A stretch of DNA of 64,000 nucleotides, taken from positions 302,050 through 366,049 of the forward strand of contig CAVXML010000006.1 of NCBI GenBank assembly GCA_963763015.1, in the 5' to 3' direction. Made by a program: the position numbers and the translations under genes. How positions within the stretch are numbered: position 1 is the first letter of the stretch; the number at the start of each line of letters is the position of its first letter. This DNA is from an uncultured Actinomycetota bacterium. GTDB lineage: Bacteria > Actinomycetota > Actinomycetes > Actinomycetales > Dermatophilaceae. Positions 1 to 64,000 of this stretch are shown here, in pieces. Under the pieces are notes generated by a model. It did no database searches. It saw nothing but the letters and a program-made list of their open reading frames with translations, and had not been told where the DNA came from.

Positions 1-1012
1 CGTGGCAGAACCGGACGGCGTCGACGGCGCCCAGCGATGCGGCATCCGCGATGACGAAGTAGGTGCCCTGCGGAACCGACACCTCCATTCCGGCCGTCCG
101 CAGGCCGGAGACGAGCCGGTCGCGCTTCGCCCGGAGCGAGCCGGCCAGGTCCACGTACACGGCATCCGGCAGTGCAAGGCCCACCGCGACGGCCGGTTGG
201 AAGGGGCCCGACCCGACATAGGTGAGGAACTGCTTCACCGCCCGGACCGCCGCGACGGCCTCGGCCGGGCCGGACACCCAGCCCACCTTCCACCCCGTCG
301 TCGAGAAGGTCTTGCCGGCGGAGGAGATCGTCAGCGTCCGGTCCCACATCCCGGGAAGCGAGGCGACGGGCACGTGCTGGGCACCGTCGAAGGTCAGGTG
401 CTCGTAGACCTCGTCGGTCACCACCCAGGCGTCGTGCTCGCGAGCGAGCGCGCACACGAGCTCGAGCTCAGCGGGGGTGAAGACCTTGCCGGTGGGGTTG
501 TGCGGCGTGTTGAGCAGCACGACCCTGGTGCGCTCGGAGAACGCGGCCCGCAGCGACGCCTCGTCGACGGCGAAGTCGGGGAAGCGCAGCACCGAGGTCC
601 GCCGCACCCCGCCGGCCAGGGCGATCGTCGCGGCGTAGGAGTCGTAGTACGGCTCGAAGGTCAGCACCTCGTCACCCGGCTGCACGAGCGCCAGGACGGT
701 CGCCGCGATCGCCTCGGTGGCGCCCACCGTCACCAGCACCTGCGTGAGCGGGTCGACCTGCAGCCCGTAGAAGCGCTCCTGGTGCTGCGCCACCGCGTGC
801 AGCAGCTCGGGCACGCCTGCGCCCGGCGGGTACTGGTTGCGCCCTCCGCGGATCGCCGCGACGGCCGCCTCGAGAACCTCGGGCGGTCCGTCGGTGTCCG
901 GGAAACCCTGCCCGAGGTTGATCGCTGCGTGTTCGGTCGCCAGCGCCGACATCGTCGCGAAGATCGTCGTCCCGAAGGACTCGAGCGCCGGGTGGCCGGG
1001 GGAGCGGGTCAT
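1..1012 (-). CDS. PLP-dependent class I/II aminotransferase (DapC/YbdL-like), 3' end truncated by the window edge
   Basis: Hand translation of the minus strand from ATG 1012 gives MTRSPGHPALESFGTTIFATMSALATEHAAINLGQGFPD, plus LNTPHNPTGK and DEVYEH motifs. Not in the ORF track because no stop lies inside the window. TACCCT box 6 nt before the ATG. Confidence 0.88.
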   Translation of the reverse strand, partial: MTRSPGHPALESFGTTIFATMSALATEHAAINLGQGFPDTDGPPEVLEAAVAAIRGGRNQYPPGAGVPELLHAVAQHQERFYGLQVDPLTQVLVTVGATEAIAATVLALVQPGDEVLTFEPYYDSYAATIALAGGVRRTSVLRFPDFAVDEASLRAAFSERTRVVLLNTPHNPTGKVFTPAELELVCALAREHDAWVVTDEVYEHLTFDGAQHVPVASLPGMWDRTLTISSAGKTFSTTGWKVGWVSGPAEAVAAVRAVKQFLTYVGSGPFQPAVAVGLALPDAVYVDLAGSLRAKRDRLVSGLRTAGMEVSVPQGTYFVIADAASLGAVDAVRFCH

Positions 1013-1126
1013 GGCCGCAGGGTATGCCGGGCCGGTGCCCAGCGGGTCGGATGCCGTGCCGTCAGCCTCGCCGCCCACTCGGCGAGCCCGGCGAGGGGGC
1101 GGGCGGCGGCAAGCGCAGGAGACACC

Positions 1127-1161
1127 GGGAGGGGCCGAGCACTCGGTGCCCGGCCCCTCCC
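1127..1161 (-). terminator. GC-rich hairpin downstream of the nuclease gene
   Basis: 11-bp perfect arms GGGAGGGGCCG (1127-1137) and CGGCCCCTCCC (1151-1161) with further internal pairing, about 18 nt after the stop at 1179. Confidence 0.55.
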
Positions 1162-1178
1162 TTCTGCGGTGTCGCGCC

Positions 1179-4100
1179 TCAGCCCACCGTGAGGGTGAAC
1201 GAGCTCGTCGTCCCGGTGCTGGGCACCGAGATGTCGAACCGCTGCACGCCACTGAGCCCAGCCGGCACCGTGAACGTCACGGTGGCCTTGCCGATCTCGT
1301 CCACCGTCGGCGTGAAGGCCCGGTCGACGGTCGCCGTGGCGAGCGTCTGCCCTCCATGGGAGACGACGACCGTGCCGGCGGCGGGCTCGGTGCGGCTGAA
1401 GTCGAGCGACGACAGGTTCACCGTCACCGACTCGCCCGGTGCATACGTGCCGTCACCCTGGACGTCCACGCCCACCGCCCGCTGCTTCACGTCCGGCGTG
1501 ATCGTGCCGAACTCGGCGAAGTAGTCGACCATCGACTCGAGGTCGATCTTGCCGCTGTCCGCCTTGTTCTTGCCCGATGCCAGTGTGAGGAAGTTGTCTC
1601 CACCGGCGGCGAGGAACGAGTTGGCGCCGACCGAGTAGGTCGTCGTGGGGAGGACAGGCTGCCCGCCCAACAGGATCTCGGTGATGCGCGATCCCACCGG
1701 CGCAGTGGGGTCGTACGTGTAGGTGAGCTCCTTGTTCACTCCGAGCTTGAGGAACGGCCGGGACGCGCCTGACGGCTGCCACTGCTCCTCGAGCACCTGC
1801 TTGACCTGCGCTCCGGTGAGTTCGAGCGTGACCAGGGTGTTCGCGAACGGCTGGACGTCGGCCGCCTCGCGGTAGGTGACCTCACCGCCGGCCAGGTCGG
1901 CGCGGAGGCCGCCCGGGTTCATGAACGCGATGTCCACGTCGCGGGTGCCGTCCTGCTCGAGCGACCACAGCTGCACGTCGGCCACCAGGTTGCCGAGCGT
2001 CGACTCCCCGCCACGGTTCTCGGGGAACGACGTCGCACCGACCGGGTTGGATGCCACGGCTCGACCGAAGTCGCCCGTCGCCTCACCGAGCACGACGCTG
2101 CCGAGCTCGTTGGCCACCGCCACCGCGTCGGCGACGATCGGCGCGACAGTCGGGTCGTCCGGGTAGATGGCGGCAGCGCCGTTCATGAGCGGGAGGATCT
2201 CGTTCTTCATGGTGAACTTCTTCGTCACCCGGTCGACCGTGATGTCCATCCGGGAGAACCGCTCGCCGTACTGACCGCTCGAGATCACCGGCCGGCCGTC
2301 GATCACGTGGTTGTAGGCGAGGTGGGTGTGACCGGAGACGATGGCATCGACGTTGTCGTTGGCGCCGTTGACGATCTTGCCGAACCGGGTGGACTCGTCA
2401 GTGGCTGTCTCGGGCTTCGTGTCGACAGCACCTTCGTGGACGAGCAGCACGACGATGTCGGCCTCGCCGTTCGCCTTCTTGCCGTCCGAGAGCTGGTTCG
2501 CCACCCGGTTCGCGGCCTCGACCGGCGGCCCCACCTCGATGTCCTTGATGCCGTCCGGGCTCACCAGCGAGGGGAGCTCGTCGGTGACCGCACCGACGAA
2601 GCCGATGGTGACCCCGTCGAAGGTCTCGGTGTAGTACTCGGGCAGGGCCGGGATGGTGGTGCCCTTCTCGTAGACGTTCGCGCCGAGGTAGTCCCACAGC
2701 GCCAACGGCATGACCCGGTCGGTGAGGTCCGTGAAGCCCTGGTCGAACTCGTGGTTGCCCACCGCGCTGACGTCCAGCCCTGCCGCGTTGAGCGCCTCGA
2801 TGGTCGGCACGTCCTGCTGGATGAAGGACGTGAACGTCGACGCCCCGATCATGTCCCCGGCAGCCGCGAACACGGTGTTCGGGTTGGCTGCGCGGATCTG
2901 CTTGACCGCGCTGGACAGGGCGGCGATGCCTCCGGATGGTGCCGACTGCTCGATGCGCCCGTGGAAGTCGTTGACGGTGACGAGGTCGATGTCCACGGTC
3001 GCCGGCACCTGCTCCGCACTGACGCCGACGAGGATCGGGTCGTGGTCGCTCGAGCGGAACGGCGTGCCTGGCTCGGCCGCGGGACCCCAGTACTCGCGAC
3101 CACTCCACTCGGGCGAGTTGATCGACCAGACCGCTGCCTTGGTCACCCGGTCGTTCGCCGCCGGGGACGCGATCACGTGGTCCAGGGAGCCCAGCTCGCC
3201 GTCGAACGTGTACGTGTACTGGCTGCTGCCCCGGCTGGGCAGCAGGTCGCTCCATCCTGCGTCGGTGAAGACCTTGATCGGGTCCTCCTTGGCGTAGGAG
3301 TTGAAGTCACCGACCAGGTAGACGGCGTTCTTCCGGCCGTCGGAGATGCTGTTCGCGAACGCGAGCAGCGACTGGGCCTGCTCCACGCGCTCCCCGTTGT
3401 ACGGGTCCTGGTTGGGCTCCGGCGTCGTGTCGGCGGGGTTGTTGCCCTTGGACTTGAAGTGGTTGCCGACCACGGTGACGAACTGCTTGCCGAACTTGAA
3501 CGTCTGGGCGATCGGCTCGCGGGCGATGTCCCACACGCTCTCGTCGATCACGGTCAGCGCCTCACCCGAGGGCTTGACGACGGCCGGCTTGTAGATGATT
3601 GCGTTCATGATGACGTCGGTGATGGCCGGGTCGTGCAGAGCGGCAGGCGTGCGCACGTAGTCCCAGACCGTCGACCCGGCGGCCTTGTTGAGGGCCTTCA
3701 CGAGCGTGGCGAGCGCCTCGTCGGGCGCCTCGCCGAGCTTGACCGAGTTCTCGATCTCCTGGAGGGCCACGACGTCCGCGTCCAGGCCGTTGATCGCCGT
3801 GACGATCTTCGACTCCTGGATGGCGAACTCCTCCGCCGTCTCCGCGCCGCGGGCGTCGGGGTTGTCCTCCGACAGAGTGGTGAAGTAGTTGAGCACGTTG
3901 AACGCTGCGACGGTGAGGTCGCCGCCCACCGCCGGTGCCGAGGCAGGTCGCGGGTTGCCGACGACCACCTTGTCGGCGTTGACGGTCGTGAACGTGGGCT
4001 TGAGGTCCGCCGTGCTTGCGTCGTTGACCGGTGTCGGGGGCTGGAGCCGCCAGTTGTTGAAGTCGTAGCTCAGCAGCGAGCCGCCGGCCGGGAAGTTCAC

Positions 4101-4913
4101 GACGTCGCCGTTGCGGACCACCACGTCCTTGGTGAAGTACGGCTGGTCGCCGGGGTGCGACGCGTTGTCGACTCGGATGCTGTAGCCGTCGTCGAGGAGG
4201 AGCCGGGCGTTGTTGTTCGCGGCGGTGACGTCGGTCGCAGCCTTCGTACCCGGTGCGGCGGTCTCGAACGCCTCGACCGGCATCGTGCTGCCGGCGCTCG
4301 TCCAGAGCTCACCGAAGGTCTGCAGGTTGTGGCTGGAGACGACCTTGTACGTCCCCGAGGGACGCACGAGCATGCCCTCGAACGCTTCCCGCGAGGCCCC
4401 GAGCACGGTGGCGGGCAGCGGGGTCACCGTGGGGACGCCGGCGGCGGCCTGCACGAGCTCGACCGAACCGACGGCCGTTGCGCTGATCTGCGTCGCACCG
4501 CTGAACTCGCCGGCTCTGCCGGTCACCGTGACCCTGTCCCCGATGGCAACGCCTGCTGCGGGGTTGTTTGATAGGAACACGAAGACACCGTCGGACGCGC
4601 CTGGTGTGGCATCCGTCGACCCGCCCGAACCGGCGGTCTGGACGTAGAGACCTCGGTAGCCACCGGTCCGGTGGTCACCGGTGACGATGCCCTCGACCGT
4701 GACAGTCACGCCGCTCAGCGGCGTCGCCGCGCCGGTGCCCTGGACCTGGGCGATCGTGTGGGTGACCTCGGCCGCCTGCGCCGGAGCGCTGCCGAGAAGT
4801 GAGATGCCGACGGCGGATGCCGTGGCCAGGGCTGTCGCTGCGGCGAACCGCCCGCGCGCCCGGCGTCGGACCGTCGCGGTTGCGGGTCCGACACCGTGGG
4901 GACGAAGGTGCAT
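1179..4913 (-). CDS. Secreted ExeM/NucH-family endonuclease fused to a 5'-nucleotidase
   Basis: 1244 aa. Arg-rich signal peptide ending AQA; OB-fold (VTVEGIVTG...GLYVQ); EEP nuclease motifs (AFNVLNY, LQEIE, NHFKSKG, GDFNSY, LDH, SDHDP); metallophosphoesterase motifs (NDFHG, GD, GNHEFD, GHTH) and 5'-nucleotidase C domain ([16 protein letters not shown]). Confidence 0.9.
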
Positions 4914-5126
4914 TCGGTGGTCTCCTCGAAAGTGGTGGCGCCGGGGACTGCGGTGACAGGGCCGGCGGGGGAGGACTCGTCACGGACGTCGGACGAGACG
5001 GGATGAGCGTAGGTCGCGAGATGCGCGAGAGCGACCCGGGGAGCAACTGTTCACTCAGCAGCCTCTGGGCCGACGCCGACAGGGGTCACCCGAGCCTCCG
5101 ATTAGGGACCCGGCGCAGCCGTTCCC

Positions 5127-5347
5127 TAGACTGGACCCACGACCGGTCTCGGCCGGTCGAATTCGCGTGTCCTTCTCCTGCTCCCTCCGGGGACGCAGGG
5201 CACACCACGGCAGTGGCGGATCCGCTCCTTCGCGAGCACGGCATCCGTCCGGGGTGTGGCCGGGCACCAGGCAGGTGGACGACGACCCTCCAGCAGGAGG
5301 AATGCGCCGCCGACGGAACTGACAACCACAGAGCAAGGAGAACGGCC
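5127..5347 (+). promoter_or_regulatory. rpsB promoter (-10 TAGACT at 5127-5132) and ~210 nt 5' leader
   Basis: TANNNT box followed by a long GC-rich untranslated stretch and SD AAGGAG before the ATG at 5348. rpsB leaders are known sites of S2 autoregulation in other bacteria. Structure not computed. Confidence 0.45.
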
Positions 5348-6469
5348 ATGGCCGTCGTCACGATGCGCCAGCTCCTCGAGAGCGGCGTCCACTTCGGGCA
5401 CCAGACCCGACGGTGGAACCCGAAGATGAAGCGCTTCATCATGACCGAGCGCAACGGGATCTACATCATCGACCTGCAGCAGTCGGTGACCTACATCAAC
5501 AACGCGTACGAGTTCGTCAAGGAGACCGTCGCCCACGGCGGCACGATCCTGTTCGTCGGCACCAAGCGCCAGGCGCAGGAGCCGATCGCCGAGCAGGCGA
5601 CCCGGGTCGGGATGCCGTACGTCAACCACCGCTGGCTCGGTGGCATGCTCACCAACTTCCAGACGATCTCCAAGCGGCTCACCCGCCTCAAGGAGCTCGA
5701 GGAGCTCGACTTCGACGACGTGGCCGGCTCGGGCTACACGAAGAAGGAGCTGCTCATCTTCAAGCGGGAGAAGGACAAGCTCGAGCGCACCCTGGGCGGC
5801 ATCCGCACCATGGGCCGCGTCCCTTCGGCCGTCTGGATCGTCGACACCAAGAAGGAGCACCTCGCGGTCGACGAGGCCCGCAAGCTCGGCCTGCCCGTCA
5901 TCGCGATCCTCGACACGAACTGCGACCCCGACGAGGTCGACTACAAGATCCCCGGCAACGACGACGCGATCCGCTCCGTCACGCTGCTGACCCGGGTCAT
6001 CGCGGATGCCGTCGCCGACGGCCTGATGGCCCGCTCCGGCGGGGCGTCGGCCGAGGGCGAGGAGGCCGTCGCGGGTGACGAGCCGCTGCCCGAGTGGGAG
6101 CGCGAGCTGCTCGCCGGCGCCGCCGCCGAGACGGCGGAGCAGGTGGCTCCCGAGGCCGGCGACACCGCCGCGGCTCCGGCGCCTGAGGCCGCCGAGGCTG
6201 CACCGGTCGCGGTCGTGGAGACCCCGGCTCCCGAGGTCGCCGAGGCCATTGCCGAGGACACCCCTGCCGCCCCAGCTGCCGAGGCTCCGGTCGAGGAGGC
6301 CACCCAGGCTCCCGCTGCCGAGGCTCTCGCCGCGCAGGCCCCGGTCGAGGAGACCCTCGAGGCTCCCGTCGCGGAGGTCCTCGACGCCCCGGTCGCCGAG
6401 GCCCTCGAGGCCGAGGTCGCCGAGGCGGCCCCGGAGTCGGAGCCGGCCCCGGTGGCCGAGAAGGCCTGA
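5348..6469 (+). CDS. rpsB: 30S ribosomal protein S2 with a long acidic Ala/Glu/Pro tail
   Basis: [53 protein letters not shown]; SD AAGGAG upstream. Confidence 0.98.
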
Positions 6470-6520
6470 CCGTCCTCGCGTTCCTGTCCACCCGCACACC
6501 AGAAAGAGCGACCACACACC

Positions 6521-7351
6521 ATGGCGAACTACACCGCCGCTGACATCAAGGCGCTGCGCGAGAAGACCGCGGCCGGGATGATGGACGTCAAGAAGGCACT
6601 CGACGAGGCCGACGGCGACATGGCGCAGGCCGAGGAGCTGCTGCGCGTCAAGGGCCTGAAGGGCGTGACCAAGCGGGAGGGCCGCACGGCATCCAACGGC
6701 CTGGTCACCGCGCAGGCCGGCGCCGGCGAGGGCACCCTGGTCGAGGTGCTCTGCGAGACCGACTTCGTCGCGAAGGGCGAGCGCTTCGGCGCCCTGGCGC
6801 AGCAGGTGCTGACCCAGGCGGTCGCCACCAGGGCCGGCGACGCCGACGCGCTGCTCACCTCGACGCTTCCGGAGGGCAAGTCCGTCAAGGAGCTGCTCGA
6901 CGAGGCCAACGCCACCATCGGCGAGAAGATCGAGGTCAAGCGCGTGGCCCGCCTCGAGGGCGAGCACGTCGTGTCCTACCTGCACAAGACCAGCCCCGAC
7001 CTGCCCGCGCAGATCGGGGTGCTCGTGGCGACCGCCGGTGGCGACGAGCAGACGGCCCGTGACGTCGCGATGCACATCGCCGCGTTCAGCCCGAGCGTGC
7101 TCACCCGCGACGACGTCGACACCGAGACCGTGGAGAACGAGCGTCGCCTCGCCGAGGCCACGGCCAAGGAGGAGGGCAAGCCCGAGGCCGCCCTGCCCAG
7201 GATCGTCGAGGGCCGGGTCAACGGCTACTTCAAGGAGAACGTCCTGCTCGAGCAGCCGTTCGCGAAGGAGCCCAAGAAGACCGTCGACAAGGTGCTCCAG
7301 GAGGCCGGGGCCCGCGCCACCGGGTTCGCCCGCTACCGCGTCGGCGGCTGA
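6521..7351 (+). CDS. tsf: Elongation factor Ts
   Basis: MANYTAADIKALREKTAAGMMDVKKAL, CETDFVAK, AMHIAA, LLEQPF; follows rpsB. Confidence 0.98.
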   Translation: MANYTAADIKALREKTAAGMMDVKKALDEADGDMAQAEELLRVKGLKGVTKREGRTASNGLVTAQAGAGEGTLVEVLCETDFVAKGERFGALAQQVLTQAVATRAGDADALLTSTLPEGKSVKELLDEANATIGEKIEVKRVARLEGEHVVSYLHKTSPDLPAQIGVLVATAGGDEQTARDVAMHIAAFSPSVLTRDDVDTETVENERRLAEATAKEEGKPEAALPRIVEGRVNGYFKENVLLEQPFAKEPKKTVDKVLQEAGARATGFARYRVGG

Positions 7352-7378
7352 TCTCCCGACCCGTCGGTGCACCGACCG

Positions 7379-7416
7379 GATGCCGTCCGCTCACCTCCAC
7401 GTGAGCGGGCGGCATC
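7379..7416 (+). terminator. Strong hairpin after tsf
   Basis: 16-bp arms GATGCCGTCCGCTCAC (7379-7394) and GTGAGCGGGCGGCATC (7401-7416) with one G-U pair and a 6-nt loop; preceded by the 14-bp palindrome GTCGGTGCACCGAC (7363-7376). Confidence 0.6.
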
Positions 7417-7478
7417 GCGCTGTCCGCGGCCGCGACCGAGGGGTCCGGGGGGCATACTGGCGCATGGAGGTGGTTTCC

Positions 7479-7667
7479 GTGTCCATCGAGGAGCACGACG
7501 AGCAGGGCGCCGGTACGCGCTCCGACCTCGAGGAGCGGGTGCACCTCGACCTGCCCCGGATCCGCCCCGAGGACATGGTCACCACCCAGGAGGTCGTGCC
7601 GGCCCGCGACCCGGAGGCCGGTCGCAACACGGACATGGAGTTCATGACCCGCAACGCCGGCTGGTGA
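7479..7667 (+). CDS. Small acidic hypothetical protein (62 aa; 67 aa if started at ATG 7464)
   Basis: GGAGG (7466-7470) sits 8 nt before GTG 7479; CATACT box at 7453-7458; GC3-rich codon usage; fills the tsf-pyrH gap. Confidence 0.65.
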
Positions 7668-7776
7668 CGGTGCCTCCCAGGCCGTGACCGGCAGGCGGGT
7701 CAGGACTCTTGTTCGGACTGCGGGGCCCCCTGTGCAAGGATTCGGTGACCGCCGAGAACACCGCCGAGGAGGCCCC

Positions 7777-8535
7777 GTGACCACCCATGCCCTCACCGAG
7801 GAAGCACCGACGTCCGAGGTGCGGCGCTCGAGCCGTCGGGTGCTCCTCAAGCTCTCGGGCGAGGTCTTCGGCGGGGGCCGGGTGGGGGTCGACCCGGACG
7901 TCGTCCGGGCGATCGCGCAGCAGATCGCGGTCGCCGTGCGCGAGGGCGTCCAGGTGGCCGTCGTCGTGGGCGGAGGCAACTTCTTCCGGGGAGCCGAGCT
8001 GGAGCAGAAGGGGATGGAGCGGTCCCGGGCGGACTACATGGGCATGCTCGGCACCGTGATGAACTGCCTCGCCCTCCAGGACTTCCTCGAGAAGGAGGGC
8101 ATCGACACGCGGGTGCAGACCGCGATCGCGATGGGCCAGGTCGCCGAGCCGTACATCCCGCGCCGCGCCATCCGCCACCTCGAGAAGGGGCGAGTCGTGA
8201 TCTTCGGCGCCGGTGCCGGGATGCCGTACTTCTCCACCGACACGGTGAGCGCGCAGCGGGCGCTGGAGTGCAAGTGCGACGCCGTGCTGATGTCCAAGAA
8301 CGGGGTCGACGGGGTGTACGACGCCGACCCCCGGACCACGCCGCACGCCCGCAAGCTCGACCGGGTGACATTCTCGGAGGCGCTGCGCACCAACCTGCGG
8401 GTCGTCGACGCCGCGGCGTTCAGCCTGTGCATGGAGAACCGCCTGCCCATGGTGGTGTTCGGGATGGAGGGGGACGGCAACATCACCCGCGCGCTGCGGG
8501 GTGACCCGATCGGCACCCTGGTCTCCGCGGGGTGA
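7777..8535 (+). CDS. pyrH: Uridylate kinase
   Basis: [43 protein letters not shown]; GTG start after GAGGAGG. Confidence 0.97.
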
Positions 8536-8614
8536 GCACCGCTGGACCCGTCTTTGACACACTGGACCAGACACGCCACGTGAGCGTGCGGCAGACCGAA
8601 GGAGATCCGCCCCC

Positions 8615-9172
8615 ATGATCGACGAGACCTTGTTCGAGGCCGAGGAGAAGATGGAGAAGGCCGTCGAGGTCGCGAAGGAGGACTTCGCGGGCATCCGCAC
8701 CGGCCGGGCGCACCCTGGCATGTTCCAGAAGCTGCTCGTGGACTACTACGGCGCCCCGACCCCCCTTCAGCAGCTCGCCTCGTTCCAGAACCCCGAGGCC
8801 CGCACGATCATCATCAGCCCCTTCGACAAGAGCTCGATGCACGCCATCGAGAAGGCCATCCAGCAGGCGGACCTCGGCATCAACCCGAGCAACGACGGGA
8901 ACATCATCCGCTGCGTCATGCCGCAGCTCACCGAGGAGCGCCGTCGTGAGTACGTCAAGATGGCGCACCACCAGGCGGAGGAGGCCAAGGTCTCGGTCCG
9001 CAACATCCGCCGCCACGCCAAGACGACACTCGAGAAGCTCGTCAAGGACGGCGAGGTCGGCGAGGACGAGGGAACCCGCGCCGAGAAGGAGCTGGAGGCC
9101 GTCACCAAGCGGCACGTCGACCAGATCGACGACCTGCTCAAGCACAAGGAAGCCGAGCTCCTCGAGGTCTGA
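8615..9172 (+). CDS. frr: Ribosome recycling factor
   Basis: [33 protein letters not shown]. Confidence 0.98.
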
Positions 9173-9186
9173 CCTCGCCGCCGACC

Positions 9187-10125
9187 ATGACCGACGCCCA
9201 GTCCGAGACCACGCCGAAGGCCGCCCCGACCGCTGGTGATGCCACCGGGCTCCCGGCCCCGCGGGCCGACGCGGCCGACCACCCGACCTCTGTGACCCGG
9301 AGGGGCACCGCAGCCCCCAAGGCGGGCCGGGACCTGCGTGCCGCCGTGGGCGTCGGGCTGCTCCTGGCCGGGCTGGTCATCGGGACCCTCGTCTACGACG
9401 CCCGGGCGTTCCTCGTCGTCGTCGTGGTCGCGGTCGCCTACGGCGCCTGGGAGCTGCGCCGGGCCATCGCCACGAAGGGGATCGTCATCCCCCTCGTTCC
9501 CCTCATGCTCGGGACCGCCGGGATGTTGGTCTCCGCATACCTCCGGGGAGCGGAGGCCCTGGTCGTCACCTTCGGCCTGACCATGGTCGGCCTGCTCGTC
9601 TGGCGGGTCGCGGACGGCCTCGCAGGTGCAGCCCGGGATCTCAGCGCCTCGGCGCTCGTCGCCTTCTACCCGGTCTTCCTCGGCGGGTTCGCCTCGCTCA
9701 TGCTGGCAGCGCCCGACGGGCGGCAGCGCATCGTCGTCTTCATCCTCGTGACCGTGTTCTCCGACATCGGCGGCTATGCGGTCGGCGTGCGCTTCGGCCG
9801 GCGCCCCATGGCACCGTCGCTCAGTCCCAAGAAGTCCTGGGAGGGCTTCACCGGGTCGGTCGTGGCGTGTGCGCTGACCGGAGCGATCTCCATGCCGCTG
9901 CTCCTGGGCGGGCTCTGGTGGGAGGGAGCCGTGCTCGGAGCCGTCGCTGCCGGCGCCGCCACCCTCGGCGACCTCATCGAGTCCAGCATCAAGCGGGACC
10001 TCGGCATCAAGGACATGGGTTCCCTGCTCCCAGGGCACGGGGGCCTCATGGACCGGCTGGACTCCCTGGTCGTCGTCGCCCCGATCGCGTGGGGCCTCCT
10101 CCTGTGGTTCGTGCCGGTGACCTGA
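9187..10125 (+). CDS. cdsA: Phosphatidate cytidylyltransferase
   Basis: Multi-TM; SDIGGY, SPKKSWEG, GDLIESSIKRDLGIKDMG, PGHGGLMDRLDS. Confidence 0.95.
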   Translation: MTDAQSETTPKAAPTAGDATGLPAPRADAADHPTSVTRRGTAAPKAGRDLRAAVGVGLLLAGLVIGTLVYDARAFLVVVVVAVAYGAWELRRAIATKGIVIPLVPLMLGTAGMLVSAYLRGAEALVVTFGLTMVGLLVWRVADGLAGAARDLSASALVAFYPVFLGGFASLMLAAPDGRQRIVVFILVTVFSDIGGYAVGVRFGRRPMAPSLSPKKSWEGFTGSVVACALTGAISMPLLLGGLWWEGAVLGAVAAGAATLGDLIESSIKRDLGIKDMGSLLPGHGGLMDRLDSLVVVAPIAWGLLLWFVPVT

Positions 10126-10195
10126 GCTCCGTCACGTGCCCGGGCGCCCGCCCGTCGGCCGCGGTCCCTCACGCACCTGAGAGAATCGACCCACC

Positions 10196-11395
10196 ATGTC
10201 GCAGACCCCCGCGTCCCGCCCTGTTCCGGGCCAGCTGACCTTCGCCGCCCCGCGGCGCGGCAAGCCGCCGCGTCACCTGGCCGACCTGACGCCGGCCGAG
10301 CGCCGCGAGGCCGTCGCCGCCCTCGGCCACCCTGCCTACCGGGCGGGACAGCTGTCGACCCACTACTTCGAGCGGCTCGTCGACCGCCCGGAGGACATGA
10401 CCGACCTCCCGAAGGCGGTGCGCGACGACCTGGTGGCCGACCTCCTCCCCAGGCTCCTGACGCCGGTTCGCAGCCTCACCGCCGACGCGGGGGCCACCGT
10501 CAAGCAGGTCTGGCGGCTCTTCGACGGTGCCCTCGTGGAGTCGGTGCTCATGCGCTACCCGAACCGGGTCACCGTCTGCATCTCCAGCCAGGCCGGGTGC
10601 GGGATGAACTGCCCGTTCTGCGCCACGGGTCAGGAGGGGCTGACCCGCAACATGTCCACGGCCGAGATCGTCGAGCAGGTCGTGGGAGCGGCGCGCCTCC
10701 TGCGCCGGGGTGGCCTGGCCGCCTCCTGGGACGTGGGCGCCGGGGCGGCGCTCGGTGACGAGGCGGACGGCTCCGGCGCGGAGGGCGGCGGCCCAGCGAG
10801 GGTCAGCAACGTCGTGTTCATGGGGATGGGTGAGGCCCTCGCCAACTACCGGGCGTCGATCGGTGCCATCCGGCGGCTCGTCGAGCCGTCGCCGTCGGGC
10901 CTGGGCCTGTCCGCGCGCGGTATCACGATGTCCACGGTCGGGCTCGTGCCCGGCATCGACCGGCTCGCCGACGAGGGGATCCCGGTCACGCTCGCCCTGT
11001 CGTTGCACGCTCCGGACGACCGACTGCGCGACGAGCTGGTGCCCATCAACACGCGCTGGAAGGTCGACGAGGCCATCGACGCCGCACACCGCTACTTCAC
11101 GGTCACCGGTCGGCGGGTCAGCATCGAGTACGCCCTCATCCGCGACGTCAACGACCAGGCCTGGCGGGCGGACCTGCTGGGCGAGAAGCTGGCCGCCCGG
11201 GGCCGCGGCTGGGTGCACGTCAACCCCATCCCGCTGAACCCCACTCCCGGGTCCCGGTGGACGGCGTCACGGCGCGGTGTGGAGCAGCAGTTCGTCGAGC
11301 GCCTGCGTGCGCACGGCATCCCCACGACCGTGCGCGACACGAGGGGCTCGGAGATCGACGGCGCCTGCGGCCAGCTCGCGGCGGCGACCGCCTGA
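10196..11395 (+). CDS. rlmN: Dual-specificity RNA methyltransferase RlmN (radical SAM)
   Basis: [38 protein letters not shown]-terminal GACGQL. Confidence 0.96.
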
Positions 11396-11413
11396 GCCGT
11401 CTACGCTGAGCGG

Positions 11414-12595
11414 GTGCGACGCAGCGCCACGGTCGTGACGGCCCTCCTGGCCCTGGCCCTCACCGGGTGCGGGTCGGACGCCGACCTGCCGGCCGGGCTG
11501 CGGTCGGCCGACACCCACACGTCGCCGCACGCGTCCTCTCCTTCGGTGTCCGCGACGACGCCCGCGGAGGACGTGCCACTCCGGGCCGGGGAACGGTTCC
11601 AGAGCCTGCGGCTCCCAGCCCCCTACGCGCCGAAGGCGCCGGAGGGCACGGGCACCGACGACTACCGGTGCTTCCTCGTCGACCCGCAGCTCGGGACGGA
11701 CCAGCTCGTGAGCGGGGTGCAGATCGCCCCCGACAACGCGGAGATGGTGCACCACGTGATCGTCTCGAAGGTCGAGCCCGAGGACGTCCGGGAGGCCCAG
11801 GCGCTCGACTCCCGGGACCCGGGGGACGGATGGACCTGCTTCGGCGGGGCCGGGCTGGCCGGTACCCGCGGCGGCAACCTCGACAAGGCCGACTGGGTGG
11901 GTGCGTGGGCCCCGGGCGGTGGCGAACGCGTCATGGCCGACGACATCGGCATCCCCCTGGCGGCCGGCAGCCGGCTCGTCGTCCAGGTGCACTACAACCT
12001 GCTCGCGGGCTCCGGCACCGACCAGAGCACGGTGCGACTCCGGGTGAGCGAGGCCGCCGGCAGCGACAAGCAGGCGCTGCAGACCATGCTCCTCCCCGCG
12101 CCGGTCGAGCTGCCCTGTCGCGACAACCGCACCAAGGGCCTGTGCAGCCGCACCGTCGCCGTCGCCGACATCAAGCGCCGCTTCGCCGAGAACCCGGCCA
12201 CCGCCGACCTGCTGCACCTCCTGTGCGGCCCGGTCGAGCCGGGGCCGGTTCAGAGCTGCACGCGCCCGGTCCGCGCGGACGCGACCATCCGCGCGGTGTC
12301 CGGCCACATGCACCTCCTGGGTCGAGCGATCACCGTGGACGTCAACAAGGGCACGCCGGACGCGCGCCGGGTGCTCGACGTGCCCGTCTGGGACTTCGAC
12401 GACCAGGGCAGCATCCCGCTCGACGACCCGCTCGACGTCGGACCCGGTGACACGATCACGGTCACCTGCACCCACGACCAGGAGCTGCGCGACCTGCTGC
12501 CCGCCTTCGAGGGCACCGAGGACCGGTACGTCGCCTGGGGCGAGGGCACGACCGACGAGATGTGCCTGGGCATCGTGCTGATGACCCCCCGCTGA
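11414..12595 (+). CDS. Copper type II ascorbate-dependent monooxygenase-like lipoprotein (PHM/DBH fold)
   Basis: Lipobox LTGC; CuH-type ligands VHHVIV and QVHYN; CuM-type ligands GHMHLLG and DEMCLG. Confidence 0.8.
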   Translation: MRRSATVVTALLALALTGCGSDADLPAGLRSADTHTSPHASSPSVSATTPAEDVPLRAGERFQSLRLPAPYAPKAPEGTGTDDYRCFLVDPQLGTDQLVSGVQIAPDNAEMVHHVIVSKVEPEDVREAQALDSRDPGDGWTCFGGAGLAGTRGGNLDKADWVGAWAPGGGERVMADDIGIPLAAGSRLVVQVHYNLLAGSGTDQSTVRLRVSEAAGSDKQALQTMLLPAPVELPCRDNRTKGLCSRTVAVADIKRRFAENPATADLLHLLCGPVEPGPVQSCTRPVRADATIRAVSGHMHLLGRAITVDVNKGTPDARRVLDVPVWDFDDQGSIPLDDPLDVGPGDTITVTCTHDQELRDLLPAFEGTEDRYVAWGEGTTDEMCLGIVLMTPR

Positions 12596-12609
12596 GCCGC
12601 GCGGAGTCG

Positions 12610-13719
12610 TCAGGGCGTCGTGGCCCCGGCGACGAGGGAGGCCGCCTCGTCGACCGTGTCGACCAGGTGCAGCCGGTGCTCCATGGCACGCCCCGCCGCC
12701 AGGGCCGTGAGCGTCGGCCAGACAGGGACCGTGTGCGTCCAGTGCCGCCTCCCGACGAGCACCACGACGGGCAGCGTCGCGTCCTCGGCCGCATAGTAGA
12801 GGCGAGTCGCGGCCTGGAAGATCTCCTGCACCGTCCCGGCAGCACCCTCGAGCACGACGAGCCCGGCCGTGCAGCGGGCGAGGAGCCCGTCCTCGCGGAT
12901 CGCGTTGGAGAAGTACTTCCCGATCCCGTTGCAGAAGACGTTCGGTGGCTCGTGCCCGTAGAACCACGTCGGGATGCCGACGCTGCGCACCCGCGCGTCG
13001 GGCACCGGGACCGCCACGAGGTCGTCGTGGACCTCGAGGGCAACCTCGGCCCAGGGGGCGATGTCGGGCACGAAGCTCGGGATGCCGCGCAGCCGCTCGA
13101 TCGCCCCGTCCAGCGTTCGGAGGTCGGGGGCCATCGCCCCGAGGTTGGCCGCCTCCATCGCGCCCGGCCCACCGCCGGTCACCACCACGAGCCCCGTGGC
13201 GGCCAGCCCGTGACCCAGCCGAGCAGCATGCGCGTACGCCGTCGTGTCGCGGGCCAGGGCGTGCCCGCCCATGACCCCGACGACGGGCGCGTCCCCGATG
13301 AACTCGTCGAGCGCGTCGGTGACGGAGTCGTCGTGGATCGCCCTGAGGAGAGTGACGAAGGCGTCGTGCTCGAGGGAACCGTCGCGGGACCAGTGGTAGG
13401 CCAGGGCGTCGGGTGTGCCCTCGTAGCCCTTCTCCCGGAGCCCCTCGTAGAGCTCGTGGGGCTGGTAGAGGCTGGACCGGTAGGGGTTGACCGGCGCGTG
13501 AGGGTCGGTGGGGAAGACCAGCGCCCCGTGCGAGCGGAGGTGGGCATCGAGGGCGTCGGTCAGCTGCCCGCCGAGGATGACCATGCCCTCGACGTCCGTG
13601 CGCCCGAGCAGCTCCTCCTCGTGCCCCGTGAGGTCGAGGTCCTGGAGGCGCAGGCCGCACAGCGGCACGCGGGCCCGCAGGGTGTCCGTCAGGTGCGGCA
13701 GACTCTCGATCTCGTCCAC
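12610..13719 (-). CDS. LOG/SLOG-family Rossmann-fold nucleotide-binding protein
   Basis: VGVMGG, TGGGPGAMEAANLGA, YFSNAIREDGL, GAAGTVQEIF; TAGGTT box 6 nt before the GTG. Confidence 0.8.
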   Translation of the reverse strand: MDEIESLPHLTDTLRARVPLCGLRLQDLDLTGHEEELLGRTDVEGMVILGGQLTDALDAHLRSHGALVFPTDPHAPVNPYRSSLYQPHELYEGLREKGYEGTPDALAYHWSRDGSLEHDAFVTLLRAIHDDSVTDALDEFIGDAPVVGVMGGHALARDTTAYAHAARLGHGLAATGLVVVTGGGPGAMEAANLGAMAPDLRTLDGAIERLRGIPSFVPDIAPWAEVALEVHDDLVAVPVPDARVRSVGIPTWFYGHEPPNVFCNGIGKYFSNAIREDGLLARCTAGLVVLEGAAGTVQEIFQAATRLYYAAEDATLPVVVLVGRRHWTHTVPVWPTLTALAAGRAMEHRLHLVDTVDEAASLVAGATTP

Positions 13720-13811
13720 CCGCCGAACCTACCCGCGCCGAGCGCGGGAAATCGGGTGCCGGGAACGCTCGCCCCGGCAGCCACCGATCCCCGACTCGGG
13801 ATACCGCGGAG

Positions 13812-15203
13812 TCAGTGGGCCGTGAGGCGGGCGAGCACGGTGCCAAGGCGGGCGGGCGTGCCGGAGGCGAGCTCCTCGCGGTCGGCCAGCCTCGCGACCC
13901 GCAGCCCCGCGTTGATGCCGAGCCACCGCAGCGGCTCGGGCTCCCAGCGTGGGGACCGGTGCCCGACCCAGGGGAGCTCGGTGAGGGAGGTGCCCCGACC
14001 GAGCACGAGGTCGGTGAGCGTGCGCCCCGCCAGGTTGCTCGCGGCCACCCCGTCACCGACGTAGCCGCCGGCGCGGCCGGTGCGGCTCACCGGGTCCCAG
14101 GTCACCGACGGGTGCCAGTCGCGCGCGACACCCAGGGCGCCACCCCACGCGTGGGTGAACCGCACATCACCGAGCTGGGGGAGCAGGTCGCGCAGGGTCG
14201 CACGCAGCGACTCGAACACCCGCTCGTCGTGGTCGAACTCCGGCCGGATGGACGAGCCCCAGTGGTAGGGCGCCCCCCGACCCCCGAAGGCGATCCGGCC
14301 GTCGTCCGTGCGCTGCCCGTAGATGGTCACGTGCCCGTGGTCGGCGAACACCTCCCGTCCCGCCAGGCCGACGGCTTGCCACTGGTCGTCCGTCAACGGC
14401 TCGGTGGCGACCATGAGCGAGTACACCGGCGCAACGGTTCGTTGCTGCCCCGGTAGTGCACCGGTCCAACCCTCCGTCGCGAGGACGACCGCCCCCGCCG
14501 TCACCCGGCGCCCGTCCTCGAGGACGACGACGCCGTCGCCCGCCCTGCCGACCCGCGTGCCCTCGACCACGCGCGCGCCCATCCGGCGCACCGTGGTGGC
14601 CAGCCCGTCGACGAGACGCCGCGGGTGGATCCTCGCGCAGTGCGGCGTGTAGGTGGCCCCCCGGGTCCCTGCGACGTCCATTCGCTCTCGGCTCTGACCG
14701 GCATCCAGCCAGACGGTGTCCAGCCCCCAGGAGGACGCGCGGGCCGCGTCGGCGCGCGCCCGTACCTCCTGGGCGGCGCTCCTCGCGACCAGCAGCGCCC
14801 CGCCCTTGACGAATCCTGCCCCGAGCCCTTCCTGCGCGTCGACGCGGCCGACCTCGTCGACGGTGTCCCGCAGGGCCGCGAGCTGGGCGAGCGCGGCGGC
14901 GCGTCCCGACCGCCGGGCCAGGGTGTCCGGCGATACCGGCCAGAGGGCCGAGACCCAGCCGCCGTTGCGCCCACTGGCCCCGAAGCCCACGTGCTCGGCC
15001 TCCAGGACCAGCACGTCCAGCCCGGGCTCGGACCGCAGCAGGTAGTAGGCGGTCCACAGGCCGGTGTACCCCCCGCCGACGACGACGACATCGGCCCGCT
15101 GGGGGAGCGCGCCGGATGCCGCCGACCCGCCGACAGCGGACGGGACCGCCACGGCGTCCCACCAGAGCGGCCCGGTCGCCGTCCCGGGGGTCGCCCCCGC
15201 CAC
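13812..15203 (-). CDS. FAD-dependent oxidoreductase (PuuB/DadA family)
   Basis: VVVVGGGYTGLWTAY, GFGASGRNGG, WGGALG, GGYVGDGV. Start estimated at GTG 15203 next to the upstream stop; the 936-aa ORF in the track is an N-terminal over-extension. Confidence 0.85.
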   Translation of the reverse strand: MAGATPGTATGPLWWDAVAVPSAVGGSAASGALPQRADVVVVGGGYTGLWTAYYLLRSEPGLDVLVLEAEHVGFGASGRNGGWVSALWPVSPDTLARRSGRAAALAQLAALRDTVDEVGRVDAQEGLGAGFVKGGALLVARSAAQEVRARADAARASSWGLDTVWLDAGQSRERMDVAGTRGATYTPHCARIHPRRLVDGLATTVRRMGARVVEGTRVGRAGDGVVVLEDGRRVTAGAVVLATEGWTGALPGQQRTVAPVYSLMVATEPLTDDQWQAVGLAGREVFADHGHVTIYGQRTDDGRIAFGGRGAPYHWGSSIRPEFDHDERVFESLRATLRDLLPQLGDVRFTHAWGGALGVARDWHPSVTWDPVSRTGRAGGYVGDGVAASNLAGRTLTDLVLGRGTSLTELPWVGHRSPRWEPEPLRWLGINAGLRVARLADREELASGTPARLGTVLARLTAH

Positions 15204-15205
15204 GC

Positions 15206-16645
15206 TCAGAGGTGGTTCTCGGCCTCGACGAGCACCGAGCGCAGCCGGCGCTCGATGTCGTCGAACTCGGTCGGTCCCATCGTGAGTGGTGGAGCCAGCT
15301 GGACGACGGGGTCGCCGCGGTCGTCGGCCCGGCAGTACAGCCCCGCGTCGAAGAGGGCCTTGGACAGGAAGCCCCGCAGCAGCCGCTCCGCCTCCGCGTC
15401 GTCGAAGGTCTCCCGGGTCTGCTTGTCCTTGACGAGCTCGATGCCGTAGAAGTAGCCGGCACCTCGCACGTCGCCCACGAGCGGGAGGTCGAGGAGCCGG
15501 TCGAGGGTGGCCTTGAAGACCGGTGCGTTCTGCTTCACCCGGTCGTTGAGGCCCTCCCGCTCGAAGATGTCGAGGTTGGCCATGGCCGCGGCGCAGGAGA
15601 CGGGGTGGCCGCCCCACGTGTACCCGTGGGGGAAGTACGTGGTGCCGGAGCGGAACGGCTCGAAGAGCCGGTCGCTGGCGATCATCAGGCCCAGTGGTGC
15701 GTACCCGCTCGTGATGCCCTTGGCCGTGGTGATGATGTCCGGCTGGTAGCCGAAGTCCAGGCACGCGAACATGGAGCCGATCCGCCCGAAGGCGCAGATC
15801 GTCTCGTCGGAGACCAGGAGCACGTCGTACTCGTCGCAGATCTGCCGGACGCGCTCGAAGTAGCCGGCCGGGGGCGGGAAGCAGCCGCCCGAGTTCTGCA
15901 CCGGCTCGAGGAAGACGGCGGCGACCGAGTCGGGCCCCTCGAACTCGATGGCCTCGGCGATCCGGTCCGCCGCCCACCGGCCGAACGCCTTCTCGTCGTC
16001 GCGCAGATGCTCGGGCGCTCGGTACAGGTTCGTGTTCGGCACCTTGTGCCCCCCCGGCACGAGCGGCTCGAAGTCCACCTTGGCCGCCGGGATGCCGGTG
16101 ATCGACAGCGCTCCCTGTGGCGTCCCGTGGTAGGCCACCGCGCGGGAGATCACCTTGTGCTTGGTCGGCTTCCCGACGAGCTTGAAGTACTGCTTGGCCA
16201 GCTTCCACGCCGTCTCCACGGCCTCGCCGCCGCCCGTGGTGAAGAACACCCGGTTGAGGTCCCCGGGCGCATGGTGGGCCAGCCGCTCGGCGAGCTCGAT
16301 CGCCCGGGGGTGCGCGTAGGACCACAACGGGAAGAACGCGAGCTCCGAGGCCTGCTTGGCCATCGCCTCGGCGATCTCCGTGCGGCCGTGACCGACGTTG
16401 GTGACGAAGAGCCCGGCCAGGCCGTCGATGTACTCGTTCCCCCTGTCGTCCCAGATTCGCCAGCCCTCGCCGCGGGTGATGATCGGCACCGAGTGGCCGA
16501 GCCCTCCCACCTCGTGCTCCTCGAAGACCGAGTGGCGCGTGAAGTGCATCCACAGGTGGTCCCGGGCGGCGTCGGAGTAGAGCTTGCCGGTGGCGGTGTG
16601 CCGGTCGGAGCTGGGCTCCCACACCTCGGACGGGTAGGTCGTCAT
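15206..16645 (-). CDS. Class III PLP aminotransferase (putrescine/omega-amine:pyruvate type)
   Basis: YIDGLAGL, FFTTGGGEAVE, AYHG, EPVQNSGG, SDETICAFGR, TTAKGITSG. Confidence 0.9.
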   Translation of the reverse strand: MTTYPSEVWEPSSDRHTATGKLYSDAARDHLWMHFTRHSVFEEHEVGGLGHSVPIITRGEGWRIWDDRGNEYIDGLAGLFVTNVGHGRTEIAEAMAKQASELAFFPLWSYAHPRAIELAERLAHHAPGDLNRVFFTTGGGEAVETAWKLAKQYFKLVGKPTKHKVISRAVAYHGTPQGALSITGIPAAKVDFEPLVPGGHKVPNTNLYRAPEHLRDDEKAFGRWAADRIAEAIEFEGPDSVAAVFLEPVQNSGGCFPPPAGYFERVRQICDEYDVLLVSDETICAFGRIGSMFACLDFGYQPDIITTAKGITSGYAPLGLMIASDRLFEPFRSGTTYFPHGYTWGGHPVSCAAAMANLDIFEREGLNDRVKQNAPVFKATLDRLLDLPLVGDVRGAGYFYGIELVKDKQTRETFDDAEAERLLRGFLSKALFDAGLYCRADDRGDPVVQLAPPLTMGPTEFDDIERRLRSVLVEAENHL

Positions 16646-17136
16646 CGTGTACCCCAGTTGTAGTGCTGCTTGTTGAGCTTCAGGTAGACGAACGTCTCGG
16701 TGGTCGTGACGCCCGGAAGAACGCGGATCCGCTCGGTGAGGAGCTCCAGCAGGTGGTCGTCGTCCTCGCAGACGACCTCGGCGAGCACGTCGAAGCTGCC
16801 GGCGGTCGTGACCACGTAGGACACCTCCGGCATCGCGGTGAGGGCCTCGCCCACGCCGAGGAGGTCACCCTCGGTGCGGATGCCGATCATGGCCTGACGG
16901 CGGAACCCCACCTGCAGGGGGTCCGTGACCGCCACGATCTGCATGACCTCGGCGTCGAGGAGGCGCTGGACGCGCTGGCGCACGGCCGCCTCGGAGAGCC
17001 CCACCGCCTTGGCGATGGCCGCGTAGGACTGCCGCCCGTCCTCCTGGAGCAGCTCGATGATCCGCTTGGCGACGTCGTCCAGGCGGGTCTCGGCCACGGG
17101 GCGGCCGCTGCGGAGCGGTCGGATGGCTCTGGTCAC
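16642..17136 (-). CDS. Lrp/AsnC-family transcriptional regulator
   Basis: LDDVAKRIIELLQEDGRQSYAAIAKAVGLSEAAVRQRV HTH, then TTAGSFDV; 4-nt overlap with the aminotransferase. Confidence 0.92.
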   Translation of the reverse strand: MTRAIRPLRSGRPVAETRLDDVAKRIIELLQEDGRQSYAAIAKAVGLSEAAVRQRVQRLLDAEVMQIVAVTDPLQVGFRRQAMIGIRTEGDLLGVGEALTAMPEVSYVVTTAGSFDVLAEVVCEDDDHLLELLTERIRVLPGVTTTETFVYLKLNKQHYNWGTR

Positions 17137-17171
17137 GGCGTCATGCTGCCGCTGATTCGTGCGATGTGCAA

Positions 17172-17194
17172 GTGCGGTATGACGGATTCCGCAC
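17172..17194. promoter_or_regulatory. Candidate operator in the divergent lrp/aldehyde dehydrogenase intergenic region
   Basis: Imperfect inverted repeat GTGCGGTAT-N5-ATTCCGCAC in a locally AT-richer divergent promoter region. Confidence 0.35.
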
Positions 17195-17310
17195 ACCGTC
17201 GGGAGCACTTCGGTAACTTTTCGTGTTGGCTGGTGGACGCGGCCTAGGTTATCGGCGGTTCTGCGGTCTAGAGTCCACGTGCACGTTCCACTATTACCGG
17301 GGAGCCACAC

Positions 17311-18756
17311 ATGAGCGGTCCGCGCAGTCTGCGCAACTTCATCGGCGGGGAGTACGTCGACGGTCGGACGGAGAACAGGCACGACATCGTCAACCCGGCG
17401 ACCGGAACCGTCGTCGCGACTGCCCCCGTGAGCGGCCAGGCGGACGTCGACGCCGCCTACGGCGCCGCCGACTCGGCCTTCGGGGAGTGGGGCCGCACCA
17501 CGCCCAGCGAGCGCCAGCAGGCGCTGCTCAAGATCGCCGACGCCATCGAGTCGCGCGCCGACGAGCTCATCGCCCTGGAGTCGGAGAACACCGGGAAGAT
17601 CCAGGCGCTCACGGCGAGCGAGGAGATCCCCCCGATGGTGGACCAGCTCCGGTTCTTCGCCGGCGCCGCCCGCGTGCTCGAGGGCAAGGCCGCGGGGGAG
17701 TACATGAAGGGCCACACCTCCTGGATCCGGCGGGAGCCGATCGGGGTCGTGGGTCAGGTGACGCCGTGGAACTACCCGCTGCTCATGGCCGTGTGGAAGA
17801 TCGCGCCGGCCCTCGCCGCGGGCAACACCGTCGTGCTCAAGCCGAGCGACACGACCCCCGAGACGACCCTCCTGCTGGCCGAGATCGCCGCGGAGTACCT
17901 CCCCGCGGGCGCCCTCAACGTCATCACCGGTGACAGGGACACCGGCCGGCTTCTCGTCGAGCACCCGACGCCCGGGCTCGTCGCCATCACCGGCTCGGTC
18001 CGCGCCGGCGCCGAGGTGGCGGCCAGCGCCGCCCCGAACGTCAAGCGGGTCCACCTGGAGCTCGGCGGGAAGGCCCCGGTCGTCGTGTTCGACGACGCCG
18101 ACATCGAGGCGGCGGTCGAGGGCATCGCGGTCGCGGGCTTCTTCAACGCGGGGCAGGACTGCACCGCGGCGACGCGCGTGCTCGCCGCTCCCGGTATCCA
18201 TGACGACTTCGTCGCGGCGATCGCCGAGTACGCCAAGAGCTCGGCGCCGGTCGGCCTGCCCGACGACGAGGACGCGCTCTTCGGCCCGGTCAACAACCGC
18301 AACCAGCTCGAGCGCGTCTCCGGCTTCATCGAGCGGCTGCCGTCGCACGCGACGGTCTCGGCCGGCGGGAACCGGCGGGGAGACCTGGGCGACGGCTTCT
18401 ACCTCGAGCCGACCATCCTCTCCGGCCTGCGTCAGGACGACGAGGCGGTCCAGAACGAGATCTTCGGTCCGGTCATCACCGTGCAGCGGTTCACCGAGGA
18501 GGCGGAGGCCCTGGCCTGGGCCAATGGCGTCGACTACGGCCTCGCGTCCTCGGTCTGGACCAAGGACTTCGGGCGGGCCATGAGGATGTCGGCGGCCCTC
18601 GACTTCGGCTGCGTGTGGATCAACACGCACATCCCGCTCGTTGCCGAGATGCCGCACGGCGGCTACAAGAAGTCCGGCTACGGCAAGGACCTGTCGATGT
18701 ACGGCTTCGAGGACTACACCCGCATCAAGCACGTCATGGCCAACATCGAGTCCTGA
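17311..18756 (+). CDS. Gamma-aminobutyraldehyde dehydrogenase (PatD/Prr-like)
   Basis: [38 protein letters not shown]; polyamine context. Confidence 0.9.
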
Positions 18757-18843
18757 TCGAGACGCAGCAGAAGCACCGCAACCCGCACCACGGCACCATC
18801 CTGACCCCACCACTGCACCCTGAACGACACACGAGGAGCACCC

Positions 18844-20076
18844 ATGGGCGAGCGCCCCACCATTGACCAGATGTCCCCCGTCCTCCGCACCGCGCTGCTG
18901 CGTGGCCTGACCACCCGCAGGGCCGTCGTCAGCGGCGCCTTCGGGCTGGGCGCGACGGCCGCCCTCACGGCCTGCGGCAGCGAGGGAACCGGCGGTGACG
19001 CCGACGGCGCCTCCCCGACGGCCAAGGCCGCGCAGGACGCGAGCGACACCGAGAAGGTCGTCAACTGGTCGAACTGGACCCAGTACATCGACGTGTCCGA
19101 GGACGAGAGCACCCGCCCGTCGCTCGACGAGTTCACCAAGCAGACCGGCATCACGGTGAACTACACCGAGGACTACAACGACAACGACGAGTTCTACGCC
19201 AAGGTCCGCCCACTCCTCGAGGGCGGGGAGGACACCGGCCGGGACGTCTGGTGCAGCACGGACTGGATGGTGGCCCGCCTCATCCGCCAGGGGTACGTGC
19301 AGAAGCTGGACACGGCGAACATCCCGAACATCAAGAACCTCGAACCCTCGCTCAAGGACGTCGAGTTCGACCCGGGCCGCGTGTACTCCCTCCCGTGGCA
19401 GAGCGGCTTCGCCGGCATCGCTTACAACCTCGACGCCACCGGCGGCAAGAAGGTCGAGACGATGACCCAGCTCCTCACCGACCCGGCCCTGAAGGGGAAG
19501 GTGACCCTGCTGACCGAGATGCGCGACACGGTCGGCCTCGTCCTCTGCGAGATGGGCAAGAACCCCGCCGACTTCACCGACGCCGACTTCGACGCCGCGA
19601 TCGCCATGATCGAGAAGGCCAAGGACGCCGGCCAGCTCAAGGGCTTCACCGGCAACGACTACACCGACGGCCTCACCAAGGGCGACATCGCGGCCTGCGT
19701 CGCGTGGACCGGCGATGTCGTGCAACTGCAGTTCGAGAACGAGGCGGTCCAGTACGCTCTGCCGCAGGCCGGGTTCACGCTGTGGTCGGACAACTTCGTC
19801 ATCCCGGCGCTGGCGAAGCACAAGAAGAACGCGGAGACGCTCATCAACTACTACTACGACCCGGCGGTCATGGCGCAGGTCGCGGCCTGGGTCAACTACA
19901 TCCCGCCGGTGGCGGGGACCAAGGAGGCGCTGACCGCCGAGGACCCCGAGACCGCCGACAACCCGCTCATCTTCCCCAACGAGGACGTGCTGTCGCGCGC
20001 TCGGGTGTTCCGTGGGTTGAGCGCGGAGGAGGAGACCAAGTACGCCCAGGCCTTCTCGGAGCTCACGGCGAGCTGA
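18844..20076 (+). CDS. Polyamine ABC transporter substrate-binding lipoprotein (PotD/PotF-like)
   Basis: TRR...LTAC Tat-lipoprotein-like leader; [24 protein letters not shown]. Confidence 0.9.
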
Positions 20077-21194
20077 TGGCGGAGCACGGCACGGGCGACC
20101 TCACGCTGGTTGCGCTGAGCAAGTCGTTCGGCGAGTTCACGGCGGTCCAGCCCATGGACCTGACCGTTCCGGAGGGATCGTTCTTCGCGCTGCTGGGCCC
20201 CTCGGGCTGCGGCAAGACGACGACGCTGCGGATGGTCGCCGGCCTCGAGCAGCCCACCGCGGGGCAGATCCTCATCGGGAGCAGCGACATCACGGACACC
20301 CGCCCGCACCAGCGCAACGTCAACACGGTGTTCCAGTCCTACGCGCTCTTCCCGCACATGAACGTCCTGGACAACGTCGCGTTCGGCCTCCGCCGGCGCG
20401 GTGACAAGGACGCCAAGCGCAAAGCGCAGGAGGCCCTGGAGCTCGTCGAGCTGGGTCACACCGGTCGCAAGAAGCCCAACCAGCTCTCCGGTGGCATGCA
20501 GCAGCGCGTCGCCCTGGCCCGTGCCCTCGTCAACCGACCGGACGTCCTGCTGCTCGACGAGCCGCTCGGCGCCCTCGACCTCAAGCTCCGCCGGCAGATG
20601 CAGATCGAGCTCAAGCGCATCCAGCACGAGGTCGGTCTCACCTTCATCCACGTCACGCACGACCAGGAGGAGGCCATGACCATGGCCGACTCGATCGCGG
20701 TCATGAACGCCGGCCGGATGGAGCAGCTGGGAGACCCGGCCTCGCTCTACGAGAACCCCGCGTCGACCTTCGTGGCCAACTTCCTCGGCCAGTCCAACCT
20801 CCTGCGCGCCCGGATCACCGGCGCCGCCGGCGGAGACCGGCTCACGGCGGACGTCCACGGGCACGAGGTGCTCGTGGACGTCCGCCGGGTGCCCGACGGA
20901 CTGCGCGACGTGTGGCTGGGCGTGCGCCCCGAGAAGCTCGCCATCGGTGACGGGAACGGCGCGAACCGCCTGACCGGCTCCGTGACGGACGCCTCGTTCA
21001 CGGGCGTGGCCACGCAGTATCTGGTCCGGATGCCGTGGGGCATGGACGTCATGGTCGTCCAGCAGAACGACGGCAGCGCGCGCGCCCGGCTGGGCGAGAA
21101 CGTCACCCTCTCCTGGGATCCGGGGCACGAGTTCGTCCTCGACTCCGCCCAGGACGAGGAGGCCGGCGTCGAGCACGTGGTCGTCGATGGCTGA
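20076..21194 (+). CDS. potA: Polyamine ABC transporter ATPase (PotA-like)
   Basis: [39 protein letters not shown]-like C-terminus; TGATG overlap with the upstream gene. Confidence 0.9.
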
Positions 21195-22098
21195 GCTGGC
21201 CGTCCTCGCGGGCGGCACGCCGCGTCCGCCGGCCAGGCGGGCCAACTGGGTCCCGTACGCGCTCCTGGCGCCCGGCCTGCTGTGGCTGGCGGTGTTCTTC
21301 GTGGCGCCGATGGTCACCCTGTTCTCGCAGTCCCTCCAGGAGGGCTCGGTCGAGGCGGGGTACACCTTCACGGGCAACGTGTCGATCTACGTCGACGCCC
21401 TCAGCGAGTACTGGCCACAGCTGCTGCGCTCGGTCGGTTATGCGGCCACGGCCACCCTGTCCGCCCTCCTGCTCGCCTACCCCCTCGCCTACTACATCGC
21501 CCAGAAGGCCGGGCGGTGGAAGAACCTCATGCTCGTGCTCGTCGTGGCGCCGTTCTTCACGAGCTTCCTCATCCGCACGCTGGCCTGGCGGACCATCCTC
21601 TCCGACACCGGGCCGGTCGCCGAGTTCGCGAGGGCCATCGGCTTCACCGACCTGCTCCAGGCGCTGACCCTGACGAGCAACGACAGCCTGCTGTCGTCCA
21701 AGTTCGCGGTCATCGCGGGGCTGACGTACAACTTCCTGCCCTTCATGATCCTGCCGCTGTACGCCTCGCTCGACCGCCTGGACCACCGACTCGTCGAGGC
21801 GGCCGGGGACCTCTACGCCAGCCCCATCCAGGCGTTCCGGCACGTCACCTGGCCGCTGTCGCTCCCGGGCGTCGTCGCCGGCACCCTCCTGACGTTCATC
21901 CCCGCAACCGGTGACTTCATCAACTCACGGCTGCTGGGGAACACGCAGACCGTCATGATCGGCCAGGTCATCGACAGCCAGTTCCTGCGGGTGCTGGACT
22001 ACCCGCTCGCCGCCGCCCTGTCGTTCATCCTCCTGGTCATGATCCTCGTCCTCGTCTCGACGTACGTCCGGCGCGCCGGCACCGAGGAGCTGGTCTGA
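21187..22098 (+). CDS. potB: Polyamine ABC permease (PotB-like)
   Basis: Multi-TM; LAYPLAY, LVEAAGDL EAA loop. Confidence 0.88.
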   Translation: MAELAVLAGGTPRPPARRANWVPYALLAPGLLWLAVFFVAPMVTLFSQSLQEGSVEAGYTFTGNVSIYVDALSEYWPQLLRSVGYAATATLSALLLAYPLAYYIAQKAGRWKNLMLVLVVAPFFTSFLIRTLAWRTILSDTGPVAEFARAIGFTDLLQALTLTSNDSLLSSKFAVIAGLTYNFLPFMILPLYASLDRLDHRLVEAAGDLYASPIQAFRHVTWPLSLPGVVAGTLLTFIPATGDFINSRLLGNTQTVMIGQVIDSQFLRVLDYPLAAALSFILLVMILVLVSTYVRRAGTEELV

Positions 22099-22099
22099 C

Positions 22100-22894
22100 G
22101 TGGCCTGGATACGGCGTCATCTGCTCCTCTTCGCGGCGATCATCGTGCTCGCGTACATGATGATCCCGAACATCGTCGTGGCGGTGTTCTCGTTCAACGA
22201 CCCCGTGGGCCGCTACAACTACACGTGGACCGAGTTCTCGACCGCGGCCTGGACCAACCCTTGTGGGGCGCAGGGCATCTGCGACTCGCTCGGACTGTCC
22301 CTGCGCATCGGGCTGATCGCCGCGCTCACGGCGACGGCCCTCGGCACGATGATCGCGTTCGCGCTGGGGCGGTACCGGTTCCGCGCCCGCTCCGGGACGA
22401 ACCTCCTCATCTTCATGCCGATGGCGACGCCCGAGGTGGTCATGGGCTCCAGCCTGCTGACGCTGTTCCTCATGATGGGGGTGCCCTCCGGGGGCCTGGC
22501 CATCACCATCGCCCACATCATGTTCTGCGTCTCGTTCGTCGTCGTCGCGGTCAAGGCCCGTGTGGCCACCCTGGACCCCCGGCTCGAGGAGGCGGCCGCC
22601 GACCTGGGCGCGAACCCGGCCCAGACCTTCCTGAGGATCACCTTCCCGCTGGCCGCACCCGGCATCCTCGCCGGAGCACTCCTCGCCTTCTCGCTGAGCT
22701 TCGACGACTACATCATCACCAACTTCAACGCGAGCCCGAGCTCCATCACCTTCCCGATGTACGTGTGGGGAGCCGCGCAGCGTGGAACGCCGGTGCAGGT
22801 CAACGTCATCGGCACCATCATGTTCCTCCTGGCGCTCGCGGTCGTCCTGCTGAGCCAGCTGCTGACCTCGCGCCGGCAGCGCGCGCAGGCCTGA
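22100..22894 (+). CDS. potC: Polyamine ABC permease (PotC-like)
   Basis: Multi-TM; LEEAAADLGA, SFDDY. Confidence 0.88.
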   Translation: MAWIRRHLLLFAAIIVLAYMMIPNIVVAVFSFNDPVGRYNYTWTEFSTAAWTNPCGAQGICDSLGLSLRIGLIAALTATALGTMIAFALGRYRFRARSGTNLLIFMPMATPEVVMGSSLLTLFLMMGVPSGGLAITIAHIMFCVSFVVVAVKARVATLDPRLEEAAADLGANPAQTFLRITFPLAAPGILAGALLAFSLSFDDYIITNFNASPSSITFPMYVWGAAQRGTPVQVNVIGTIMFLLALAVVLLSQLLTSRRQRAQA

Positions 22895-22931
22895 CCCCGG
22901 GGCAGCGTCCCACGAAGGAGAGACAGAGCCC

Positions 22932-24215
22932 ATGCGCGTCCTCATGATCGGCGCCGGTGGTGTCGGCGACGCCGCTGCGCGCATCGCCGCCGAGCGCGGC
23001 TTCTTCGACCAGTGGGTCGTCGCCGACTACGACCTCGAGCGGGCCGACCGCACGGTCGGGGCGGTCACCGACCGCCACGAGGGCGAGACCCGGTTCGCGG
23101 CCGCGCAGGTGGATGCCTCGAGCCCGCACGCCGTCGCCGACCTCGCCAGGCTCGTCGGCGCGACGCACGTGCTCAACGCCGTGGACCCTCGTTTCGTCCT
23201 CCCCATCTTCGAGGGCGCCCGGGCCGCCGGCGCCGACTACCTCGACATGGCGATGAGCCTCTCGCACCGCCACCCCACCGAGCCCTACGCGAAGGTCGGC
23301 GTCAAGCTCGGTGACGACCAGCTCGCCCAGTCTGCGGCGTGGGAGGCCGACGGCCGGCTCGCCCTGGTGGGCATCGGCGTCGAGCCGGGGCTCTCCGACG
23401 TGTTCGCCCGCTACGCCGCGGACCACCTCTTCGACCACATCGACGAGCTCGGGACACGTGACGGCGCGAACCTCGTGATCCGCGACGAGGAGGGCAACGA
23501 GGTCTTCGCCCCGGGCTTCTCGATGTGGACGATCATCGAGGAGTGCCTCAACCCACCCGTCGTCTGGCAGCGGGACCGTGCGACGGGCGTCGACGGGTCC
23601 TACGACGTGGAGGCGGGTTTCTTCACCCTCCCCCCGTTCAGCGAGCCGGAGGTCTTCGACTTCCCCGAGGGCATCGGTCCTGTGGAGTGCGTCCACGTGG
23701 AGCACGAGGAGGTCCTCCTCATGCCACGCTGGGTCGAGGCTGAACGGGTCACCTTCAAGTACGGGCTCGGCGAGGAGATGATCGGGATCCTCAGGACGCT
23801 GCACACGCTGGGGCTGGACCGCACCGAGCCGGTGTCGGTCAAGGGCGTGCTGGTCAGCCCCCGCGACGTCGTCGCAGCGGTCCTGCCGGACCCGGCGACG
23901 ATCGGACCGCGGATGGAGGGGAAGACCTGCGCCGGCCTGTGGGTCACCGGCACCGGCAAGGACGGGTCGCCGCGCCGCACGTACCTCTACCACGTGTCCG
24001 ACAACGCCGACACGATGCGCGAGTACGGCGCCCAGTGCGTCGTGTGGCAGACCGCCGTCAACCCCGTGGTGGCACTGGAGCTGCTGGCGAAGGGTGCATG
24101 GTCCGGGGCGGGGGTGCTGGGGCCCGAGGCCTTCGACGCCGTGCCGTTCCTCGACCTCCTCGCCGCGCCGAAGCCCGAGGGCTACGGGTCACCATGGGGA
24201 CTCGAGGACCGCTGA
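22932..24215 (+). CDS. Saccharopine dehydrogenase / carboxyspermidine dehydrogenase-like oxidoreductase
   Basis: IGAGGVG Rossmann motif, YLDMAMS, GIGVEPGLSD, HVEHEEV, WQTA, GVLGPEAFD. Confidence 0.82.
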   Translation: MRVLMIGAGGVGDAAARIAAERGFFDQWVVADYDLERADRTVGAVTDRHEGETRFAAAQVDASSPHAVADLARLVGATHVLNAVDPRFVLPIFEGARAAGADYLDMAMSLSHRHPTEPYAKVGVKLGDDQLAQSAAWEADGRLALVGIGVEPGLSDVFARYAADHLFDHIDELGTRDGANLVIRDEEGNEVFAPGFSMWTIIEECLNPPVVWQRDRATGVDGSYDVEAGFFTLPPFSEPEVFDFPEGIGPVECVHVEHEEVLLMPRWVEAERVTFKYGLGEEMIGILRTLHTLGLDRTEPVSVKGVLVSPRDVVAAVLPDPATIGPRMEGKTCAGLWVTGTGKDGSPRRTYLYHVSDNADTMREYGAQCVVWQTAVNPVVALELLAKGAWSGAGVLGPEAFDAVPFLDLLAAPKPEGYGSPWGLEDR

Positions 24216-24262
24216 CCCGCGCCCACTCGACCACCCGCACCGCGGCATCCGGAAGGAACACC

Positions 24263-25723
24263 ATGGCTGTCATCCAGACCTCCCTCATCGACTCCGTCCC
24301 CACGTCCCTGCTCATCGGTGACCAGTGGCGCGAGGCGAGCGGCGGGGCTCGCTTCGACGTCAGCGACCCGGCGACCGGTGAGGTCCTCACCACGTGCGCC
24401 GACGCCACCCCCGAGGACGGGCTGGCCGCACTGGCGGCCGCCCACGCGGCGCAGGCCGGCTGGGCGGCCACGCCGCCCCGCGACCGCGGCGAGATCCTGC
24501 GCAGCGCCTTCGAGGCGCTCGTGGCCCGCACCGACGAGTTCGCCACCCTCATGAGCCTGGAGATGGGCAAGACCGTCGCCGAGGCCCGTGGGGAGGTGAC
24601 CTACGCGGCCGAGTTCTTCCGGTGGTTCGCGGAGGAGGCGGTCCGCATCCACGGGCGCTACTCCGTCGCCCCCAACGGCGCCTCACGCCTGCTCACGATG
24701 AAGCAGCCAGTCGGTCCGACCCTGATGATCACGCCGTGGAACTTCCCCCTCGCCATGGGGACCCGCAAGATCGGCCCGGCGGTCGCCGCAGGGTGCACCA
24801 TGGTCGTCAAGCCCGCCCACGAGACACCGCTGACGATGCTCCTCCTCGCCGACGTGATGCGGGAGGCGGGTCTGCCGGACGGCGTCCTCAACGTCGTGAC
24901 GACCACCCACTCCGGCGCCGTCTGCGAGCCTCTCATCCGCGACCCGCGCCTGCGCAAGCTGACCTTCACCGGGTCCACCGCCGTGGGGAGGGTGCTCGTC
25001 GAGCAGTCCGCCGAGCAGCTGCTCCGGCTGTCCATGGAGCTCGGCGGCAACGCACCCTTCCTCGTCTTCGAGGACGCCGACGTCGACGCGGCCGTCGACG
25101 GGGCGATGCTGGCCAAGATGCGCAACATCGGCGAGGCGTGCACCGCCGCGAACCGCTTCTTCGTCCACGAGTCCCTCGCCGAGCGGTTCGCCTCCCGGAT
25201 GGCCGAGCGGATGGGGGCGCTGGTCCTCGGCCGCGGCACCGAGGAGGGGGTCGATGTCGGACCCCTGATCACGCAGAAGGCCCGTGAGGGGGTGGACGAG
25301 CTGGTGCAGGACGCCGTCCGGCGTGGTGCGACCGTGCTGACCGGCGGGGCGCCGGCTCCCGGGGACGGCTGGTTCTACCAGCCGACGGTCCTGGCGGACG
25401 TGCCCGAGGACAGCCGCTGCCTGCGGGAGGAGATCTTCGGCCCGGTCGCGCCCGTGTGCACGTTCACCGACGAGGCGGATGCCGTCGCCAAGGCCAACGC
25501 GTCCGAGTACGGGCTCGTGGGGTATGTCTACACACGGGACCACGCCCGGGTCCTGCGGGTCGCCGAGGCCATGGAGTTCGGGATGATCGGGGTCAACACG
25601 GGCATCGTGTCGAACCCGGCCGCACCCTTCGGTGGGGTCAAGCAGTCCGGCTTCGGGCGTGAGGGCGGCTTCGAGGGGATCGACGAGTACCTCGAGACGA
25701 AGTACGTGGGCATCGCGCTGTGA
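24263..25723 (+). CDS. gabD: NAD(P)-dependent succinate-semialdehyde dehydrogenase
   Basis: TPWNFPLAM, FTGST, ELGGNAP, NIGEAC, EEIFGP, GGVKQSGFGREGG. Confidence 0.88.
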   Translation: MAVIQTSLIDSVPTSLLIGDQWREASGGARFDVSDPATGEVLTTCADATPEDGLAALAAAHAAQAGWAATPPRDRGEILRSAFEALVARTDEFATLMSLEMGKTVAEARGEVTYAAEFFRWFAEEAVRIHGRYSVAPNGASRLLTMKQPVGPTLMITPWNFPLAMGTRKIGPAVAAGCTMVVKPAHETPLTMLLLADVMREAGLPDGVLNVVTTTHSGAVCEPLIRDPRLRKLTFTGSTAVGRVLVEQSAEQLLRLSMELGGNAPFLVFEDADVDAAVDGAMLAKMRNIGEACTAANRFFVHESLAERFASRMAERMGALVLGRGTEEGVDVGPLITQKAREGVDELVQDAVRRGATVLTGGAPAPGDGWFYQPTVLADVPEDSRCLREEIFGPVAPVCTFTDEADAVAKANASEYGLVGYVYTRDHARVLRVAEAMEFGMIGVNTGIVSNPAAPFGGVKQSGFGREGGFEGIDEYLETKYVGIAL

Positions 25724-25782
25724 CGGGGGTCGGTCCGTCGGTTGGCGAGAACCCGTGGCACGGCTCGGCGAGCAGTGGTGGG

Positions 25783-26889
25783 ATGTCCTCCATGACCACG
25801 CCCAGCACGCCCGACACGGCAGGCATGGCGGGCGCGCCGAACCAGGCCCCGGCCACGGGCGCCGCCGCACACCGCCCCGAGCTGCGCCGCTCGGTCCAGG
25901 CCCTCCTCGAGCAGACCGACGACGCGCTGCGGCGTGGCGCCAGGCCGGGCGCCTCGGTGTGGCCGACAGGCTTCGACCTGCTCGACTCCACCCTCGACGG
26001 CGGCCTGCGGTCCGGCGAGCTGGTCCTCCTCGGCGGCAGCGAGGGAGCGGGCAAGACCACCATGGCGGTCCAGATGGCGCGCAACGCCGTGTGCGTGGGG
26101 CGTCACGCCGTCGTCTTCTCCTTCGAGCACGACGCCCAGACCCTCATCCAGAGGCTCATCTCGCTCGAGGCGGCCACGGCTGCGGTGGCCGACGGGCAGC
26201 ACCCGGCGGCCGCCGCCGACGTCCACGCCGTCAGGGCCGTGTTCGAGGCCGAGGACCCGGACCGCCGTGGGCTCGCGGACGCGCTCGACCGTGTGCCGTA
26301 CGGCAGCGAGGCCCTCGCCACCGTCCAGGAGTACGCCCCGCGACTGCACATCCACGAGTCGAACTCCTCGACCACCCCGCACGAGGTGGCGGAGGTCGTG
26401 GCCGCCGTGACGGAGGAGGCCGGGGAGACGCCCATGGTCATCGTCGACTACCTCCAGAAGCTCCCCCTCGACGGTCGCGACGGCGACGAGACGGCTCGTG
26501 TCACCGTCGTCACCGAGACCCTCAAGGACATGGCTCTCGAGCTCGAGTGCCCCGTCGTCTGCATCTCGGCCTCGGACCGCGAGAGCCTCGGCGCCGGTCA
26601 CCGCATGCGCACCCGTGACCTGCGCGGCTCGTCCGCCCTGGCCTACGAGGCGGACCTGGTGCTCATCCTCTCGAGCAAGGAGCACATCGTTTCTCGGGAG
26701 CACCTCGTCTACGACCTCGGGAGCATCCAGCGCTTCCGTCGGTGGTCGGTGGTGACCGTCGAGAAGAACCGCCACGGCATGGGGCACGTCGAGCTGGAGG
26801 TGGAGAAGGACTTCGAGCACGGCCGCTTCGACCCGCGCGCCCAGGTCGTGACCGAGCGCCTCATCGAGGAGCGCGTCTACACGAGCTGA
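25783..26889 (+). CDS. Stand-alone DnaB-like C-terminal (RecA-fold) ATPase
   Basis: WPTGFDLLD, GGLRSGELVLLGGSEGAGKTT, VFSFE, VIVDYLQ, DLRGSSALAYEADLV, VEKNRHG. No DnaB N-terminal domain. Start uncertain (25720/25783/25792). Confidence 0.82.
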   Translation: MSSMTTPSTPDTAGMAGAPNQAPATGAAAHRPELRRSVQALLEQTDDALRRGARPGASVWPTGFDLLDSTLDGGLRSGELVLLGGSEGAGKTTMAVQMARNAVCVGRHAVVFSFEHDAQTLIQRLISLEAATAAVADGQHPAAAADVHAVRAVFEAEDPDRRGLADALDRVPYGSEALATVQEYAPRLHIHESNSSTTPHEVAEVVAAVTEEAGETPMVIVDYLQKLPLDGRDGDETARVTVVTETLKDMALELECPVVCISASDRESLGAGHRMRTRDLRGSSALAYEADLVLILSSKEHIVSREHLVYDLGSIQRFRRWSVVTVEKNRHGMGHVELEVEKDFEHGRFDPRAQVVTERLIEERVYTS

Positions 26890-26920
26890 GCCGCCGCGCG
26901 CGGGCGGGCACACGAGGCGC

Positions 26921-27613
26921 TCACTCCCAGCGCCGGGCCTTGTGGTAGCGGGGATTCCACCAGAAGCGGTGCACGAGCCGGAGGGGTGGGGGCAGCTCGG
27001 CCAGCACGGTGCGGACGTCGTCGGGCGGAGCGCCCTCGAGGATCCAGGGTCCGAGGTTGGCGATCTCGCTGTAGCCGAGCTCCTTCACCGACGCCTTGGT
27101 GAGCGTGTCCCACTCGCGCCTCGTGATCATGGTGTGGATCAGGGGGAAGGCGTCCCGCTCCTCGTGCCCGAGGTGGGAGTGCAGCAGCTCGACGAGGGTG
27201 GTGATCCGCCCGGCCACCTCGTCGACGCCGGCCTCCCGGTCGTCGAAGGCACGCTCGACCGCCTCGAGCGCGGGGTCGATCCGGGAGTGCTCCGCCTCCA
27301 TGGCATCGAGGACGGCCACGTCGTCGGGTCGGTCGGCGAGCTTGGCCCGGATGACCGGCCAGATGTGGGTGTCCTCGATGGTGTGGTGGTGGTGGAGGGA
27401 CGCGCTGAAGCCGCTCCAGCCGAGCAGCAGGGCGTCGTGTGCCTCCTCGTCCTGGGTGCCGTACCGCTCGGCTGCTCGCTCGAGCCGGGCTCCGTCCCGT
27501 CGGAGCGCGCTGTGCAGGATGCGCATCACATCCATGTCCGTGTCGGTGAGGGTCGTGGTCACGATCCGGGTCCTCTCGTCGGTCCGTCGAGGTGCGGCCT
27601 GCGCCTCCGCCAT
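26921..27613 (-). CDS. Hemerythrin (HHE) domain protein
   Basis: MRILHSALRRD, LHHHHTIED, MEAEH, LHSHLGHEE: H/HxxxE di-iron ligand pattern. Confidence 0.85.
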   Translation of the reverse strand: MAEAQAAPRRTDERTRIVTTTLTDTDMDVMRILHSALRRDGARLERAAERYGTQDEEAHDALLLGWSGFSASLHHHHTIEDTHIWPVIRAKLADRPDDVAVLDAMEAEHSRIDPALEAVERAFDDREAGVDEVAGRITTLVELLHSHLGHEERDAFPLIHTMITRREWDTLTKASVKELGYSEIANLGPWILEGAPPDDVRTVLAELPPPLRLVHRFWWNPRYHKARRWE

Positions 27614-27643
27614 CAGCCTCGACCTCCCTGGGCGAGGTTCTCA

Positions 27644-27666
27644 ATCCCACTTTCGAGGGGGATACT
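27644..27666. promoter_or_regulatory. Candidate operator ATCCC-N10-GGGAT overlapping the luxR -10 box
   Basis: Inverted repeat 27644-27663 in the 59-bp divergent gap; GATACT at 27661-27666 lies 6 nt before ATG 27673. Confidence 0.4.
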
Positions 27667-27672
27667 CGGCTC

Positions 27673-28779
27673 ATGCCCCTGGTCGCGCAGCGGCTGCGGG
27701 CCCGGGTCCGCGACGCGGCCAGCTCGGCGCCCGACAGCGAGACGTTCCGGCACGAGGTGCTCGACGCCATCCACGAGCACGTCCCGTTCGACGCGTCGTG
27801 CCTCGGCGGCACCGACCCCTTCGCCCTCCTCCCGACCTCGCTCACGACCCGCGGCTACGACGACCCCCGCGCGTACGCGGTCGCCGCCGAGGTCGAGTAC
27901 GGCGACACGGACGAGCCGGGGAGCTTCGAGTCGATGGTGAACGGGCGGGTGCCCATCCAGACCCTGCGCGAGACGAGTGGTGACCGGGTGCGGGCGACCC
28001 GGCGCTATGCGGAGCTGCTCGCTCCGTACGGCCTGCGGGACGAGGTGCGAATGGTCTTTCGCGGTGGCGACGGCCTGGTCTGGGGGGTCGCGACCATGTC
28101 CCGTCGCGGGTCGTCGCGGTTCACCGCGGACGAGGAAGCGGCTCTCGGGTCGGTGCTGACCGACATCGGGCAGGGGCTGCGTACCGTGCTCTTCCGGGAC
28201 GGCACGGCACGGGCGGCGTCAGGAGCAGAGGGACCGGCCATCGCGGTCGTGGGCGCCGACAGCGAGTTCGAGATGGCGACGCCGGCCGCCCTCGAGCTCT
28301 TCGAGCGGCTGGGCTGGGGGCAGGCCGGGCGCCCGGTGCGCCTCGCCCCCGCGGCCCTCGTCGCCGCCCGGCTGCGCGCGTCGGGCGAGGACACGACCGT
28401 GCTCCGCACCCGCACGACCGATGGGGAATGGCTCGTCATCCGCGCGGGGCGCTTCGATGCCGAGCATCCACCGCGCCGGGTCGTCATGACGGTGGAGCGC
28501 GCCCAGCCCCCGGAGATCGTCTCGCTCATGGGCGCCGCCTACGGGCTCACCCGCCGTGAGTGCCAGGTGCTGCTGCTCTCCCTGCGCGGCGCCACGCGCG
28601 ACGAGATGGCGCGCACCCTCGTCATCAGCCCCTACACCGTCCAGGACCACCTCAAGAGCATCTTCGCCAAGGCCGGGGTCAGCAGTCGCCGCCAGCTGGT
28701 GGGGCGCCTGGTCAACACCGAGTGCCTGCCCAGGGTGGGCACCCCCGTCGGAGCGGACGGCTGGTTCGCGCCGCCGTGA
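27673..28779 (+). CDS. GAF-like domain plus C-terminal LuxR HTH transcriptional regulator
   Basis: C-terminal LTRRECQVLLLSLRGATRDEMARTLVISPYTVQDHLKSIFAKAGVSSRRQL; N-terminal sensory-type region. Confidence 0.88.
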   Translation: MPLVAQRLRARVRDAASSAPDSETFRHEVLDAIHEHVPFDASCLGGTDPFALLPTSLTTRGYDDPRAYAVAAEVEYGDTDEPGSFESMVNGRVPIQTLRETSGDRVRATRRYAELLAPYGLRDEVRMVFRGGDGLVWGVATMSRRGSSRFTADEEAALGSVLTDIGQGLRTVLFRDGTARAASGAEGPAIAVVGADSEFEMATPAALELFERLGWGQAGRPVRLAPAALVAARLRASGEDTTVLRTRTTDGEWLVIRAGRFDAEHPPRRVVMTVERAQPPEIVSLMGAAYGLTRRECQVLLLSLRGATRDEMARTLVISPYTVQDHLKSIFAKAGVSSRRQLVGRLVNTECLPRVGTPVGADGWFAPP

Positions 28780-28866
28780 CCCGAACGGCGGAACGACGTC
28801 GTCGGCTTGGTGCCTTGGCCGACCACCGTGTTCGCGTCACGGTCGTCGAGCGCTGACAATGGCCCG

Positions 28867-30078
28867 GTGACCTCACGCTCCGTGGCCGTGCTCGGCTCCA
28901 CCGGCTCGATCGGCACCCAGGCCCTCGAGGTGGTCTCGGCCCACCCCGACCGGTTCACCGTGGCGGCCCTCTCCGCCGGGGGGAACGTGGACCTCCTCGC
29001 CCGGCAGGCCGTGCAGCACCAGCCCCGGCTCGTCGCCGTCGCCCGGGGTGAGACGGACGCCCTGCGTCGGGCGCTGTCCGCCCACGCCGGGGATGCCGGC
29101 CTCCCGCGATACCGCCCGGAGGTGGTCGTCGGTGCGGATGCCGCCACGGTCGCCGCCGGCTGCGGCGCCGACGTCGTGCTCAACGGAATCACCGGCTCGA
29201 TCGGGCTGCGACCGACGCTCGCCGCGCTGGCCGCCGGGTCGGTGCTGGCCCTGGCGAACAAGGAGTCGCTCATCGTCGGTGGCCCGCTGGTGACCGCTGC
29301 CGCCCGGCCGGGCCAGGTCGTCCCGGTCGACTCGGAGCACAGCGCGATCGCGCAGAGCCTGCGCGGCGGCCGGGCACAGGAGGTGCGCCGGCTGGTCGTC
29401 ACGGCGAGCGGTGGCCCGTTCCGCGGGCGCTCGCGCCGCGAGCTCGCCGCCGTCACCCCGGACCAGGCGCTCGCGCACCCCAACTTCTCGATGGGACGGG
29501 TCATCACGACGAACTCCGCAACGCTGGTCAACAAGGGACTCGAGGTCATCGAGGCCCACCTGCTCTTCGACATCCCCTTCGACCGGATCGACGTCGTCGT
29601 GCACCCCCAGCAGCAGGTTCACTCGATGGTGGAGTTCCACGACGGGTCGACTCTCGCGCAGCTCGGCCCGCCTCGGATGCTCGTGCCGATCGCACTCGGC
29701 CTGTCCTGGCCCGAGCGCCTCGAGGACGTCGACGTCCCCTGCGACTGGTCTTCGGCCCAGACCTGGGAGTTCCACCCGCTCGACGACGAGGCCTTTCCTG
29801 CGGTGCGGCTCGCCCGGGCGGTCGGGGCCGCCGGCGGCACCTTCCCTGCCGTGTACAACGCGGCGAACGAGGTCTGCGTCGATGCCTTCCACGACGGCCG
29901 GATCGGCTTCCTCGACATCGTCGACACCGTCACCCGGGTCGTCGAGGAGCACAATGGGAGCAACCACGACGCCTCGAGCGTTGAGGGAGTGCTCGCCGCA
30001 GACCGGTGGGCCCGTTGGCACACCGCCGAGCTCCTCGGCGTCGAGCCCGGCGACGACCATCAGACGGAGGCCCGGTGA
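28867..30078 (+). CDS. dxr: 1-deoxy-D-xylulose 5-phosphate reductoisomerase
   Basis: [45 protein letters not shown]. Confidence 0.97.
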
Positions 30079-31439
30079 GCACGATCGCGTTCCTGCTCGG
30101 TGTGCTGTTCATGGCCACCGGCGTGGCGCTGTCCATCGCCCTGCACGAGCTGGGCCACCTCCTGCCGGCCAAGCGCTTCGGGGTGCGGGTTACCCAGTAC
30201 ATGGTGGGGTTCGGCCCCACCCTCTGGTCGCGTCCGCGGGGCGAGACCGAGTACGGCATCAAGGCGGTTCCGCTCGGTGGCTACATCCGCATGATCGGGA
30301 TGTTCCCCCCGCGACCGGGCGACGAGCCGGGGCGGGTCCGGGTCTCGAGCACCGGTCGGTTCAGCCAGCTCGTCGACGAGGCACGCGCCGCGAGCCTCGA
30401 GGAGGTCCGGCCCGGCGACGACCACCGCGTCTTCTACAAGCTGTCCGTGCCCCGCAAGGTGGTCGTGATGCTCGGCGGGCCGGTGATGAACCTCCTCATC
30501 GGGGTCGTGCTGCTCACGATCCTCGTCACGGTGCACGGCATCTCGACGCCGCAGCCGGGTGCGGTCGTCGCATCCGTGTCGGAGTGCGTCGTTCCCGTGA
30601 CCGACGCCGGGGCGGCGACCTCCTGTGAGGGCCGTCCTCCCACGCCGGCCCTGGCGGCGGGCATCGAACCCGGCGACCGGATCGTGTCGATCGGCGGGGA
30701 GGTCGTCGACGAGACGACCGACGTGGGCATGCTCATCCGGCCGCGGGTCGACCAGCCCGTCCAGGTCGTCCTCGAGCGCGAGGGGCGCGAGGTCACCGTG
30801 ACGGCGACGCCCATCCGCAACGTCGTCCCGGTGCTCGACGCCGAGGGCCTTCCGGTCACGGGCGCTGACGGGGTGCCGCAGACCACGGAGGCGGGCTTCC
30901 TCGGCGTCCGCTCCACCGCGCCCGTCGAGTTCGAGCCGCAGCCCCTCAGCGTGGTACCCGGAGTGATCTGGAGCGGCGTCAGCCAGACCGCCCAGGCCCT
31001 GGTCAGGGTCCCCGAGCGCATGGTCGGGGTGTGGGAGGCCGCCTTCGGTGGCGCCGAGCGGTCGGTCGACAGCCCGATGTCCGTCGTGGGCGTCGGCCGG
31101 GTGGCGGGTGACGCGGGGGCGGGGAAGTACGACGCCTTCGTGGGGGAGTCGGCAGGCGACAAGTTCTGGTTCCTGGTGAGCCTGCTCGCCGGTCTCAACT
31201 TCATGCTCTTCCTCTTCAACCTCATCCCCCTGCTCCCGCTCGACGGTGGCCACGTCGCCGGTGCCCTCTGGGAGGGGTTGAAGCGCCAGATCGCGCGGCT
31301 GACCGGTCGACCGGACCCCGGGTACGTCGACGTCGCGAAGGCGCTCCCCGTCGCCTACTCGGTGTCGATGGTGCTGCTCGGAGCCTCGCTGCTGCTCATC
31401 TACGCCGACCTCGTCAAGCCGGTGAACCTGGGTGGCTGA
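30075..31439 (+). CDS. rseP: M50 intramembrane zinc protease with PDZ domain (RseP/Rip1)
   Basis: LHELGH, PDZ ([14 protein letters not shown]), [12 protein letters not shown]; lies between dxr and ispG. Confidence 0.9.
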
Positions 31440-31586
31440 GCCGACCCCGCGACCTCGCCGTGGGGGTGCGCGGACCCCGAGAACGCCGCGTGGAGGCGCA
31501 GCATCCGGCATCCCGAACTGTGGCTTTTCTCACCGCGTGTGCTCCTTGACGTTGTCCGGAGGGGTCTCGTCAGCCACACTCGCACC

Positions 31587-33392
31587 ATGACGGCAGGAAC
31601 ACCGGCCGGCCAGGGCGCCGGGACTCGGGCAGAACGGGGGCGCCATCGCCAGCGCCGAGCACGCGACCCCAGGAAGCCCCTGGTGCTCGTCGGGGTGCTC
31701 GCGCTGGTGCTGGCCGTGACCACGGCAGCCGGCCTCGTGGCCACCCAGGGGCGTGGGCTCGCATCCGCGGGGGAGTGCTCCGGGGATGCCGCCCTGAGGA
31801 TCAGTGCAGCGCCACCGCTGGCGGCCGTCCTTGACGACTACGCCGACGACTTCGACGACTGGGTGCAGGACCGGGACGGCCTGCCCTGCACGACGACGAA
31901 GGTCACCAGCGCCACGCCCCAGGAGTTCGCCGCGTCCGTGTCCAGTGGACTCGACGGCGACACGACGGGCGCGCCGACGACGTGGATGCCCGACTCGGCT
32001 CTCTGGCGGTCGGTGCTCGCCCGCGACCCCAGGATGGCGCAGGTCCTGCCCCGCAACTACCCGGTCGTCGCTTCGACGCCCGTCGTCTTCGCCGCTCCCC
32101 GGCCGATGGCCGAGGCCCTCGGCTGGCCCGAGCGGCAGCCGTCGTGGCAGCAGCTCAGTTCGCTCGCCGCGGATCCCGCCGGGTGGGCGAAGCTCAAGCA
32201 CCCCGAGTGGGGCCAGATGCGCCTGCAGTGGCCCAGCCCGCTCACGACAACCGCCGGACTGGGCTCCACCGTCGCCGTCTACCGCGACCTGGCCATCGGC
32301 GTCGAGGCCACCGACGACCTGAGGCGGCGCCTCGTGGTTGCGCACAACTCGGTCAGTGACTCCACGGGCGACCTGTCCGGTGCCCTCGGCGCCCTCCGGA
32401 CCGCCGATCCCGCGGCGCCGGCGTCGCTGCGCGACCTCCCGGTCGTCCCGGCGACGGAGCAGGAGGTCGTGGCCTTCAACGGGGCCAAGCCGAAGGTCGA
32501 GGTCGCCGCGCTCTACCCGACCGACGGGTGGTCGGTCAGCGAGGTGCCGGTCCTCGGGCTGCAGGCCGACTGGGTGACCCCGGCCCAGCGACGCGCCTCC
32601 GAGGCCTTCGCGGACTTCGTCGTCGGCGGCCCCGCCCGGGCCGCGATGCGCGACGCCGGGTGGCGGGCGGCGCGACTGGACACCGCCGTCGCGGGGGCCG
32701 CGGGAGTCGTGGCCACCCAGCCCCGCTACACCCCCGCGCAGCCGAGCCAGGACGTCCTGGCGCGGACCCTCCAGAACTGGACGGCCCTGGACCGCCGCGG
32801 GTCGCTCCTCGTCGTCCTGGACACCTCGGGGTCGATGAAGGAGCAGGTCGGCACGACCGGCCAGACCCGCCTGGACGTCGCCAAGGACGCGCTGCTCGCG
32901 TCCCTGCCGTTCTTCGCCGACGAGGCCTCGGTCGGTCTCTGGACCTTCTCGCGTGCCGAGAGCGGGAAGGACTGGGTCGAGGTGGTCCCCCTCGGCCGAC
33001 TGGACCGGTCCTTGGGCGGCGGCACCGCCCGCGACACCATCGCCGCCGCGGTCCCCAAGATCACGGCCGCGAACGACACGGCGCTCTACGAGACGACGCT
33101 CGCCGCCGTCGGTGCGGTCCGCTCCGCGTGGCAGCCCGGGCCGAACACGGTCGTCGTGATCAGTGACGGCAAGAACGAGGACCCCGGCAGCCCGAGCCTC
33201 GAGACGACGCTGCAGCGCCTCGTCGACGGCGCGGACCCGGCGACCCCCGTCGAGGTGGTCACGATCGCGCTCGGGTCCTCGGCGGACGCCAAGGCCCTGC
33301 GCAACATCTCGGCCGTGACCAAGGGCAAGGCCTACACCGCCGCTCGTCCCGAGGACCTCGAGTCGGTGTTCCTCACCGCCCTCACGGAGTGA
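31587..33392 (+). CDS. Membrane-anchored solute-binding-like domain fused to a vWA domain
   Basis: N-terminal TM helix; PBP-like segment ([17 protein letters not shown]); MIDAS DTSGSM...T...SDG. Confidence 0.78.
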
Positions 33393-33450
33393 ACGGGCAC
33401 GTCCGACGTCGTTGAGGGTCCTCCCAGCGAGCCCACGTAGTCTTGGGGAC

Positions 33451-34611
<1,161 letters not shown>

Positions 34612-34639
34612 GCGACTGCCTTTCGGGGTCCTGACCAGG

Positions 34640-35341
34640 ATGCCGCCCGGCCGCCTCGACGCGTTCGTCCCGCCTCCGCCGTCGTCCGGCAGGGCGCCCG
34701 TGCTCGGGGTGCTGGCGGCGAACGTCGTGGCACTCTGCCCGGGAGGCCGAGCGGTCGTCGCCATCGACGGGGTCGACGGCGCCGGGAAGACCGTGCTGGG
34801 GCGTGAGCTGCTGGATCTCGTCGGACGGCACCGCGAGGCCCATCGGGTGTCGGTCGACGGGTTCCACCGCCCGCCGGCCGAGCGCTATGCCCACGGCCGC
34901 ACGCCCGAGACCTTCTACCGCGACCAGTACGACCACGACGCCATCCGCAGGCGCCTCGTCGGGTCGTTCCGGGCGGGGACGCCGTGGACCCGCGCGATCC
35001 ACGACCTCGAGCGCGAGGAGACTGTCGGGGCGGCCCCCGAGCCGGCCGCGGGGCCGGATGCCGTGCTGCTGGTCGACGGCATCTTCCTGCACCGTCCGGA
35101 GCTGGCCGACCTCTGGGACGCCAGCATCTTCGTCGACGTGCCGTTCGAGGTGTCCGTTCCGCGCGGGAACGCCCGCTTCGGTGAGGTGGGTGGGCTGGAG
35201 GCCGACCCGGCATCCGCGGCCAACGCCCGCCCTGTCGGGGGCCAGCGGCTCTACCTCGACGAGGTCGGCCCCGCGTCGCGCGCCACGTGGGTTCTCGACA
35301 ACACCGACCTGGCGGCGCCGGTGCTCAGGGGCGGCAGCTGA
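34640..35341 (+). CDS. Uridine kinase-like P-loop NTPase
   Basis: VAIDGVDGAGKT, VSVDGFH, LVDGIFL, GQRLYL. Confidence 0.75.
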   Translation: MPPGRLDAFVPPPPSSGRAPVLGVLAANVVALCPGGRAVVAIDGVDGAGKTVLGRELLDLVGRHREAHRVSVDGFHRPPAERYAHGRTPETFYRDQYDHDAIRRRLVGSFRAGTPWTRAIHDLEREETVGAAPEPAAGPDAVLLVDGIFLHRPELADLWDASIFVDVPFEVSVPRGNARFGEVGGLEADPASAANARPVGGQRLYLDEVGPASRATWVLDNTDLAAPVLRGGS

Positions 35342-35517
35342 GCGGGTCCGGGTGGCGTCGTCGGGCCGACAGCGTCCGGTTGAGCGCCACGCCGGGCGAG
35401 GACGGGCATGCCGGTGACCAGCCCGGGGGCACGGCTGACGCGATGCCAGGTCGACTCCTCGGCACGGCCGTCCGAGGGCAGGGGCCGCCCAGGTCGTTCG
35501 CGCCCTACGCTTGACCC

Positions 35518-36363
35518 GTGCTCCGCACGCGCTCCCCGGTCCGTCCGTTGTCGTTCGCCGAGCGCGACGACGCCCTCGCCGTGTGCGCCCGCGACCTCCC
35601 CAGCGGCGTCTTCGTCGCCGCCCGCATCCTCGAGGGATCGCGCGCCGGGTCGCTGTCGAGCGTCCTGACGCACCGCACCGACGGCGAGCTGGACTCGCTG
35701 TGCTGGGCCAGCGCGAACGTCGTGCCGGTCGCGACGACGCGTGAGAGCCGGTCGGCGTTCGCGGACCGGGTGCGTCGGTGGCGCGGCCGGTGCGCGTCCC
35801 TGTTCGGCCCTCGGGAGGAGGTCCAGGAGCTCTGGCACCAGTTGGAGCCCCACTGGGGGCCGCCACGGGCGGTCAGGGACCACCAACCCCTGCTCGTCGC
35901 GGACAGCCTCCCCTCGACCCACGGGGTGCCGCTCGACCCGCGGGTCCGACCCGCCCGACCGGACGAGGTGGACCTCGTGCTGCCCGCGGCGGAGCACATG
36001 TTCACGGCCGAGATCGGCTACCCGCCCTACCGGGGCAGCGACCGTGGCTACCGGGCGTCCCTCGCCTCGCTCGCCGCCCGTGGGCACACCTACGTCGTCG
36101 TCGACCGCGACGAGGTCGTGTTCAAGACCGACATCGGCAGCCTTGCGCTCGGCTGCGCCCAGCTCCAGGGGGTGTGGGTCACTCCCCGCCTGCGGGGCCG
36201 AGGGCTGGCCATCCCCATGCTGGCCAGCGTGGTGGAGCAGGTCATGCTCGGCCCGGCGCCCCTCGTGACGCTCTACGTCAACGACTTCAACGCCGCCGCC
36301 AGGGCCACCTACGACGCGATCGGGTTCCGCGAGGTGGGGGACTTCTCGACCGTGCTGCTGTGA
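35518..36363 (+). CDS. GNAT acetyltransferase (conserved actinobacterial ispG neighbour)
   Basis: QLQGVWVTPRLRGRGLA, LYVNDFNAAARATYDAIGF; TACGCT box 6 nt before the GTG. Confidence 0.85.
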   Translation: MLRTRSPVRPLSFAERDDALAVCARDLPSGVFVAARILEGSRAGSLSSVLTHRTDGELDSLCWASANVVPVATTRESRSAFADRVRRWRGRCASLFGPREEVQELWHQLEPHWGPPRAVRDHQPLLVADSLPSTHGVPLDPRVRPARPDEVDLVLPAAEHMFTAEIGYPPYRGSDRGYRASLASLAARGHTYVVVDRDEVVFKTDIGSLALGCAQLQGVWVTPRLRGRGLAIPMLASVVEQVMLGPAPLVTLYVNDFNAAARATYDAIGFREVGDFSTVLL

Positions 36364-36463
36364 CGGATCGGGGGAATGGTTGGATGAGGCATGGCCCTCG
36401 GCACCTCTCGGCCCCCCACGCTCGTGCTCGCGGTGTCGCGCGCGGCGGGCAGCTGACTGCGCC

Positions 36464-37330
36464 GTGTCGACCCTCGCCTGGCGGCCGCTGACCCACGACG
36501 ACCTGCCGGCACTCCAGTCGCTCGCCGGCCGGTGCCTCTCGGCGGACGGCGGGCTCCCGCTCCTCGCCGAGAAGGCGATGCTGCGGCGCTTCTTCCTGTC
36601 CGGCGCGGCGATCGGGGGTCGGGACGAGACGGGTGACCTGGTGGCGGTCGCCTCCGTCTTCGTCGACGACACCGGGCACCGGACGGCCAGCGGGCTGATC
36701 CATCCGTCGTCGCGCTGGCAGGGCATCGGCGAGGAGCTCGTCAGGTGGTGCCGTGAGCACTCCGGCGGATCCCTGCTGCGGGTCGTGGCGGAGACGACCT
36801 CCGCCGACTCGGACCGCTTCTTCGCCCAGATCGGTCTCCGGCGCACCTTCGCCGAGCACGTCATGCGGCACTCCCTCGCCGACATCCCGCGGATCAGGCG
36901 CCCCGAGGGCCTGCGCTCCAGGGCCTGGACGGCGGAGACGAGCGCGTTGTTCCACACCGCGTACCGGCTGTCCTTCGCAGAGCGCCCGGGCTTCCCGGAC
37001 ACCCCGCTGGAGGTCTGGGTCGGTGGCCTCGAGGAGGAACCGGGGTTCCGGCCCGAGGTGTCCCGCGTCGTCGTCGACGAGCTCGGGGAGCCCGCCGGCT
37101 TCGTCACCCTGAGCGACGACTGGATCGACCAGGTCGGTGTCGTGCCCGCCTGGCGGGGGCGTGGCCTCGGTGCACACCTCGTCGTCCGCTCGCTGCGCGC
37201 GCTCCGCAAGGCCGGGTGCGAGCAGGCCTGGCTCGCCGTCAACGTCGACAACCCGGCGCACGAGCTCTACCTCCGGCTCGGCTTCCACGACTTCGGCATC
37301 CGGGCTCGGTACGAGGAGACCGAGCGCTGA
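36464..37330 (+). CDS. Tandem-domain GNAT acetyltransferase (MshD-like architecture)
   Basis: IHPSSRWQGIG and QVGVVPAWRGRGLG acetyl-CoA motifs; LYLRLGF. Start estimated. Confidence 0.8.
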   Translation: MSTLAWRPLTHDDLPALQSLAGRCLSADGGLPLLAEKAMLRRFFLSGAAIGGRDETGDLVAVASVFVDDTGHRTASGLIHPSSRWQGIGEELVRWCREHSGGSLLRVVAETTSADSDRFFAQIGLRRTFAEHVMRHSLADIPRIRRPEGLRSRAWTAETSALFHTAYRLSFAERPGFPDTPLEVWVGGLEEEPGFRPEVSRVVVDELGEPAGFVTLSDDWIDQVGVVPAWRGRGLGAHLVVRSLRALRKAGCEQAWLAVNVDNPAHELYLRLGFHDFGIRARYEETER

Positions 37331-37416
37331 CTGCAGGGACGCCGGAACGCGAGTGAGCGGCATCCGCACACGTCGTTATCCTTGGCGGGCCCGCCCCACC
37401 ATCCCAGGAGCCTCCC

Positions 37417-39186
37417 GTGGCCATGCGCATGTCGTCCCTGTTCCTGCGGACCCTTCGCGAGAACCCCGCGGACGCCGAGGTGCCCAGCCACCAGCTGCTC
37501 GTGCGGGCGGGCTACATCCGGCGGGTGAGCCCCGGCATCTACACCTGGCTGCCGCTGGGCCTGAGGGTGCTGCGCAGGGTCGAGACGATCGTGCGCGAGG
37601 AGATGGACGCGATCGGCGCCCAGGAGCTGCTCTTCCCGGCCCTGCTTCCCCGAGAGCCCTACGAGGCGTCAGGCCGCTGGGAGGAGTACGGCGACAACGT
37701 CTTCCGGCTCACCGACCGGAAGGGGAACGACCACCTCCTCGGCCCGACCCACGAGGAGATGTTCACGCTCGCGGTCAAGGACCTCTACAGCTCCTACAAG
37801 GACCTTCCCCTCTCGATCTACCAGATCCAGAACAAGTACCGCGACGAGGCCCGGCCCCGCGCGGGGGTGCTGCGCGGCCGGGAGTTCGTCATGAAGGACT
37901 CCTACTCCTTCGACCTCGACGAGGCAGGGCTCGACAAGAGCTACGAGCTGCACCGGCAGGCCTACGTGCGGATCTTCGACCGGCTCGGCTTCCACTACGT
38001 GATCGTGCAGGCGATGGCCGGGGCGATGGGCGGCTCGAAGTCCGAGGAGTTCCTCGCCACCGCCGAGAACGGCGAGGACACCTACGTGCGCTGCACCAAC
38101 TGCGGGTTCGCCGCCAACGTCGAGGCCGTGCGGGTGCCCGTACCGGATGCCGTCGACGCCGCCGGCCTGCCCGCCGCGCACGTCGAGGACACGCCCGACA
38201 CCCCGACCATCGACACCCTCGTGGCGCACCTGGAGTCGGCGTTCCCGCGGTCGGACGGCCGTGCCTGGGCCGCCTCGGACACCCTCAAGAACGTGCTCGT
38301 CGTGCTCGTGCACCCCGACGGCACCCGCGAGCCTCTCGCCATCGGCCTGCCGGGAGACCGGGAGGTCGACGAGAAGCGGCTCGGGGCACAGGTCGAACCG
38401 GCGGCGGTCGAGGTGTTCGACGACAAGGACTTCGCCGCCCACCCCGAGCTGGCCAAGGGCTACATCGGGCCGGGCGTGCTCGGCACCGAGCGGGCGTCGG
38501 GCATCCGCTACCTGCTCGACCCGCGGGTCAGCGAGGGCACGGCGTGGGTCACCGGGGCCGACGAGCCCGGCCGTCACGTCCTCGACCTCGTGGCGGGGCG
38601 CGACTTCACCGCCGACGGCACGATCGAGGCCGCCGAGGTCCGCGAGGGCGACGCCTGCCCGTCGTGCGGCCACGGGCTGGAGTCCGCCCGCGGCATCGAG
38701 ATGGGGCACATCTTCCAGCTCGGCACGAAGTACGCCGAGGCGCTCGACCTCAAGGTCCTCGACGAGAACGGCACTCTGCGCACGGTGATCATGGGCTCGT
38801 ACGGGGTCGGCGTCTCGCGCGCCGTCGCCTGCGTCGCAGAGGGCAACCACGACGACCTCGGGCTGATCTGGCCGCGGGCCGTGGCACCGGCCGACGTGCA
38901 CGTCGTCGCCACGGGCAAGGACGAGGCGGTCGCCACGTTCGCCGAGGAGCTCACCCGAGCGCTCGAGGCGCACGGGGTCGACGTGCTGCTCGACGACCGT
39001 CGTCAGGCCAGCCCCGGCGTGAAGTTCAAGGACGCCGAGCTCATCGGCGTCCCGACCATCGTCGTCGTCGGGCGCGGCCTGGCCGACGGGACGATCGAGC
39101 TCAAGGACCGCCGGAGCGGCGAGCGTCGCGACGTGCCGGTCGGCTCGGCGGTGGCGGAGGTCCTCGCCGAGATCGGGCGCTCGTGA
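37417..39186 (+). CDS. proS: Proline--tRNA ligase (with editing insertion)
   Basis: [61 protein letters not shown]. Confidence 0.97.
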
Positions 39187-39941
39187 CCCAGCCCGTCGAG
39201 GCGGTCGTCTTCGACTGGGGCGGCACGCTGACGCCCTGGCACCAGGTCGACATGCCGGAGCAGTGGCGCGTGTTCGCCAGGGAGGTGCACGGCATCCCGG
39301 TGGACTCCCCGGACGTCACTGAGGCCGACCTCGACGAGGCACACCGGCTGGCCGACCGGATCCTCGCCGCCGAGGACGCCGCGTGGCGCCGTGGTCGCGA
39401 GGAGCACTCCTCGGCCGCGCTCACCGACATCCTCGAGGCGGCGGGCGTCGACGCGGCGCACGACCGGCACCACCTCGCGCTCGCCGCCTACCGCGGGTTC
39501 TGGGAGCCGCACACGCACACCGACCCCCAGGTGCGGCCCTTGTGGGAGGGGCTGCGCGAGCGCGGCATCCGGGTCGGCGTGCTCTCGAACACCATCTGGA
39601 GCCGCGAGTACCACCGAGGCATCTTCGAGCGCGACGGGGTCCTCCACCTCCTCGACGCCGACCTGTACTCCAGCGAGCTCGACCACGTGAAGCCGCACCC
39701 GGAGGCGTTCCGGGCGATCTGCCGTGAGCTCGGCGTCGAGCCCCGGCGAGCCGTGTACGTCGGGGACCGGGTGTTCGAGGACGTCCACGGCCCGCAGCAG
39801 ATCGGCATGCGCGCCATCTGGATCCCGCACTCCGACATCCCCCACGGGCAGCGGGTCGAGGTCACCGCCATGCCCGACGCGCACGCGCACGAGCTGCTCG
39901 ACATCCTTCACATCGTCGACGGCTGGTCGGCCGGCCGGTGA
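39183..39941 (+). CDS. HAD-family hydrolase
   Basis: FDWGGTL, VLSNT, KPHP, YVGD...DV; 4-nt overlap with proS. Confidence 0.88.
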
Positions 39942-40717
39942 CGGACCCGGGCCTCGAGGTCGTCGCACTGCTCGGCCTCGCCGGCTTCGTCGCGGGGTGG
40001 GTGGATGCCGTCGTGGGCGGCGGGGGACTGGTCCAGCTCCCCGCCCTGCTGCTGGGGCTTCCCGGCGCCACCCCGGCGCAGGTGCTCGCGACCAACAAGT
40101 TCGGCTCGGTCTGGGGTACCGGCACGGCGGCCGTCACCTACTGGCGCAGGGTGCGGCCGGACCTGCGGACGGCGCTGCCGATGGCGGCGGTCGCCTACGT
40201 GGGCGCCGTCGTCGGGGCCCTCATCGGGCTGCACATCCCGAAGGCCGCGTTCAACCCGGTCATCTTCGTCATGCTCGTCGTCGTCGGTGCCTACACCCTG
40301 CTCCGGCCCTCGCTGGGGGAGTCGACGCAGCTGCGCTGGTCGGGTCAGCGGCACACCGTCGCGGCCATGCTGACCGGGTTCGTCATCGGCGTGTACGACG
40401 GTGCGCTCGGGCCCGGAACGGGTTCCTTCTTCGTCTTCGCCCTGGTCGGCCTCATGGGCTACGCCTTCCTCGAGGCGAGCGCCAAGGCGAAGATCGCCAA
40501 CCTCGCGACGAACCTCGGCGCGTTGACGGTCTTCGCGCCCGGCGGCCACATCGTCTGGTCGGTGGGCATCACGATGGCCGCCGCGAACCTCCTGGGCGGG
40601 TACGTCGGCGCCCGGACCGCCGTCGTCCGAGGCAACCGCTTCATCCGGGTCGTCTTCGTCGTCGTCGTCGGTGGCTTCACCGTCCGGATCGGTGGCGACC
40701 TCCTCGGCTGGTGGTGA
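39938..40717 (+). CDS. TauE/SafE (TSUP) family membrane transporter
   Basis: DAVVGGGG, ATNKF, YDGALGPGTGSF, AKIANLATN. Confidence 0.88.
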   Translation: MTDPGLEVVALLGLAGFVAGWVDAVVGGGGLVQLPALLLGLPGATPAQVLATNKFGSVWGTGTAAVTYWRRVRPDLRTALPMAAVAYVGAVVGALIGLHIPKAAFNPVIFVMLVVVGAYTLLRPSLGESTQLRWSGQRHTVAAMLTGFVIGVYDGALGPGTGSFFVFALVGLMGYAFLEASAKAKIANLATNLGALTVFAPGGHIVWSVGITMAAANLLGGYVGARTAVVRGNRFIRVVFVVVVGGFTVRIGGDLLGWW

Positions 40718-40785
40718 GGCTGGTTGGGGGTGAGGCTGGCTTGGTCGTGGGGCGGTGTGGTGAGCGGGCCCGGATACCGGCCACC

Positions 40786-40842
40786 CGGCATCCGGTGCGT
40801 GTGAGTTTCCGGCGCCAGGGCACCGGAGATCACACGCACCCG
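40786..40842. repeat. 57-bp palindromic repeat, copy A (overlaps the nuclease stop codon)
   Basis: CGGCATCCGGTGCGTGTGAGTTTCCGGCGCCAGGGCACCGGAGATCACACGCACCCG; internal arms GGTGCGTGTGA / TCACACGCACC; 55/57 identical to copy B. Confidence 0.92.
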
Positions 40843-41762
40843 CGGTCGACCGAGACGCCGCGGCGAACCTGGGCCATCACATCGGCCTCCCGCAGCCGCA
40901 GGCCGACGAGGTCGATGCGGAGGACCCGCTCGTCGCCGAGGGTCAGCTCGTTCTGGCGCAGGTTGTCGTCGGTCAGGGCGAGGCCCGCGCGGTGTCCGGA
41001 CCCGTCGACCTCGACGACCAGGTGCGACCCGGCCCACCGGACGTCGAGGTAGACGCGGCCGGTGGGCGTCGTGCGCACGACCTGCCGCTCGGGCTCCGGG
41101 ATGCCGTGCCGGCGGCACAGCGCAGCGAAGTCGAGCTCGCCGAGTGAGTGGGCCCCGTCGGCGACGTCCAGCGCCACCTGGCGGACGAAGGCACGGCGGG
41201 TCCGGCCGTGGACGAGGCCGACCGCGTCGAGCAGCCGGGATCCGGTCGTGAGGCGCTGCTGCACGACGAGACAGAGCACCAGGGCGGCCTGCCGGTCGCT
41301 GGCTGCCCAGTGCGCGGCGCGGACCGCGGCCAGCTCGACACGCGTGCGTGGCACGCCGGCTCCGGTGCACTCGTCGTGAAGACGGCGGACCCGGTGAACC
41401 CGCACCCCCTCGGCACCAGGGCACCGGGCGTTGCGCGGCACCGATACGTGCACGAGCGGGTCGGTGTACCCGGTCAGGCCTGCGGCGTGCAGGGCTGACA
41501 CGCCGTCGAGCCGAGCCACCCGCTCGGCGACCTCCCAGACGGCGCGCCACCGAAGAGCCCGCTCGGAGAGGACCCCGGTGTGCAGGGCCACGGTGTGCCG
41601 GCCGTGGCGCCGCCAGCGCAGACCGGCGACCTCACGGGCGATCGCGCCATGGTCGTAGCCCAGCTTCCCGAGCCGTCGCATCGTGAGGACCCCGTCGAAC
41701 TCCTCAGCAGCACGGGTGGCGACAGCGCGCAGGTCCGCGCGGCGTGGTCGGTCGTGCGGCAT
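40830..41762 (-). CDS. AbiEi-type wHTH plus DUF559/Vsr-like PD-(D/E)XK nuclease protein
   Basis: N-terminal EFDGVLTMRRLGKLG; C-terminal SLGELDF...GIPEPERQ...YLDVRW...VVEVDGSGH. Confidence 0.72.
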   Translation of the reverse strand: MPHDRPRRADLRAVATRAAEEFDGVLTMRRLGKLGYDHGAIAREVAGLRWRRHGRHTVALHTGVLSERALRWRAVWEVAERVARLDGVSALHAAGLTGYTDPLVHVSVPRNARCPGAEGVRVHRVRRLHDECTGAGVPRTRVELAAVRAAHWAASDRQAALVLCLVVQQRLTTGSRLLDAVGLVHGRTRRAFVRQVALDVADGAHSLGELDFAALCRRHGIPEPERQVVRTTPTGRVYLDVRWAGSHLVVEVDGSGHRAGLALTDDNLRQNELTLGDERVLRIDLVGLRLREADVMAQVRRGVSVDRGCV

Positions 41763-41823
41763 CGGTCCAGCATCGCCACCCGACCAGGGCGGCCGCGGGG
41801 TTCTCCACAGGCCGGTGCCGACG

Positions 41824-41880
41824 CGGCATCCGATGCGTGTGAATTTCCGGCGCCAGGGCACCGGAGATCACACGCACCCG
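41824..41880. repeat. 57-bp palindromic repeat, copy B (upstream of the nuclease gene)
   Basis: CGGCATCCGATGCGTGTGAATTTCCGGCGCCAGGGCACCGGAGATCACACGCACCCG; same orientation as copy A. Confidence 0.92.
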
Positions 41881-41896
41881 GTCGGGACGCCCTCGC

Positions 41897-43816
41897 TCAG
41901 GGGCGGTCGCTCGTGAGCCAGAGCACCGCGTACGGCGGGAGCCACACGTTCCCGTCGTCGCCCCACGGCAGGGCGATTCCGGTGATCTCGTCGACGGCGT
42001 CGGCCACCCCGAGCTCGCGCACGCGCCCGCCCGGCCACGACCGCCACTGCGGGCTCACGTTGTAGACGCCCACGAACCGCCCCACGGGGTGCTCTCGCAC
42101 CGTCACCAGGACTCCGGGGTCGTCCACCGGCCCGATCCGGCTCTCGACCGACCCGTGCAGGTGGGGGAGGCGGGTCCGTGCACGCACGAGCTCGACGAGG
42201 TCGGTGAAGACCCGGCCGGGCACCGTCGCACGGTCGTTCCGTTGCTCGGCGCGCACCCAGTCAAGCCGCGGCCGGTGGGTCCAGCGGTTGTCGTCCTCGT
42301 GCCCGGGCTCGGACGCCCAGCCCGGGTCGTTGGGCTGGCCGAGCTCGTCACCGCTCCAGATGACGGGGATGCCGCCCCACCCGATCACGACCGCGTGGGC
42401 CAGCCGCAGCGCGGATGCCGCCCGCTCCACCTCGGCCGGACTGCTCGCCGACTCCAGCCCGACCAGCGATGCCGCGGTCCCGCTCGTGCGCCGGTCCTCG
42501 GTCTCGGGGTTGTGCTGGAACACCAGCCCGCGTGCCGGGGACCCTGGGAACCTCCCGGCGTACCAGTCGGCGAGGAAGCTCCGGTGCGCGTGACCGCCGA
42601 GGCCCACGGCGGCGGCATCCTCGTCCATGATCGCCCAGCCGATGTCGTCGTGGCAGCGCAGGTAGGTCAGCCAGGTCGCCGACGGGGGCTTCGGGGGCAG
42701 CGAGTTGAGGGCGTGCTCCGCGAGCCGCACGTCGCGCGAGGCGAGCATCGACCACACGTGGACCATGACGCTGTTGTGGTAGGCGAGGTCGCTGACCTTG
42801 CCCGAGTACGAGCCGCTGCCGAGGTAGTCGAGCAGCTTGGTGGGCGCCACGATGGCCTCGGCGAGGAAGGCCACCGCCGGGCACGCGATGCGGGTCACCG
42901 CCCGGAGCACCTGGGTGATGGCGTGCACCTCGGGCTGGCCCTGGCAGTCGGTGCCGAGCCGTTTCCACATGAAGGCGAGGGCGTCGAGGCGCAGCACGTC
43001 GACGCCCCGGTTGGCGAGGTCGAGGATGATCGACGCGTACTCCCTCAGCACCGCCGGGTTGGCCCAGTTGACGTCCCACTGGAACTCGTTGAACGTCGTC
43101 CACACCCAGCCCTGGAGCTCCTCCTCCCACGTGAAGTTCCCGGGGGCGAAGTCAGGGAAGACCTCGGGCAGCGTGCGCTCGAAGGCGTCGGGGCCGGTGC
43201 GGTCGGGGAACACGTGGAAGTACTCGCGGTAAGCCGGGTCGCCGGCTCGCGCGCGCTGGGCCCACTCGTGCTCGCGCGCGACGTGGTTGAGCACCAGGTC
43301 GAGGACGAGGCTCATCCCGGCGTCGTGGAGCCGTGCCGCGAGCGCTTCGAGGTCGTCCAGGGTGCCGAGGTCGGAACGCACCGCGCGGTAGTCGGCCACG
43401 GCGTAGCCACCGTCGTTGTCACCCTCGCGAGGGCGCAGCAGCGGCATGAGGTGGAGGTAGGTGACGCCGAGCTCGCGTAGGTACGGGAGGTGGCCGGCGA
43501 CCCCGCGCAGGGTCCCCGCGAACCGCTCCGTGTAGGCCGCATACCCCACCATCTCGGGGTCCTGGAGCCAGTCGGGGCGCAGCATCCGCTCCAGGTCGCG
43601 GACGTGGAGCCGGTCCGAGCGAGCGGCGTACGCGGCGCTGGCCAGGCCCACGAGGTCCGCGGCCAGCATCGGTGCCTGCTGGGCCCCGTACAGCGGGGTG
43701 AGCCCCGAGAGCAGGTCGGGCCACCAGCGCTCGACCCGCGCCCGGAGCATCACCTGCCGCTCCTCGCTCATGCCGGGTGGCACGGGGGCCGTGGGCGGGG
43801 GGACCGGGGCTCTCAC
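41897..43816 (-). CDS. GH13 amylosucrase-like glycoside hydrolase
   Basis: NDGGYAV, DLVLNH, LRLDALAF, AEAIV, RCHDDIG. Start GTG 43816 (GAGAAT box upstream) or ATG 43771. Confidence 0.88.
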   Translation of the reverse strand: MRAPVPPPTAPVPPGMSEERQVMLRARVERWWPDLLSGLTPLYGAQQAPMLAADLVGLASAAYAARSDRLHVRDLERMLRPDWLQDPEMVGYAAYTERFAGTLRGVAGHLPYLRELGVTYLHLMPLLRPREGDNDGGYAVADYRAVRSDLGTLDDLEALAARLHDAGMSLVLDLVLNHVAREHEWAQRARAGDPAYREYFHVFPDRTGPDAFERTLPEVFPDFAPGNFTWEEELQGWVWTTFNEFQWDVNWANPAVLREYASIILDLANRGVDVLRLDALAFMWKRLGTDCQGQPEVHAITQVLRAVTRIACPAVAFLAEAIVAPTKLLDYLGSGSYSGKVSDLAYHNSVMVHVWSMLASRDVRLAEHALNSLPPKPPSATWLTYLRCHDDIGWAIMDEDAAAVGLGGHAHRSFLADWYAGRFPGSPARGLVFQHNPETEDRRTSGTAASLVGLESASSPAEVERAASALRLAHAVVIGWGGIPVIWSGDELGQPNDPGWASEPGHEDDNRWTHRPRLDWVRAEQRNDRATVPGRVFTDLVELVRARTRLPHLHGSVESRIGPVDDPGVLVTVREHPVGRFVGVYNVSPQWRSWPGGRVRELGVADAVDEITGIALPWGDDGNVWLPPYAVLWLTSDRP

Positions 43817-43938
43817 GGGCGGCATTCTCGCCGATCTGCGGAAGCGTTTCCACCGCGGACGTCGGGAGGCCGCCGCCGGGGGCAGAGGCCGAGCGGGCAC
43901 GGGCACCTGCGACGCTGCGCCCCGGCCGCGCGCGAGGT

Positions 43939-45924
<1,986 letters not shown>

Positions 45925-45972
45925 CGGTCCACCGTATGCCGGGGCTCGCCGCGGAGTGGCCGGGCCGGCGGG

Positions 45973-46884
45973 TCAGTCGTCCAGGGCCTTCGCGAGCGCG
46001 ATGCTGAAGGACACCTCGTGGGCGTTCCCGTCGTCGAGCGCCCAGACGGCCTCGATGCCGCAGCGGACGATCGTCCACAGCCGCGCGACGTCCGCGTCGA
46101 TGCCGGCCGCGTCGCAGACCAGCTCCACGCGCCGCCGGACCGACCACCGGAACGCCGCCCCGGTGCCCAGCTCGTCGGTACGGTTGCGCAGCACGGCGTG
46201 CAGCTCGAACCCGGGATGGCCCCCGATCGGCTGGGGGTCGATGGCCAGCCAGGGCTCGCGGACGCCGGCGAGGACGTTCTCGTAGTGCAGGTCGCCATGA
46301 AGCAGGGCCTCGTCGCCTGGCAGCTGGCGCACGAGCTCACGGTGCAGCCCGACCGCCCGGGAGACGAACCGGCGCGGCAGCGAGTCGCGCCGCTGCAGCT
46401 CGTCGATCCACCCCTGCGACCACGGCCCCAGCCGGCGCAAGGGCGGTGGTGCCGGTCGGTGCAGCCGGGCCAGCAGCGACCCGATGACCGTGCATGCCTC
46501 CTCCACGTCGACCCGGCTGAGGTCGCGGGTCGCGTCGAGGCGTTCGAGGAGCAGTGCCCCGCGGGACGGCTCCGCCGCGACGAGCCGCACGGCTCCGTTG
46601 CCCGCCCAGTGCCGGAGGGCCAGTGGCTCGCCGTCGGTGTCCTCGCTCGGCCTGACCAGCTTCAGGACCAGTGGCTGGCCGTCCCGCGTGACCGGGGCGA
46701 CGACCGCGGTCCAGCCGGTGCGCAGCTCGCCGTCGGCCTCGAGGTCCCACCTCGAGAACTGCTCCTCGAGCAGGCGTTGTGCCCGCGCCGCCCAGGCCGC
46801 ACCCGAGGGACCACCCTCGGCGGGGAGGCGGGAGATCCACTCCAGCCACTCCAGCGGAATGACGGGAACGCCCGGTGCACTCAC
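45973..46884 (-). CDS. APH(6)/hydroxyurea-kinase-like aminoglycoside phosphotransferase family protein
   Basis: LVLKL, LLERL, LLHGDLHYENVL, WLAIDP; GTGA overlap with the upstream gene. Confidence 0.82.
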   Translation of the reverse strand: MSAPGVPVIPLEWLEWISRLPAEGGPSGAAWAARAQRLLEEQFSRWDLEADGELRTGWTAVVAPVTRDGQPLVLKLVRPSEDTDGEPLALRHWAGNGAVRLVAAEPSRGALLLERLDATRDLSRVDVEEACTVIGSLLARLHRPAPPPLRRLGPWSQGWIDELQRRDSLPRRFVSRAVGLHRELVRQLPGDEALLHGDLHYENVLAGVREPWLAIDPQPIGGHPGFELHAVLRNRTDELGTGAAFRWSVRRRVELVCDAAGIDADVARLWTIVRCGIEAVWALDDGNAHEVSFSIALAKALDD

Positions 46885-47842
46885 TCCAGGCCCGGGAAGG
46901 GCAGCAGGTCCAGGCCCCACCGGTGCGCCTCGACCTCGACGGTCCCGAGCCACCGGGTCACGGCAGCCATCCCGAGGACGCCGGCCGCGGTGACGACCGG
47001 TTCGAGGTGCGGCCCGTACCCGGCACGCAGCGCCTCGTGAACCTCGCGGGCCAGCCGGGCGGCATCGGCCGGGGTGCGGACCTCGAAGGGGAGCGGATGG
47101 CCGAGGTCCTGCTCCGGGTGGGCGCCACCGGCCACCTGGTCGGCGAGCAGGCCGCGCAGCGCCTGGAGGCTGGTGTCCGACCGGGCGCGCTGGCTCCCCG
47201 TGGACCGGGCACTCACGACCTCGAGGAGCCAGATCGCGGCGGCCGTCTCCCGGGCGAGCTCGGCCACCGGCGCGGCATCCACCGGATCCAGGGGAACGCG
47301 GGGTGGCCGTCCGGCGAGCAGGGCCGCGGCGGCATACCGCTGGGCGTGCAGTGCCGCCACGGGGGCCCGCAGGTCCCTGCCTGACACCCGCGAGGTCTCC
47401 GGCCGACGCGGCTGCCGCGCCCTCGTCCGCCGCCAACGCCGCGACCGCCCGAGCGGTGGGCGCCACCGAGGGGCTCGGGGCTGCCGGACCCGGTCGGTGT
47501 CGCCGTCCTGGTGGCCGGCGCCGCGTCGAGGGCGGACAACGGCACCTGCTGGCGCGCGAGCGTGGTGCGCAGCACCGTGTGCTGACGGCGGTGGAGCGCG
47601 GCGAGGTCGCCACCGAGGTCGCCCCCGAGCGCAGCGGCCTCGTCGGCCAGGGCGGCGGTGTCACGGGTGAGGGCCACGAGCTCCGCCTCTGCGGGGACGG
47701 GCGTTCTCGTCGGCACGAGCGGAAGCTTCGGGGCGCCGTCCTCGAGCCGGATGCCGCACGAGGCGGACGGCAGCGCTGCAGCGCCCAGCGCGGTGGCGAG
47801 AAGAGCGCGACGGGGCACCGGCCCACCTGCTCCCTGCGCCAT
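46881..47842 (-). pseudogene. DUF4439/ferritin-like putative lipoprotein interrupted by two apparent +1 frameshifts
   Basis: The coding signal passes through three frames: MAQG...ASCGIRLED...TGSGSP | PSPSVAPTARAVAALAADEGAAAASAGDLAGV | GRDLRAPVAALHAQRY...PFPGLE. Span is 962 nt (3n+2). Confidence 0.6.
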
Positions 47843-47943
47843 GCGCGCATCCTCCCACGGCGCCCCGAGGGCTTCGGGAACTGTCCTACAGTGGTGGTCG
47901 GCGGCCACCGGCCGACGGTCAAACTGCAGAGAGGAAGGGCCCC

Positions 47944-48462
47944 ATGACCACCGCGGAACGCATCCGGCCCGACCTCGAGCAGGCACTCGTCGGCAGCGGC
48001 CTCGTGCTCGAGGACGTCACGGTGACCCCGGCGGGGAGGCGCCGCGTGGTGCGGGTCCTCATCGACCGGGACCTCGGTGGCCGCGAGACCGTCACCGAGC
48101 GCACCGAGCCGCTCTCGCTCGACGAGGTGGCCGACGCCACCCGGCTCGTGGGGGAGGCCCTCGACCGTTCCGACGCGCTGGGGGAGCAGGCCTACACCCT
48201 GGAGGTGTCGTCCCCGGGCGTCGGCCGACCCCTCACCGAGCCGCGCCACTTCCAACGCAACATCGGCCGCCTGGTCACGGCTCGGCACGACGGTGCCGAG
48301 ACCACCGGTCGGGTGACCGCTGCCGACGCGGCGCAGGTGACCCTGGAGGTGCCGGCCAGCCGGAGCAGTCCGGCCCGCACCCAGACCATCCCGTATGCCG
48401 GGATCGAGCGCGCGGTCGTGCAGGTCGAGTTCGCCCGCCCCGACGAGACTCCGGAGAGCTGA
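47944..48462 (+). CDS. rimP: Ribosome maturation factor RimP
   Basis: [40 protein letters not shown]. Confidence 0.95.
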
Positions 48463-48463
48463 C

Positions 48464-49615
48464 ATGGACATCGACCTGGCGGCCCTGCGAGCACTCGAGC
48501 GGGAGCGCGGCATCTCGCTGGACGTGCTCATCCCCGCCATCGAGCAGGCCCTGCTCCTGGCGTACCAGCGCACTGAGGGCCATGACCGCCACGCCCGCGC
48601 CGAGCTCGACCGCAAGACCGGCCACGTCGTCGTGTGGGCACGCGAGGAGCTGGAGGCCCCCGTCGTGGACGAGGTGGACGAGGACGGCAACCCGGTTCGT
48701 GCGCGGCGTGAGCTCGGCCCGGAGTTCGACGACACCCCCACCGGCTTCGGTCGCGTCGCGGCGGCGACGGCCCGCCAGGTGATCGTCCAGCGGCTGCGCG
48801 ACATCGAGGACGAGGCGATCCTCGGGGACTTCAAGGGCCGCGAGGGTGACATCGTCGCCGGCATCATCCAGCAGAGCCCCGACCCCCGGCACGTCACGGT
48901 CGACTTCGGCAGCGTCGAGGGGATCCTGCCGCTGGCCGAGCAGGTTCCCGGGGAGTCCTACGTGCACGGCCAGCGCCTGCGCTGCTTCGTGGTCTCGGTG
49001 AAGCGCGGGCCCCGCGGTCCCCAGATCGGGCTGTCTCGCACCCATCCCAACCTCGTGCGCAAGCTGTTCGCCCTCGAGGTCCCCGAGATCGCCGACGGCA
49101 GCGTCGAGATCGCCGCCCTGGCGCGTGAGGCCGGCCACCGCACGAAGATCGCGGTGCACTCGGCCGTTCCCGGCCTGAACGCCAAGGGCGCCTGCATCGG
49201 CCCGATGGGTGCCCGGGTGCGCGCCGTCATGAGCGAGCTGCACGGCGAGAAGATCGACATCGTCGACTGGTCCGAGGACCCGGCGACCTTCGTCGCCGCC
49301 GCCCTCTCGCCCGCTCGGGTGTCCTCCGTCGAGATCGTGGACCGCCAGCTGCGCTCCGCCCGGGTCGTCGTGCCCGACTACCAGCTCTCGCTCGCCATCG
49401 GCCGCGAGGGCCAGAACGCCCGGCTGGCGGCCAAGCTCACCGGGTGGCGGATCGACATCCGACCCGACACCGTCGGGCCGGCGCCGGCAGGGCGGCATCC
49501 GACAGGGCGGGATTCGGCAGGGCGGGATTCGGCAGGGCGAGGTCCGGCAGGGCGGGGTCCGGCAGGGCGGGATCCGGCGGGGCCGCACACGGGTGACGCG
49601 CCCGACCCCGGGTAG
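48464..49615 (+). CDS. nusA: Transcription factor NusA with a C-terminal pentapeptide repeat tail
   Basis: [14 protein letters not shown]1 domain, [47 protein letters not shown]. Confidence 0.97.
49484..49588 (+). repeat. 15-bp in-frame tandem repeat (6 full units plus 1 degenerate)
   Basis: Consensus CCGGCAGGGCGGGAT at 49484, 49499, 49514, 49529, 49544, 49559, 49574, encoding [35 protein letters not shown]. Confidence 0.92.
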
Positions 49616-49625
49616 CGGTAGACTG

Positions 49626-49961
49626 GTGCAGACCGACCGGACTGGACTCCGGCCCGGACAGCCGGTGCGCACCTGCATCGGGTGTCGTGGGGCGGATAGC
49701 CGGTCGGCACTCCTGCGAGTGGTCCTCGGGCCCGGTGCGGGCGGCATCCCTGTCGTCGTCCCGGACCCCGAGCGCCGTCGTCCGGGACGTGGCGCCTGGC
49801 TGCACCCGGTCGTCTCGTGCCTTGACCTGGCCGTCCGCCGTCGGGCGTTCGGGCGCGCGCTGCGCAGCAGCACGCCACCGGACCACACCGCCATCGCCGA
49901 CTGGGTCAGGGCACACACGCAGGACCAACCGTCCGAGAGCAAGAACCGAAAGCGGGTTTGA
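49626..49961 (+). CDS. ylxR: YlxR/RnpM family RNA-binding protein
   Basis: PVRTCIGCR, LLRVV, PGRGAWLHP...C...AVRRRAFGRALR; lies between nusA and infB. Start approximate. Confidence 0.9.
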   Translation: MQTDRTGLRPGQPVRTCIGCRGADSRSALLRVVLGPGAGGIPVVVPDPERRRPGRGAWLHPVVSCLDLAVRRRAFGRALRSSTPPDHTAIADWVRAHTQDQPSESKNRKRV

Positions 49962-49966
49962 CGCTG

Positions 49967-50012
49967 ATGAGCACCCGATGAGTACTCAGCGATGAGCACC
50001 CCCCAGCTGTAA
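49967..50012 (+). promoter_or_regulatory. Chain of three ATGA-coupled micro-uORFs upstream of infB (MSTR*, MSTQR*, MSTPQL*)
   Basis: ATG AGC ACC CGA TGA (49967-49981); ATG AGT ACT CAG CGA TGA (49978-49995); ATG AGC ACC CCC CAG CTG TAA (49992-50012). The sequence is directly visible; translation is inferred. Confidence 0.7.
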
Positions 50013-50053
50013 CGACGGTCCGCGCGCAGAGCCCGGACCTGGACAGGAGAAAC

Positions 50054-52867
50054 GTGTCTAAAGTCCGTGTGAGCGCACTTGCCAAGGAGCTCGGAGTGAC
50101 CAGCAAGGTCCTCCTCGAGCGCCTCAACGGCATGGGCGAGTACGTCAAGAGCGCCAGCTCGACGATCGAGCCCCCTGTGGTGCGGCGCTACCGGGAGAAG
50201 TTCCCGGACGACGCGCCCAAGGCCGCCGCCCCCGCAGCGGCGAAGAAGGCCGCTCCGGCGGCCCCTGCCCCGGCAGCCCCCTCTGCCCCAGCCGCGCGCG
50301 ACGCCGCGCCGGCGGCGCCGTCGTCGTCGGCTCCGGCGGCCGCGGCGCCCGCCCAGGCGCCCTCGCGGCCCGCCGAGGTAGCCCCCGCGGCATCCGCACC
50401 GTCGGCCCCGGCGGCCGCCGCGCCGGCGCCCGCAGCGCCCGCACCCGCAGCGCCCGCGCCCGCTCCAGCAGCACCGGCGCCGTCCGCACCGGTGGCACCG
50501 GCCGCCCGTGACGCGGGTGGCCAGGGTGCGCCCCGCCCGGCCCCCCGGCCGGCCAGCGCCCCGCGCCCCGGCAACAACCCGTTCGCCCCGAGCCAGGGGA
50601 TGGGCCGCACCCGCGAGCCCTCGCCCCGTCCGGGCAACAACCCGTTCGCCCCGAGCCAGGGGATGCCGCGGCCGCAGAGCCGTCCGGGCGCCCGTCCCGG
50701 TGCGGCCGGTGCCGGTGCGGCCGGTCCGCGCCCCAGCGGCTCCCGTCCGAGCCCCGGCATGATGCCCGACCGCAGCGCGGTCGCCCGTCCCGGTGAGCGT
50801 CCCGCCCGCGGCGGCGCGCGCCCCGGTGGTCCCGGTGCCGGTCGTCCCGGTGCCGGCGGCGGCGCCGGTGGCTTCGGTGGTCGCCCCGGCGGACCCGGCG
50901 GCTTCCGCGGTGGTCCCGGTGGCCGTGGCGGCACCCAGGGTGCCTTCGGCCGCGGTGGCGGTCGTCCCGGCCGCGCCCGCAAGTCCAAGCGCGCCAAGCG
51001 CCTCGAGTTCGAGGAGATGCAGGCACCGTCGATCGGTGGCGTCAGCGTCCCCCGCGGTGACGGCACCACCGTCATCCAGATCCGCCAGGGCGCGAGCCTG
51101 TCCGACTTCGCCGACAAGATCGACGCGAACCCGGGCGCCCTCGTCACCGTGCTGTTCCACCTCGGTGAGATGGCCACGGCGACGCAGAGCCTCGACGAGG
51201 ACACCTTCCGGCTCCTCGGTGGCGAGCTCGGCTACGACATCCGCATGGTCTCGCCCGAGGAGGAGGAGCGCGAGCTCTTCGACTCGTTCAACATCGACCT
51301 CGAGATCGGGGTCGACACCGAGGACGAGGACGACCTCGAGGCCCGTCCGCCGGTCGTGACCGTCATGGGTCACGTCGACCACGGAAAGACGCGCCTGCTC
51401 GACGCGATCCGCAGCGCCGAGGTCGCCGCCGGCGAGGCCGGTGGCATCACCCAGCACATCGGTGCCTACCAGATCCACAAGGAGCACGAGGGCGTCGACC
51501 GTCCCATCACCTTCATCGACACCCCTGGTCACGAGGCGTTCACCGCCATGCGTGCCCGTGGTGCCAAGGTGACCGACATCGCCATCCTCGTGGTGGCCGC
51601 GGACGACGGCGTCATGCCGCAGACCATCGAGGCGCTCAACCACGCCCAGGCGGCCGACGTCCCGATCGTCGTCGCGGTCAACAAGATCGACGTCGAGGGT
51701 GCCAACCCCGCGAAGATCCGCCAGCAGCTCACCGAGTACAACCTCGTCGCCGAGGAGTACGGCGGCGAGACGATGTTCGTCGACGTCTCCGCGAAGCAGG
51801 GGCAGAACATCGACCAGCTGCTCGAGGCCGTGCTCCTCACGGCCGACGCGGCGCTCGACCTGCGGGCCAACCCCGAGCGCGACGCCCGCGGCATCGCGAT
51901 CGAGGCCAACCTCGACAAGGGTCGCGGCGCCACGGCGACCGTGCTCATCCAGTCGGGCACGCTGCGCGTCGGTGACGCCATCGTGGCGGGCTCCTCGCAC
52001 GGCCGCGTCCGGGCGATGCTCGACGAGCACGGCAACCAGGTCCCGGAGGCACTCCCGTCGCGTCCGGTCCAGGTGCTCGGCCTCTCCACGGTCCCGCGGG
52101 CCGGCGACACGTTCGTCGTCGCCCCCGACGACCGCACGGCGCGCCAGATCGCCGAGAAGCGCGAGGCGGCCGACCGTCAGGCGAGCCTGGCCAAGGCCCG
52201 CAAGCGCATCTCGCTCGAGGACCTCAACGAGGCCCTTGCGGCGGGCAAGGTCGACACCCTCAACCTCATCCTCAAGGGTGACGTGTCGGGTTCGGTCGAG
52301 GCGCTCGAGGACGCCCTGCTCCAGATCGACGTGGGCGAGGAGGTCGACCTGCGCATCATCGACCGCGGCGTCGGCGCGATCACGCTGAACAACATCAACC
52401 TCGCGATGGCGTCCAACGCCATCATCATCGGCTTCAACGTGCGGGCCGAGGGCCAGAACGCCGAGGTGGCCGAGCGTGAGGGCGTCGAGATCCGCTACTA
52501 CTCGGTCATCTACCAGGCGATCGAGGAGATCGAGCAGGCGCTCAAGGGCATGCTCAAGCCGGAGTTCGAGGAGGTCGAGCTCGGCACGGCAGAGATCCGC
52601 GAGATCTTCCGGAGCAGCAAGTTCGGCAACATCGCCGGCTCGATCGTGCGCAGTGGCGAGATCAAGCGCGGCACCCGGGCGCGCATCACCCGGAACGGTG
52701 TCGTCGTCGCCGAGAACGTCGAGATCGCCGGGCTGCGCCGGTTCAAGGACGACGTCACCGAGGTCCGCGAGGGCTTCGAGTGCGGCATCAACCTCGGGTC
52801 GTTCAACGACCTCCAGCTCGAGGACCTCATCAGCACGTACGAGATGCGCGAGAAGCCCCGGGCCTGA
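50054..52867 (+). CDS. infB: Translation initiation factor IF-2
   Basis: [14 protein letters not shown], Pro/Ala/Gly-rich linker, [23 protein letters not shown]; SD AGGAG. Confidence 0.98.
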
Positions 52868-52888
52868 GCCCAGCCCCACCCTCCCCGC

Positions 52889-52968
52889 CTCCCCGACTTC
52901 GTCTGTCGGAGTGCCGGCGACACGCCGCTCCAGCGGCGGTTCGCAGCACGTTGACAGACGAAGTCGGG
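52889..52968. repeat. REP/MITE-like palindromic element, copy 1
   Basis: 16-bp perfect TIR CCCGACTTCGTCTGTC (52892-52907) / GACAGACGAAGTCGGG (52953-52968); homologous to 58795-58877. Confidence 0.85.
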
Positions 52969-53315
52969 CAGCGGGGACGGATGGCGCACGACCGTGGATG
53001 CCGTCCGCTCGCCGTCCTGCACCGCCCGTCCAGCGTGCTCCGTCGGTGGAGCCGAGGTAGAGGATCACGCGCGGGCGGGCCCCTGACGCGGTTGTCCGCT
53101 CCGAACCGGGGATGTACACCCGTCCGGAGCGGACAACCCCGTCATCCTCCGTGGCTCGCTCGCTCCGCACGGGCGTACCCCAGCGTCGCCCTGAGATCAC
53201 GGACATCCGCCCGGCTCGCGCTCGACACCGTCATCCAGCCGGCTCGCGCTCGGGCCGGAGCCACAGCCCCGATCACTACAGTGGTTTACCCGTCCCGACG
53301 AGCCAAGGAGGAGCC

Positions 53316-53825
53316 GTGGCCGACACCGCGCGCGCCCAGAAAGTCGCCGACCGCATCAAGACGGTGACCGCCGAGAACCTCGACGCGATCGTCAAGGACC
53401 CGGACCTCGGCTTCGTCACGGTCACGGACGTCCGGGTCACCGGCGACCTCCAGCACGCCTCCCTCTTCTACACGGTCTTCGGGGATGAAGCGCAGCGGGC
53501 GACAACCGCCCGACTCCTCGAGGTGAACAAGGGCAAGCTCCGCTCCTTCGTCGGCAAGCAGCTCGGCATCCGGCTCACGCCGAGCCTGGAGTTCATCGCC
53601 GACGCCATCCCCGAGACCGCTGCACATCTCGAGGACCTCCTCAAGGAGGCCAAGGAGCGCGACGCCGAGGTCGCCCGCGCGGCGGCCGGTGCCCGGTACG
53701 CCGGCGACGCCGACCCCTATCGCAAGGACCGGGAGGACGAGCCGCCGGTCAGCAACGGCCGGGTACCCGTCCCCGACGACGCCGACGGACCGGCCCCCGA
53801 GGAGCCGGGTGACCAACCGCGCTGA
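53316..53825 (+). CDS. rbfA: Ribosome-binding factor A
   Basis: RAQKVADRI, KDPDLGFVTVTDVRVTGDLQHA, LGIRLTPSLEF; SD AAGGAGG. Confidence 0.96.
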   Translation: MADTARAQKVADRIKTVTAENLDAIVKDPDLGFVTVTDVRVTGDLQHASLFYTVFGDEAQRATTARLLEVNKGKLRSFVGKQLGIRLTPSLEFIADAIPETAAHLEDLLKEAKERDAEVARAAAGARYAGDADPYRKDREDEPPVSNGRVPVPDDADGPAPEEPGDQPR

Positions 53826-54768
53826 CGCCGGGTCCGGCAGCGCGACGCCGCACGCGGCATCCACGCCCGACGGCCTGCTCGTCGTCGACAAACCCAAGGG
53901 CTGGACGAGCCACGACGTCGTCGCCCGGGCCCGCCGGCTCTGTGCGACACGGAAGGTCGGGCACGCCGGCACGCTCGACCCCATGGCCACGGGTGTGCTC
54001 GTGCTCGGCGTCGGCCGGGCGACCCGGTTACTCACCTTCCTGGTCGGCGCCGACAAGGACTACAGCGCGACCATCCGCCTCGGGCAGACCACGATCACCG
54101 ACGACGCGGAGGGGGAGGTGACCTCGTCGCCCGGGGCCGCCGGTCTCGACCGGGCCGCGGTGGTCGACGCCACACTCGCGTTGACCGGTGTGATCGACCA
54201 GGTCCCGAGCGCGGTGAGCGCGATCAAGGTTCGCGGCGAGCGGTCCTACCACCGGGTGCGCGCCGGCGAGGAGGTCGACCTGCCGGCCAGGCCCGTCACG
54301 GTCTCGCGCTTCGACGTCGGCGACGTACGCGCGTCGCAGGTCGACGGCATCGCGGTCCTGGACGTCGACGTGGTCGTCACCGTGTCGTCGGGCACGTACG
54401 TCCGCGCTCTCGCCCGCGACCTCGGAGCGGCGCTCGGAACCGGAGGTCACCTCGTCGCCCTGCGGCGAACCCGGGTCGGCGGCCTGGGGATCGAGCACGC
54501 GCACGCTCTCGCCGCACTCGAGGCGCGACAGGGTGAGCGGATGCCGGTCGTGCCACTCGCCGAGGCCGCCCGCGCCGTCTTCCCCGTGCGCGAGCTCGAC
54601 GAGGCGCAGGCCCGCACGATCGGCTTCGGGCAGCGGCTGTCCTCGGCCGTTCCCGGCCGCAGCCACCCGGTGGCCGCCATGGGGCCGGACGGCACGCTCG
54701 TGGCGATCCTCGACGAATCGCGGCCGACGGCCCGCAGCCTCGTCGTGTTCGCCCCCTCGACTTCGTAG
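53809..54768 (+). CDS. truB: tRNA pseudouridine(55) synthase
   Basis: VVDKPKGWTSHDVV, KVGHAGTLDPMATG, PSAVSAIK, SSGTYVRALARD. Confidence 0.96.
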   Translation: MTNRADAGSGSATPHAASTPDGLLVVDKPKGWTSHDVVARARRLCATRKVGHAGTLDPMATGVLVLGVGRATRLLTFLVGADKDYSATIRLGQTTITDDAEGEVTSSPGAAGLDRAAVVDATLALTGVIDQVPSAVSAIKVRGERSYHRVRAGEEVDLPARPVTVSRFDVGDVRASQVDGIAVLDVDVVVTVSSGTYVRALARDLGAALGTGGHLVALRRTRVGGLGIEHAHALAALEARQGERMPVVPLAEAARAVFPVRELDEAQARTIGFGQRLSSAVPGRSHPVAAMGPDGTLVAILDESRPTARSLVVFAPSTS

Positions 54769-54778
54769 AGTGTTCCCC

Positions 54779-55741
54779 GTGCATCGCTGGACCGACCTGT
54801 CCCGGACCCCTGAGGCCCTGCGGCCCTGCGTCCTCACGCTCGGCAACTTCGACGGCGTCCACCGCGGTCACCGGGCGGTGCTCACGGCCCTCGTCGAGGC
54901 CGGTCACCGGCTCGGGTTGCCTGCCGTCGCGATCACCTTCGACCCGCACCCTGCTCAGGTGCTCCGGCCCCACGAGGCACCCGAGCTCATCACGCCGGCC
55001 GAGCTGCGCGACGACCTCATCGCCGAGTGCGGGATCGACGGACTCCTCGTCCTGGACTTCACCCGGGAGTTCGCGGCCCAGACCCCCGAGGACTTCGTCC
55101 GCTCCGTCTTCGTCCGCGGTCTCGACGCCCGGTCGGTGGTGGTGGGCATGGACACCCGCTTCGGGTACCGGAACGCGGGGGACGTCTCGACGCTGGCCGA
55201 CCTCGGGGAACAGTTCGGCTTCGAGGTGGTCGCCCTCGACGACGTCGGCGACGGCGAACGCTTCTCGTCCACGGTCGCGCGCCGGCACCTGCGGGCGGGG
55301 GAGGTCGCCGAGGCCGCCCGGATCCTCGGTCGCCCCCACCGCGTCGTCGGCATCGTGGTCCACGGCAACCACCGCGGTCGCGCCTTGGGCTACCCGACGG
55401 CCAACCTCGCCACGGACTCCCTCGGCCTCGTCCCCCTCGAGGGCGTCTACGCCGGCTGGCTGACCCGGGTCGAGGCCCCTCCGAGGGACCCGGACCGCAC
55501 GATGCCGGCCGCGATCAGCGTGGGGACCAACCCGACGTTCGACACCGATGACCCCCGAACGGTCGAGGCCTACGTCCTCGACCGTGACGACCTCGAGCTG
55601 TACGACGAGAAGGTCATGGTGGAGTTCACCGCCCACATCCGCCCGACCCTGCGGTTCGACACCGTCGAGGACCTCACCACCGCCATGGCCCAGGACGTCG
55701 AGCGGTGTCGCGAGCTGCTGACCAAGATCGTCCCGGCCTGA
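54779..55741 (+). CDS. ribF: Bifunctional riboflavin kinase/FAD synthetase
   Basis: GNFDGVHRGH, TFDPHP, FSST, GYPTAN, ISVGTNPTF, VEAY. Confidence 0.96.
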   Translation: MHRWTDLSRTPEALRPCVLTLGNFDGVHRGHRAVLTALVEAGHRLGLPAVAITFDPHPAQVLRPHEAPELITPAELRDDLIAECGIDGLLVLDFTREFAAQTPEDFVRSVFVRGLDARSVVVGMDTRFGYRNAGDVSTLADLGEQFGFEVVALDDVGDGERFSSTVARRHLRAGEVAEAARILGRPHRVVGIVVHGNHRGRALGYPTANLATDSLGLVPLEGVYAGWLTRVEAPPRDPDRTMPAAISVGTNPTFDTDDPRTVEAYVLDRDDLELYDEKVMVEFTAHIRPTLRFDTVEDLTTAMAQDVERCRELLTKIVPA

Positions 55742-56835
55742 ACAGCTGGGCCCGCCACGACGTCGGGCTCTACCTCGCCGCCGGAGGGGCGTCTGTGGTC
55801 GGCTCTCTCCTCGTGTGGTCGGCCACGGCGCGCACCGACGGTGCGGCATACCTGGTCCGTCACCTCGTCGCCGCGGGGCTGGGCGCCGGGCTCGCCGTGC
55901 TCGTGAGCCGCGCCGGCCAGTACCGGGTGAGGATGTCGGCACCGTGGGTGTACGGCGGTTCGCTCCTCGCGCTGCTGGCGGTGCTGACGCCGCTCGGGCG
56001 CACCGTGAACGGGTCGCGGTCGTGGATCCCGCTGGTCGGCGGCTTCACCGTGCAGCCGGCCGAGGTCGCGAAGGTGGGTCTGTGCCTGGCGCTCGCGACG
56101 CTTCTGGCCACCCGCGTCGACCGGGGGCTCGCGCCCGGCCTGCGCGAGCTGCTGCTCGCGGCGCTCCTGGTGGCGCTGCCCGTCGTCCTCGTCCTGATGC
56201 AGCCGGACCTCGGTTCCGCCGGGGTCGTCCTCGCCCTCGGTGCCGTCGTCGTGGCGGTGGCCGGCGCCCCGCGCCGCTGGCTGGTCGGCGCCAGCCTGCT
56301 CGCAGCGGCCGTGGTGGTCCTCGTGCTCACGACTCCGGTTCTCACCGACTACCAGCGCGACCGCATCACCTCCTTCGCCGACCCCTCCGCGGACCCCCAG
56401 GGCAGCGGCTACCAGACGCGGCAGGTCCGGCTCGCGATCGGCGCCGGAGGACTGTGGGGGCGTGGCTTCATGGAGGGGGAGCGCACCCAGGGGGGTCTCG
56501 TGCCGTACCAGCTCAACGACTTCGTCTTCTCGGTGGCCGGCGAGGAGCTCGGGTTCGTGGGCGCCGGGGGGCTGATCGTGCTCCTGGCCTTCGTCGTGGT
56601 GCGGATCCTGGTCGTCGCGTCGCGGGCCGGGGACGGCTTCGGACGGCTCCTGGGAGTCGGGGTGGCGGCGTGGCTGGCGGTGCAGGTGGTGCAGAACGTC
56701 GGCATGAACCTCGGCCTTCTCCCGGTCACGGGGCTGCCGTTGCCCTTCGTGTCGTACGGGGGGTCCTCGATGGTGGTCTGCTGGGTGGCCGTGGGGCTCG
56801 TGGATGCCGCCCACGTCGAGGCGACCCGCCGGTAA
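55705..56835 (+). CDS. SEDS family peptidoglycan polymerase (RodA/FtsW-like)
   Basis: GSRSWI, QPAEVAK, QPDLG, GYQ...AIGAGG, DFVFSVAGEELG, GLPLPFVSYGGSS. Start uncertain; GTG 55705 overlaps ribF by 37 nt. Confidence 0.88.
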   Translation: MSRAADQDRPGLNSWARHDVGLYLAAGGASVVGSLLVWSATARTDGAAYLVRHLVAAGLGAGLAVLVSRAGQYRVRMSAPWVYGGSLLALLAVLTPLGRTVNGSRSWIPLVGGFTVQPAEVAKVGLCLALATLLATRVDRGLAPGLRELLLAALLVALPVVLVLMQPDLGSAGVVLALGAVVVAVAGAPRRWLVGASLLAAAVVVLVLTTPVLTDYQRDRITSFADPSADPQGSGYQTRQVRLAIGAGGLWGRGFMEGERTQGGLVPYQLNDFVFSVAGEELGFVGAGGLIVLLAFVVVRILVVASRAGDGFGRLLGVGVAAWLAVQVVQNVGMNLGLLPVTGLPLPFVSYGGSSMVVCWVAVGLVDAAHVEATRR

Positions 56836-56909
56836 CAACCCGTTCCCTTGTGCAGGCCCGGTGTGACAGGATGCGCGCACAACGCCCCCAATGATGAGGA
56901 CGATGCTCG

Positions 56910-58781
56910 ATGCTCACCGCTTCTCCCCAGATCCAATCCCCGGCCGACGAACCTGTCGACCAGTCCGTCCTTGACAACGAGGCCCAGAGCGTCGGCCACC
57001 TGTTCCGGGACCGGGTGGCCGCCACGCCGGACCGGCCGGCCTACATGCACGCCGTCGTCTCCGAGTCCGGCGACGAGTGGGTGACCGTGACGTGGTCCGA
57101 GCTCGACGAGGTGGTCCGCGAGATCGGTGCCGGGCTCATCGCCCTCGGGGTCGAACCTGAGGACCGGGTGGCGATCGCGTCGAGCACGAGGTACGAGTGG
57201 GCCCTCGCGGACCTCGCCACGATGGTGGCCGGCGGCGCGACGACGACGATCTACCCGACGACCATGGCCGACGACGTGGCGTTCATCCTCTCCGACTCCG
57301 GGGCCAAGGTCGTCTTCGCGGAGAACGCCGAGCAGCTCGAGAAGCTCCGCTCGATCCACGGGAACACGCCGTCGGTGACCCGCGTGGTCGTGTTCGACGG
57401 CGCGGCCGACACCGACTCCTGGACGCTCACGCTCGAGGAGGTGCGCCAGCTCGGCCGGGAGTACCTCGCCGGTGACCCGGGGGCGATCGACGCGAGGATC
57501 GACGGCATCCGGCACGACCAGCTCGCGACGATCATCTACACCTCGGGGACGACCGGACGCCCCAAGGGTGTCCGCCTGCGGCACAGCGCGTGGACCTACG
57601 AGGGCGCCGCGGTGGCCTCCACCAACATCCTCTCGGAGGACGACCTGCAGTACCTCTGGCTCCCGCTCGCCCACGTCTTCGGCAAGGTGCTCCTGACCCT
57701 TCCGCTGCAGATCGGCTTCCCCACCGCAATCGACGGGCGGATCGACAAGATCGTCGACAACCTCGCCGTCGTCAAGCCCACCTTCATGGGTGCCGCGCCA
57801 CGCATCTTCGAGAAGGCCTACGGGCGCATCTCGACGATGATGCAGAGCGAGGGCGGCCCCAAGCACAAGCTCTTCGTCTGGGCGAGCGGCGTGGGTCGCG
57901 AGGTGAGCGAGCTTCGCGAGCAGGGGAAGAACCCCACCGGGCTGTTGGGAATCAAGTACGCCATCGCCGACAAGGTGATCGGCACCAAGATCCGCGAGCG
58001 TTTCGGGGGACGGATCCGGTTCTTCATCTCCGGCTCGGCCGCACTCAACCAGGACGTCGCGCGGTGGTTCGACGCCATGGGGATGCAGATCCTCGAGGGC
58101 TACGGCATGACCGAGACGGCCGCGGCCTCGTTCGTCAACCGGCCACAGGGGTACCGCTACGGCAGCGTGGGCTGGCCGCTCCCGGCGACCGAGGTGCGGA
58201 TCGCCGAGGACGGCGAGGTGCTCCTGCGCGGCCCCGGCAACATGGAGGGGTACCACAACAACCCCGAGGCCACCGCCGAGACGATCGACTCCGAGGGGTG
58301 GCTGCACACCGGCGACATCGGCGAGCTCGACGACCGGGGTTTCCTGCGTATCACCGACCGCAAGAAGGACCTGTTCAAGACCAGTGGTGGCAAGTACGTG
58401 GCCCCCTCGATCATCGAGTCGACCTTCAAGGGCCTGTGCCCCTACGCGAGCCAGCTCGTCGTGCACGGCGCAGACCGCAACTTCGTGTCGGCCCTGGTCA
58501 CCCTCGACCCCGACGCCGTCCAGGGCTGGGCGGCCCAGAACGGCATGGAGGGGGCGTCGTACGAGGAGATCGTCTCCTCGCCCGCCTGCCGTGAGATGGT
58601 CGAGGGCTACGTCGACCAGCTCAACCAGAACCTCAACCGCTGGGAGACGATCAAGAAGTTCACGATCCTCGACACCGACCTCACGGTGGAAGAGGGTGAG
58701 CTCACGCCCAGCCTGAAGCTGAAGCGCAAGGTGGTCGCGGAGAAGTACAAGGACCACCTCGACGCGCACTACACCGCCTGA
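56910..58781 (+). CDS. fadD: Long-chain fatty acyl-CoA synthetase (AMP-binding)
   Basis: IYTSGTTGRPKG, EGYGMTE, HTGDIG, ITDRKKDL. Confidence 0.9.
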   Translation: MLTASPQIQSPADEPVDQSVLDNEAQSVGHLFRDRVAATPDRPAYMHAVVSESGDEWVTVTWSELDEVVREIGAGLIALGVEPEDRVAIASSTRYEWALADLATMVAGGATTTIYPTTMADDVAFILSDSGAKVVFAENAEQLEKLRSIHGNTPSVTRVVVFDGAADTDSWTLTLEEVRQLGREYLAGDPGAIDARIDGIRHDQLATIIYTSGTTGRPKGVRLRHSAWTYEGAAVASTNILSEDDLQYLWLPLAHVFGKVLLTLPLQIGFPTAIDGRIDKIVDNLAVVKPTFMGAAPRIFEKAYGRISTMMQSEGGPKHKLFVWASGVGREVSELREQGKNPTGLLGIKYAIADKVIGTKIRERFGGRIRFFISGSAALNQDVARWFDAMGMQILEGYGMTETAAASFVNRPQGYRYGSVGWPLPATEVRIAEDGEVLLRGPGNMEGYHNNPEATAETIDSEGWLHTGDIGELDDRGFLRITDRKKDLFKTSGGKYVAPSIIESTFKGLCPYASQLVVHGADRNFVSALVTLDPDAVQGWAAQNGMEGASYEEIVSSPACREMVEGYVDQLNQNLNRWETIKKFTILDTDLTVEEGELTPSLKLKRKVVAEKYKDHLDAHYTA

Positions 58782-58794
58782 CCCTCGCGTCCGA

Positions 58795-58877
58795 CTCCCC
58801 GACTTCGTCTGTCGGGGTGCCACGACACGCCGCAGCGGCGGCGTGTCGGCACCCATCTGACAGACGAAGTCGGGGAG
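58795..58877. repeat. REP/MITE-like palindromic element, copy 2, between convergent genes
   Basis: 19-bp perfect TIR CTCCCCGACTTCGTCTGTC / GACAGACGAAGTCGGGGAG; internal hairpin GTGCC...GACACGCCGC...GCGGCGTGTC...GGCAC. Confidence 0.85.
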
Positions 58878-58896
58878 GACCCGGAGGGGTGAGGCG

Positions 58897-59484
58897 TCAG
58901 TCGGTGATCAGCGGCACGAACCGGTAGGCCCCGTGGGTGCTCACCCTGCGCCCACCCTCGGCTGTCTCGTCGCGCTGCACCCGCAGCATCCGCCCGCCGA
59001 CCGGCGCCACGAGGATGCCGTCCGGCCGCAGCTGGGCGACGAGCTCCTCCGGCAGGGTCCTTGCCATGGCCGAGACGAGGATCCGGTCGAAGGGCGCCTC
59101 GTCGGGCGCCCCGAGCACCCCCGGCGCCGCCGCGCGGATGCGAGCCCACGGCATCCGCTCGGCAGCAACGGCAGCCGAGCCCGACACCACGAGATCCGGC
59201 ACGCGCTCCACCCCGAGGACAGACCCGGTCGGGCCCACGAGCTCGGCCAGCAGCGCGGTGGTCCAGCCCGAGCCCGAACCGACGTCGAGGACCCGGTGCC
59301 CGGGGCCGACGTCGAGGAGCTCGATCATCGCGAGCACGGTGCTCGGCTGGCTGTTCGTCTGGCCGTGCCCGATGTCGAGGGGGCCGTCGTGGCGGGCCCT
59401 CCGCCGGACCGCTCGGGGGAGGAACCGCTCGCGAGGGTGGGCCGCCATCGCGGCCTGCACGCGCTCCCGGCCCGCCACGCTCAC
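58897..59484 (-). CDS. pcm: Protein-L-isoaspartate O-methyltransferase family
   Basis: PRERFLP, IGHGQTNSQP, VLDVGSGSGWTTALLA, PFDRILVSA, YRFVPL. Confidence 0.85.
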   Translation of the reverse strand: MSVAGRERVQAAMAAHPRERFLPRAVRRRARHDGPLDIGHGQTNSQPSTVLAMIELLDVGPGHRVLDVGSGSGWTTALLAELVGPTGSVLGVERVPDLVVSGSAAVAAERMPWARIRAAAPGVLGAPDEAPFDRILVSAMARTLPEELVAQLRPDGILVAPVGGRMLRVQRDETAEGGRRVSTHGAYRFVPLITD

Positions 59485-60860
59485 CCCGCCAGGTCTGCCA
59501 GGGCGGTCTCGACCGCACGGGTGAAGGTCGGGTACGCGAGGGGCATCGCCCGCAGGGTGGTCGTCGGGATGCGCGCGTGCACCGCCGTCGCCAGCATCGA
59601 GAGCACCTCCCCGCCCATGGGTCCCACCGAGGTCGCCCCGACCAGGTGGCCCGCGGTGCGGTCCTCGACGAGCTTGATGACGCCCCTCCCTCCGGGCCCG
59701 TGGATCCAGCCGCGCGTCGAGGCGGCCAGGGGTGCGCAGCCCACGGCGACCTCGACCCCTGCCTCGCGGGCCCGCTCCTCCGTCATCCCGACCGAGCCGA
59801 CCTCGGGGTCCGTGTAGGTCACCCGGGGCACCGCGTGGTACTCCGCCGGGGAACCGTCGCGCCCGAGGACGTCGCGCAGGGCGACCGCCGCCTGGTACAT
59901 CGACACGTGCGTGAACGCCCCCTTCCCCGTGATGTCGCCGATCGCCCAGAGGCGGTTCCCGGCGCGCATCCGCTCGTCGGTGTCGACGGCATGCGATGAC
60001 GGGTCCAGTCCCACGGAGTCGAGCCCGATGTCGCTGAGGTTGGGTCGTCGTCCGGCCGCCACGAGGAGCTCGTCGGCGACCACCTCCCGCGCGTCGCCGC
60101 CGGCGTCCGTCACCTCGAGGGTGAACGAGCCCGCTGCGTGCCGCACCGAGTGCACGGACGCGCCGGCCAGCACCTCGACACCGTCCTCGCCGAGGGCCTC
60201 GGCCACGACGTCGGACGCCTCGGGCTCCTCGGCCGCGAGGATGCGCGGTGCCGCCTCGACGAGCGTGACCCGCGTCCCGAACCTCGCGAACGCCTGGGCC
60301 AGCTCGACGCCGATCGCTCCGCCGCCCACGACGACCATGGATGCCGGGAGCCGCGGCGTGGCGAGCGCCTCCCGGTTCGTCCAGTACGGGGTGTCCTCGA
60401 GGCCGTCCACCGGGGGAGCGGAGGGAGTGGTGCCGGTGTTGAGCACGACCCCACGGGCAGCGGTGTAGCGGGTGCCGTCGACCTCGACCACGCCCGGGGC
60501 CGTGAGTCGGCCATGGCCGCGCACGAAGTGCACGCCCGCCTTCTCGAGACGCTCGACCGCCACTCGGTCGTCCCAGTCGTCGGTCGCCTCGTCCCGGATG
60601 CGCCGGTGGACGGCACCCCAGTCGAGCACGACGTCGGCGTCGCCGGCCAGCATGGCCACCCGGCGCGCCTCGGCCACGGTGTTCGCGGCCCGGATGGCCA
60701 TCTTCGAGGGGACGCATCCGTAGTAGGGGCACTCCCCTCCCACGAGCCGCTCGTCGATCCCGACGACCGACAGGCCGGCCCGAGCCGCCTCGGTCGCGAG
60801 GTGCTCGCCGCCGGGTCCGAGCCCGAGGACGACGAGGTCGACGGTGCGATCGCTGTTCAT
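59481..60860 (-). CDS. Class I pyridine nucleotide-disulfide oxidoreductase (Lpd/MerA-like)
   Basis: GLGPGG, GGECPYYGCVPSK, GGGAIGVE, AIGD, FTH, TYTDPE; C-terminal AYPT. Confidence 0.88.
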   Translation of the reverse strand: MNSDRTVDLVVLGLGPGGEHLATEAARAGLSVVGIDERLVGGECPYYGCVPSKMAIRAANTVAEARRVAMLAGDADVVLDWGAVHRRIRDEATDDWDDRVAVERLEKAGVHFVRGHGRLTAPGVVEVDGTRYTAARGVVLNTGTTPSAPPVDGLEDTPYWTNREALATPRLPASMVVVGGGAIGVELAQAFARFGTRVTLVEAAPRILAAEEPEASDVVAEALGEDGVEVLAGASVHSVRHAAGSFTLEVTDAGGDAREVVADELLVAAGRRPNLSDIGLDSVGLDPSSHAVDTDERMRAGNRLWAIGDITGKGAFTHVSMYQAAVALRDVLGRDGSPAEYHAVPRVTYTDPEVGSVGMTEERAREAGVEVAVGCAPLAASTRGWIHGPGGRGVIKLVEDRTAGHLVGATSVGPMGGEVLSMLATAVHARIPTTTLRAMPLAYPTFTRAVETALADLAG

Positions 60861-60983
60861 GGGGCTAGCCAAACACGCGCGCACGTCGTGCGTCAGCCCA
60901 CCGCGCCCCGCCGATTTCCGTCGACCCGGTCGAGCGAGCGTGCGGGGTTTGGGGCACATGTCCGAGCCACATACCCTTGGTGG

Positions 60984-62966
60984 ATGCCCGGACAGTCCGT
61001 CTTCCGCTCCCTCGAGCCCTTGCTCGAGCAGGTGAGCAAGCCGATCCAGTACGTGGGCGGCGAGCTGAACTCGACCGTCAAGGACTGGGACGTCGCCGGC
61101 GACGCCACCGTCCGCTGGGCGCTGATGTACCCCGACGCCTACGAGGTCGGTGTGCCGAACCAAGGCGTCATGATCCTGTACGAAGTGCTCAACGAGCGCC
61201 CCGACGCGCTGGCCGAGCGCACCTACGCCGTGTGGCCCGACCTCGAGGCGCTCATGCGTGAGAACGGGGTGCCCCAGTTCACCGTCGACGCGCACCGGGC
61301 GGTGGGCGACTTCGACCTGCTGGGCATCTCCTTCTCGACCGAGCTCGGCTACACCAACATGCTCACCGCGCTCGACCTGGCCGGCATCCCGCTCCACGCC
61401 GCCGACCGCGACGACACGCACCCGATCGTGGTGGCGGGCGGCCACGCCGCGTTCAACCCGGAGACGATCGCCGACTTCGTCGACGCCGCCGTGGTGGGGG
61501 ACGGCGAGGAGGCCGTGCTGGCCATCACCGACATCGTCGGCGCCTGGAAGGGCGAGGGGATGCCGGGTGGCCGCCGTGAGCTCCTCCTGCGCCTGGCGCG
61601 GACCGGTGGGGTCTACGTGCCGGCGTTCTACGACGTGAGCTACCTGCCGGACGGGCGGATCCAGCGGATCGCCCCCAGCCCGGATGCCCCCGGCGTCCCG
61701 TGGCGGGTCGCGAAGCACACCGTCATGGACCTCGACGCGTGGCCGTACCCCAAGCAGCCGCTCGTGCCACTCGCCGAGTCGGTGCACGAGCGGATGTCGG
61801 TCGAGATCTTCCGCGGCTGCACCCGGGGCTGCCGGTTCTGCCAGGCCGGCATGATCACCCGCCCGGTGCGTGAGCGCAGCATCACCGGCATCGGCGAGAT
61901 GGTCGAGCGCGGCCTGGCCGCCACGGGCTTCGAGGAGGTGGGGCTGCTCTCGCTGAGCTCGGCCGACCACTCCGAGATCGCCGACGTCACGAAGGGCCTG
62001 GCCGACCGCTACGAGGGCACGAACACCGGGCTGTCGCTGCCGTCGACGCGGGTCGACGCCTTCAACATCGACCTCGCGAACGAGCTGACCCGAAACGGCC
62101 GCCGCTCCGGGCTGACCTTCGCGCCCGAGGGCGGGTCCGAGCGGATCCGCAAGGTCATCAACAAGATGGTCAGCGAGGACGACCTGATCCGCACCGTCGC
62201 GGCGGCCTACGGGGCCGGCTGGCGCCAGGTGAAGCTCTACTTCATGTGCGGTCTGCCGACCGAGACCGACGAGGACGTCCTCCAGATCGCCGAGCTCGCC
62301 AAGCGGGTCATCGACACCGGCCGCGAGGTGAGCGGCCGCCGCGACATCCGCTGCACGGTCTCGATCGGTGGGTTCGTGCCCAAGCCGCACACGCCGTTCC
62401 AGTGGGCCGCCCAGCTGGGCGCCGAGGAGACCGACGCGCGGCTGGACAAGCTGCGTCAGGCGATCCGCTCCGACCGGCGCTACGGCTCGGCCATCGGGTT
62501 CCGCTACCACGACGGCAAGCCCGGCATCGTCGAGGGGCTGCTCTCGCGCGGCGACCGCAGGGTCGGCCGGGTCATCGAGGCGGTGTGGCGCGACGGCGGG
62601 CGCTTCGACGGCTGGTCGGAGCACTTCTCCTACGACCGCTGGATGGCCGCCGCCGAGCGCGAGCTGGCTCCCTTCGGCGTCGACGTCGCCTGGTACACCA
62701 CCCGCGAGCGCGGGGAGACCGAGGTGCTCGCCTGGGACCACATCGACTCCGGCCTCGACAAGGAGTGGCTCTGGCAGGACTGGCTCGACGCGCTCGACGA
62801 GACCGAGGTCGAGGACTGCCGCTGGACGCCGTGCTTCGACTGCGGCGTCTGCCCCCAGATGGGCACCGAGATCGAGATCGGGCCCACCGGCAAGACGCTC
62901 CTGCCGCTCACCGTCCTCGGTGCCGGCCGAGCCCAGATGGCCGAGCACGTCCACGCCCACTCCTGA
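60984..62966 (+). CDS. TIGR03960-type B12-binding radical SAM protein
   Basis: KPIQYVGGELN, YPDAYEVG, EIFRGCTRGCRFCQAG, FVPKPHTPFQW, C-terminal CFDCGVC; TACCCT box 6 nt before the ATG. Confidence 0.9.
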   Translation: MPGQSVFRSLEPLLEQVSKPIQYVGGELNSTVKDWDVAGDATVRWALMYPDAYEVGVPNQGVMILYEVLNERPDALAERTYAVWPDLEALMRENGVPQFTVDAHRAVGDFDLLGISFSTELGYTNMLTALDLAGIPLHAADRDDTHPIVVAGGHAAFNPETIADFVDAAVVGDGEEAVLAITDIVGAWKGEGMPGGRRELLLRLARTGGVYVPAFYDVSYLPDGRIQRIAPSPDAPGVPWRVAKHTVMDLDAWPYPKQPLVPLAESVHERMSVEIFRGCTRGCRFCQAGMITRPVRERSITGIGEMVERGLAATGFEEVGLLSLSSADHSEIADVTKGLADRYEGTNTGLSLPSTRVDAFNIDLANELTRNGRRSGLTFAPEGGSERIRKVINKMVSEDDLIRTVAAAYGAGWRQVKLYFMCGLPTETDEDVLQIAELAKRVIDTGREVSGRRDIRCTVSIGGFVPKPHTPFQWAAQLGAEETDARLDKLRQAIRSDRRYGSAIGFRYHDGKPGIVEGLLSRGDRRVGRVIEAVWRDGGRFDGWSEHFSYDRWMAAAERELAPFGVDVAWYTTRERGETEVLAWDHIDSGLDKEWLWQDWLDALDETEVEDCRWTPCFDCGVCPQMGTEIEIGPTGKTLLPLTVLGAGRAQMAEHVHAHS

Positions 62967-63014
62967 CTCGGCCGCTCACCGCACCCCCCGGCCACCCGAC
63001 CCCGCTCCGGCCCG

Positions 63015-63091
63015 TCGACGCAACCTCTGCTAGCAGAGGTTGCGTCGAGGACCACAGGGTGCACCCTGTGGTCGTGTACCCAACCTCTGCT
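63015..63091. repeat. Adjacent perfect palindromes (34 bp and 24 bp) forming a third palindromic repeat type
   Basis: TCGACGCAACCTCTGCTAGCAGAGGTTGCGTCGA (63015-63048) and GACCACAGGGTGCACCCTGTGGTC (63050-63073); CAACCTCTGCT recurs at 63081-63091. Confidence 0.85.
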
Positions 63092-63176
63092 GGGCGAAAG
63101 TGCAGACGGAACACCGGGTTGTGTCGTCGCCCGCATGCCCAGGATGCCCATGCCTCGCCGGTGACAGGATGAGGCC

Positions 63177-64000
63177 GTGGCCTCCCCGAGCACGAGCAGC
63201 CGTCGGCGGTCGCTGCTCATGGGCACCGACTCGGGGCGGGATGCCGTCCGCCGCATCGCCGTGGCGGTGCTGGCCCTCGGCATGGTCACGATCGTTGGGA
63301 CGGTCGGCTACGTCGCGCTGGGCTTCGGTCCGATGGACGCGCTCTACCAGACCGTCACGACCGTGGCCACCGTGGGCTTCCGTGAGGTACAGCCTCTCGA
63401 CCACGCGGGCCAGCTGTTCACCATGGTCCTCATCGTCCTGGGCGTCGGGACCGTGCTCTACAACCTCGGGGTCCTCGTCGAGGCCGTCACCGAGGGCCAC
63501 CTGCGCGAGCACCTCTGGAGGCGTCGCATGGACCGGGACATCGCGCGGCTGCGCGACCACGTCATCGTGTGCGGGCACGGCCGGGTCGGCCGCGCCGCGA
63601 GCCGCCACCTGCTCGACGAGGGGCACGCCGTCGTCGTGGTGGACAGCGACCCGAGCCGGCTCGAGGGGCTCACCGACCCGCATGTCCTCGGCGACGCGGC
63701 GCGCGACGACATCCTGCGGGAGGCCGGCATCGAGCACGCGCGCGCGCTGATCTGCGCGCTCGGGACGGATGCCGAGACGATGTACGCGACACTCTCGGCA
63801 CGGGCCCTCCGGCCGGACCTCGTGATCATCAGCCGGGCCCGCACCCTGGACTCCAAGGAGAAGCTGGTCCTCGCCGGGGCCACCCGGGCGGTCAACCCAC
63901 AGCTCATCGGCGGGCGCCGGATGGCCTCGTTCGCCCTCCACGCCGACGTGGCGGAGTTCCTCGACGAGGTCATGCACGAGGACGACCTCGACTTCCGAAT
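63177..64000 (+). CDS. Two-TM potassium channel with TrkA-N/RCK domain, truncated by the window edge
   Basis: Hand translation: DALYQTVTTVATVGFREV pore segment, HVIVCGHGRVG Rossmann motif, LAGATRAVNP. Not in the ORF track because no stop lies inside the window. Confidence 0.85.
   Translation, partial: MASPSTSSRRRSLLMGTDSGRDAVRRIAVAVLALGMVTIVGTVGYVALGFGPMDALYQTVTTVATVGFREVQPLDHAGQLFTMVLIVLGVGTVLYNLGVLVEAVTEGHLREHLWRRRMDRDIARLRDHVIVCGHGRVGRAASRHLLDEGHAVVVVDSDPSRLEGLTDPHVLGDAARDDILREAGIEHARALICALGTDAETMYATLSARALRPDLVIISRARTLDSKEKLVLAGATRAVNPQLIGGRRMASFALHADVAEFLDEVMHEDDLDFR

Follow-up and report, generated by a model that had tools for sequence, protein, structure and literature searches.

Abundance of the octamer

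The octamer GGATGCCG, with its reverse complement CGGCATCC, is a genome-wide iterated word at the level of DNA and is neither a repeat element nor a by-product of coding. In the window, the 64-kb stretch of soil actinobacterium DNA analyzed here, an exact search revealed 67 matches, with 36 copies of GGATGCCG and 31 of CGGCATCC on the + strand (Table 1), corresponding to ~1 per kb or ~1050 per Mb. This reproduces the count of a preliminary description of the same DNA, from the first copy at 40-47 to the last at 63767-63774, and the zero-order expectation of ~5-6 quoted there agrees with dinucleotide-preserving shuffles (n = 100), which averaged 5.84 copies and never exceeded 11. The observed number is 12 times that expected from a zero-order model and 7.4 times that from a third-order Markov model. 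A control set, comprised of 1.17 Mb of orthologous DNA from 60 other high-GC actinobacteria, carries 0.18 copies per kb, mostly in the GGC-ATC form, and predicts 11.9 copies for the window.

By window count GGATGCCG ranks second of all octamers and first within its composition class, which contains 840 canonical octamers with a mean count of 6.7. The sole octamer of this class with a similar count is CGAGGTCG (61 copies), for which 44 copies are expected by synonymous shuffle and 40 by control DNA (z = 3.1); its count is the product of codon and amino acid usage, and the enrichment of GGATGCCG also withstands this comparison with its class, named in the preliminary description as a possible refutation. 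No account of GGATGCCG as an abundant word was found in the literature searched, a search of limited scope, and no known system accounts for its frequency.

Table 1. Copies of the octamer in the window, with codon context
Position	Strand	Location	Codons	Remarks
40..47	-	coding, aminotransferase gene 1..1078(-)	GCG GAT GCC GCA	Asp-Ala frame, rare GAT
160..167	-	coding	CCG GAT GCC GTG	
1049..1056	+	coding	ACG GCA TCC GAC	Ala-Ser frame, rare GCA
4815..4822	+	coding, ExeM/NucH nuclease gene 1179..4913(-)	ACG GCA TCC GCC	
5239..5246	-	intergenic		101 nt upstream of rpsB
5610..5617	+	rpsB	GGG ATG CCG TAC	Met-Pro frame
5797..5804	-	rpsB	GGC GGC ATC CGC	Gly-Ile frame
6004..6011	+	rpsB	GCG GAT GCC GTC	
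6687..6694	-	tsf	ACG GCA TCC AAC	
7378..7385	+	intergenic		26 nt past tsf stop, base of 15-bp terminator-like hairpin
8219..8226	+	pyrH	GGG ATG CCG TAC	
11314..11321	-	rlmN	CAC GGC ATC CCC	
11947..11954	-	coding	ATC GGC ATC CCC	
12972..12979	+	coding	GTC GGC ATC CCG	
13080..13087	+	coding	CGC GGC ATC CCG	
14699..14706	-	coding	CTG GAT GCC GGT	
15114..15121	+	coding	GCG GCA TCC GGC	
16090..16097	+	coding	ACC GGC ATC CCG	
16878..16885	+	coding	ATC GGC ATC CGC	
21028..21035	+	coding (polyamine ABC ATPase)	CGG ATG CCG TGG	
22660..22667	-	coding	CCC GGC ATC CTC	L002 has GGGCATCC, 1 synonymous difference
24243..24250	-	intergenic		12 nt ahead of next start codon
25477..25484	+	coding	GCG GAT GCC GTC	L002 GCC GAC GCC GTC, same peptide
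29091..29098	+	dxr	GGG GAT GCC GGC	L002 differs, with amino acid change
29136..29143	+	dxr	GCG GAT GCC GCC	
31506..31513	-	intergenic		
31784..31791	+	coding	GGG GAT GCC GCC	
33632..33639	-	ispG	ACG GCA TCC GGC	L002 ACC GCC TCC, L001 ACG GCC TCC, same peptide
34230..34237	-	ispG	GTC GGC ATC CAG	common to L001 and L002 (ancestral Gly-Ile)
34332..34339	+	ispG	GCG GAT GCC GTG	
34638..34645	+	26 nt past ispG stop		boundary of next predicted ORF
35056..35063	+	coding	CCG GAT GCC GTG	
35208..35215	-	coding	CCG GCA TCC GCG	
37294..37301	-	coding	TTC GGC ATC CGG	
37358..37365	-	intergenic		upstream of proS
38145..38152	+	proS	CCG GAT GCC GTC	
39290..39297	-	coding	CAC GGC ATC CCG	common to L002
39563..39570	-	coding	CGC GGC ATC CGG	
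40003..40010	+	coding	GTG GAT GCC GTC	L002 GTC GAC GCG GTC, same peptide
40786..40793	-	intergenic		5' edge of ~60-bp hairpin repeat
41099..41106	+	coding	CAC GGC ATC CCG	
41824..41831	-	intergenic		5' edge of second copy of ~60-bp hairpin repeat
42367..42374	+	coding	GGC GGC ATC CCC	common to L002
42413..42420	+	coding	GCG GCA TCC GCG	
42613..42620	-	coding	GAG GAT GCC GCC	
44055..44062	+	coding	CCC GGC ATC CCG	inverted pair with 44071
44071..44078	-	coding	GGG ATG CCG GAC	forms 12-bp hairpin with 44055 (inverted pair)
44305..44312	+	coding	ACG GCA TCC GCG	
47273..47280	-	intergenic by gene map of this analysis		
47749..47756	+	intergenic		
49493..49500	-	nusA	CGG CAT CCG	frame seen in no other copy
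49742..49749	-	intergenic		nusA/infB gap
50388..50395	-	infB	GCG GCA TCC GCA	
50661..50668	+	infB	GGG ATG CCG CGG	
52996..53003	+	intergenic		past infB
53564..53571	-	coding	CTC GGC ATC CGG	
53855..53862	-	coding	GCG GCA TCC ACG	
54539..54546	+	coding	CGG ATG CCG GTC	
56802..56809	+	coding (FtsW/RodA family)	GTG GAT GCC GCC	
57503..57510	-	coding (acyl-CoA ligase)	GAC GGC ATC CGG	
59013..59020	+	coding (PCMT)	GAC GGC ATC CTC	
59149..59156	-	coding (PCMT)	CGG ATG CCG TGG	
60339..60346	+	coding	CCG GCA TCC ATG	
61382..61389	-	coding (radical SAM)	GCC GGC ATC CCG	
61558..61565	+	coding (radical SAM)	GGG ATG CCG GGT	
63239..63246	+	coding	CGG GAT GCC GTC	
63767..63774	+	coding	ACG GAT GCC GAG	

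Codon choice and coding constraint

The copies are found in both coding (55) and non-coding (12) DNA, as had been described, and in every reading frame, where several had been noted. When the genes were subjected to a synonymous shuffle, with every protein and the per-gene codon counts kept, 12.1 +/- 2.6 copies were obtained versus the 55 observed (z about 16.5-16.7), and a within-gene codon shuffle gave 6.6; the enrichment thus outlasts the codon-shuffle check that the preliminary description had proposed. Ordinary frequent octamers reach z values of 2.2 to 5.3 under the synonymous shuffle. With the signal already built into it, an analytic Markov model of codon pairs reaches about 25 copies.

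Codon choice within the word is unusual. GAT accounts for 16 of 27 codons in the context xxG-GAY-GCC-Gxx, versus 47 of 1267 overall (p = 8e-18), and these 16, out of the window's 47 GAT codons, all fall within GGATGCCG copies. In the context xCG-GCN-TCC, GCA is used 11 times out of 12 (p = 1e-13) and GCG is absent. Altogether 27 copies contain rare GAT or GCA codons (p = 1e-13 to 1e-17), and the examples already cited in rpsB (6004), tsf (6687), ispG (33632), and proS (38145) hold, with the gene names confirmed. The copies override codon preference. Gly-Ile codon pairs were rightly said to supply part of the count: the form xxC-GGC-ATC-Cxx, where GGC and ATC are both top codons, makes up 19 of the 67 copies, and the CGG CAT CCG frame is represented by a single copy. 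The non-coding copies occupy 4.9 kb, where 0.42 would be expected by composition, and the density in intergenic DNA is 2.7 times higher than in genes. Protein tolerance is the sole limit on the copies, their density being higher where there is no protein constraint.

A reading with no special signal, in which Gly-Ile-type dipeptides, along with the usage of codons and codon pairs, generate the word, would cover the GGC-ATC copies of the window, the similar ones in the controls, and the figure reached by the codon-pair model. It is refuted by the protein-preserving shuffle, the rare codons, the normal behavior of control octamers under that shuffle, and syntenic relatives with the same genes and no excess (below); the non-coding copies also stand against it, and its chance of being correct is practically nil.

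Strand, spacing, and flanking sequence

The absence of strand bias, from which it had been argued that the word is not Chi- or KOPS-like, was seen in the window and extends to the loci and phages of Microbacterium (below). Within genes, 24 copies are sense and 31 antisense, and the word is unbiased with respect to transcription as well. The control baseline is itself split 58+/158-, and the baseline-subtracted excess is symmetric in both the window and the Microbacterium loci; the replication direction used for this polarity comparison was inferred from gene orientation only. As there is no polarity, GGATGCCG is not Chi/KOPS-like; it resembles KOPS, SRS, and AIMS, which orient FtsK or SpoIIIE, in being an 8-bp word of the kind recognized as duplex, but their strong leading-strand skew was not found. 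GGATGCCG is non-palindromic, as previously noted, differing from CGGCATCC, and the 9-mer CGGATGCCG has an asymmetric center as well.

Spacing between copies is Poisson-like, with a coefficient of variation of 0.99, and no flank conservation was observed beyond the 8 bp save a weak T/C preference at +9. Single-substitution variants are at control level in the window, so that all eight positions are required; depletion of these neighbors was not detected there, the counts being small. Inverted pairs are limited to one after tsf, where copy 7378 and a near-copy (CGGCATCg) form the base of the hairpin, and the intragenic pair at 44055/44071, with the other 64 copies single. Two copies (40786 and 41824) adjoin a hairpin repeat of ~60 bp at its 5' edge, and no others border a longer repeat. 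A dispersed repeat of the REP/MITE type was rejected, as the copies share no longer consensus or flanking structure.

Comparison with the nearest relatives

The nearest sequenced relatives, L002 and L001, are syntenic with the window at 81% nucleotide and about 80% amino acid identity. GGATGCCG occurs 8 times in 21 kb of L002 and 4 times in 12 kb of L001, with z = 1.6 for L002 under the synonymous shuffle, and no enrichment was found in the syntenic loci of either. Of 16 coding sites compared between the window and L002, three are shared, all of them GGC-ATC, and the rest differ by 1-4 substitutions. Because enrichment is absent from L001 and L002, the copies must have been made singly, by point substitutions in the window lineage after its split from these relatives.

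A related word in Microbacteriaceae and their phages

A related word on the core CGGATGCC is hyper-abundant in the distant, unrelated family Microbacteriaceae, and this core heads the word ranking in Microbacterium and in members related to it. Microbacterium loci contain 13-30 copies per 21 kb, with 27-30 in L028, L034, and L035, and the latter three have 25-27 copies versus about 5 under the synonymous shuffle. The word ranks first of octamers in L028, L034, and the MAG L046, which was grouped with Microbacterium by its IspG match and the common motif. Its form differs between lineages, from the strict 8-mer in the window to CGGATGC(C) in Microbacterium, where about 30% of sites are conserved in position compared with 17% for any 8-mer. 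The Microbacterium strand split is 58:77, symmetric once the control baseline is subtracted.

The 17-kb cluster-EE Microbacterium phages, which are lytic, non-integrating, and without replication or recombination genes of their own, carry 13 copies versus a codon-aware expectation of 4.0 (~3-fold, P<0.001). These copies are dispersed in both orientations, 4-5 on + versus 8-9 on -, and diverged members of the cluster have partly independent sites. Phage Zeta1847 has 17 copies versus 8.8 expected, and the word is not enriched in Franklin22, BAjuniper, or Min1; Franklin22 and BAjuniper have replication or exonuclease genes (Cas4-family exonuclease) of their own. Across three phage lineages, and with the word in its Microbacterium form rather than that of the window organism, the trend is for enrichment in small phages without replication genes, more weakly than in Microbacteriaceae. 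The presence of the word in host-dependent phages lowers the case for DNA uptake and favors a process acting on intracellular DNA. Selection on the phages to bind a host factor would explain their enrichment equally well.

Candidate explanations

The preliminary description offered methylation-directed repair, protein binding, and DNA uptake as mechanisms without a preference among them. Our best guess, of low confidence at roughly one in three, is that a mobile methylation/repair-type drive with sequence specificity acts on intracellular duplex DNA. A sequence-specific factor would recognize duplex DNA symmetrically and bias fixation toward the word in any DNA replicated and repaired by the host machinery; it could be a methyltransferase or a binding protein, either of them site-specific, that works together with short-patch correction, such that mismatches in near-cognate sites would be resolved toward the cognate site. 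The determinant would be horizontally mobile, with its specificity drifting between lineages, and the patchy distribution of the word (missing from ~80% relatives, present in an unrelated family) and its lineage variants would fit this. Dcm/Vsr very-short-patch repair in Escherichia coli, where sequence-specific correction shifts the abundance of a word and its neighbors genome-wide, offers a mechanistic template, but its site is a palindromic pentamer and its effect on word frequencies is small, far below 5- to 12-fold. Neighbor depletion is measurable in that system and is predicted by conversion drive; that none was detected in the window, where numbers are small, speaks against drive. So does the non-palindromic nature of GGATGCCG, unlike HIP1 and most Vsr-linked sites, and an asymmetric 8-bp specificity is unusual for a methyltransferase. 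No DNA methyltransferase, Vsr-like endonuclease, or other candidate was present among the ~41 of 51 predicted window proteins scanned. Molecular drive has a precedent in the proposal made for cyanobacterial HIP1 (Elhai 2015, PMC4390886).

Possible, although rather unlikely, is a DNA uptake or self-recognition sequence, where a competence receptor prefers word-bearing fragments and uptake with recombination spreads the word. The anatomy is close to that of the asymmetric 9-12-mer DUS of Neisseriaceae and USS of Pasteurellaceae: a short non-palindromic 8-9-mer found about once per kb, with random spacing, no preference for either strand, occasional inverted pairs or terminator-like hairpins, intergenic enrichment, and turnover of positions while density is maintained. 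The use of all frames as proteins tolerate, at a cost in codon choice, has been described for USS/DUS (PMC2817400), and the lineage variation recalls their family-level dialects (PMC3630211). Hairpin pairs, however, number only one or two among the 67 copies here, and neither a competence gene nor a pilin turned up in the window proteins scanned. To our knowledge, sequence-specific uptake is unreported in any Gram-positive bacterium, Microbacterium is not known to be naturally competent, and the bacteria concerned, which are Gram-positive, have no known competence system or receptor; this counts against uptake. Absence from lytic phages, expected of an uptake sequence, was not what the cluster-EE phages displayed for the Microbacterium form; transformation-driven spread predicts otherwise, and the phage result argues against a pure uptake sequence. 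It is unlikely that selection maintains the copies as an array, bound by an abundant DNA-binding protein of the host, that host-dependent phages would also have to carry. Such a protein might serve nucleoid organization, replication, or self-marking for a defense system, and the symmetric duplex-type recognition without polarity, the requirement for all eight positions in the window, and the tracking of phage enrichment with dependence on host functions are in its favor. Yet site-by-site selection is hard to credit for ~1000 random sites per Mb with a rare-codon cost in essential genes, positions turn over fast, and close relatives manage without the word; no nucleoid protein is known to us, either, whose exact asymmetric 8-bp site occurs at such density.

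Two further readings have less to recommend them. A mutational hot spot, in which the common GC-rich word GGACGCCG would be a methylated target whose position-4 cytosine deaminates rapidly to T, so that GGATGCCG accumulates, is very unlikely. Position 4 is the one that most often differs in relatives, usually as C (7 of 13 hand-tallied L002 comparisons), the xCG-GCN-TCC context has GCA and never GCG, and GGACGCCG is somewhat depleted in Microbacterium (34 versus 55.7). In the window, however, GGACGCCG is not depleted (23 versus 28.1), 4 of 11 position-4 differences are G to T, which is impossible by deamination, depletion in Microbacterium is equal for all three other bases at position 4, and the excess of ~55 copies is larger than the entire expected precursor pool. 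Highly improbable is a Chi-like regulatory signal for a helicase-nuclease such as RecBCD, AddAB, or AdnAB, which would identify self DNA, promote recombinational repair, and be copied by phages without recombination functions. Like Chi (E. coli GCTGGTGG), the word is an over-represented octamer present in phages that lack recombination or replication functions and not in autonomous ones, with cluster EE enriched and the exonuclease-bearing Franklin22 and BAjuniper not, recalling the rule for lambdoid phages, where those lacking a recombination module are rich in Chi sites and those with one have none (PMC3784561, PMC12315714). The reading fails on orientation: Chi follows the direction of replication in chromosomes, and in lambdoid phages that lack a recombination module it is oriented (20/23, 32/32) and end-clustered, whereas the word has no such bias in the window or, after baseline subtraction, in Microbacterium, and its cluster-EE copies are unoriented and dispersed.

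Relation to HIP1

The preliminary description called the signal HIP1-like, which stands as an analogy of density and behavior and fails for the defining palindromy; GGATGCCG is not a strict HIP1 because it is not a palindrome. Unlike HIP1 (GCGATCGC), it contains no GATC or CGATCG-type methylation site, its host is an actinobacterium, its zero-order observed/expected ratio is 12 versus 19-228, and the scanned window proteins yielded no linked methyltransferase. It shares with HIP1 and the other HIPs of cyanobacteria, whose function is unknown and for which methylation-dependent repair drive has been proposed, an octamer abundance of ~1000 per Mb in coding and non-coding DNA, within the HIP1 range of 300 to 2700 per Mb (PMC4390886), and the replacement of the word by lineage-specific variants in some genomes.

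Abundance and orientation of the octamer

Exact searching located 67 matches to the octamer GGATGCCG in the window, 36 on the forward and 31 on the reverse strand, the latter read as CGGCATCC; the count and the end positions agree with those of the preliminary description. Dinucleotide-preserving shuffles of the window gave 5.84 ± 2.27 copies with a maximum of 11, and Markov models of order 0 to 3 predicted 5.5 to 9.0, in keeping with the earlier zero-order estimate of about 5-6. At higher orders the models take up the signal themselves, as the sub-words overlap and are made of the motif. At a G+C content of 71.9%, and despite containing an A and a T, the octamer ranks second among all octamers of the window and first of the 840 canonical octamers with the same composition (class mean count 6.7). 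In the 67 aligned copies the flanks carry no information beyond the eight bases except for a mild preference for T or C at the base that follows, which rules out a longer motif or a repeat element. Every single-substitution variant stays near its control-DNA frequency (0.75 to 1.8 times), which shows that none of the eight positions is dispensable. The gaps between successive copies are Poisson-like (coefficient of variation 0.99).

Relative to the gene, the 55 genic copies are 24 sense and 31 antisense. The control loci, with the ispG set on the forward strand, hold 58 copies on that strand and 158 on the other, which is the Gly-Ile baseline of the coding strand. Measured against this baseline, the splits of 36:31 in the window and 58:77 in Microbacterium make the excess symmetric. 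With replication direction inferred from gene orientation alone, this speaks against Chi, KOPS, and polar signals of other kinds, as the preliminary description had proposed from the lack of strand bias.

Features located in the window
Feature	Position	Strand	Description
First copy of the octamer	40-47
Last copy of the octamer	63767-63774
1244-aa protein	1179-4913	-	ExeM/NucH extracellular endonuclease domain (E 1e-149); 5'-nucleotidase/2',3'-cyclic phosphodiesterase domain
rpsB	5348-6469		373-aa S2 with long C-terminal extension
Hairpin after tsf	7378-7415		15-bp perfect hairpin, GGAUGCCGUCCGCUC...GAGCGGGCGGCAUC, one octamer copy at base
Extra genes relative to syntenic L002	26921-28779; 31683-33392		Hemerythrin-domain protein, LuxR-family regulator, solute-binding/VWA-domain protein
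Only octamer copy in the extra genes	31784		In solute-binding/VWA-domain gene; none in hemerythrin and LuxR genes
~60-bp element, two copies	40786-40855; 41824-41890		Identical 36-bp core TTTCCGGCGCCAGGGCACCGGAGATCACACGCACCC; each starts with CGGCATCC
Unannotated gene flanked by the element	40830..41762	-
Non-coding copies near stop codons	7378; 24243; 34638; 37358		26 or 27 nt past upstream stop codon (4 of 12 non-coding copies)

The signal acts at the level of DNA

A gene map derived from codon statistics comprises 51 genes over 92% of the window, and family searches on the proteins confirmed rpsB, tsf, pyrH, frr, rlmN, dxr, ispG, proS, nusA, and infB. Five coding contexts are filled: xxC-GGC-ATC-Cxx (Gly-Ile, top codons; 19 copies), xxG-GAT-GCC-Gxx (Asp-Ala; 16), xCG-GCA-TCC (Ala-Ser; 11), xGG-ATG-CCG (Met-Pro; 8), and CGG-CAT-CCG (1). 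GGA-TGC-CGx has none, and 12 copies fall between genes or at the edge of one. The preliminary description had likewise seen the octamer in coding and intergenic DNA and in several frames, often using rare codons, with Gly-Ile pairs making up part of the count. The codon GAT is very rare in the window (47 versus 1220 GAC); 16 of the 47 sit inside the octamer, and GAT is chosen 16 of 27 times in xxG-GAY-GCC-Gxx (Fisher p 8e-18). The rare GCA is chosen 11 of 12 times in xCG-GCN-TCC (p 1e-13). The octamer therefore distorts codon usage, with one third of the GAT codons in the window existing because of it.

Synonymous shuffling, in which codons were permuted per gene with proteins and codon counts preserved, produced 12.1 ± 2.6 copies compared with the 55 observed in genes (z about 16.5). 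Permutation of whole codons within genes predicted 6.6 copies, and an analytic codon-pair Markov model, with the signal already inside its pair counts, about 25. When run alongside comparison octamers, GGATGCCG scored a z of 16.7; the frequent octamers CCTCGAGG (2.2), CGAGGTCG (3.1), and CGACGACG (5.3) were unremarkable. Two outcomes had been named in the preliminary description as telling against the enrichment, its loss under a codon-pair-preserving shuffle and equal frequency of other octamers of the same composition. The enrichment persists under the codon-aware nulls, and among octamers of that composition only CGAGGTCG, whose z is 3.1, reaches a similar number. An explanation by coding alone is excluded. 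The non-coding DNA, 4.9 kb or 7.7% of the window, carries its 12 copies at 2.7 times the coding density (Poisson probability 0.007 given its share of the DNA), where composition predicts 0.42.

The palindrome CCTCGAGG was considered as a second iterated word and found to be ordinary. Its 28 sites (4.7 times the frequency in 60 other actinobacterial loci; 98 CTCGAG in the window) are all in the Leu-Glu frame, its abundance is common to the relatives L001 and L002, and the count is explained by amino-acid and codon usage, as synonymous shuffling gives 21 ± 3.

Recent gain of sites in the window lineage

An IspG scan with one genome per species provided 80 loci of about 21 kb, among which the soil MAGs L002 and L001 are the nearest relatives of the window, being syntenic and about 81% identical to it in nucleotides and 82-84% in amino acids per codon. 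Neither is enriched, with 8 copies in 21 kb in L002 (synonymous-shuffle z 1.6) and 4 in 12 kb in L001. The GGATGCCG/GGACGCCG ratio is 2.85 in the window compared with 0.41 and 0.62 in L002 and L001, respectively, and 0.1-0.9 in most controls. Of 16 coding sites comparable with L002, three are shared (all GGC-ATC), five differ synonymously only, and eight have an amino-acid difference within the four-codon span, at about the background rate; a surplus of amino-acid changes at new sites was accordingly rejected (8/13 versus a background expectation of 56% over four codons). No coding site is gapped in alignments with the relatives, the few gapped cases being intergenic or at an alignment edge, and the differences from L002 are substitutions. 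The copies were thus written by point substitution after the split. Gain in the window lineage is the parsimonious reading because other actinobacteria also lack the excess, and it is recent enough that sister lineages are without such an excess.

For Dxr, IspG, and ProS, the window is 68-72% identical to Microbacterium, no closer than to Streptomyces, and 74-77% identical to Kineococcus, Nocardioides, and Kribbella. The word is enriched in none of these last three, whereas it is in the more distant Microbacterium; its distribution is therefore patchy. The extra genes that separate the window from L002 look like small insertions specific to the lineage, set in a housekeeping region that is conserved apart from them.

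A related word in Microbacteriaceae

The octamer is hyper-abundant in this family as well. It is the top octamer in Microbacterium sp. ARD32 (L028; 30 copies in 21 kb), M. schleiferi (L034; 27), and a MAG grouped with Microbacterium in this analysis (L046; 21), and is present in 29 copies in M. aurantiacum (L035), 15 in Microbacterium sp. C5A9 (L030), 13 in M. esteraromaticum (L043), 11 in Cryobacterium (L027), and 4 in 4.9 kb of Frigoribacterium (L068). Synonymous shuffling of L028, L034, and L035 predicted about 5 copies where 25-27 were observed (z 9-11). Scored against 1.17 Mb of control loci, the Microbacterium group contained GGATGC 322 times (78 expected), CGGATGCC 105 times (12.6), CGGATGCCG 73 times (8.5), and ACGGATGCC 29 times (1.2), and variants at positions 6-8 of the word were also enriched. 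The consensus is therefore (A)CGGATGC(C), overlapping but not identical to the strict GGATGCCG of the window. Between Microbacterium species (about 75% nucleotide identity), about 30% of word sites are conserved in position compared with about 17% for any 8-mer; density is kept up while positions turn over.

Enrichment in Microbacterium phages

Efeko, MasterPitts, Nobel, and Kaijohn, 17-kb cluster EE phages (Orlajensenviridae) with no annotated replication or recombination genes, carry 12-13 copies each, where control DNA predicts 3.2 and synonymous shuffling 4.0 ± 1.7 (P<0.001). BonaeVitae, also a 17-kb EE phage, has 7 (3.2 expected). Zeta1847 (48 kb), which encodes a primase and an exonuclease, has 17 (8.8 expected). 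Franklin22 (40 kb), with DNA polymerase I, a primase/helicase, and a Cas4-family exonuclease, has 5 (7.5 expected), as do its relative BAjuniper (4.1 expected in the 22 kb covered of a 42-kb genome), which shares its M. foliorum host strain with three EE phages, and the temperate Min1 (8.6 expected). Nor was the word enriched in the host-like part (5.6 kb) of the Min1 record. Taken across phage genomes of three lineages, these counts suggest that the word load rises with reliance on host DNA transactions.

The EE phage copies are dispersed and in both orientations, and Efeko and MasterPitts (77% identical) have 5 sites in common among 9-12 alignable. In this they differ from true Chi in lambdoid phages lacking recombination modules, where the enriched sites are oriented (20/23; 32/32) and clustered at one end (PMC12315714; PMC3784561).

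The EE phages (L082 and L084-L087) also show a huge over-representation of the palindromes GCTGCAGC (with a PstI site) and GCAGCTGC (with a PvuII site), whose both-strand counts reach 50 and 42 in 17 kb (about 25 and 21 sites), where actinobacterial DNA would predict about 2; enrichment extends to GACATGTC. This excess may stem from Ala/Leu/Gln-rich tail proteins or be a separate signal. Six viral contigs of 52-63% G+C (L151, L148, L089, L141, L112, and L208) have 5-9 dispersed octamer copies in 7-15 kb, having been chosen for an inverted pair of the word, which selects high density by construction. Two of them, L151 and L148, are relatives of Faecalibacterium phages, and a third, L112, is a Mu-like proteobacterial prophage. 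In the Faecalibacterium phage Aster, which was not selected in this way, 8 copies were counted versus 1.9 expected, and the octamer does not rank among the top words there. The enrichment in these contigs is treated as unconfirmed; despite the strong ascertainment bias, the word may be relevant outside Actinomycetota.

Classification and possible origin

Hyper-abundant short words such as DUS/USS, HIP1, and Chi are among the clearest signs of a DNA-level process shaping genomes, and the mechanism of HIP1 has, to our knowledge, been open for about 30 years. The octamer is classified here with the hyper-abundant genomic words, a known kind, and belongs to a phylum from which no such word is known. 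The literature searched contained no description of GGATGCCG or CGGCATCC as a word, matches inside longer strings being primers, and nothing tying Microbacterium to an over-represented octamer; actinobacteria are not mentioned by Bakkali 2007. Of the label "HIP1-like" in the preliminary description, the hyper-abundant DNA-level word stands, but HIPs are palindromic and the octamer is not, which places it outside that class. Unlike Chi and KOPS it is without polarity, and unlike repeat elements it has no conserved flanks. Its asymmetry is as in DUS and Chi, and its lack of polarity as in DUS and HIP1. If borne out, it would be the first iterated word of the HIP1/DUS class to come from Actinomycetota, and also the first whose site is neither palindromic nor polarised; the combination of an asymmetric, unpolarised word, gained recently in a Gram-positive high-GC lineage and shared with small lytic phages, is seen in no known class.

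It is firmly established that the word is a DNA-level signal, unpolarised, position-independent, installed by substitution, able to override codon bias, lineage-specific, and recurrent with an altered consensus in another lineage, and that host-dependent phages mirror it in part. All of these properties except the last match DUS/USS, and a DUS-like uptake sequence is the foremost of the rival explanations; membership of that class, which the anatomy of the word would suggest, is weakened by the phage enrichment, as lytic phage genomes do not evolve via host transformation. The phage result instead favors a factor acting on duplex DNA inside the cell and carried on a mobile determinant. Next among the rivals is an array of host-protein binding sites kept by selection, in which case phages would have to present the same sites. 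Accumulation of GGATGCCG as a deamination product of GGACGCCG ranks third, being contradicted by G-to-T gains and by an undepleted precursor, and last comes a Chi-like signal, at odds with both orientation tests.

The most far-reaching reading, with a probability of about 0.3, is that a hitherto undescribed, horizontally mobile, sequence-specific drive writes GGATGC(CG) into any host-maintained DNA, including essential genes and host-dependent phages, in at least two unrelated actinobacterial lineages. The mobile determinant would carry a sequence-specific factor, and this factor would act on duplex DNA within the cell. Methylation-coupled short-patch correction is known on a small scale for Dcm/Vsr. 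It is an existing model of this type, proposed for HIP1 (PMC4390886), and an intracellular factor of such a kind on a mobile determinant is tentatively given about one chance in three. Against a methylation-coupled drive stand the asymmetry of the site, the lack of a candidate gene among the window proteins scanned, and the lack of visible depletion of words neighboring GGATGCCG in the 64 kb. The contrast between sister lineages and the gradient among phages are handles for finding the determinant. Microbacterium can be cultured, its sequenced phages number in the hundreds, and in M. foliorum with its SEA-PHAGES phages the origin of such words is directly testable. In these taxa, the word will affect k-mer based binning, phage host prediction, and substitution models.

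Hairpins and other local features

An Rfam search of the window returned no family. In the hairpin after tsf, one arm contains the octamer and the other a 7/8 near-copy, with no U-tract behind; it resembles DUS-pair terminators, but the window has no second example. A 12-bp hairpin is formed within a gene by one inverted pair of copies, and all other copies are single. Both copies of the ~60-bp element form long hairpins (z -4.3 and -3.4); the element could be REP/MITE-like or a terminator pair. The common spacing of four non-coding copies after stop codons is probably coincidence because orientations and surrounding sequences differ.

The 1244-aa protein looks like a secreted enzyme degrading extracellular DNA to nucleosides and may be relevant to the organism's handling of external DNA. 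The S2 protein scores 523.9 bits against the NCBIfam "sunset domain variant" model, short of the cut-off of 710. A/T-containing octamer palindromes of their own are over-represented in the comparison loci L006 (ATCCGGAT), L011 (Cellulomonas; GGCATGCC), L072 (ATGCGCAT), and L023 (AAGGCCTT), with both-strand counts of 6-10 versus 0.1-1 expected, and lineage-specific iterated words may be common in Actinomycetota.

What the first reader, a model, noticed from the sequence alone, without database searches (positions are those of the whole stretch)
40786..41880. DUF559/AbiEi-type nuclease gene bracketed by 57-bp palindromic direct repeats: possible REPtron-like mobile cassette
Seen: two same-orientation repeats (55/57 identical), each an imperfect hairpin. 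One overlaps the stop codon; the other lies about 60 bp upstream of the start. Both begin with the enriched octamer CGGCATCC immediately 5' of the hairpin. No transposase is present. Known: REP-associated HUH tyrosine transposases (RAYTs) sit among their REP hairpins, but this protein has a Vsr/DUF559 PD-(D/E)XK signature and a wHTH, not an HUH motif. Inference: this may be an analogous nuclease-plus-hairpin element that spreads its repeats, possibly targeting the octamer.
Basis: partly seen in the sequence, partly recalled or inferred. Interest (0 to 1): 0.7.

Follow-up and report, generated by a model that had tools for sequence, protein, structure and literature searches.

The report
Hairpin repeats with their own nuclease
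A chromosomal gene for a DNA-binding nuclease sits between two copies of a 47-base palindromic hairpin that is also scattered behind unrelated genes. The same gene-plus-cognate-hairpin layout recurs in about 90 related loci across Actinobacteria. It therefore looks like a second, unrelated kind of the "repeat family with its own enzyme" partnership so far known only for REP sequences and their RAYT transposases.

Summary
Two 60-nt direct repeats (57/60 identical), each a 47-nt imperfect hairpin, bracket a 310-aa gene on the minus strand (40830-41762). They are the only copies in the 64-kb window.

The protein has an AbiEi-type winged-helix fold fused to a DUF559/Vsr-like nuclease domain.

The cassette is not recently mobile. 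In 38 species the gene lies at the same site between TauE and amylosucrase, in either orientation. One metagenome contig has the site empty.

The bracket is general. In 65 of 78 testable related loci, spread over at least 24 chromosomal sites, the gene is flanked by its own hairpin type. This also holds in Isoptericola, Cellulosimicrobium and Pseudofrankia. The hairpin's outer stem changes in step with the fast-evolving protein.

The same hairpins also occur as solo copies, about 10 or more per genome, just after stop codons of unrelated genes. Their stems covary and each genome has its own flavour.

Best reading: a REP-like palindromic repeat family with a cognate, vertically inherited, non-HUH nuclease, analogous to REPIN-RAYT. 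Binding, cleavage and repeat spreading are inferred, not shown.

The octamer CGGCATCC is a genome-wide over-represented word, not part of the element.

The parts
41821..41880 (.). Upstream copy (relative to the gene) of the 60-nt repeat. The stem-loop core is 41832-41878. It lies directly downstream of the amylosucrase stop codon (41897-41899).
   Evidence: The covariance model of the hairpin family scores it 42.3 bits.
40783..40842 (.). Downstream copy of the 60-nt repeat. The stem-loop core is 40794-40840. Its right arm contains the gene's TGA stop (40830-40832). It faces the convergent TauE gene.
   Evidence: The covariance model scores it 45.4 bits.
40830..41762 (-). Gene for a 310-aa protein: an AbiEi-like winged-helix region fused to a DUF559/Vsr-like nuclease region.
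   Evidence: Translation. More than 1,800 homologues, 60-77% identical in Intrasporangiaceae/Dermatophilaceae. Model with pLDDT 87.
41199..41711 (-). Residues 18-188: AbiEi-type fold (N-terminal wHTH DNA-binding domain plus AbiEi C-terminal domain).
   Evidence: PADLOC AbiEi model, E = 1e-6, residues 18-188. Foldseek hits to AbiEi 6y8q (E = 3e-6) and Rv2827c 1zel (E = 7e-5). AbiEi_4 matches in 5 of 33 relatives.
40869..41165 (-). Residues about 200-298: DUF559/Vsr-like PD-(D/E)XK nuclease domain. The motifs SLGELDF, YLDxRW, VVE(I/V)DGxxH and DxxRxN...VLR are present.
   Evidence: These residues are invariant in 33 relatives. Pfam DUF559 matches in 12 of 33 relatives, best E = 9e-5; the window protein is sub-threshold. 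tblastn match to annotated DUF559/Vsr genes of Meiothermus phages, E = 3e-4.
41800..41810 (-). Conserved box CTGTGGAGAAC, 48 nt upstream of the ATG. The family consensus is CTGTGGA(T/C)GAC, or its reverse complement GTC(G/A)TCCACAGG, at -48 to -61.
   Evidence: Present at a fixed distance in nearly all related loci, in one orientation or the other, including distant relatives. It is unique in the window as an exact match.
41769..41774 (-). -10-like hexamer GATGCT at -12 to -7 from the ATG. This suggests a leaderless mRNA that starts at the start codon.
   Evidence: A hexamer of the form (C/G)A(T/G)NCT stands at the same distance in the aligned upstream regions of the family. The promoter role is an inference. 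The sigma-70 consensus scan found nothing.
40786..40793 (+). Octamer CGGCATCC inside the duplicated segment (second copy at 41824-41831). It is a genome-wide over-represented word and not specific to the element.
39938..40717 (+). Context: TauE/SafE-family membrane protein gene, convergent with the nuclease gene.
   Evidence: Pfam TauE, E = 1e-46. Conserved neighbour in 38 loci.
41897..43906 (-). Context: amylosucrase-type GH13 gene, upstream of and co-directional with the nuclease gene.
   Evidence: Pfam Alpha-amylase plus Amylosucrase_C-like. Conserved neighbour in 38 loci.

Best explanation
The two repeats are copies of a lineage-specific, REP-like palindromic hairpin family. The gene between them encodes that family's cognate enzyme: a chromosomal, vertically inherited protein with an AbiEi-type winged-helix DNA-binding region fused to a Vsr/DUF559-type nuclease.

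Shown:
1. Members of this protein family throughout Actinobacteria are bracketed by one to three copies of their own hairpin on each side.
2. The same hairpins occur as about ten or more solo copies per genome, just downstream of unrelated genes.
3. The hairpin's outer stem differs between protein clades and changes along with the fast-evolving protein, even at one fixed chromosomal site. The inner stem varies by compensatory changes.
4. The copies within one genome resemble each other more than copies from other genomes.

Inferred mechanism:
- The wHTH reads the conserved outer stem of the palindrome. The two proteins closest to the model by fold comparison, AbiEi and Rv2827c, bind inverted repeats in their own promoters.
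- This binding autoregulates the leaderless gene.
- The nuclease domain nicks or cleaves at the hairpin or cruciform.
- Repair, by gene conversion or templated copying, then homogenises the copies and occasionally seeds new ones behind other genes.

This would be a non-HUH counterpart of the REPIN-RAYT partnership. Recombination between the flanking palindromes, which are at once direct and inverted repeats, would explain three further observations: the orientation flips, the tandem multiplication of hairpins at the flanks, and the occasional loss of the gene.
For: Flanking is specific:
- In 65 of 78 loci the upstream and downstream flanks share a hairpin with score >= 20. None of 226 control comparisons reaches that.
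- In 540 kb of gene-centred loci, 141 hairpin matches flank the gene and only 3 lie elsewhere.
- In the 64-kb window the only two copies flank the gene.

Generality:
- At least 24 distinct chromosomal sites are occupied.
- An independent GenBank record shows the same layout.
- So do relatives in Isoptericola, Cellulosimicrobium and Pseudofrankia.
- The family holds 1,825 clusters at 50% identity with E <= 1e-10.

Dispersed solos:
About 100 of them are solo hairpins in unrelated contexts.
- Solos are intergenic and lie close to 3' ends of genes: 26 convergent, 33 tandem, 8 divergent, 2 intragenic.
- About 10 copies per genome occur in isolate-like runs, and the gene's own downstream copy is the closest relative of its upstream copy.

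Co-variation:
- Hairpin type follows protein clade.
- At site 1 the neighbouring genes are 75-89% identical while the nuclease is only 50-69% identical with the same tree shape. Its hairpin changes with it, for example TCGAGGTAAA against TCGATGTGAA.
- The wHTH region is the most variable folded part of the protein.

Structure is maintained: 89% of cells are paired, 15 of 22 pairs show changes on both sides, and the covariation score is 0.24 against 0.096 in shuffles (0 of 500 shuffles reach it).

Genome-specific flavour: similarity of the inner part is 0.623 within assemblies and 0.548 between them (0 of 500 permutations reach it).

Protein: AbiEi/Rv2827c fold. DUF559 hallmark residues are invariant. 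AbiEi and Rv2827c bind inverted repeats in their own promoters (PMC7319586).

Vertical, chromosomal inheritance.

Orientation flips at two sites and one empty site.
Against: - No biochemical or genetic evidence exists that the protein binds or cuts the hairpin, or that it spreads it.
- Copy numbers are modest (about ten to a few tens per genome), far below classical REP/REPIN families.
- No whole genome could be censused. The key correlation, cognate solos present only where the cognate gene is present, is therefore untested.
- In assembly OEIU01 nine homogeneous solos coexist with an empty TauE/amylosucrase site. It is unknown whether a cognate gene sits elsewhere in that assembly.
- 13 of 78 loci show no clear shared flank hairpin.
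- High similarity of two repeats 1 kb apart can arise from ordinary RecA-mediated gene conversion without any dedicated enzyme.
- Compensatory stem changes can come from template switching rather than from selection.
- The covariation alignment was selected with a pattern that fixes the outer stem.
Confidence: 0.5

Rival explanations
1. Autoregulated DNA-binding nuclease with palindromic operators and no role in spreading repeats. The AbiEi-like wHTH binds the palindromes on both sides of its gene and represses it, for example by looping. The solo palindromes are extra binding sites (a small regulon, roadblocks or terminators) or relics. The nuclease domain serves repair or defence.
For: The two proteins closest to the model by fold comparison, AbiEi and Rv2827c, are autoregulators that bind inverted repeats in their promoters (PMC7319586). 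The upstream palindrome sits at -60 to -150, next to a conserved box and a leaderless -10-like hexamer. The gene is chromosomal, single per site and vertically inherited. Solos sit at 3' ends of genes, like terminators.
Against: An operator model does not need a second, matching palindrome after the stop codon, nor tandem arrays of them on both sides. It does not need compensatory changes in the non-conserved inner stem. It does not explain why solo copies in one genome share a private flavour, nor why the nuclease residues are invariant.
Confidence: 0.27
2. Selfish homing-type cassette. The gene together with its hairpins is the mobile unit. Its nuclease cuts unoccupied cognate hairpins (terminator palindromes), and the cassette is copied in, duplicating the target hairpin.
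For: A complete hairpin stands on each side, as expected from duplication of a palindromic target. One empty site holds a single degenerate hairpin. A 98-nt metagenome contig may join TauE directly to amylosucrase. The family occupies at least 24 sites, with several paralogues per genome. Both orientations occur at one site.
Against: The gene holds the same site in 38 species, and its tree is congruent with its neighbours. Paralogues within a genome are only about 50-60% identical, so there is no sign of recent copying. About 100 of 120 cognate hairpins are unoccupied solos, although they would be targets. No copies were found on plasmids or in bona fide phages.
Confidence: 0.13
3. Coincidence. 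The hairpins are the lineage's ordinary bidirectional terminators, and any gene lying between convergent or tandem neighbours would be flanked by them.
For: The upstream copy lies right after the amylosucrase stop. The downstream copy lies between the convergent ends of the gene and TauE. Solos lie after stop codons.
Against: Only two copies occur in 64 kb with roughly 60 genes, and both flank this gene. The count is 141 flank copies against 3 non-flank copies in 540 kb. Hairpin types are paralogue-specific within one genome. There is no U-tract.
Confidence: 0.03

Closest known systems
REP/REPIN sequences with their RAYT (REP-associated tyrosine transposase), the 'REPtron' arrangement
   Same: - Short GC-rich palindromic repeats are dispersed in intergenic regions near 3' ends of genes.
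- The enzyme gene is bracketed by its cognate repeats.
- There is one gene per site, it is vertically inherited, and it is not on plasmids or phages.
- Different paralogues pair with different repeat families.
- Repeats have genome-specific flavours.
(RAYT properties are taken from PMC5581495 and PMC3479197, as listed.)
   Different: - The enzyme is unrelated: an AbiEi-type wHTH plus a Vsr/DUF559 PD-(D/E)XK nuclease rather than an HUH/Y1 transposase.
- The hairpin is longer (46-47 nt with a stem of about 20 bp).
- Copy numbers are tens per genome, not hundreds.
- The hosts are Actinobacteria.
- The gene carries a conserved upstream GTCCACAGG box.
- No activity has been shown.
AbiEi antitoxins of type IV AbiE toxin-antitoxin systems (S. 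agalactiae AbiEi, PDB 6y8q; M. tuberculosis Rv2827c, PDB 1zel)
   Same: These are the best structural matches to residues of about 18-190 and beyond. AbiEi and Rv2827c bind inverted repeats in their own promoters and autoregulate (PMC7319586). Here a palindrome sits upstream of the gene.
   Different: There is no AbiEii/DUF1814 toxin partner gene in the window or in any related locus. The C-terminus carries a nuclease domain. The palindromes are on both flanks and are also dispersed in the genome.
Vsr (very-short-patch repair endonuclease) and DUF559 proteins
   Same: The C-terminal roughly 100 residues carry the DUF559 hallmark residues. The loop apex of many hairpins holds CCAG/CTGG or CCWGG, the core of the Vsr/Dcm site; in the window it is CCAGG (own knowledge of the Vsr site).
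   Different: Vsr is a small stand-alone enzyme next to a cytosine methyltransferase gene and acts on T:G mismatches. Here the domain is fused to a wHTH, no methyltransferase is adjacent, and the gene is tied to palindromic repeats.
IS200/IS605-family elements (hairpin-ended, TnpA HUH transposase)
   Same: The layout is hairpin - gene - hairpin, with similar imperfect hairpins at both ends in the same orientation.
   Different: There is no HUH transposase and there are no multiple near-identical gene copies. The gene is fixed at orthologous sites, and the hairpins also exist alone.

Membership tests
REPIN-RAYT / REPtron | The enzyme is an HUH (Y1) tyrosine transposase of the IS200/IS605 TnpA type. 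| tested here: not met
   Pfam, NCBIfam and PADLOC scans give only DUF559 and AbiEi. The fold search gives AbiEi and Rv2827c.
REPIN-RAYT / REPtron | The enzyme gene is flanked by its cognate palindromic repeats. | tested here: met
   Window. 65 of 78 related loci against 0 of 226 controls. Distant relatives.
REPIN-RAYT / REPtron | The same repeats are dispersed as many extragenic copies in the genome. | tested here: met
   About 100 solo copies among 120 metagenome loci. About 10 copies per genome in isolate-like runs. Solos are intergenic. For the window's own genome this could not be tested: 0 solos in 64 kb and 0 hits in representative genomes.
REPIN-RAYT / REPtron | The gene is single-copy, vertically inherited and not on mobile elements. 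| tested here: met
   Same site in 38 species. Tree congruent with neighbours. No plasmid hits and no bona fide phage hits.
REPIN-RAYT / REPtron | A conserved GTAG or CGTC head at the 5' end of the REP (Di Nocera et al., PMC3733652, title and abstract only). | tested here: not met
   The conserved head here is (C)GAACGTG(G/T)GTGA, or clade-specific variants such as TTCGAGGTA and TCGATGTGA.
DUF559 / Vsr-like PD-(D/E)XK nuclease | Match to Pfam PF04480 above its gathering score. | tested here: inconclusive
   Window protein: 13.8 bits against a 20.6-bit cut-off, E = 0.055. 12 of 33 close relatives match at E <= 0.1, best 9e-5. tblastn match to annotated DUF559/Vsr genes, E = 3e-4.
DUF559 / Vsr-like PD-(D/E)XK nuclease | Conserved acidic and histidine active-site residues (hhE.DG..H, preceded by a conserved D). 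| tested here: met
   D240, E251, D253 and H257 are invariant in 33 relatives and present in the window protein. Catalytic activity was not tested.
AbiE type IV toxin-antitoxin (AbiEi antitoxin) | AbiEi fold: N-terminal wHTH plus C-terminal domain. | tested here: met
   Foldseek to 6y8q, E = 3e-6, and to 1zel, E = 7e-5. PADLOC AbiEi, E = 1e-6 over residues 18-188.
AbiE type IV toxin-antitoxin (AbiEi antitoxin) | Bicistronic with an AbiEii (DUF1814 nucleotidyltransferase) toxin gene. | tested here: not met
   The neighbours are TauE and amylosucrase. No DUF1814 gene appears in any context examined.
AbiE type IV toxin-antitoxin (AbiEi antitoxin) | Binds inverted repeats in its own promoter. | not testable with these tools
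   A palindrome is present upstream. Binding needs EMSA or ChIP.
Homing endonuclease gene / mobile cassette | Presence/absence polymorphism at a defined target, with recent spread (near-identical copies). | tested here: not met
   The site is occupied in 38 of the 85 gene-centred loci; those loci were fetched by similarity to the protein, so they could not have shown an empty site. The one empty site came from the hairpin-pattern scan of metagenome contigs, which also returned about 17 occupied loci. Paralogues are 50-60% identical. One weak 98-nt metagenome contig hints at an empty allele.
Intrinsic (rho-independent) terminator | GC-rich hairpin followed by a U-tract. | tested here: not met
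   No terminator-like site in 40600-42000. No T run follows either copy. Actinobacterial terminators often lack U-tracts (own knowledge), so a termination function is not excluded.

The most novel reading that the evidence does not exclude
Actinobacteria harbour a large, previously undescribed class of 'repeat plus keeper' systems. Each system pairs a fast-evolving AbiEi-wHTH/Vsr-type nuclease (1,825 protein clusters at E <= 1e-10) with a private family of roughly 46-nt palindromic hairpins. The nuclease recognises, nicks and thereby copies and homogenises its hairpins. This would be a second, mechanistically independent invention of the REPIN-RAYT type of within-genome replicator, using a PD-(D/E)XK nickase and repair-driven copying instead of HUH single-strand transposition.
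Probability: 0.4. Interest if true: 0.85.

Novelty: new variant of a known kind. Interest (0 to 1): 0.78.

Why it matters
How short palindromic repeats arise, spread and stay uniform in bacterial genomes is understood for only one enzyme class: RAYTs, mostly in Proteobacteria.

A second, unrelated enzyme tied to its own repeat family would show that the 'repeat with a domesticated keeper' arrangement evolved more than once.

It would assign a concrete role to a very large group of actinobacterial 'DUF559 / AbiEi domain' hypothetical proteins.

It would also offer a natural set of matched protein-DNA specificity pairs, because the wHTH and the outer stem co-vary. These pairs would be useful for studying how recognition evolves and possibly as programmable site-specific nickases.

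In practice these hairpins also break assemblies, mark 3' ends of genes, and can invert or delete the segment between them.

Tried and rejected
1. Exact-pattern scan of 185,579 representative genomes for the window's own hairpin: 0 hits. The source genome is not in that collection, so the window genome could not be censused.
2. Laying soil and rhizosphere metagenome contigs on the window locus. The contigs were too fragmented for a census and gave only one weak 98-nt joint that skips the cassette.
4. Rfam at gathering and at E-value thresholds: no family, only chance miRNA-precursor hits far below threshold.
5. Sequence search of A3 against PDB chains: nothing meaningful. The fold search was needed.
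6. Sigma-70 promoter and U-tract terminator scans: nothing.
7. Octamer as target site: rejected.
8. Codon-usage explanation for the octamer: rejected, since it occurs in all frames and in both orientations.
9. TIR-type MITE reading, in which a solo would be two fused ends of a gene-bearing element: rejected, because whole hairpins rather than half hairpins flank the gene.
10. Integron-cassette or attC reading: no integrase in any context.
11. CRP-like TGTGA...TCACA site and LexA GAAC...GTTC box: the spacing is wrong (own knowledge).
12. My first palindrome finder and the whole-window MFE scan were too strict and too noisy respectively. They were replaced by alignment-based measures.
13. Literature searches for DUF559, AbiEi or REP in Actinobacteria found no description of this arrangement. 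The library covers open-access papers only.
Full report
**1. The observation**

The window holds one long high-identity repeat: 40783-40842 and 41821-41880, 57 of 60 bases identical and in the same orientation. A search with the 47-nt core and up to three mismatches finds only these two copies, against none expected.

Each copy folds into a single imperfect hairpin on either strand, at -32 to -39 kcal/mol and z = -3.4 to -4.9.

Between the copies, on the minus strand, lies a 310-codon ORF, 40830-41762. Its TGA stop lies inside the right arm of the downstream hairpin. The upstream hairpin ends 59 nt before the ATG.

The neighbours are a TauE/SafE gene (39938-40717, +) and an amylosucrase-type GH13 gene (41897-43906, -).

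**2. The protein**

Pfam and NCBIfam give nothing significant for the window protein itself. The only hit is DUF559 at E = 0.055, below the cut-off.
- Among 33 relatives, 12 match DUF559 (best E = 9e-5) and 5 match AbiEi_4.
- A PADLOC AbiEi model matches residues 18-188 at E = 1e-6.
- An AlphaFold model (pLDDT 87) finds AbiEi of S. agalactiae (6y8q, E = 3e-6) and Rv2827c of M. tuberculosis (1zel, E = 7e-5, 250-275 aligned columns) as the only significant PDB matches.
- Residues 200-298 match annotated DUF559/Vsr genes of Meiothermus phages.
- The DUF559 hallmark residues (YLD, VVEIDGxxH and others) are invariant in the family.
- No AbiEii toxin gene is adjacent in any locus.

**3. Not a recently mobile cassette**

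Homologues are 60-77% identical and come from Intrasporangiaceae/Dermatophilaceae: Ornithinibacter, Phycicoccus, Oryzobacter, Nostocoides, Pedococcus.

In 38 of 85 related loci the gene lies at the same place, between the convergent TauE and amylosucrase genes. It sits there in either orientation. It is co-directional with amylosucrase in the window and 27 other loci, and co-directional with TauE in 10 loci, among them Phycicoccus flavus, P. jejuensis and Oryzobacter telluris.

The remaining loci fall into at least 23 other sites, and several genomes carry two or more paralogues.

At a second site (genes A and B) the nuclease tree mirrors that of its neighbours, but the nuclease diverges faster: 50-69% identity where the neighbours are 75-89% identical. 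The orientation flips at that site too.

No relative was found on 72,556 plasmids. In phage records the only full-length hit is an unverified 7.6-kb contig.

So the gene is chromosomal, vertically inherited and fast-evolving.

**4. The hairpin bracket is a family trait**

I compared 370 nt upstream with 390 nt downstream of each gene. In 65 of 78 loci with enough flank, the two flanks share a segment with local score >= 20. None of 226 control comparisons, using flanks shifted by 730 nt, reaches 20; their 99th percentile is 15.9.

The shared segment is always a hairpin of about 45-55 nt. It lies 50-150 nt before the start and 0-60 nt after the stop, or overlapping it. It is often present in two or three tandem copies per side.

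The sequence differs between clades, for example:
- CGAACGTGGGTGAA...TTCACCCACGTTCG
- CGAACGTGTGTGAAC...
- GGTTCGAGGTATT...
- GTCGATGTGATCGATCG...
- GGTGCTCGCGGGAACG...
- GGGGGTAAAGACGG...

The hairpin type follows the protein tree. The window's GTGCGTGTGA...TCACACGCAC aligns column for column with the main type.

At one fixed site, species whose neighbouring genes are 88% identical carry different outer stems: TCGAGGTAAA in L077 and TCGATGTGAA in L079. Each change is mirrored in both arms and in both flanking copies.

The layout recurs elsewhere:
- in GenBank record MT837139.1;
- in distant relatives from Isoptericola, Cellulosimicrobium and Pseudofrankia, and in a Logan contig.

The family comprises 1,825 clusters at 50% identity with E <= 1e-10.

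**5. The hairpins are also dispersed**

I scanned metagenome contigs for AACGTGKGTGA-N(20-40)-TCACMCACGTT.
- About 17 are the amylosucrase/gene/TauE locus.
- About 8 are low-GC chance hits.
- About 100 are solo hairpins in unrelated contexts, with no family gene nearby.
- 96 of 125 hairpins are exactly 46 nt long.

Solos are intergenic and usually lie 5-60 nt after a stop codon: 26 between convergent genes, 33 tandem, 8 divergent, 2 apparently intragenic.

On two isolate-like runs that hold a P. jejuensis-like locus, the hairpin matches 10-11 different contigs at >= 80% identity. The summed depth is 170-209 against 17-20 for single-copy DNA. The gene's own downstream copy is the closest to its upstream copy, with 2 mismatches against 4-10 for the others.

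Large metagenome contigs carry about one exact-pattern copy per 100-200 kb.

In contrast, in 540 kb of gene-centred loci 141 pattern matches flank the gene and 3 lie elsewhere.

A covariance model built from 72 hairpins finds only the two flanking copies in the window: 45 and 42 bits, with the next hit at 16.6 bits.

**6. Structure and concerted evolution**

On 72 hairpins, 89% of cells form standard pairs, against 31-46% when the partners are slid. 15 of 22 pairs show changes on both sides. The covariation score is 0.24 against 0.096 in shuffles, and 0 of 500 shuffles reach it.

The outer 11-14 bp are nearly invariant within a type. The inner stem and the loop vary.

The inner parts are more alike within an assembly than between assemblies: 0.623 against 0.548, with 0 of 500 permutations reaching the observed value. 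Two examples:
- Nine solos of assembly OEIU01 share GAAGAACGTCGGCATGCCGACGTTCTTC.
- The Ga03165xx samples share a 47-nt CCGGACC flavour in both solo and gene-flanking copies.

**7. Empty site**

Contig OEIU01000122.1 (L095) has TauE, then a single degenerate hairpin 5 nt after the TAG, then the amylosucrase stop, and no gene. Its right half matches that genome's solo flavour. A 17-nt direct repeat of the amylosucrase 3' end lies in and after the hairpin.

One 98-nt rhizosphere contig may join 40713 to 41913, skipping the cassette. This is weak evidence.

**8. Upstream signals**

Nearly every locus carries a conserved box between the upstream hairpin and the ATG. It reads CTGTGGA(T/C)GAC at -48, or its reverse complement GTC(G/A)TCCACAGG at -52 to -61. 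A -10-like hexamer stands at -12 to -7, which suggests a leaderless mRNA.

In the window these are 41800-41810 and 41769-41774. The factor that reads the box is unknown.

**9. The octamer**

CGGCATCC/GGATGCCG is the most over-represented 8-mer in the window: 67 copies against 5.6 (dinucleotide shuffles) or 9 (order-3 Markov model).
- It occurs in all frames and on both strands.
- It stands at 0.65-0.89 per kb in related contigs.
- It is only 1.8-fold denser within 40 nt of hairpins.

It is a separate, lineage-wide signal and not a target of this element.

**10. Interpretation**

Shown:
- a specific, ancient, co-varying association between a wHTH-nuclease and a palindromic hairpin family;
- that the same hairpin family also exists as dispersed solo copies.

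Inferred:
- The wHTH reads the outer stem. AbiEi and Rv2827c, the proteins closest to the model by fold comparison, bind inverted repeats in their own promoters (PMC7319586).
- The nuclease acts at the hairpin.
- Repair-driven copying homogenises and spreads the repeats.

The closest known analogue is the REPIN-RAYT partnership (PMC5581495, PMC3479197). This is not a member of that family, because the enzyme class differs.

Rivals, each considered in its own section of this report:
- a pure autoregulator-plus-operators reading;
- a homing-cassette reading;
- coincidence with ordinary terminators.

Limits: no whole genome could be censused, no activity data exist, and the literature search covers open-access papers only.

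Noticed in passing
whole window, e.g. 40-47, 160-167, 40786-40793, 41824-41831; also L003:4945-4976: The octamer CGGCATCC/GGATGCCG is the most over-represented 8-mer of the window: 67 copies, against 5.6 expected from dinucleotide shuffles and 9 from an order-3 Markov model. It occurs in all reading frames, on both strands and in intergenic DNA, at about 1 per kb. It has the same density (0.65-0.89 per kb) in related genomes and metagenome contigs, and it stands as a tandem triple next to the O. aureus hairpin. That density is like that of uptake or Chi-type signals. Its function is unknown.
   Followed up: partly
window 52892-52967 and 58800-58877: A second palindromic repeat family: CCCGACTTCGTCTGTCGG...CTGACAGACGAAGTCGGG. 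Both copies lie directly after stop codons, one after the ORF ending at 52867 and one after the ORF ending at 58781. They are 5.9 kb apart, with several genes between them and no family nuclease. They may be solo copies belonging to another paralogue elsewhere in this genome.
   Followed up: partly
window 41800-41810 (-); L001-L085 and L206-L210 at -48 to -61 from the start codon: The box CTGTGGA(T/C)GAC / GTC(G/A)TCCACAGG is conserved upstream of nearly every family gene at a fixed distance, but in opposite orientations in different clades. An orientation-independent box at a fixed distance is unusual for a promoter element. Its reader is unknown.
   Followed up: partly
loop apex of hairpins, window 40815-40819 and 41853-41857 (CCAGG); L086-L205: The apex of the GTGGGTGA-type hairpins holds CCAG/CTGG in 34 of 91 unique hairpins (10.4 expected) and CCWGG in 15 (3.6 expected). 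CCWGG is the core of the site on which the Vsr enzyme acts. The GTGTGTGA subtype lacks it (1 of 23).
   Followed up: partly
L095:640-720 (OEIU01000122.1): The empty TauE/amylosucrase site has a degenerate hairpin. The left inner stem is replaced by a 17-nt copy (GTGAGCCAGAGGGCGGC) of the amylosucrase 3' end, and the same 17 nt follow the hairpin. This could be a deletion or template-switch scar.
   Followed up: partly
window 40713 / 41913 (rhizosphere metagenome run X1): One 98-nt contig (depth 5, at least 90% alike) joins the end of TauE to the end of amylosucrase, skipping 1,199 bases: the gene and both hairpins. It may be an empty allele in a related population, but it is too short to trust.
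   Followed up: no
window 49460-49592: A tandem array of about 8 copies of a 15-nt unit (GGCAGGGCGGGATTC-like). The first copies contain the octamer CGGCATCC.
   Followed up: no
window 20844-20888 and 63011-63076: Very strong, near-perfect hairpins that do not belong to the family: a 20-bp perfect stem at 20844-20888, and two adjacent perfect hairpins at 63013-63076. They are probably terminators.
   Followed up: no
L206 (GenBank MT837139.1, 'UNVERIFIED: Bacteriophage sp.'): This 7.6-kb 'phage' record from human faecal samples carries a family gene (54% identical to the window protein) with flanking hairpins. It looks like an actinobacterial chromosomal fragment rather than a phage.
   Followed up: no
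start codons of the family genes, e.g. L003:3998-4008: In 16 of 86 loci the start codon is embedded in the octamer GGATGCCG (Met-Pro). In the window the corresponding sequence is CGATGCCG.
   Followed up: no

Follow-up and report, generated by a model that had tools for sequence, protein, structure and literature searches.

Organization of the ylxR-infB Spacer

The window, by which is meant the whole 64-kb stretch of DNA that was analysed, contains an operon with the gene order rimP-nusA-ylxR-infB-rbfA-truB, where the identities of the genes are given by Pfam. Between ylxR and infB, the gene for IF2, there is a chain of three micro-ORFs, followed by a hairpin and by the Shine-Dalgarno (SD) sequence of infB (Table 1). 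The chain starts 5 nt after the ylxR stop codon, and the stop codon of its last micro-ORF is located 4 nt 5' of the hairpin and 41 nt 5' of the infB GTG. Re-inspection of the sequence places the three micro-ORFs, in three different frames and with two ATGA junctions, at exactly the coordinates of the initial annotation, and the hairpin, the infB SD sequence and the GTG start are likewise present as described there, with two inner base pairs added to the hairpin.

Table 1. Features of the ylxR-infB region, in positions of the window
Feature	Position	Strand	Basis or comment
ylxR (YlxR/RnpM family, DUF448)	49593..49961	+	Pfam PF04296, E 2.5e-20; stop codon TGA 49959-61
Weak SD-like motif GAAAGCGGGT	49948..49957	+	Inside ylxR 3' end; 9 nt 5' of micro-ORF 1 ATG
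Micro-ORF 1, ATG AGC ACC CGA TGA (MSTR*)	49967..49981	+	Sequence
Micro-ORF 2, ATG AGT ACT CAG CGA TGA (MSTQR*)	49978..49995	+	Sequence; start overlaps stop 1 (ATGA)
Micro-ORF 3, ATG AGC ACC CCC CAG CTG TAA (MSTPQL*)	49992..50012	+	Sequence; start overlaps stop 2 (ATGA)
Hairpin GGUCCG/CGGACC with inner G-C and C-G pairs, 5-nt loop	50017..50039	+	Arms GGTCCG 50017-22 and CGGACC 50034-39; inner pairs G50024-C50032 and C50025-G50031; 6 nt 5' of GGAG
infB SD AGGAG, part of near-invariant ACAGGAGA	50045..50049	+	Duplex energy, column conservation
infB (IF2, 937 aa), GTG start at 50054	50054..52867	+	Pfam IF2_N, GTP_EFTU, EF-G_D2, IF-2

On either strand of the window, this is the sole chain of at least three coupled micro-ORFs, and the motif GATGAGYACY, which occurs in three copies at the chain, is expected 0.31 times across the whole window. 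Tandem Repeats Finder resolves positions 49966-50001 into an 11-nt unit, GATGAGCACCC, that is present three times.

Other classes of element were looked for in the same region. With E values of up to 10 allowed, an Rfam 15 scan of positions 48000-51000 yields nothing but two chance hits inside infB. A hammerhead, considered from CUGAUGAG, has no Rfam match, and its motif reads AAUGAG or GUGAAG in other lineages. A leader peptide that senses amino acids or antibiotics (trpL, ermCL, mycobacterial polycysteine sORFs) would be recognized by a conserved peptide or a run of stalling codons, and an attenuator by alternative hairpins with a U-tract terminator. The micro-ORF peptides vary and have no codon runs, and there is no terminator-like site in 49700-50150, so that the leader falls in neither of these classes. 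No sigma-70-like promoter was scored in this region, and a candidate TTGACG/AGTACT promoter for micro-ORF 3 was rejected, being unsupported and not conserved. In a search of sequencing runs the window was found in metagenome DNA contigs only, while a Streptomyces locus (L076) was found in RNA runs, in low-share contigs.

Conservation of the Micro-ORF Chain

The initial annotation had named conservation of the ATGA overlaps in relatives as a check on its idea, and such conservation is seen when the ylxR-infB spacers of 63 related loci are aligned. With micro-ORFs counted at 3-14 codons and overlaps at -4 or -1 nt, a chain of at least three coupled micro-ORFs occurs at the same place in 57 of the 63 loci and a chain of at least two in 62, compared with 2.9% for chains of at least three in dinucleotide-shuffled controls. 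Elsewhere in the real flanking sequence of the related loci, 1.17 Mb in all, there is no chain of at least three. Its carriers include Dermatophilaceae, Microbacteriaceae, Brevibacterium, Kineococcus, Streptomyces, Nocardioidaceae, Bifidobacterium and Mycobacterium (M. tuberculosis), and the Micrococcales are among them. A search for YlxR homologues returned close relatives only.

What is conserved is the geometry of starts and stops. In the alignment of 63 sequences, conservation is at least 90% at the three ATG(A) sites, compared with a mean column identity of 42%, and the columns of ATGAG in micro-ORF 2 and of ATGA in micro-ORF 3 each reach at least 90%. The Met-Ser-Thr start, to which the initial annotation had also drawn attention, is not kept as a peptide: the peptides drift between lineages (MSTR, MDN, MSGSK, MRPVRN, MVAR and others), and the chain in Microbacteriaceae, for instance, reads MDN/MSGSK/MRPVRN. 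The main start-to-start spacings are 11, 14, 17 and 35 nt, all of them 2 mod 3, where the commonest spacing is not independent evidence of frame selection, because duplication of an 11-nt unit that carries ATGA gives the overlap rule automatically. When an ATG has been lost, it is replaced by an in-frame ATG further upstream, as in the MATSTR peptide of L053 and L061, or by GTG, as in L060 and M. tuberculosis, and an insertion in L033 is spanned by an ORF of 28 codons that still ends at the hairpin.

At the 5' end the ylxR stop codon directly overlaps the start codon of the chain in 29 of 60 related loci; the gap is at most 8 nt in 19 and longer in 12. At the 3' end the last stop codon is positioned 0-5 nt 5' of the hairpin, or in a few lineages just within its 5' arm. 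In 59 of the 63 loci, 37-59 nt separate this stop from the infB start; outside this range are L035 with 29 nt, L033 with 36 nt and two loci for which GTG/TTG starts were left out of the scoring. The GTG start of infB is itself conserved, with TG invariant and the first G at least 90% conserved. As judged from these alignments, selection acts on the ATGA-coupled micro-ORFs, which are real and no local accident, and their architecture is kept across the class Actinomycetes.

Ribosome-Binding Sites along the Leader

The strength of each SD sequence was taken as the energy of its duplex with the 3' end of 16S rRNA, and was calculated for 62 loci. In the window the values are -5.9, -1.9 and -2.2 kcal/mol for micro-ORFs 1, 2 and 3, and -9.6 kcal/mol for infB. 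The corresponding medians over the 62 loci are -5.85 for the first, -2.6 for the middle and -2.2 for the last micro-ORF, and -9.7 kcal/mol for infB. Random positions have a median of -3.0 kcal/mol, so that the middle and last micro-ORFs are preceded by weaker sites than chance would give. The statement in the initial annotation that no micro-ORF has an obvious SD sequence is thus correct for micro-ORFs 2 and 3 and has to be given up for micro-ORF 1, since GAAAGCGGGT pairs with 16S rRNA at the energy given above. This motif is kept at the nucleotide level even when the end of ylxR is far upstream. For infB, all 62 loci are at -6 kcal/mol or below, and every column of the SD is either invariant or conserved to at least 90%.

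Since micro-ORFs 2 and 3 have no SD sequence, it follows that their translation is possible by reinitiation only. Their start codons are also placed as termination-reinitiation (TeRe) coupling would have them, within the stop/start overlaps at 49978-81 and 49992-95 in the window and at -4 or -1 junctions in 62 of the 63 loci. The distribution of SD strengths along the leader would therefore fit entry of ribosomes at the first micro-ORF and reinitiation from there on.

The Hairpin and the Accessibility of the infB SD

Each of the 63 loci has a hairpin at this position (mean z of -1.9 against shuffles), and in 59 of them it has a perfect 6-bp helix, built from 30 distinct arm pairs. RNAalifold predicts no pairs on the plain MAFFT alignments A1 and A2, since the two sides of the helix are misaligned there by a shifted 3' arm, and this is resolved in the covariance-model alignment. 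In the latter, 91.2% of the cells are paired, compared with 79.3% after shuffling, and there are 53 double-sided changes compared with 19.7 (0 of 500 shuffles in both cases); in the unfitted MAFFT alignment the paired fractions are 80.9% and 76.8%. A covariance model of the hairpin-SD module (R1) finds it in 59 of the 63 loci, always at this place and on the + strand, and nowhere else. The hairpin is conserved, and its arms covary.

The predicted effect of the hairpin on the infB SD depends on the lineage. For the window, folding models give an open SD both when a ribosome occupies the last stop codon and when none does (0.75 versus 0.76). For Microbacteriaceae, masking of a ribosome site on the last stop lifts the predicted SD accessibility from 0.40 to 0.72, while in several Dermatophilaceae the same masking cuts it, from 0.39 to 0.24 in L056, from 0.51 to 0.38 in L024 and from 0.87 to 0.48 in L042. 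In the minimum-free-energy fold of the window, the 3' arm and UGGACA are paired with infB codons 1-7.

The interior of the hairpin often contains a stretch with complementarity to the SD region; it measures at least 5 nt in 52% of the loci (12% in the null) and at least 6 nt in 30% (3% in the null). This anti-SD stretch and the SD flank change together, as in CCUGU/ACAGG and CUCCUUC/GAAGGAG. Since the linker is just 0-3 nt, geometry suggests that anti-SD pairing is incompatible with the full hairpin. The stretch is absent from the window and its nearest relatives. For the window, the initial annotation had proposed that CCT (50038-40) pairs alternatively with AGG of the SD; this pairing implies a loop of about 4 nt and is, judged from the sequence, sterically implausible.

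Transcription Start and Ribosome Footprints at the Leader in M. tuberculosis

For the M. tuberculosis homologue of the leader (L081), the supplementary tables of a published survey (10.1101/2022.06.01.494293) give a transcription start site (TSS) at 3147962 and the infB start at 3147873. By subtraction, this TSS is 89 nt upstream of the infB start and falls on the A that opens the micro-ORF 1 ATG, so that the TSS coincides with a start codon, as in leaderless initiation; the coincidence is that of the M. tuberculosis homologue, and no promoter was scored near the chain of the window. For the region, Shell et al. (PMC4633059) list at least one TSS, at 3148151, and the supplements of PMC11133741 have no entry at the infB leader locus. 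IF2 and fMet-tRNA are reported to stimulate leaderless initiation (review PMC9031893).

In the same survey a Ribo-seq peak at 3147936-3148017 has a coverage of 34,367, compared with 260-3,300 in neighbouring rows (10.1101/2022.06.01.494293). Ribosome footprints, which translation of the chain as proposed in the initial annotation would leave behind, are therefore strong at its M. tuberculosis homologue, in a peak that extends over the 3' end of ylxR too. The survey did not call the ORFs of the chain, because its cut-off was five residues together with an SD or a leaderless start, and infB is not mentioned in its text (10.1101/2022.06.01.494293). A paper on WblC/WhiB7 mentions infB, in a context unconnected with the infB leader.

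Rho-dependent termination sites at 3148012 and 3147713 flank the M. tuberculosis element, the second of them being a conditional terminator 160 nt into infB (10.1101/2022.06.01.494293). These two flanking sites are the 3' ends nearest to the hairpin in the Term-seq data, which have no 3' end just past it. Rho termination is reported to be lower at ORFs that overlap by 1 or 4 nt (10.1101/2022.06.01.494293).

A Model for the infB Leader

From the anatomy of the leader, its class-wide conservation, the covariation of the hairpin and the pattern of SD strengths, together with the ribosome density and the transcription start in M. tuberculosis, we infer that chain and hairpin make up an infB leader that acts as a termination-reinitiation ribosome relay to a hairpin-guarded infB ribosome-binding site (RBS), a reading that we hold to be probable by a modest degree. 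Consider a ribosome that finishes ylxR a few nucleotides upstream of the chain. This ribosome, or one that binds at the weak SD in the ylxR 3' end, would enter at micro-ORF 1, and the leaderless AUG at the transcription start would provide an extra entry in M. tuberculosis. It would make a peptide of four codons, terminate at UGA and restart on the overlapping AUG of the AUGA, and these steps would be repeated once, until the ribosome terminates for the last time at the foot of the hairpin, which spans roughly -37 to -15 of the infB RBS. On the last stop codon the ribosome would cover the 5' arm, whereby the hairpin would be opened or remodelled. The relay would in this way deposit a subunit beside the strong infB SD, and it would also keep the spacer of about 90 nt shielded from Rho and RNases. 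The most likely net effect is that initiation on infB and the integrity of infB mRNA are positively coupled to the flux of upstream translation. With its own strong SD, infB has no obvious need of such coupling.

If arriving ribosomes open the hairpin and aid infB, low IF2 would lower the synthesis of IF2, which would mean positive feedback and not homeostasis. That the chain senses IF2 is possible, and the feedback control put forward in the initial annotation can be kept if its direction is mended, so that high IF2 lowers IF2 synthesis; in this form, as a sensor of initiation capacity with negative feedback, we consider it unlikely. An AUGA junction would here pass on a ribosome only when the subunit stays long enough for IF2 and fMet-tRNA to rebind, the arrival of ribosomes at the last stop would climb steeply with IF2 activity, and a ribosome on the 5' arm would free the apical anti-SD stretch, or in the lineage of the window the 3' arm, to shut the infB SD and start. 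Such a switch agrees with the excess of SD-complementary stretches over the null and their covariation with the SD flank, with the mutual exclusion of anti-SD pairing and full hairpin expected from geometry, with the drop in predicted accessibility on masking in several Dermatophilaceae, with the pairing of the 3' arm and UGGACA to infB codons in the window, and with the IF2-stimulated type of initiation that a leaderless AUG in M. tuberculosis would have. However, the window and its nearest relatives are without the anti-SD stretch, the predicted direction of the effect varies by lineage, and pairing with infB codons is on inspection not conserved in Microbacteriaceae or Mycobacterium.

Alternatively, the leader may be an insulator or anti-polarity device, in which stop codons in all three frames unload the ribosomes from ylxR before the infB RBS, ribosomes kept on the spacer guard the untranslated gap from Rho loading and RNase attack, and infB starts independently on its own strong SD behind a hairpin that merely shields the site from upstream context. 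Three-frame stops, which are a consequence of the -4 overlaps, a ylxR stop that floats over the chain from one species to another, the strong infB SD in every locus, the Rho sites that flank the M. tuberculosis element together with the lower Rho termination at 1- and 4-nt overlaps, and the SD of the window that is predicted to be open in all states would all be in line with this. Yet stops by themselves need no conserved ATGs, simple cover needs no last stop fixed at the foot of the hairpin, and both the replacement of lost starts and the SD-like site 5' of micro-ORF 1 are left unexplained, which makes the insulator quite improbable. Another view dispenses with translation altogether and takes the repeated GATGAG units as DNA or RNA binding sites, recognized by a regulator that acts on an internal infB promoter or by an RNA-binding protein such as YlxR, with the ORFs as a by-product. 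The tandem units of 11 nt are near one helical turn, mycobacteria have internal transcription starts, and among close relatives nucleotide conservation reaches synonymous positions: in L068, L001, L002 and L007 the chain is 0.87-0.96 identical to that of the window and the body of ylxR 0.73-0.77, by a fixed-offset comparison that is valid only among loci of equal hairpin length. Across lineages, however, ATG(A) alone is conserved and not a recognition site of 6-8 nt, no sigma-70-like promoter was scored at this site in the window, ribosome footprints cover the region in M. tuberculosis, and a binding site would give no meaning to the 2-mod-3 spacing, to the substitutes for lost starts, to ORFs that bridge insertions or to a last stop at the foot of the hairpin; we give this view very little weight.

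Relation to Known Systems

We found no earlier description, in the papers searched, of a serial micro-ORF chain upstream of infB. TeRe coupling at NUGA/URRUG overlaps is known (10.1101/2022.06.01.494293; review PMC12548453), and actinobacterial operons and upstream ORFs (uORFs) of this kind, surveyed for M. tuberculosis in the first of these papers, share with the infB leader the 4-nt (ATGA) and 1-nt (TAATG/TGATG) overlaps, the downstream ORFs without SD and the proposal that a short upstream ORF "delivers" the ribosome to the next gene. The infB leader differs from them in that it chains two to five consecutive minimal ORFs, in that the last ORF ends at a hairpin, about 41-48 nt short of its target and without overlap with it, and in that the arrangement is class-wide at one locus. 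Leaderless short-ORF leaders are known from mycobacteria, among them polycysteine attenuators (10.1101/834739; Shell et al., PMC4633059). The infB leader of M. tuberculosis likewise has an AUG at a mapped TSS, followed by a polycistronic arrangement, but it has no regulatory codon run and consists of several chained ORFs of 4-6 codons, and leaderless entry at the infB chain is documented for M. tuberculosis only.

The operon of the window has the rimP-nusA-...-infB-rbfA-truB neighbourhood in common with the nusA-infB operon of E. coli. There, ylxR is missing and the gap between nusA and infB is just 24 nt, which leaves no space for micro-ORFs or a hairpin. In E. coli, infB is co-transcribed with nusA, and the control of IF2 is mostly transcriptional and via NusA. 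The gene infC for IF3 is under autogenous control in E. coli by a proven mechanism, in which IF3 discriminates against the AUU start codon. Both are initiation-factor genes whose start region could report the activity of the initiation machinery, and infB holds a non-AUG (GTG) start behind AUG micro-ORFs; infC, in contrast, requires no uORFs or hairpin, and the infB leader is known from its sequence architecture. In the eukaryotic control of GCN4 and ATF4, short uORFs act in series, and since reinitiation needs a reloaded factor for delivery of initiator tRNA, the output reports initiation capacity. The infB leader also has several short uORFs in series. The eukaryotic systems, however, use the scanning distance between uORFs and the eIF2 ternary complex, whereas the starts of the infB leader overlap the stops, so that there is no scanning interval; the target gene of the infB leader is the factor itself, and its dependence on this factor is hypothetical.

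Significance

To our knowledge, the setting of the IF2 level is poorly understood in bacteria other than E. coli. The infB leader is a short, precisely bounded and class-wide element ahead of an essential gene, and M. tuberculosis, Streptomyces and bifidobacteria are among its carriers. Serial termination-reinitiation, a process usually studied at single junctions, could be followed here in a natural setting, and the element also provides a mutable target for asking whether translation itself tunes the synthesis of a translation factor. It also illustrates that the best-conserved features of an operon can include ORFs of 3-6 codons, too short for the cut-offs of published surveys of small ORFs.

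A further and more speculative idea, which we think doubtful, is that the leader is an "initiation counter", i.e., a protein-free sensor, read by the ribosome, of the capacity for reinitiation, and that it gives homeostatic control of IF2 across Actinomycetes, M. tuberculosis included. This capacity would reflect a balance between IF2-GTP with fMet-tRNA on one side and RF2 and recycling on the other. How often ribosomes arrive at the hairpin would follow from the pass-on probabilities of two to four AUGA junctions, multiplied together, and the arrival frequency would switch the infB RBS and, via Rho, infB mRNA. If true, the idea would give GCN4-type logic an equivalent in bacteria.

Anatomy of the infB leader

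Re-reading of positions 49500-50400 of the window reproduced exactly every coordinate of the initial annotation (see table), and Pfam matches give the gene identities and the order rimP-nusA-ylxR-infB-rbfA-truB. The leader of infB, the gene for IF2, contains three copies of an 11-nt unit (Tandem Repeats Finder), and the motif GATGAGYACY, expected 0.31 times in the entire window, occurs three times within it. A second chain of three coupled micro-ORFs was found on neither strand of the 64 kb, Rfam has no match at the leader, and simple scans revealed no promoter- or terminator-like site there.

Features between ylxR and the infB start in the window
Feature	Position	Strand	Basis or relation
ylxR stop TGA	49959-61	+	sequence; 5 nt before micro-ORF 1
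Micro-ORF 1, ATG AGC ACC CGA TGA	49967-81	+	sequence
Micro-ORF 2, ATG AGT ACT CAG CGA TGA	49978-95	+	start inside stop 1
Micro-ORF 3, ATG AGC ACC CCC CAG CTG TAA	49992-50012	+	start inside stop 2
Hairpin GGUCCG/CGGACC with two extra inner pairs	50017-22/50034-39	+	4 nt past micro-ORF 3
ACAGGAGA	between hairpin and infB start	+	sequence
infB start GTG	50054	+	sequence

In the surrounding genes, the C-terminal tail of NusA consists of pentapeptide repeats from a 15-nt tandem repeat (49484-49583; 6.7 copies, 88% match) that stops shortly upstream of ylxR (start 49593). In IF2, the Ala/Pro/Gly-rich linker (50306-50919) is encoded by numerous short tandem repeats (periods 6-30 nt), and because of this repeat-built linker tblastn matches in relatives begin near residue 300. 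Upstream of rimP, two very long ORFs overlap on opposite strands, 43777-47040 (+; 1087 aa, no Pfam match) and 45973-48897 (-), at least one of which is probably a high-GC shadow ORF.

The chain in related loci

Scanning of the IF2 protein against one genome per species gave 80 loci and assigned the window to a Phycicoccus-like member of Dermatophilaceae. Once ylxR stops and infB starts had been located in each locus and the spacers compared, the chain was found far beyond the window's own family. GATGAG-type chains occur also in Kineococcus, Streptomyces (MSTR/MSTR/MSTPMN) and one Nocardioidaceae MAG, and Microbacteriaceae have another sequence with identical architecture, reading ATG GAC AAC TAATG AGC GGC TCG AAATGA GAC CCG ... 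(peptides MDN, MSGSK and MRPVRN). Chain members are longer in Brevibacterium, and Bifidobacterium has two (MVAR and MRRGKLADRE). Two Mycobacterium loci were obtained with an IF2 N-terminus that served as probe only. In M. tuberculosis (locus L081) the TGA within ACATGAGC is the ylxR stop, the chain reads ATG AGC ACA CCG TGA, GTG AAG TCC CGA TGA, ATG ACA ATG CGT CAT AGC TAA, and a hairpin GAGGCG/CGCCUC lies 4 nt past the last stop, followed by GGACAGGAG and GTG. In E. coli, by contrast, the nusA-infB gap is only 24 nt.

The array varies in length. Locus L009 (labelled Rothia sp. ARF10) carries at 1432-1490 one 11-nt unit more than the usual three (MSTR, MSNR, MSTQ, MSSPQH), which shows that growth of the array through unit duplication is still possible. 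The last stop of some Microbacteriaceae takes the form TAATG or TGATG, whose ATG opens a fourth coupled ORF through the hairpin; this ORF is out of frame with infB in L071, L077 and L048 and in frame in L046 and L065, where it would yield an IF2 with an N-terminal extension.

Conservation of geometry was evaluated in an alignment of 63 sequences, from -120 to +3 of infB. Columns average 42% identity; conservation of 90% or more is reached at the three ATG(A) sites, at a single G in a purine motif upstream, at both hairpin ends (GG and CC), at ACAGGAG and at GTG. The longest chain joined by -4 or -1 overlaps has three or more members in 57 of 63 loci (2.9% of dinucleotide shuffles) and two or more in 62; ATG-only chains of three or more number 52 in 1.17 Mb of the related loci (both strands), all in the infB leader. 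The ATGA-type overlaps of the initial annotation are kept in relatives, as are the start sites, but its shared Met-Ser-Thr peptide is not kept between lineages: geometry persists and peptides do not. The main start-to-start spacings, 11, 14, 17 and 35 nt, are all 2 modulo 3, although the commonest is not independent evidence, since an ATGA-containing 11-nt unit yields the overlap automatically on duplication. Where the first ATG is lost (L053 and L061), an in-frame ATG 6 nt upstream substitutes, and GTG replaces a lost ATG in L060 and M. tuberculosis. In one Brevibacterium a new GTGA junction bridges a 1-nt deletion, and in one Arthrobacter an insertion of about 70 nt is spanned by a 28-codon ORF that also ends at the hairpin. 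The ylxR stop is coupled directly to a chain member in 29 loci, lies no more than 8 nt away in 19, among them the window, and farther off in 12. Since its position floats while the chain is retained in all three classes, the chain is a module of its own and not a by-product of the ylxR end.

Predicted ribosome entry

Pairing was calculated with the 16S 3' end, which we take to be CACCUCCUUUCU. The initial annotation saw no obvious Shine-Dalgarno (SD) site before any micro-ORF. This holds for the middle and last ones (-2.6 and -2.2 kcal/mol, below the random -3.0), but before the first there is a moderate SD-like site (median across loci -5.85 kcal/mol; GAAAGCGGGT in the window, -5.9). The infB SD is strong in all loci (-9.7 kcal/mol). 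This is the pattern expected for entry at the first ORF, with the later ORFs reachable by reinitiation alone.

Hairpin and SD accessibility

In every locus a hairpin folds downstream of the last stop and upstream of the SD (mean z -1.9 versus shuffles), with a perfect 6-bp helix in 59 of 63 and 30 distinct arm pairs, among them GGUCCG/CGGACC, GGUCUG/CAGACC, GGCUUG/CAAGCC, GGUUCU/AGAACC, GGCCUC/GAGGCC and GAGGCG/CGCCUC. In an unfitted MAFFT alignment 80.9% of helix cells are paired (76.8% shuffled). A covariance model built on 14 sequences and run against the 63 loci found the hairpin-SD module in 59, exclusively on the plus strand and at the leader position; its alignment, being fitted to the structure and therefore leaning towards it, gives 91.2% paired cells (79.3% shuffled; slid controls all at most 54%) and 53 double-sided changes (19.7 shuffled). 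The last stop lies 0-5 nt 5' of the 5' arm, in a few lineages just within it; in 59 of 63 loci it precedes the start of infB by 37-59 nt. In most loci, 3-11 nt separate the end of the 3' arm from GGAG. Given the usual footprint size, the 5' arm would be covered by a ribosome that holds the last stop in its A site.

Masking such a ribosome into the fold leaves predicted SD accessibility unchanged in the window (0.75 free, 0.76 masked), raises it from 0.40 to 0.72 in Microbacteriaceae and lowers it in several Dermatophilaceae. The upper hairpin holds an SD-complementary stretch of at least 5 nt in 52% of loci (null 12%), and in 30% (null 3%) this stretch is 6 nt or longer. This complement, 5-8 nt long, covaries with the SD flank (CCUGUC/GACAGG, CUCCUUC/GAAGGAG, UCCUGUUC/GAACAGGA); carriers include L012, L016, L021, L022, L024, L025, L027, L039, L046, L048, L056, L062, L064 and L065, and it is missing in the window and its nearest relatives L001, L002 and L068. 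The minimum-free-energy fold in the window (50034-50073) has the 3' arm (CGGAC) and UGGACA paired instead with infB codons 1-7 (UGUCUA...GUCCG), the 3' arm itself with codons 5-6, and encloses SD and GTG. By inspection this pairing seems confined to the window's lineage; the 5' arm GGUCCGCG resembles the relatives' infB codons AAG GUC CGC G. The element therefore possesses the parts of a switch, with predicted effects that differ in direction between lineages.

In vivo data from M. tuberculosis

In vivo evidence comes only from M. tuberculosis, from tables that D'Halluin et al. (10.1101/2022.06.01.494293) give as a supplement; their text does not mention infB. With a transcription start site (TSS) at 3147962 and the infB start at 3147873, the leader is 89 nt. 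The ATG of micro-ORF 1 in L081 is exactly 89 nt 5' of the infB GTG, so the mapped TSS is the A of this ATG, and micro-ORF 1 is leaderless. A Ribo-seq peak in the infB leader (3147936-3148017) has coverage 34,367, against 260-3,300 in neighbouring rows; since it also spans the ylxR 3' end, it is supportive and not decisive. The micro-ORFs went uncalled there because at least five residues plus an SD or leaderless start were demanded. Shell et al. (PMC4633059) list a further H37Rv TSS at 3148151, and for M. marinum an 11.5-fold hypoxia induction of an infB-associated TSS is reported.

Discussion

The initial annotation proposed that the micro-ORFs sense IF2 and fMet-tRNA supply. In its first form the proposal implies positive feedback. 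For homeostasis an arriving ribosome would have to shut the infB site, and the anti-SD stretches that half of the lineages carry would permit this. Leaderless and 70S-type initiation are reported to be enhanced by IF2 and fMet-tRNA and to respond to IF3 (review PMC9031893), which keeps the idea alive, and we regard it as an unlikely special case of a more general relay. Somewhat less probable still is a role as insulator or anti-Rho cover. Rho-dependent 3' ends listed from Term-seq flank the element in M. tuberculosis, in ylxR (3148012 and 3148225) and 160 nt into infB (3147713), the last being paired with TSS 3147962 in the conditional terminator table (10.1101/2022.06.01.494293). A binding site acting without translation appears very improbable to us.

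Reinitiation at NUGA overlaps and ribosome 'delivery' by short ORFs are of a known kind, and the literature treats these and leaderless sORFs in general terms. What we rate as new is that minimal ORFs follow one another in series up to a hairpin, in an arrangement kept across the class before the IF2 gene; no description of this infB leader was found in the full-text papers searched, which include few from subscription journals, and absence of reports is no proof.

As our main reading we consider it slightly better than an even chance that the chain functions as a termination-reinitiation relay; we are more confident that the micro-ORFs are translated, and less sure of the direction of the effect on infB. 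Ribosomes leaving ylxR, or an entry site of the chain's own, would enter the relay and be brought to the foot of the hairpin inside the infB ribosome-binding region, and in this way initiation on infB and protection of its mRNA would be tied to translation upstream.
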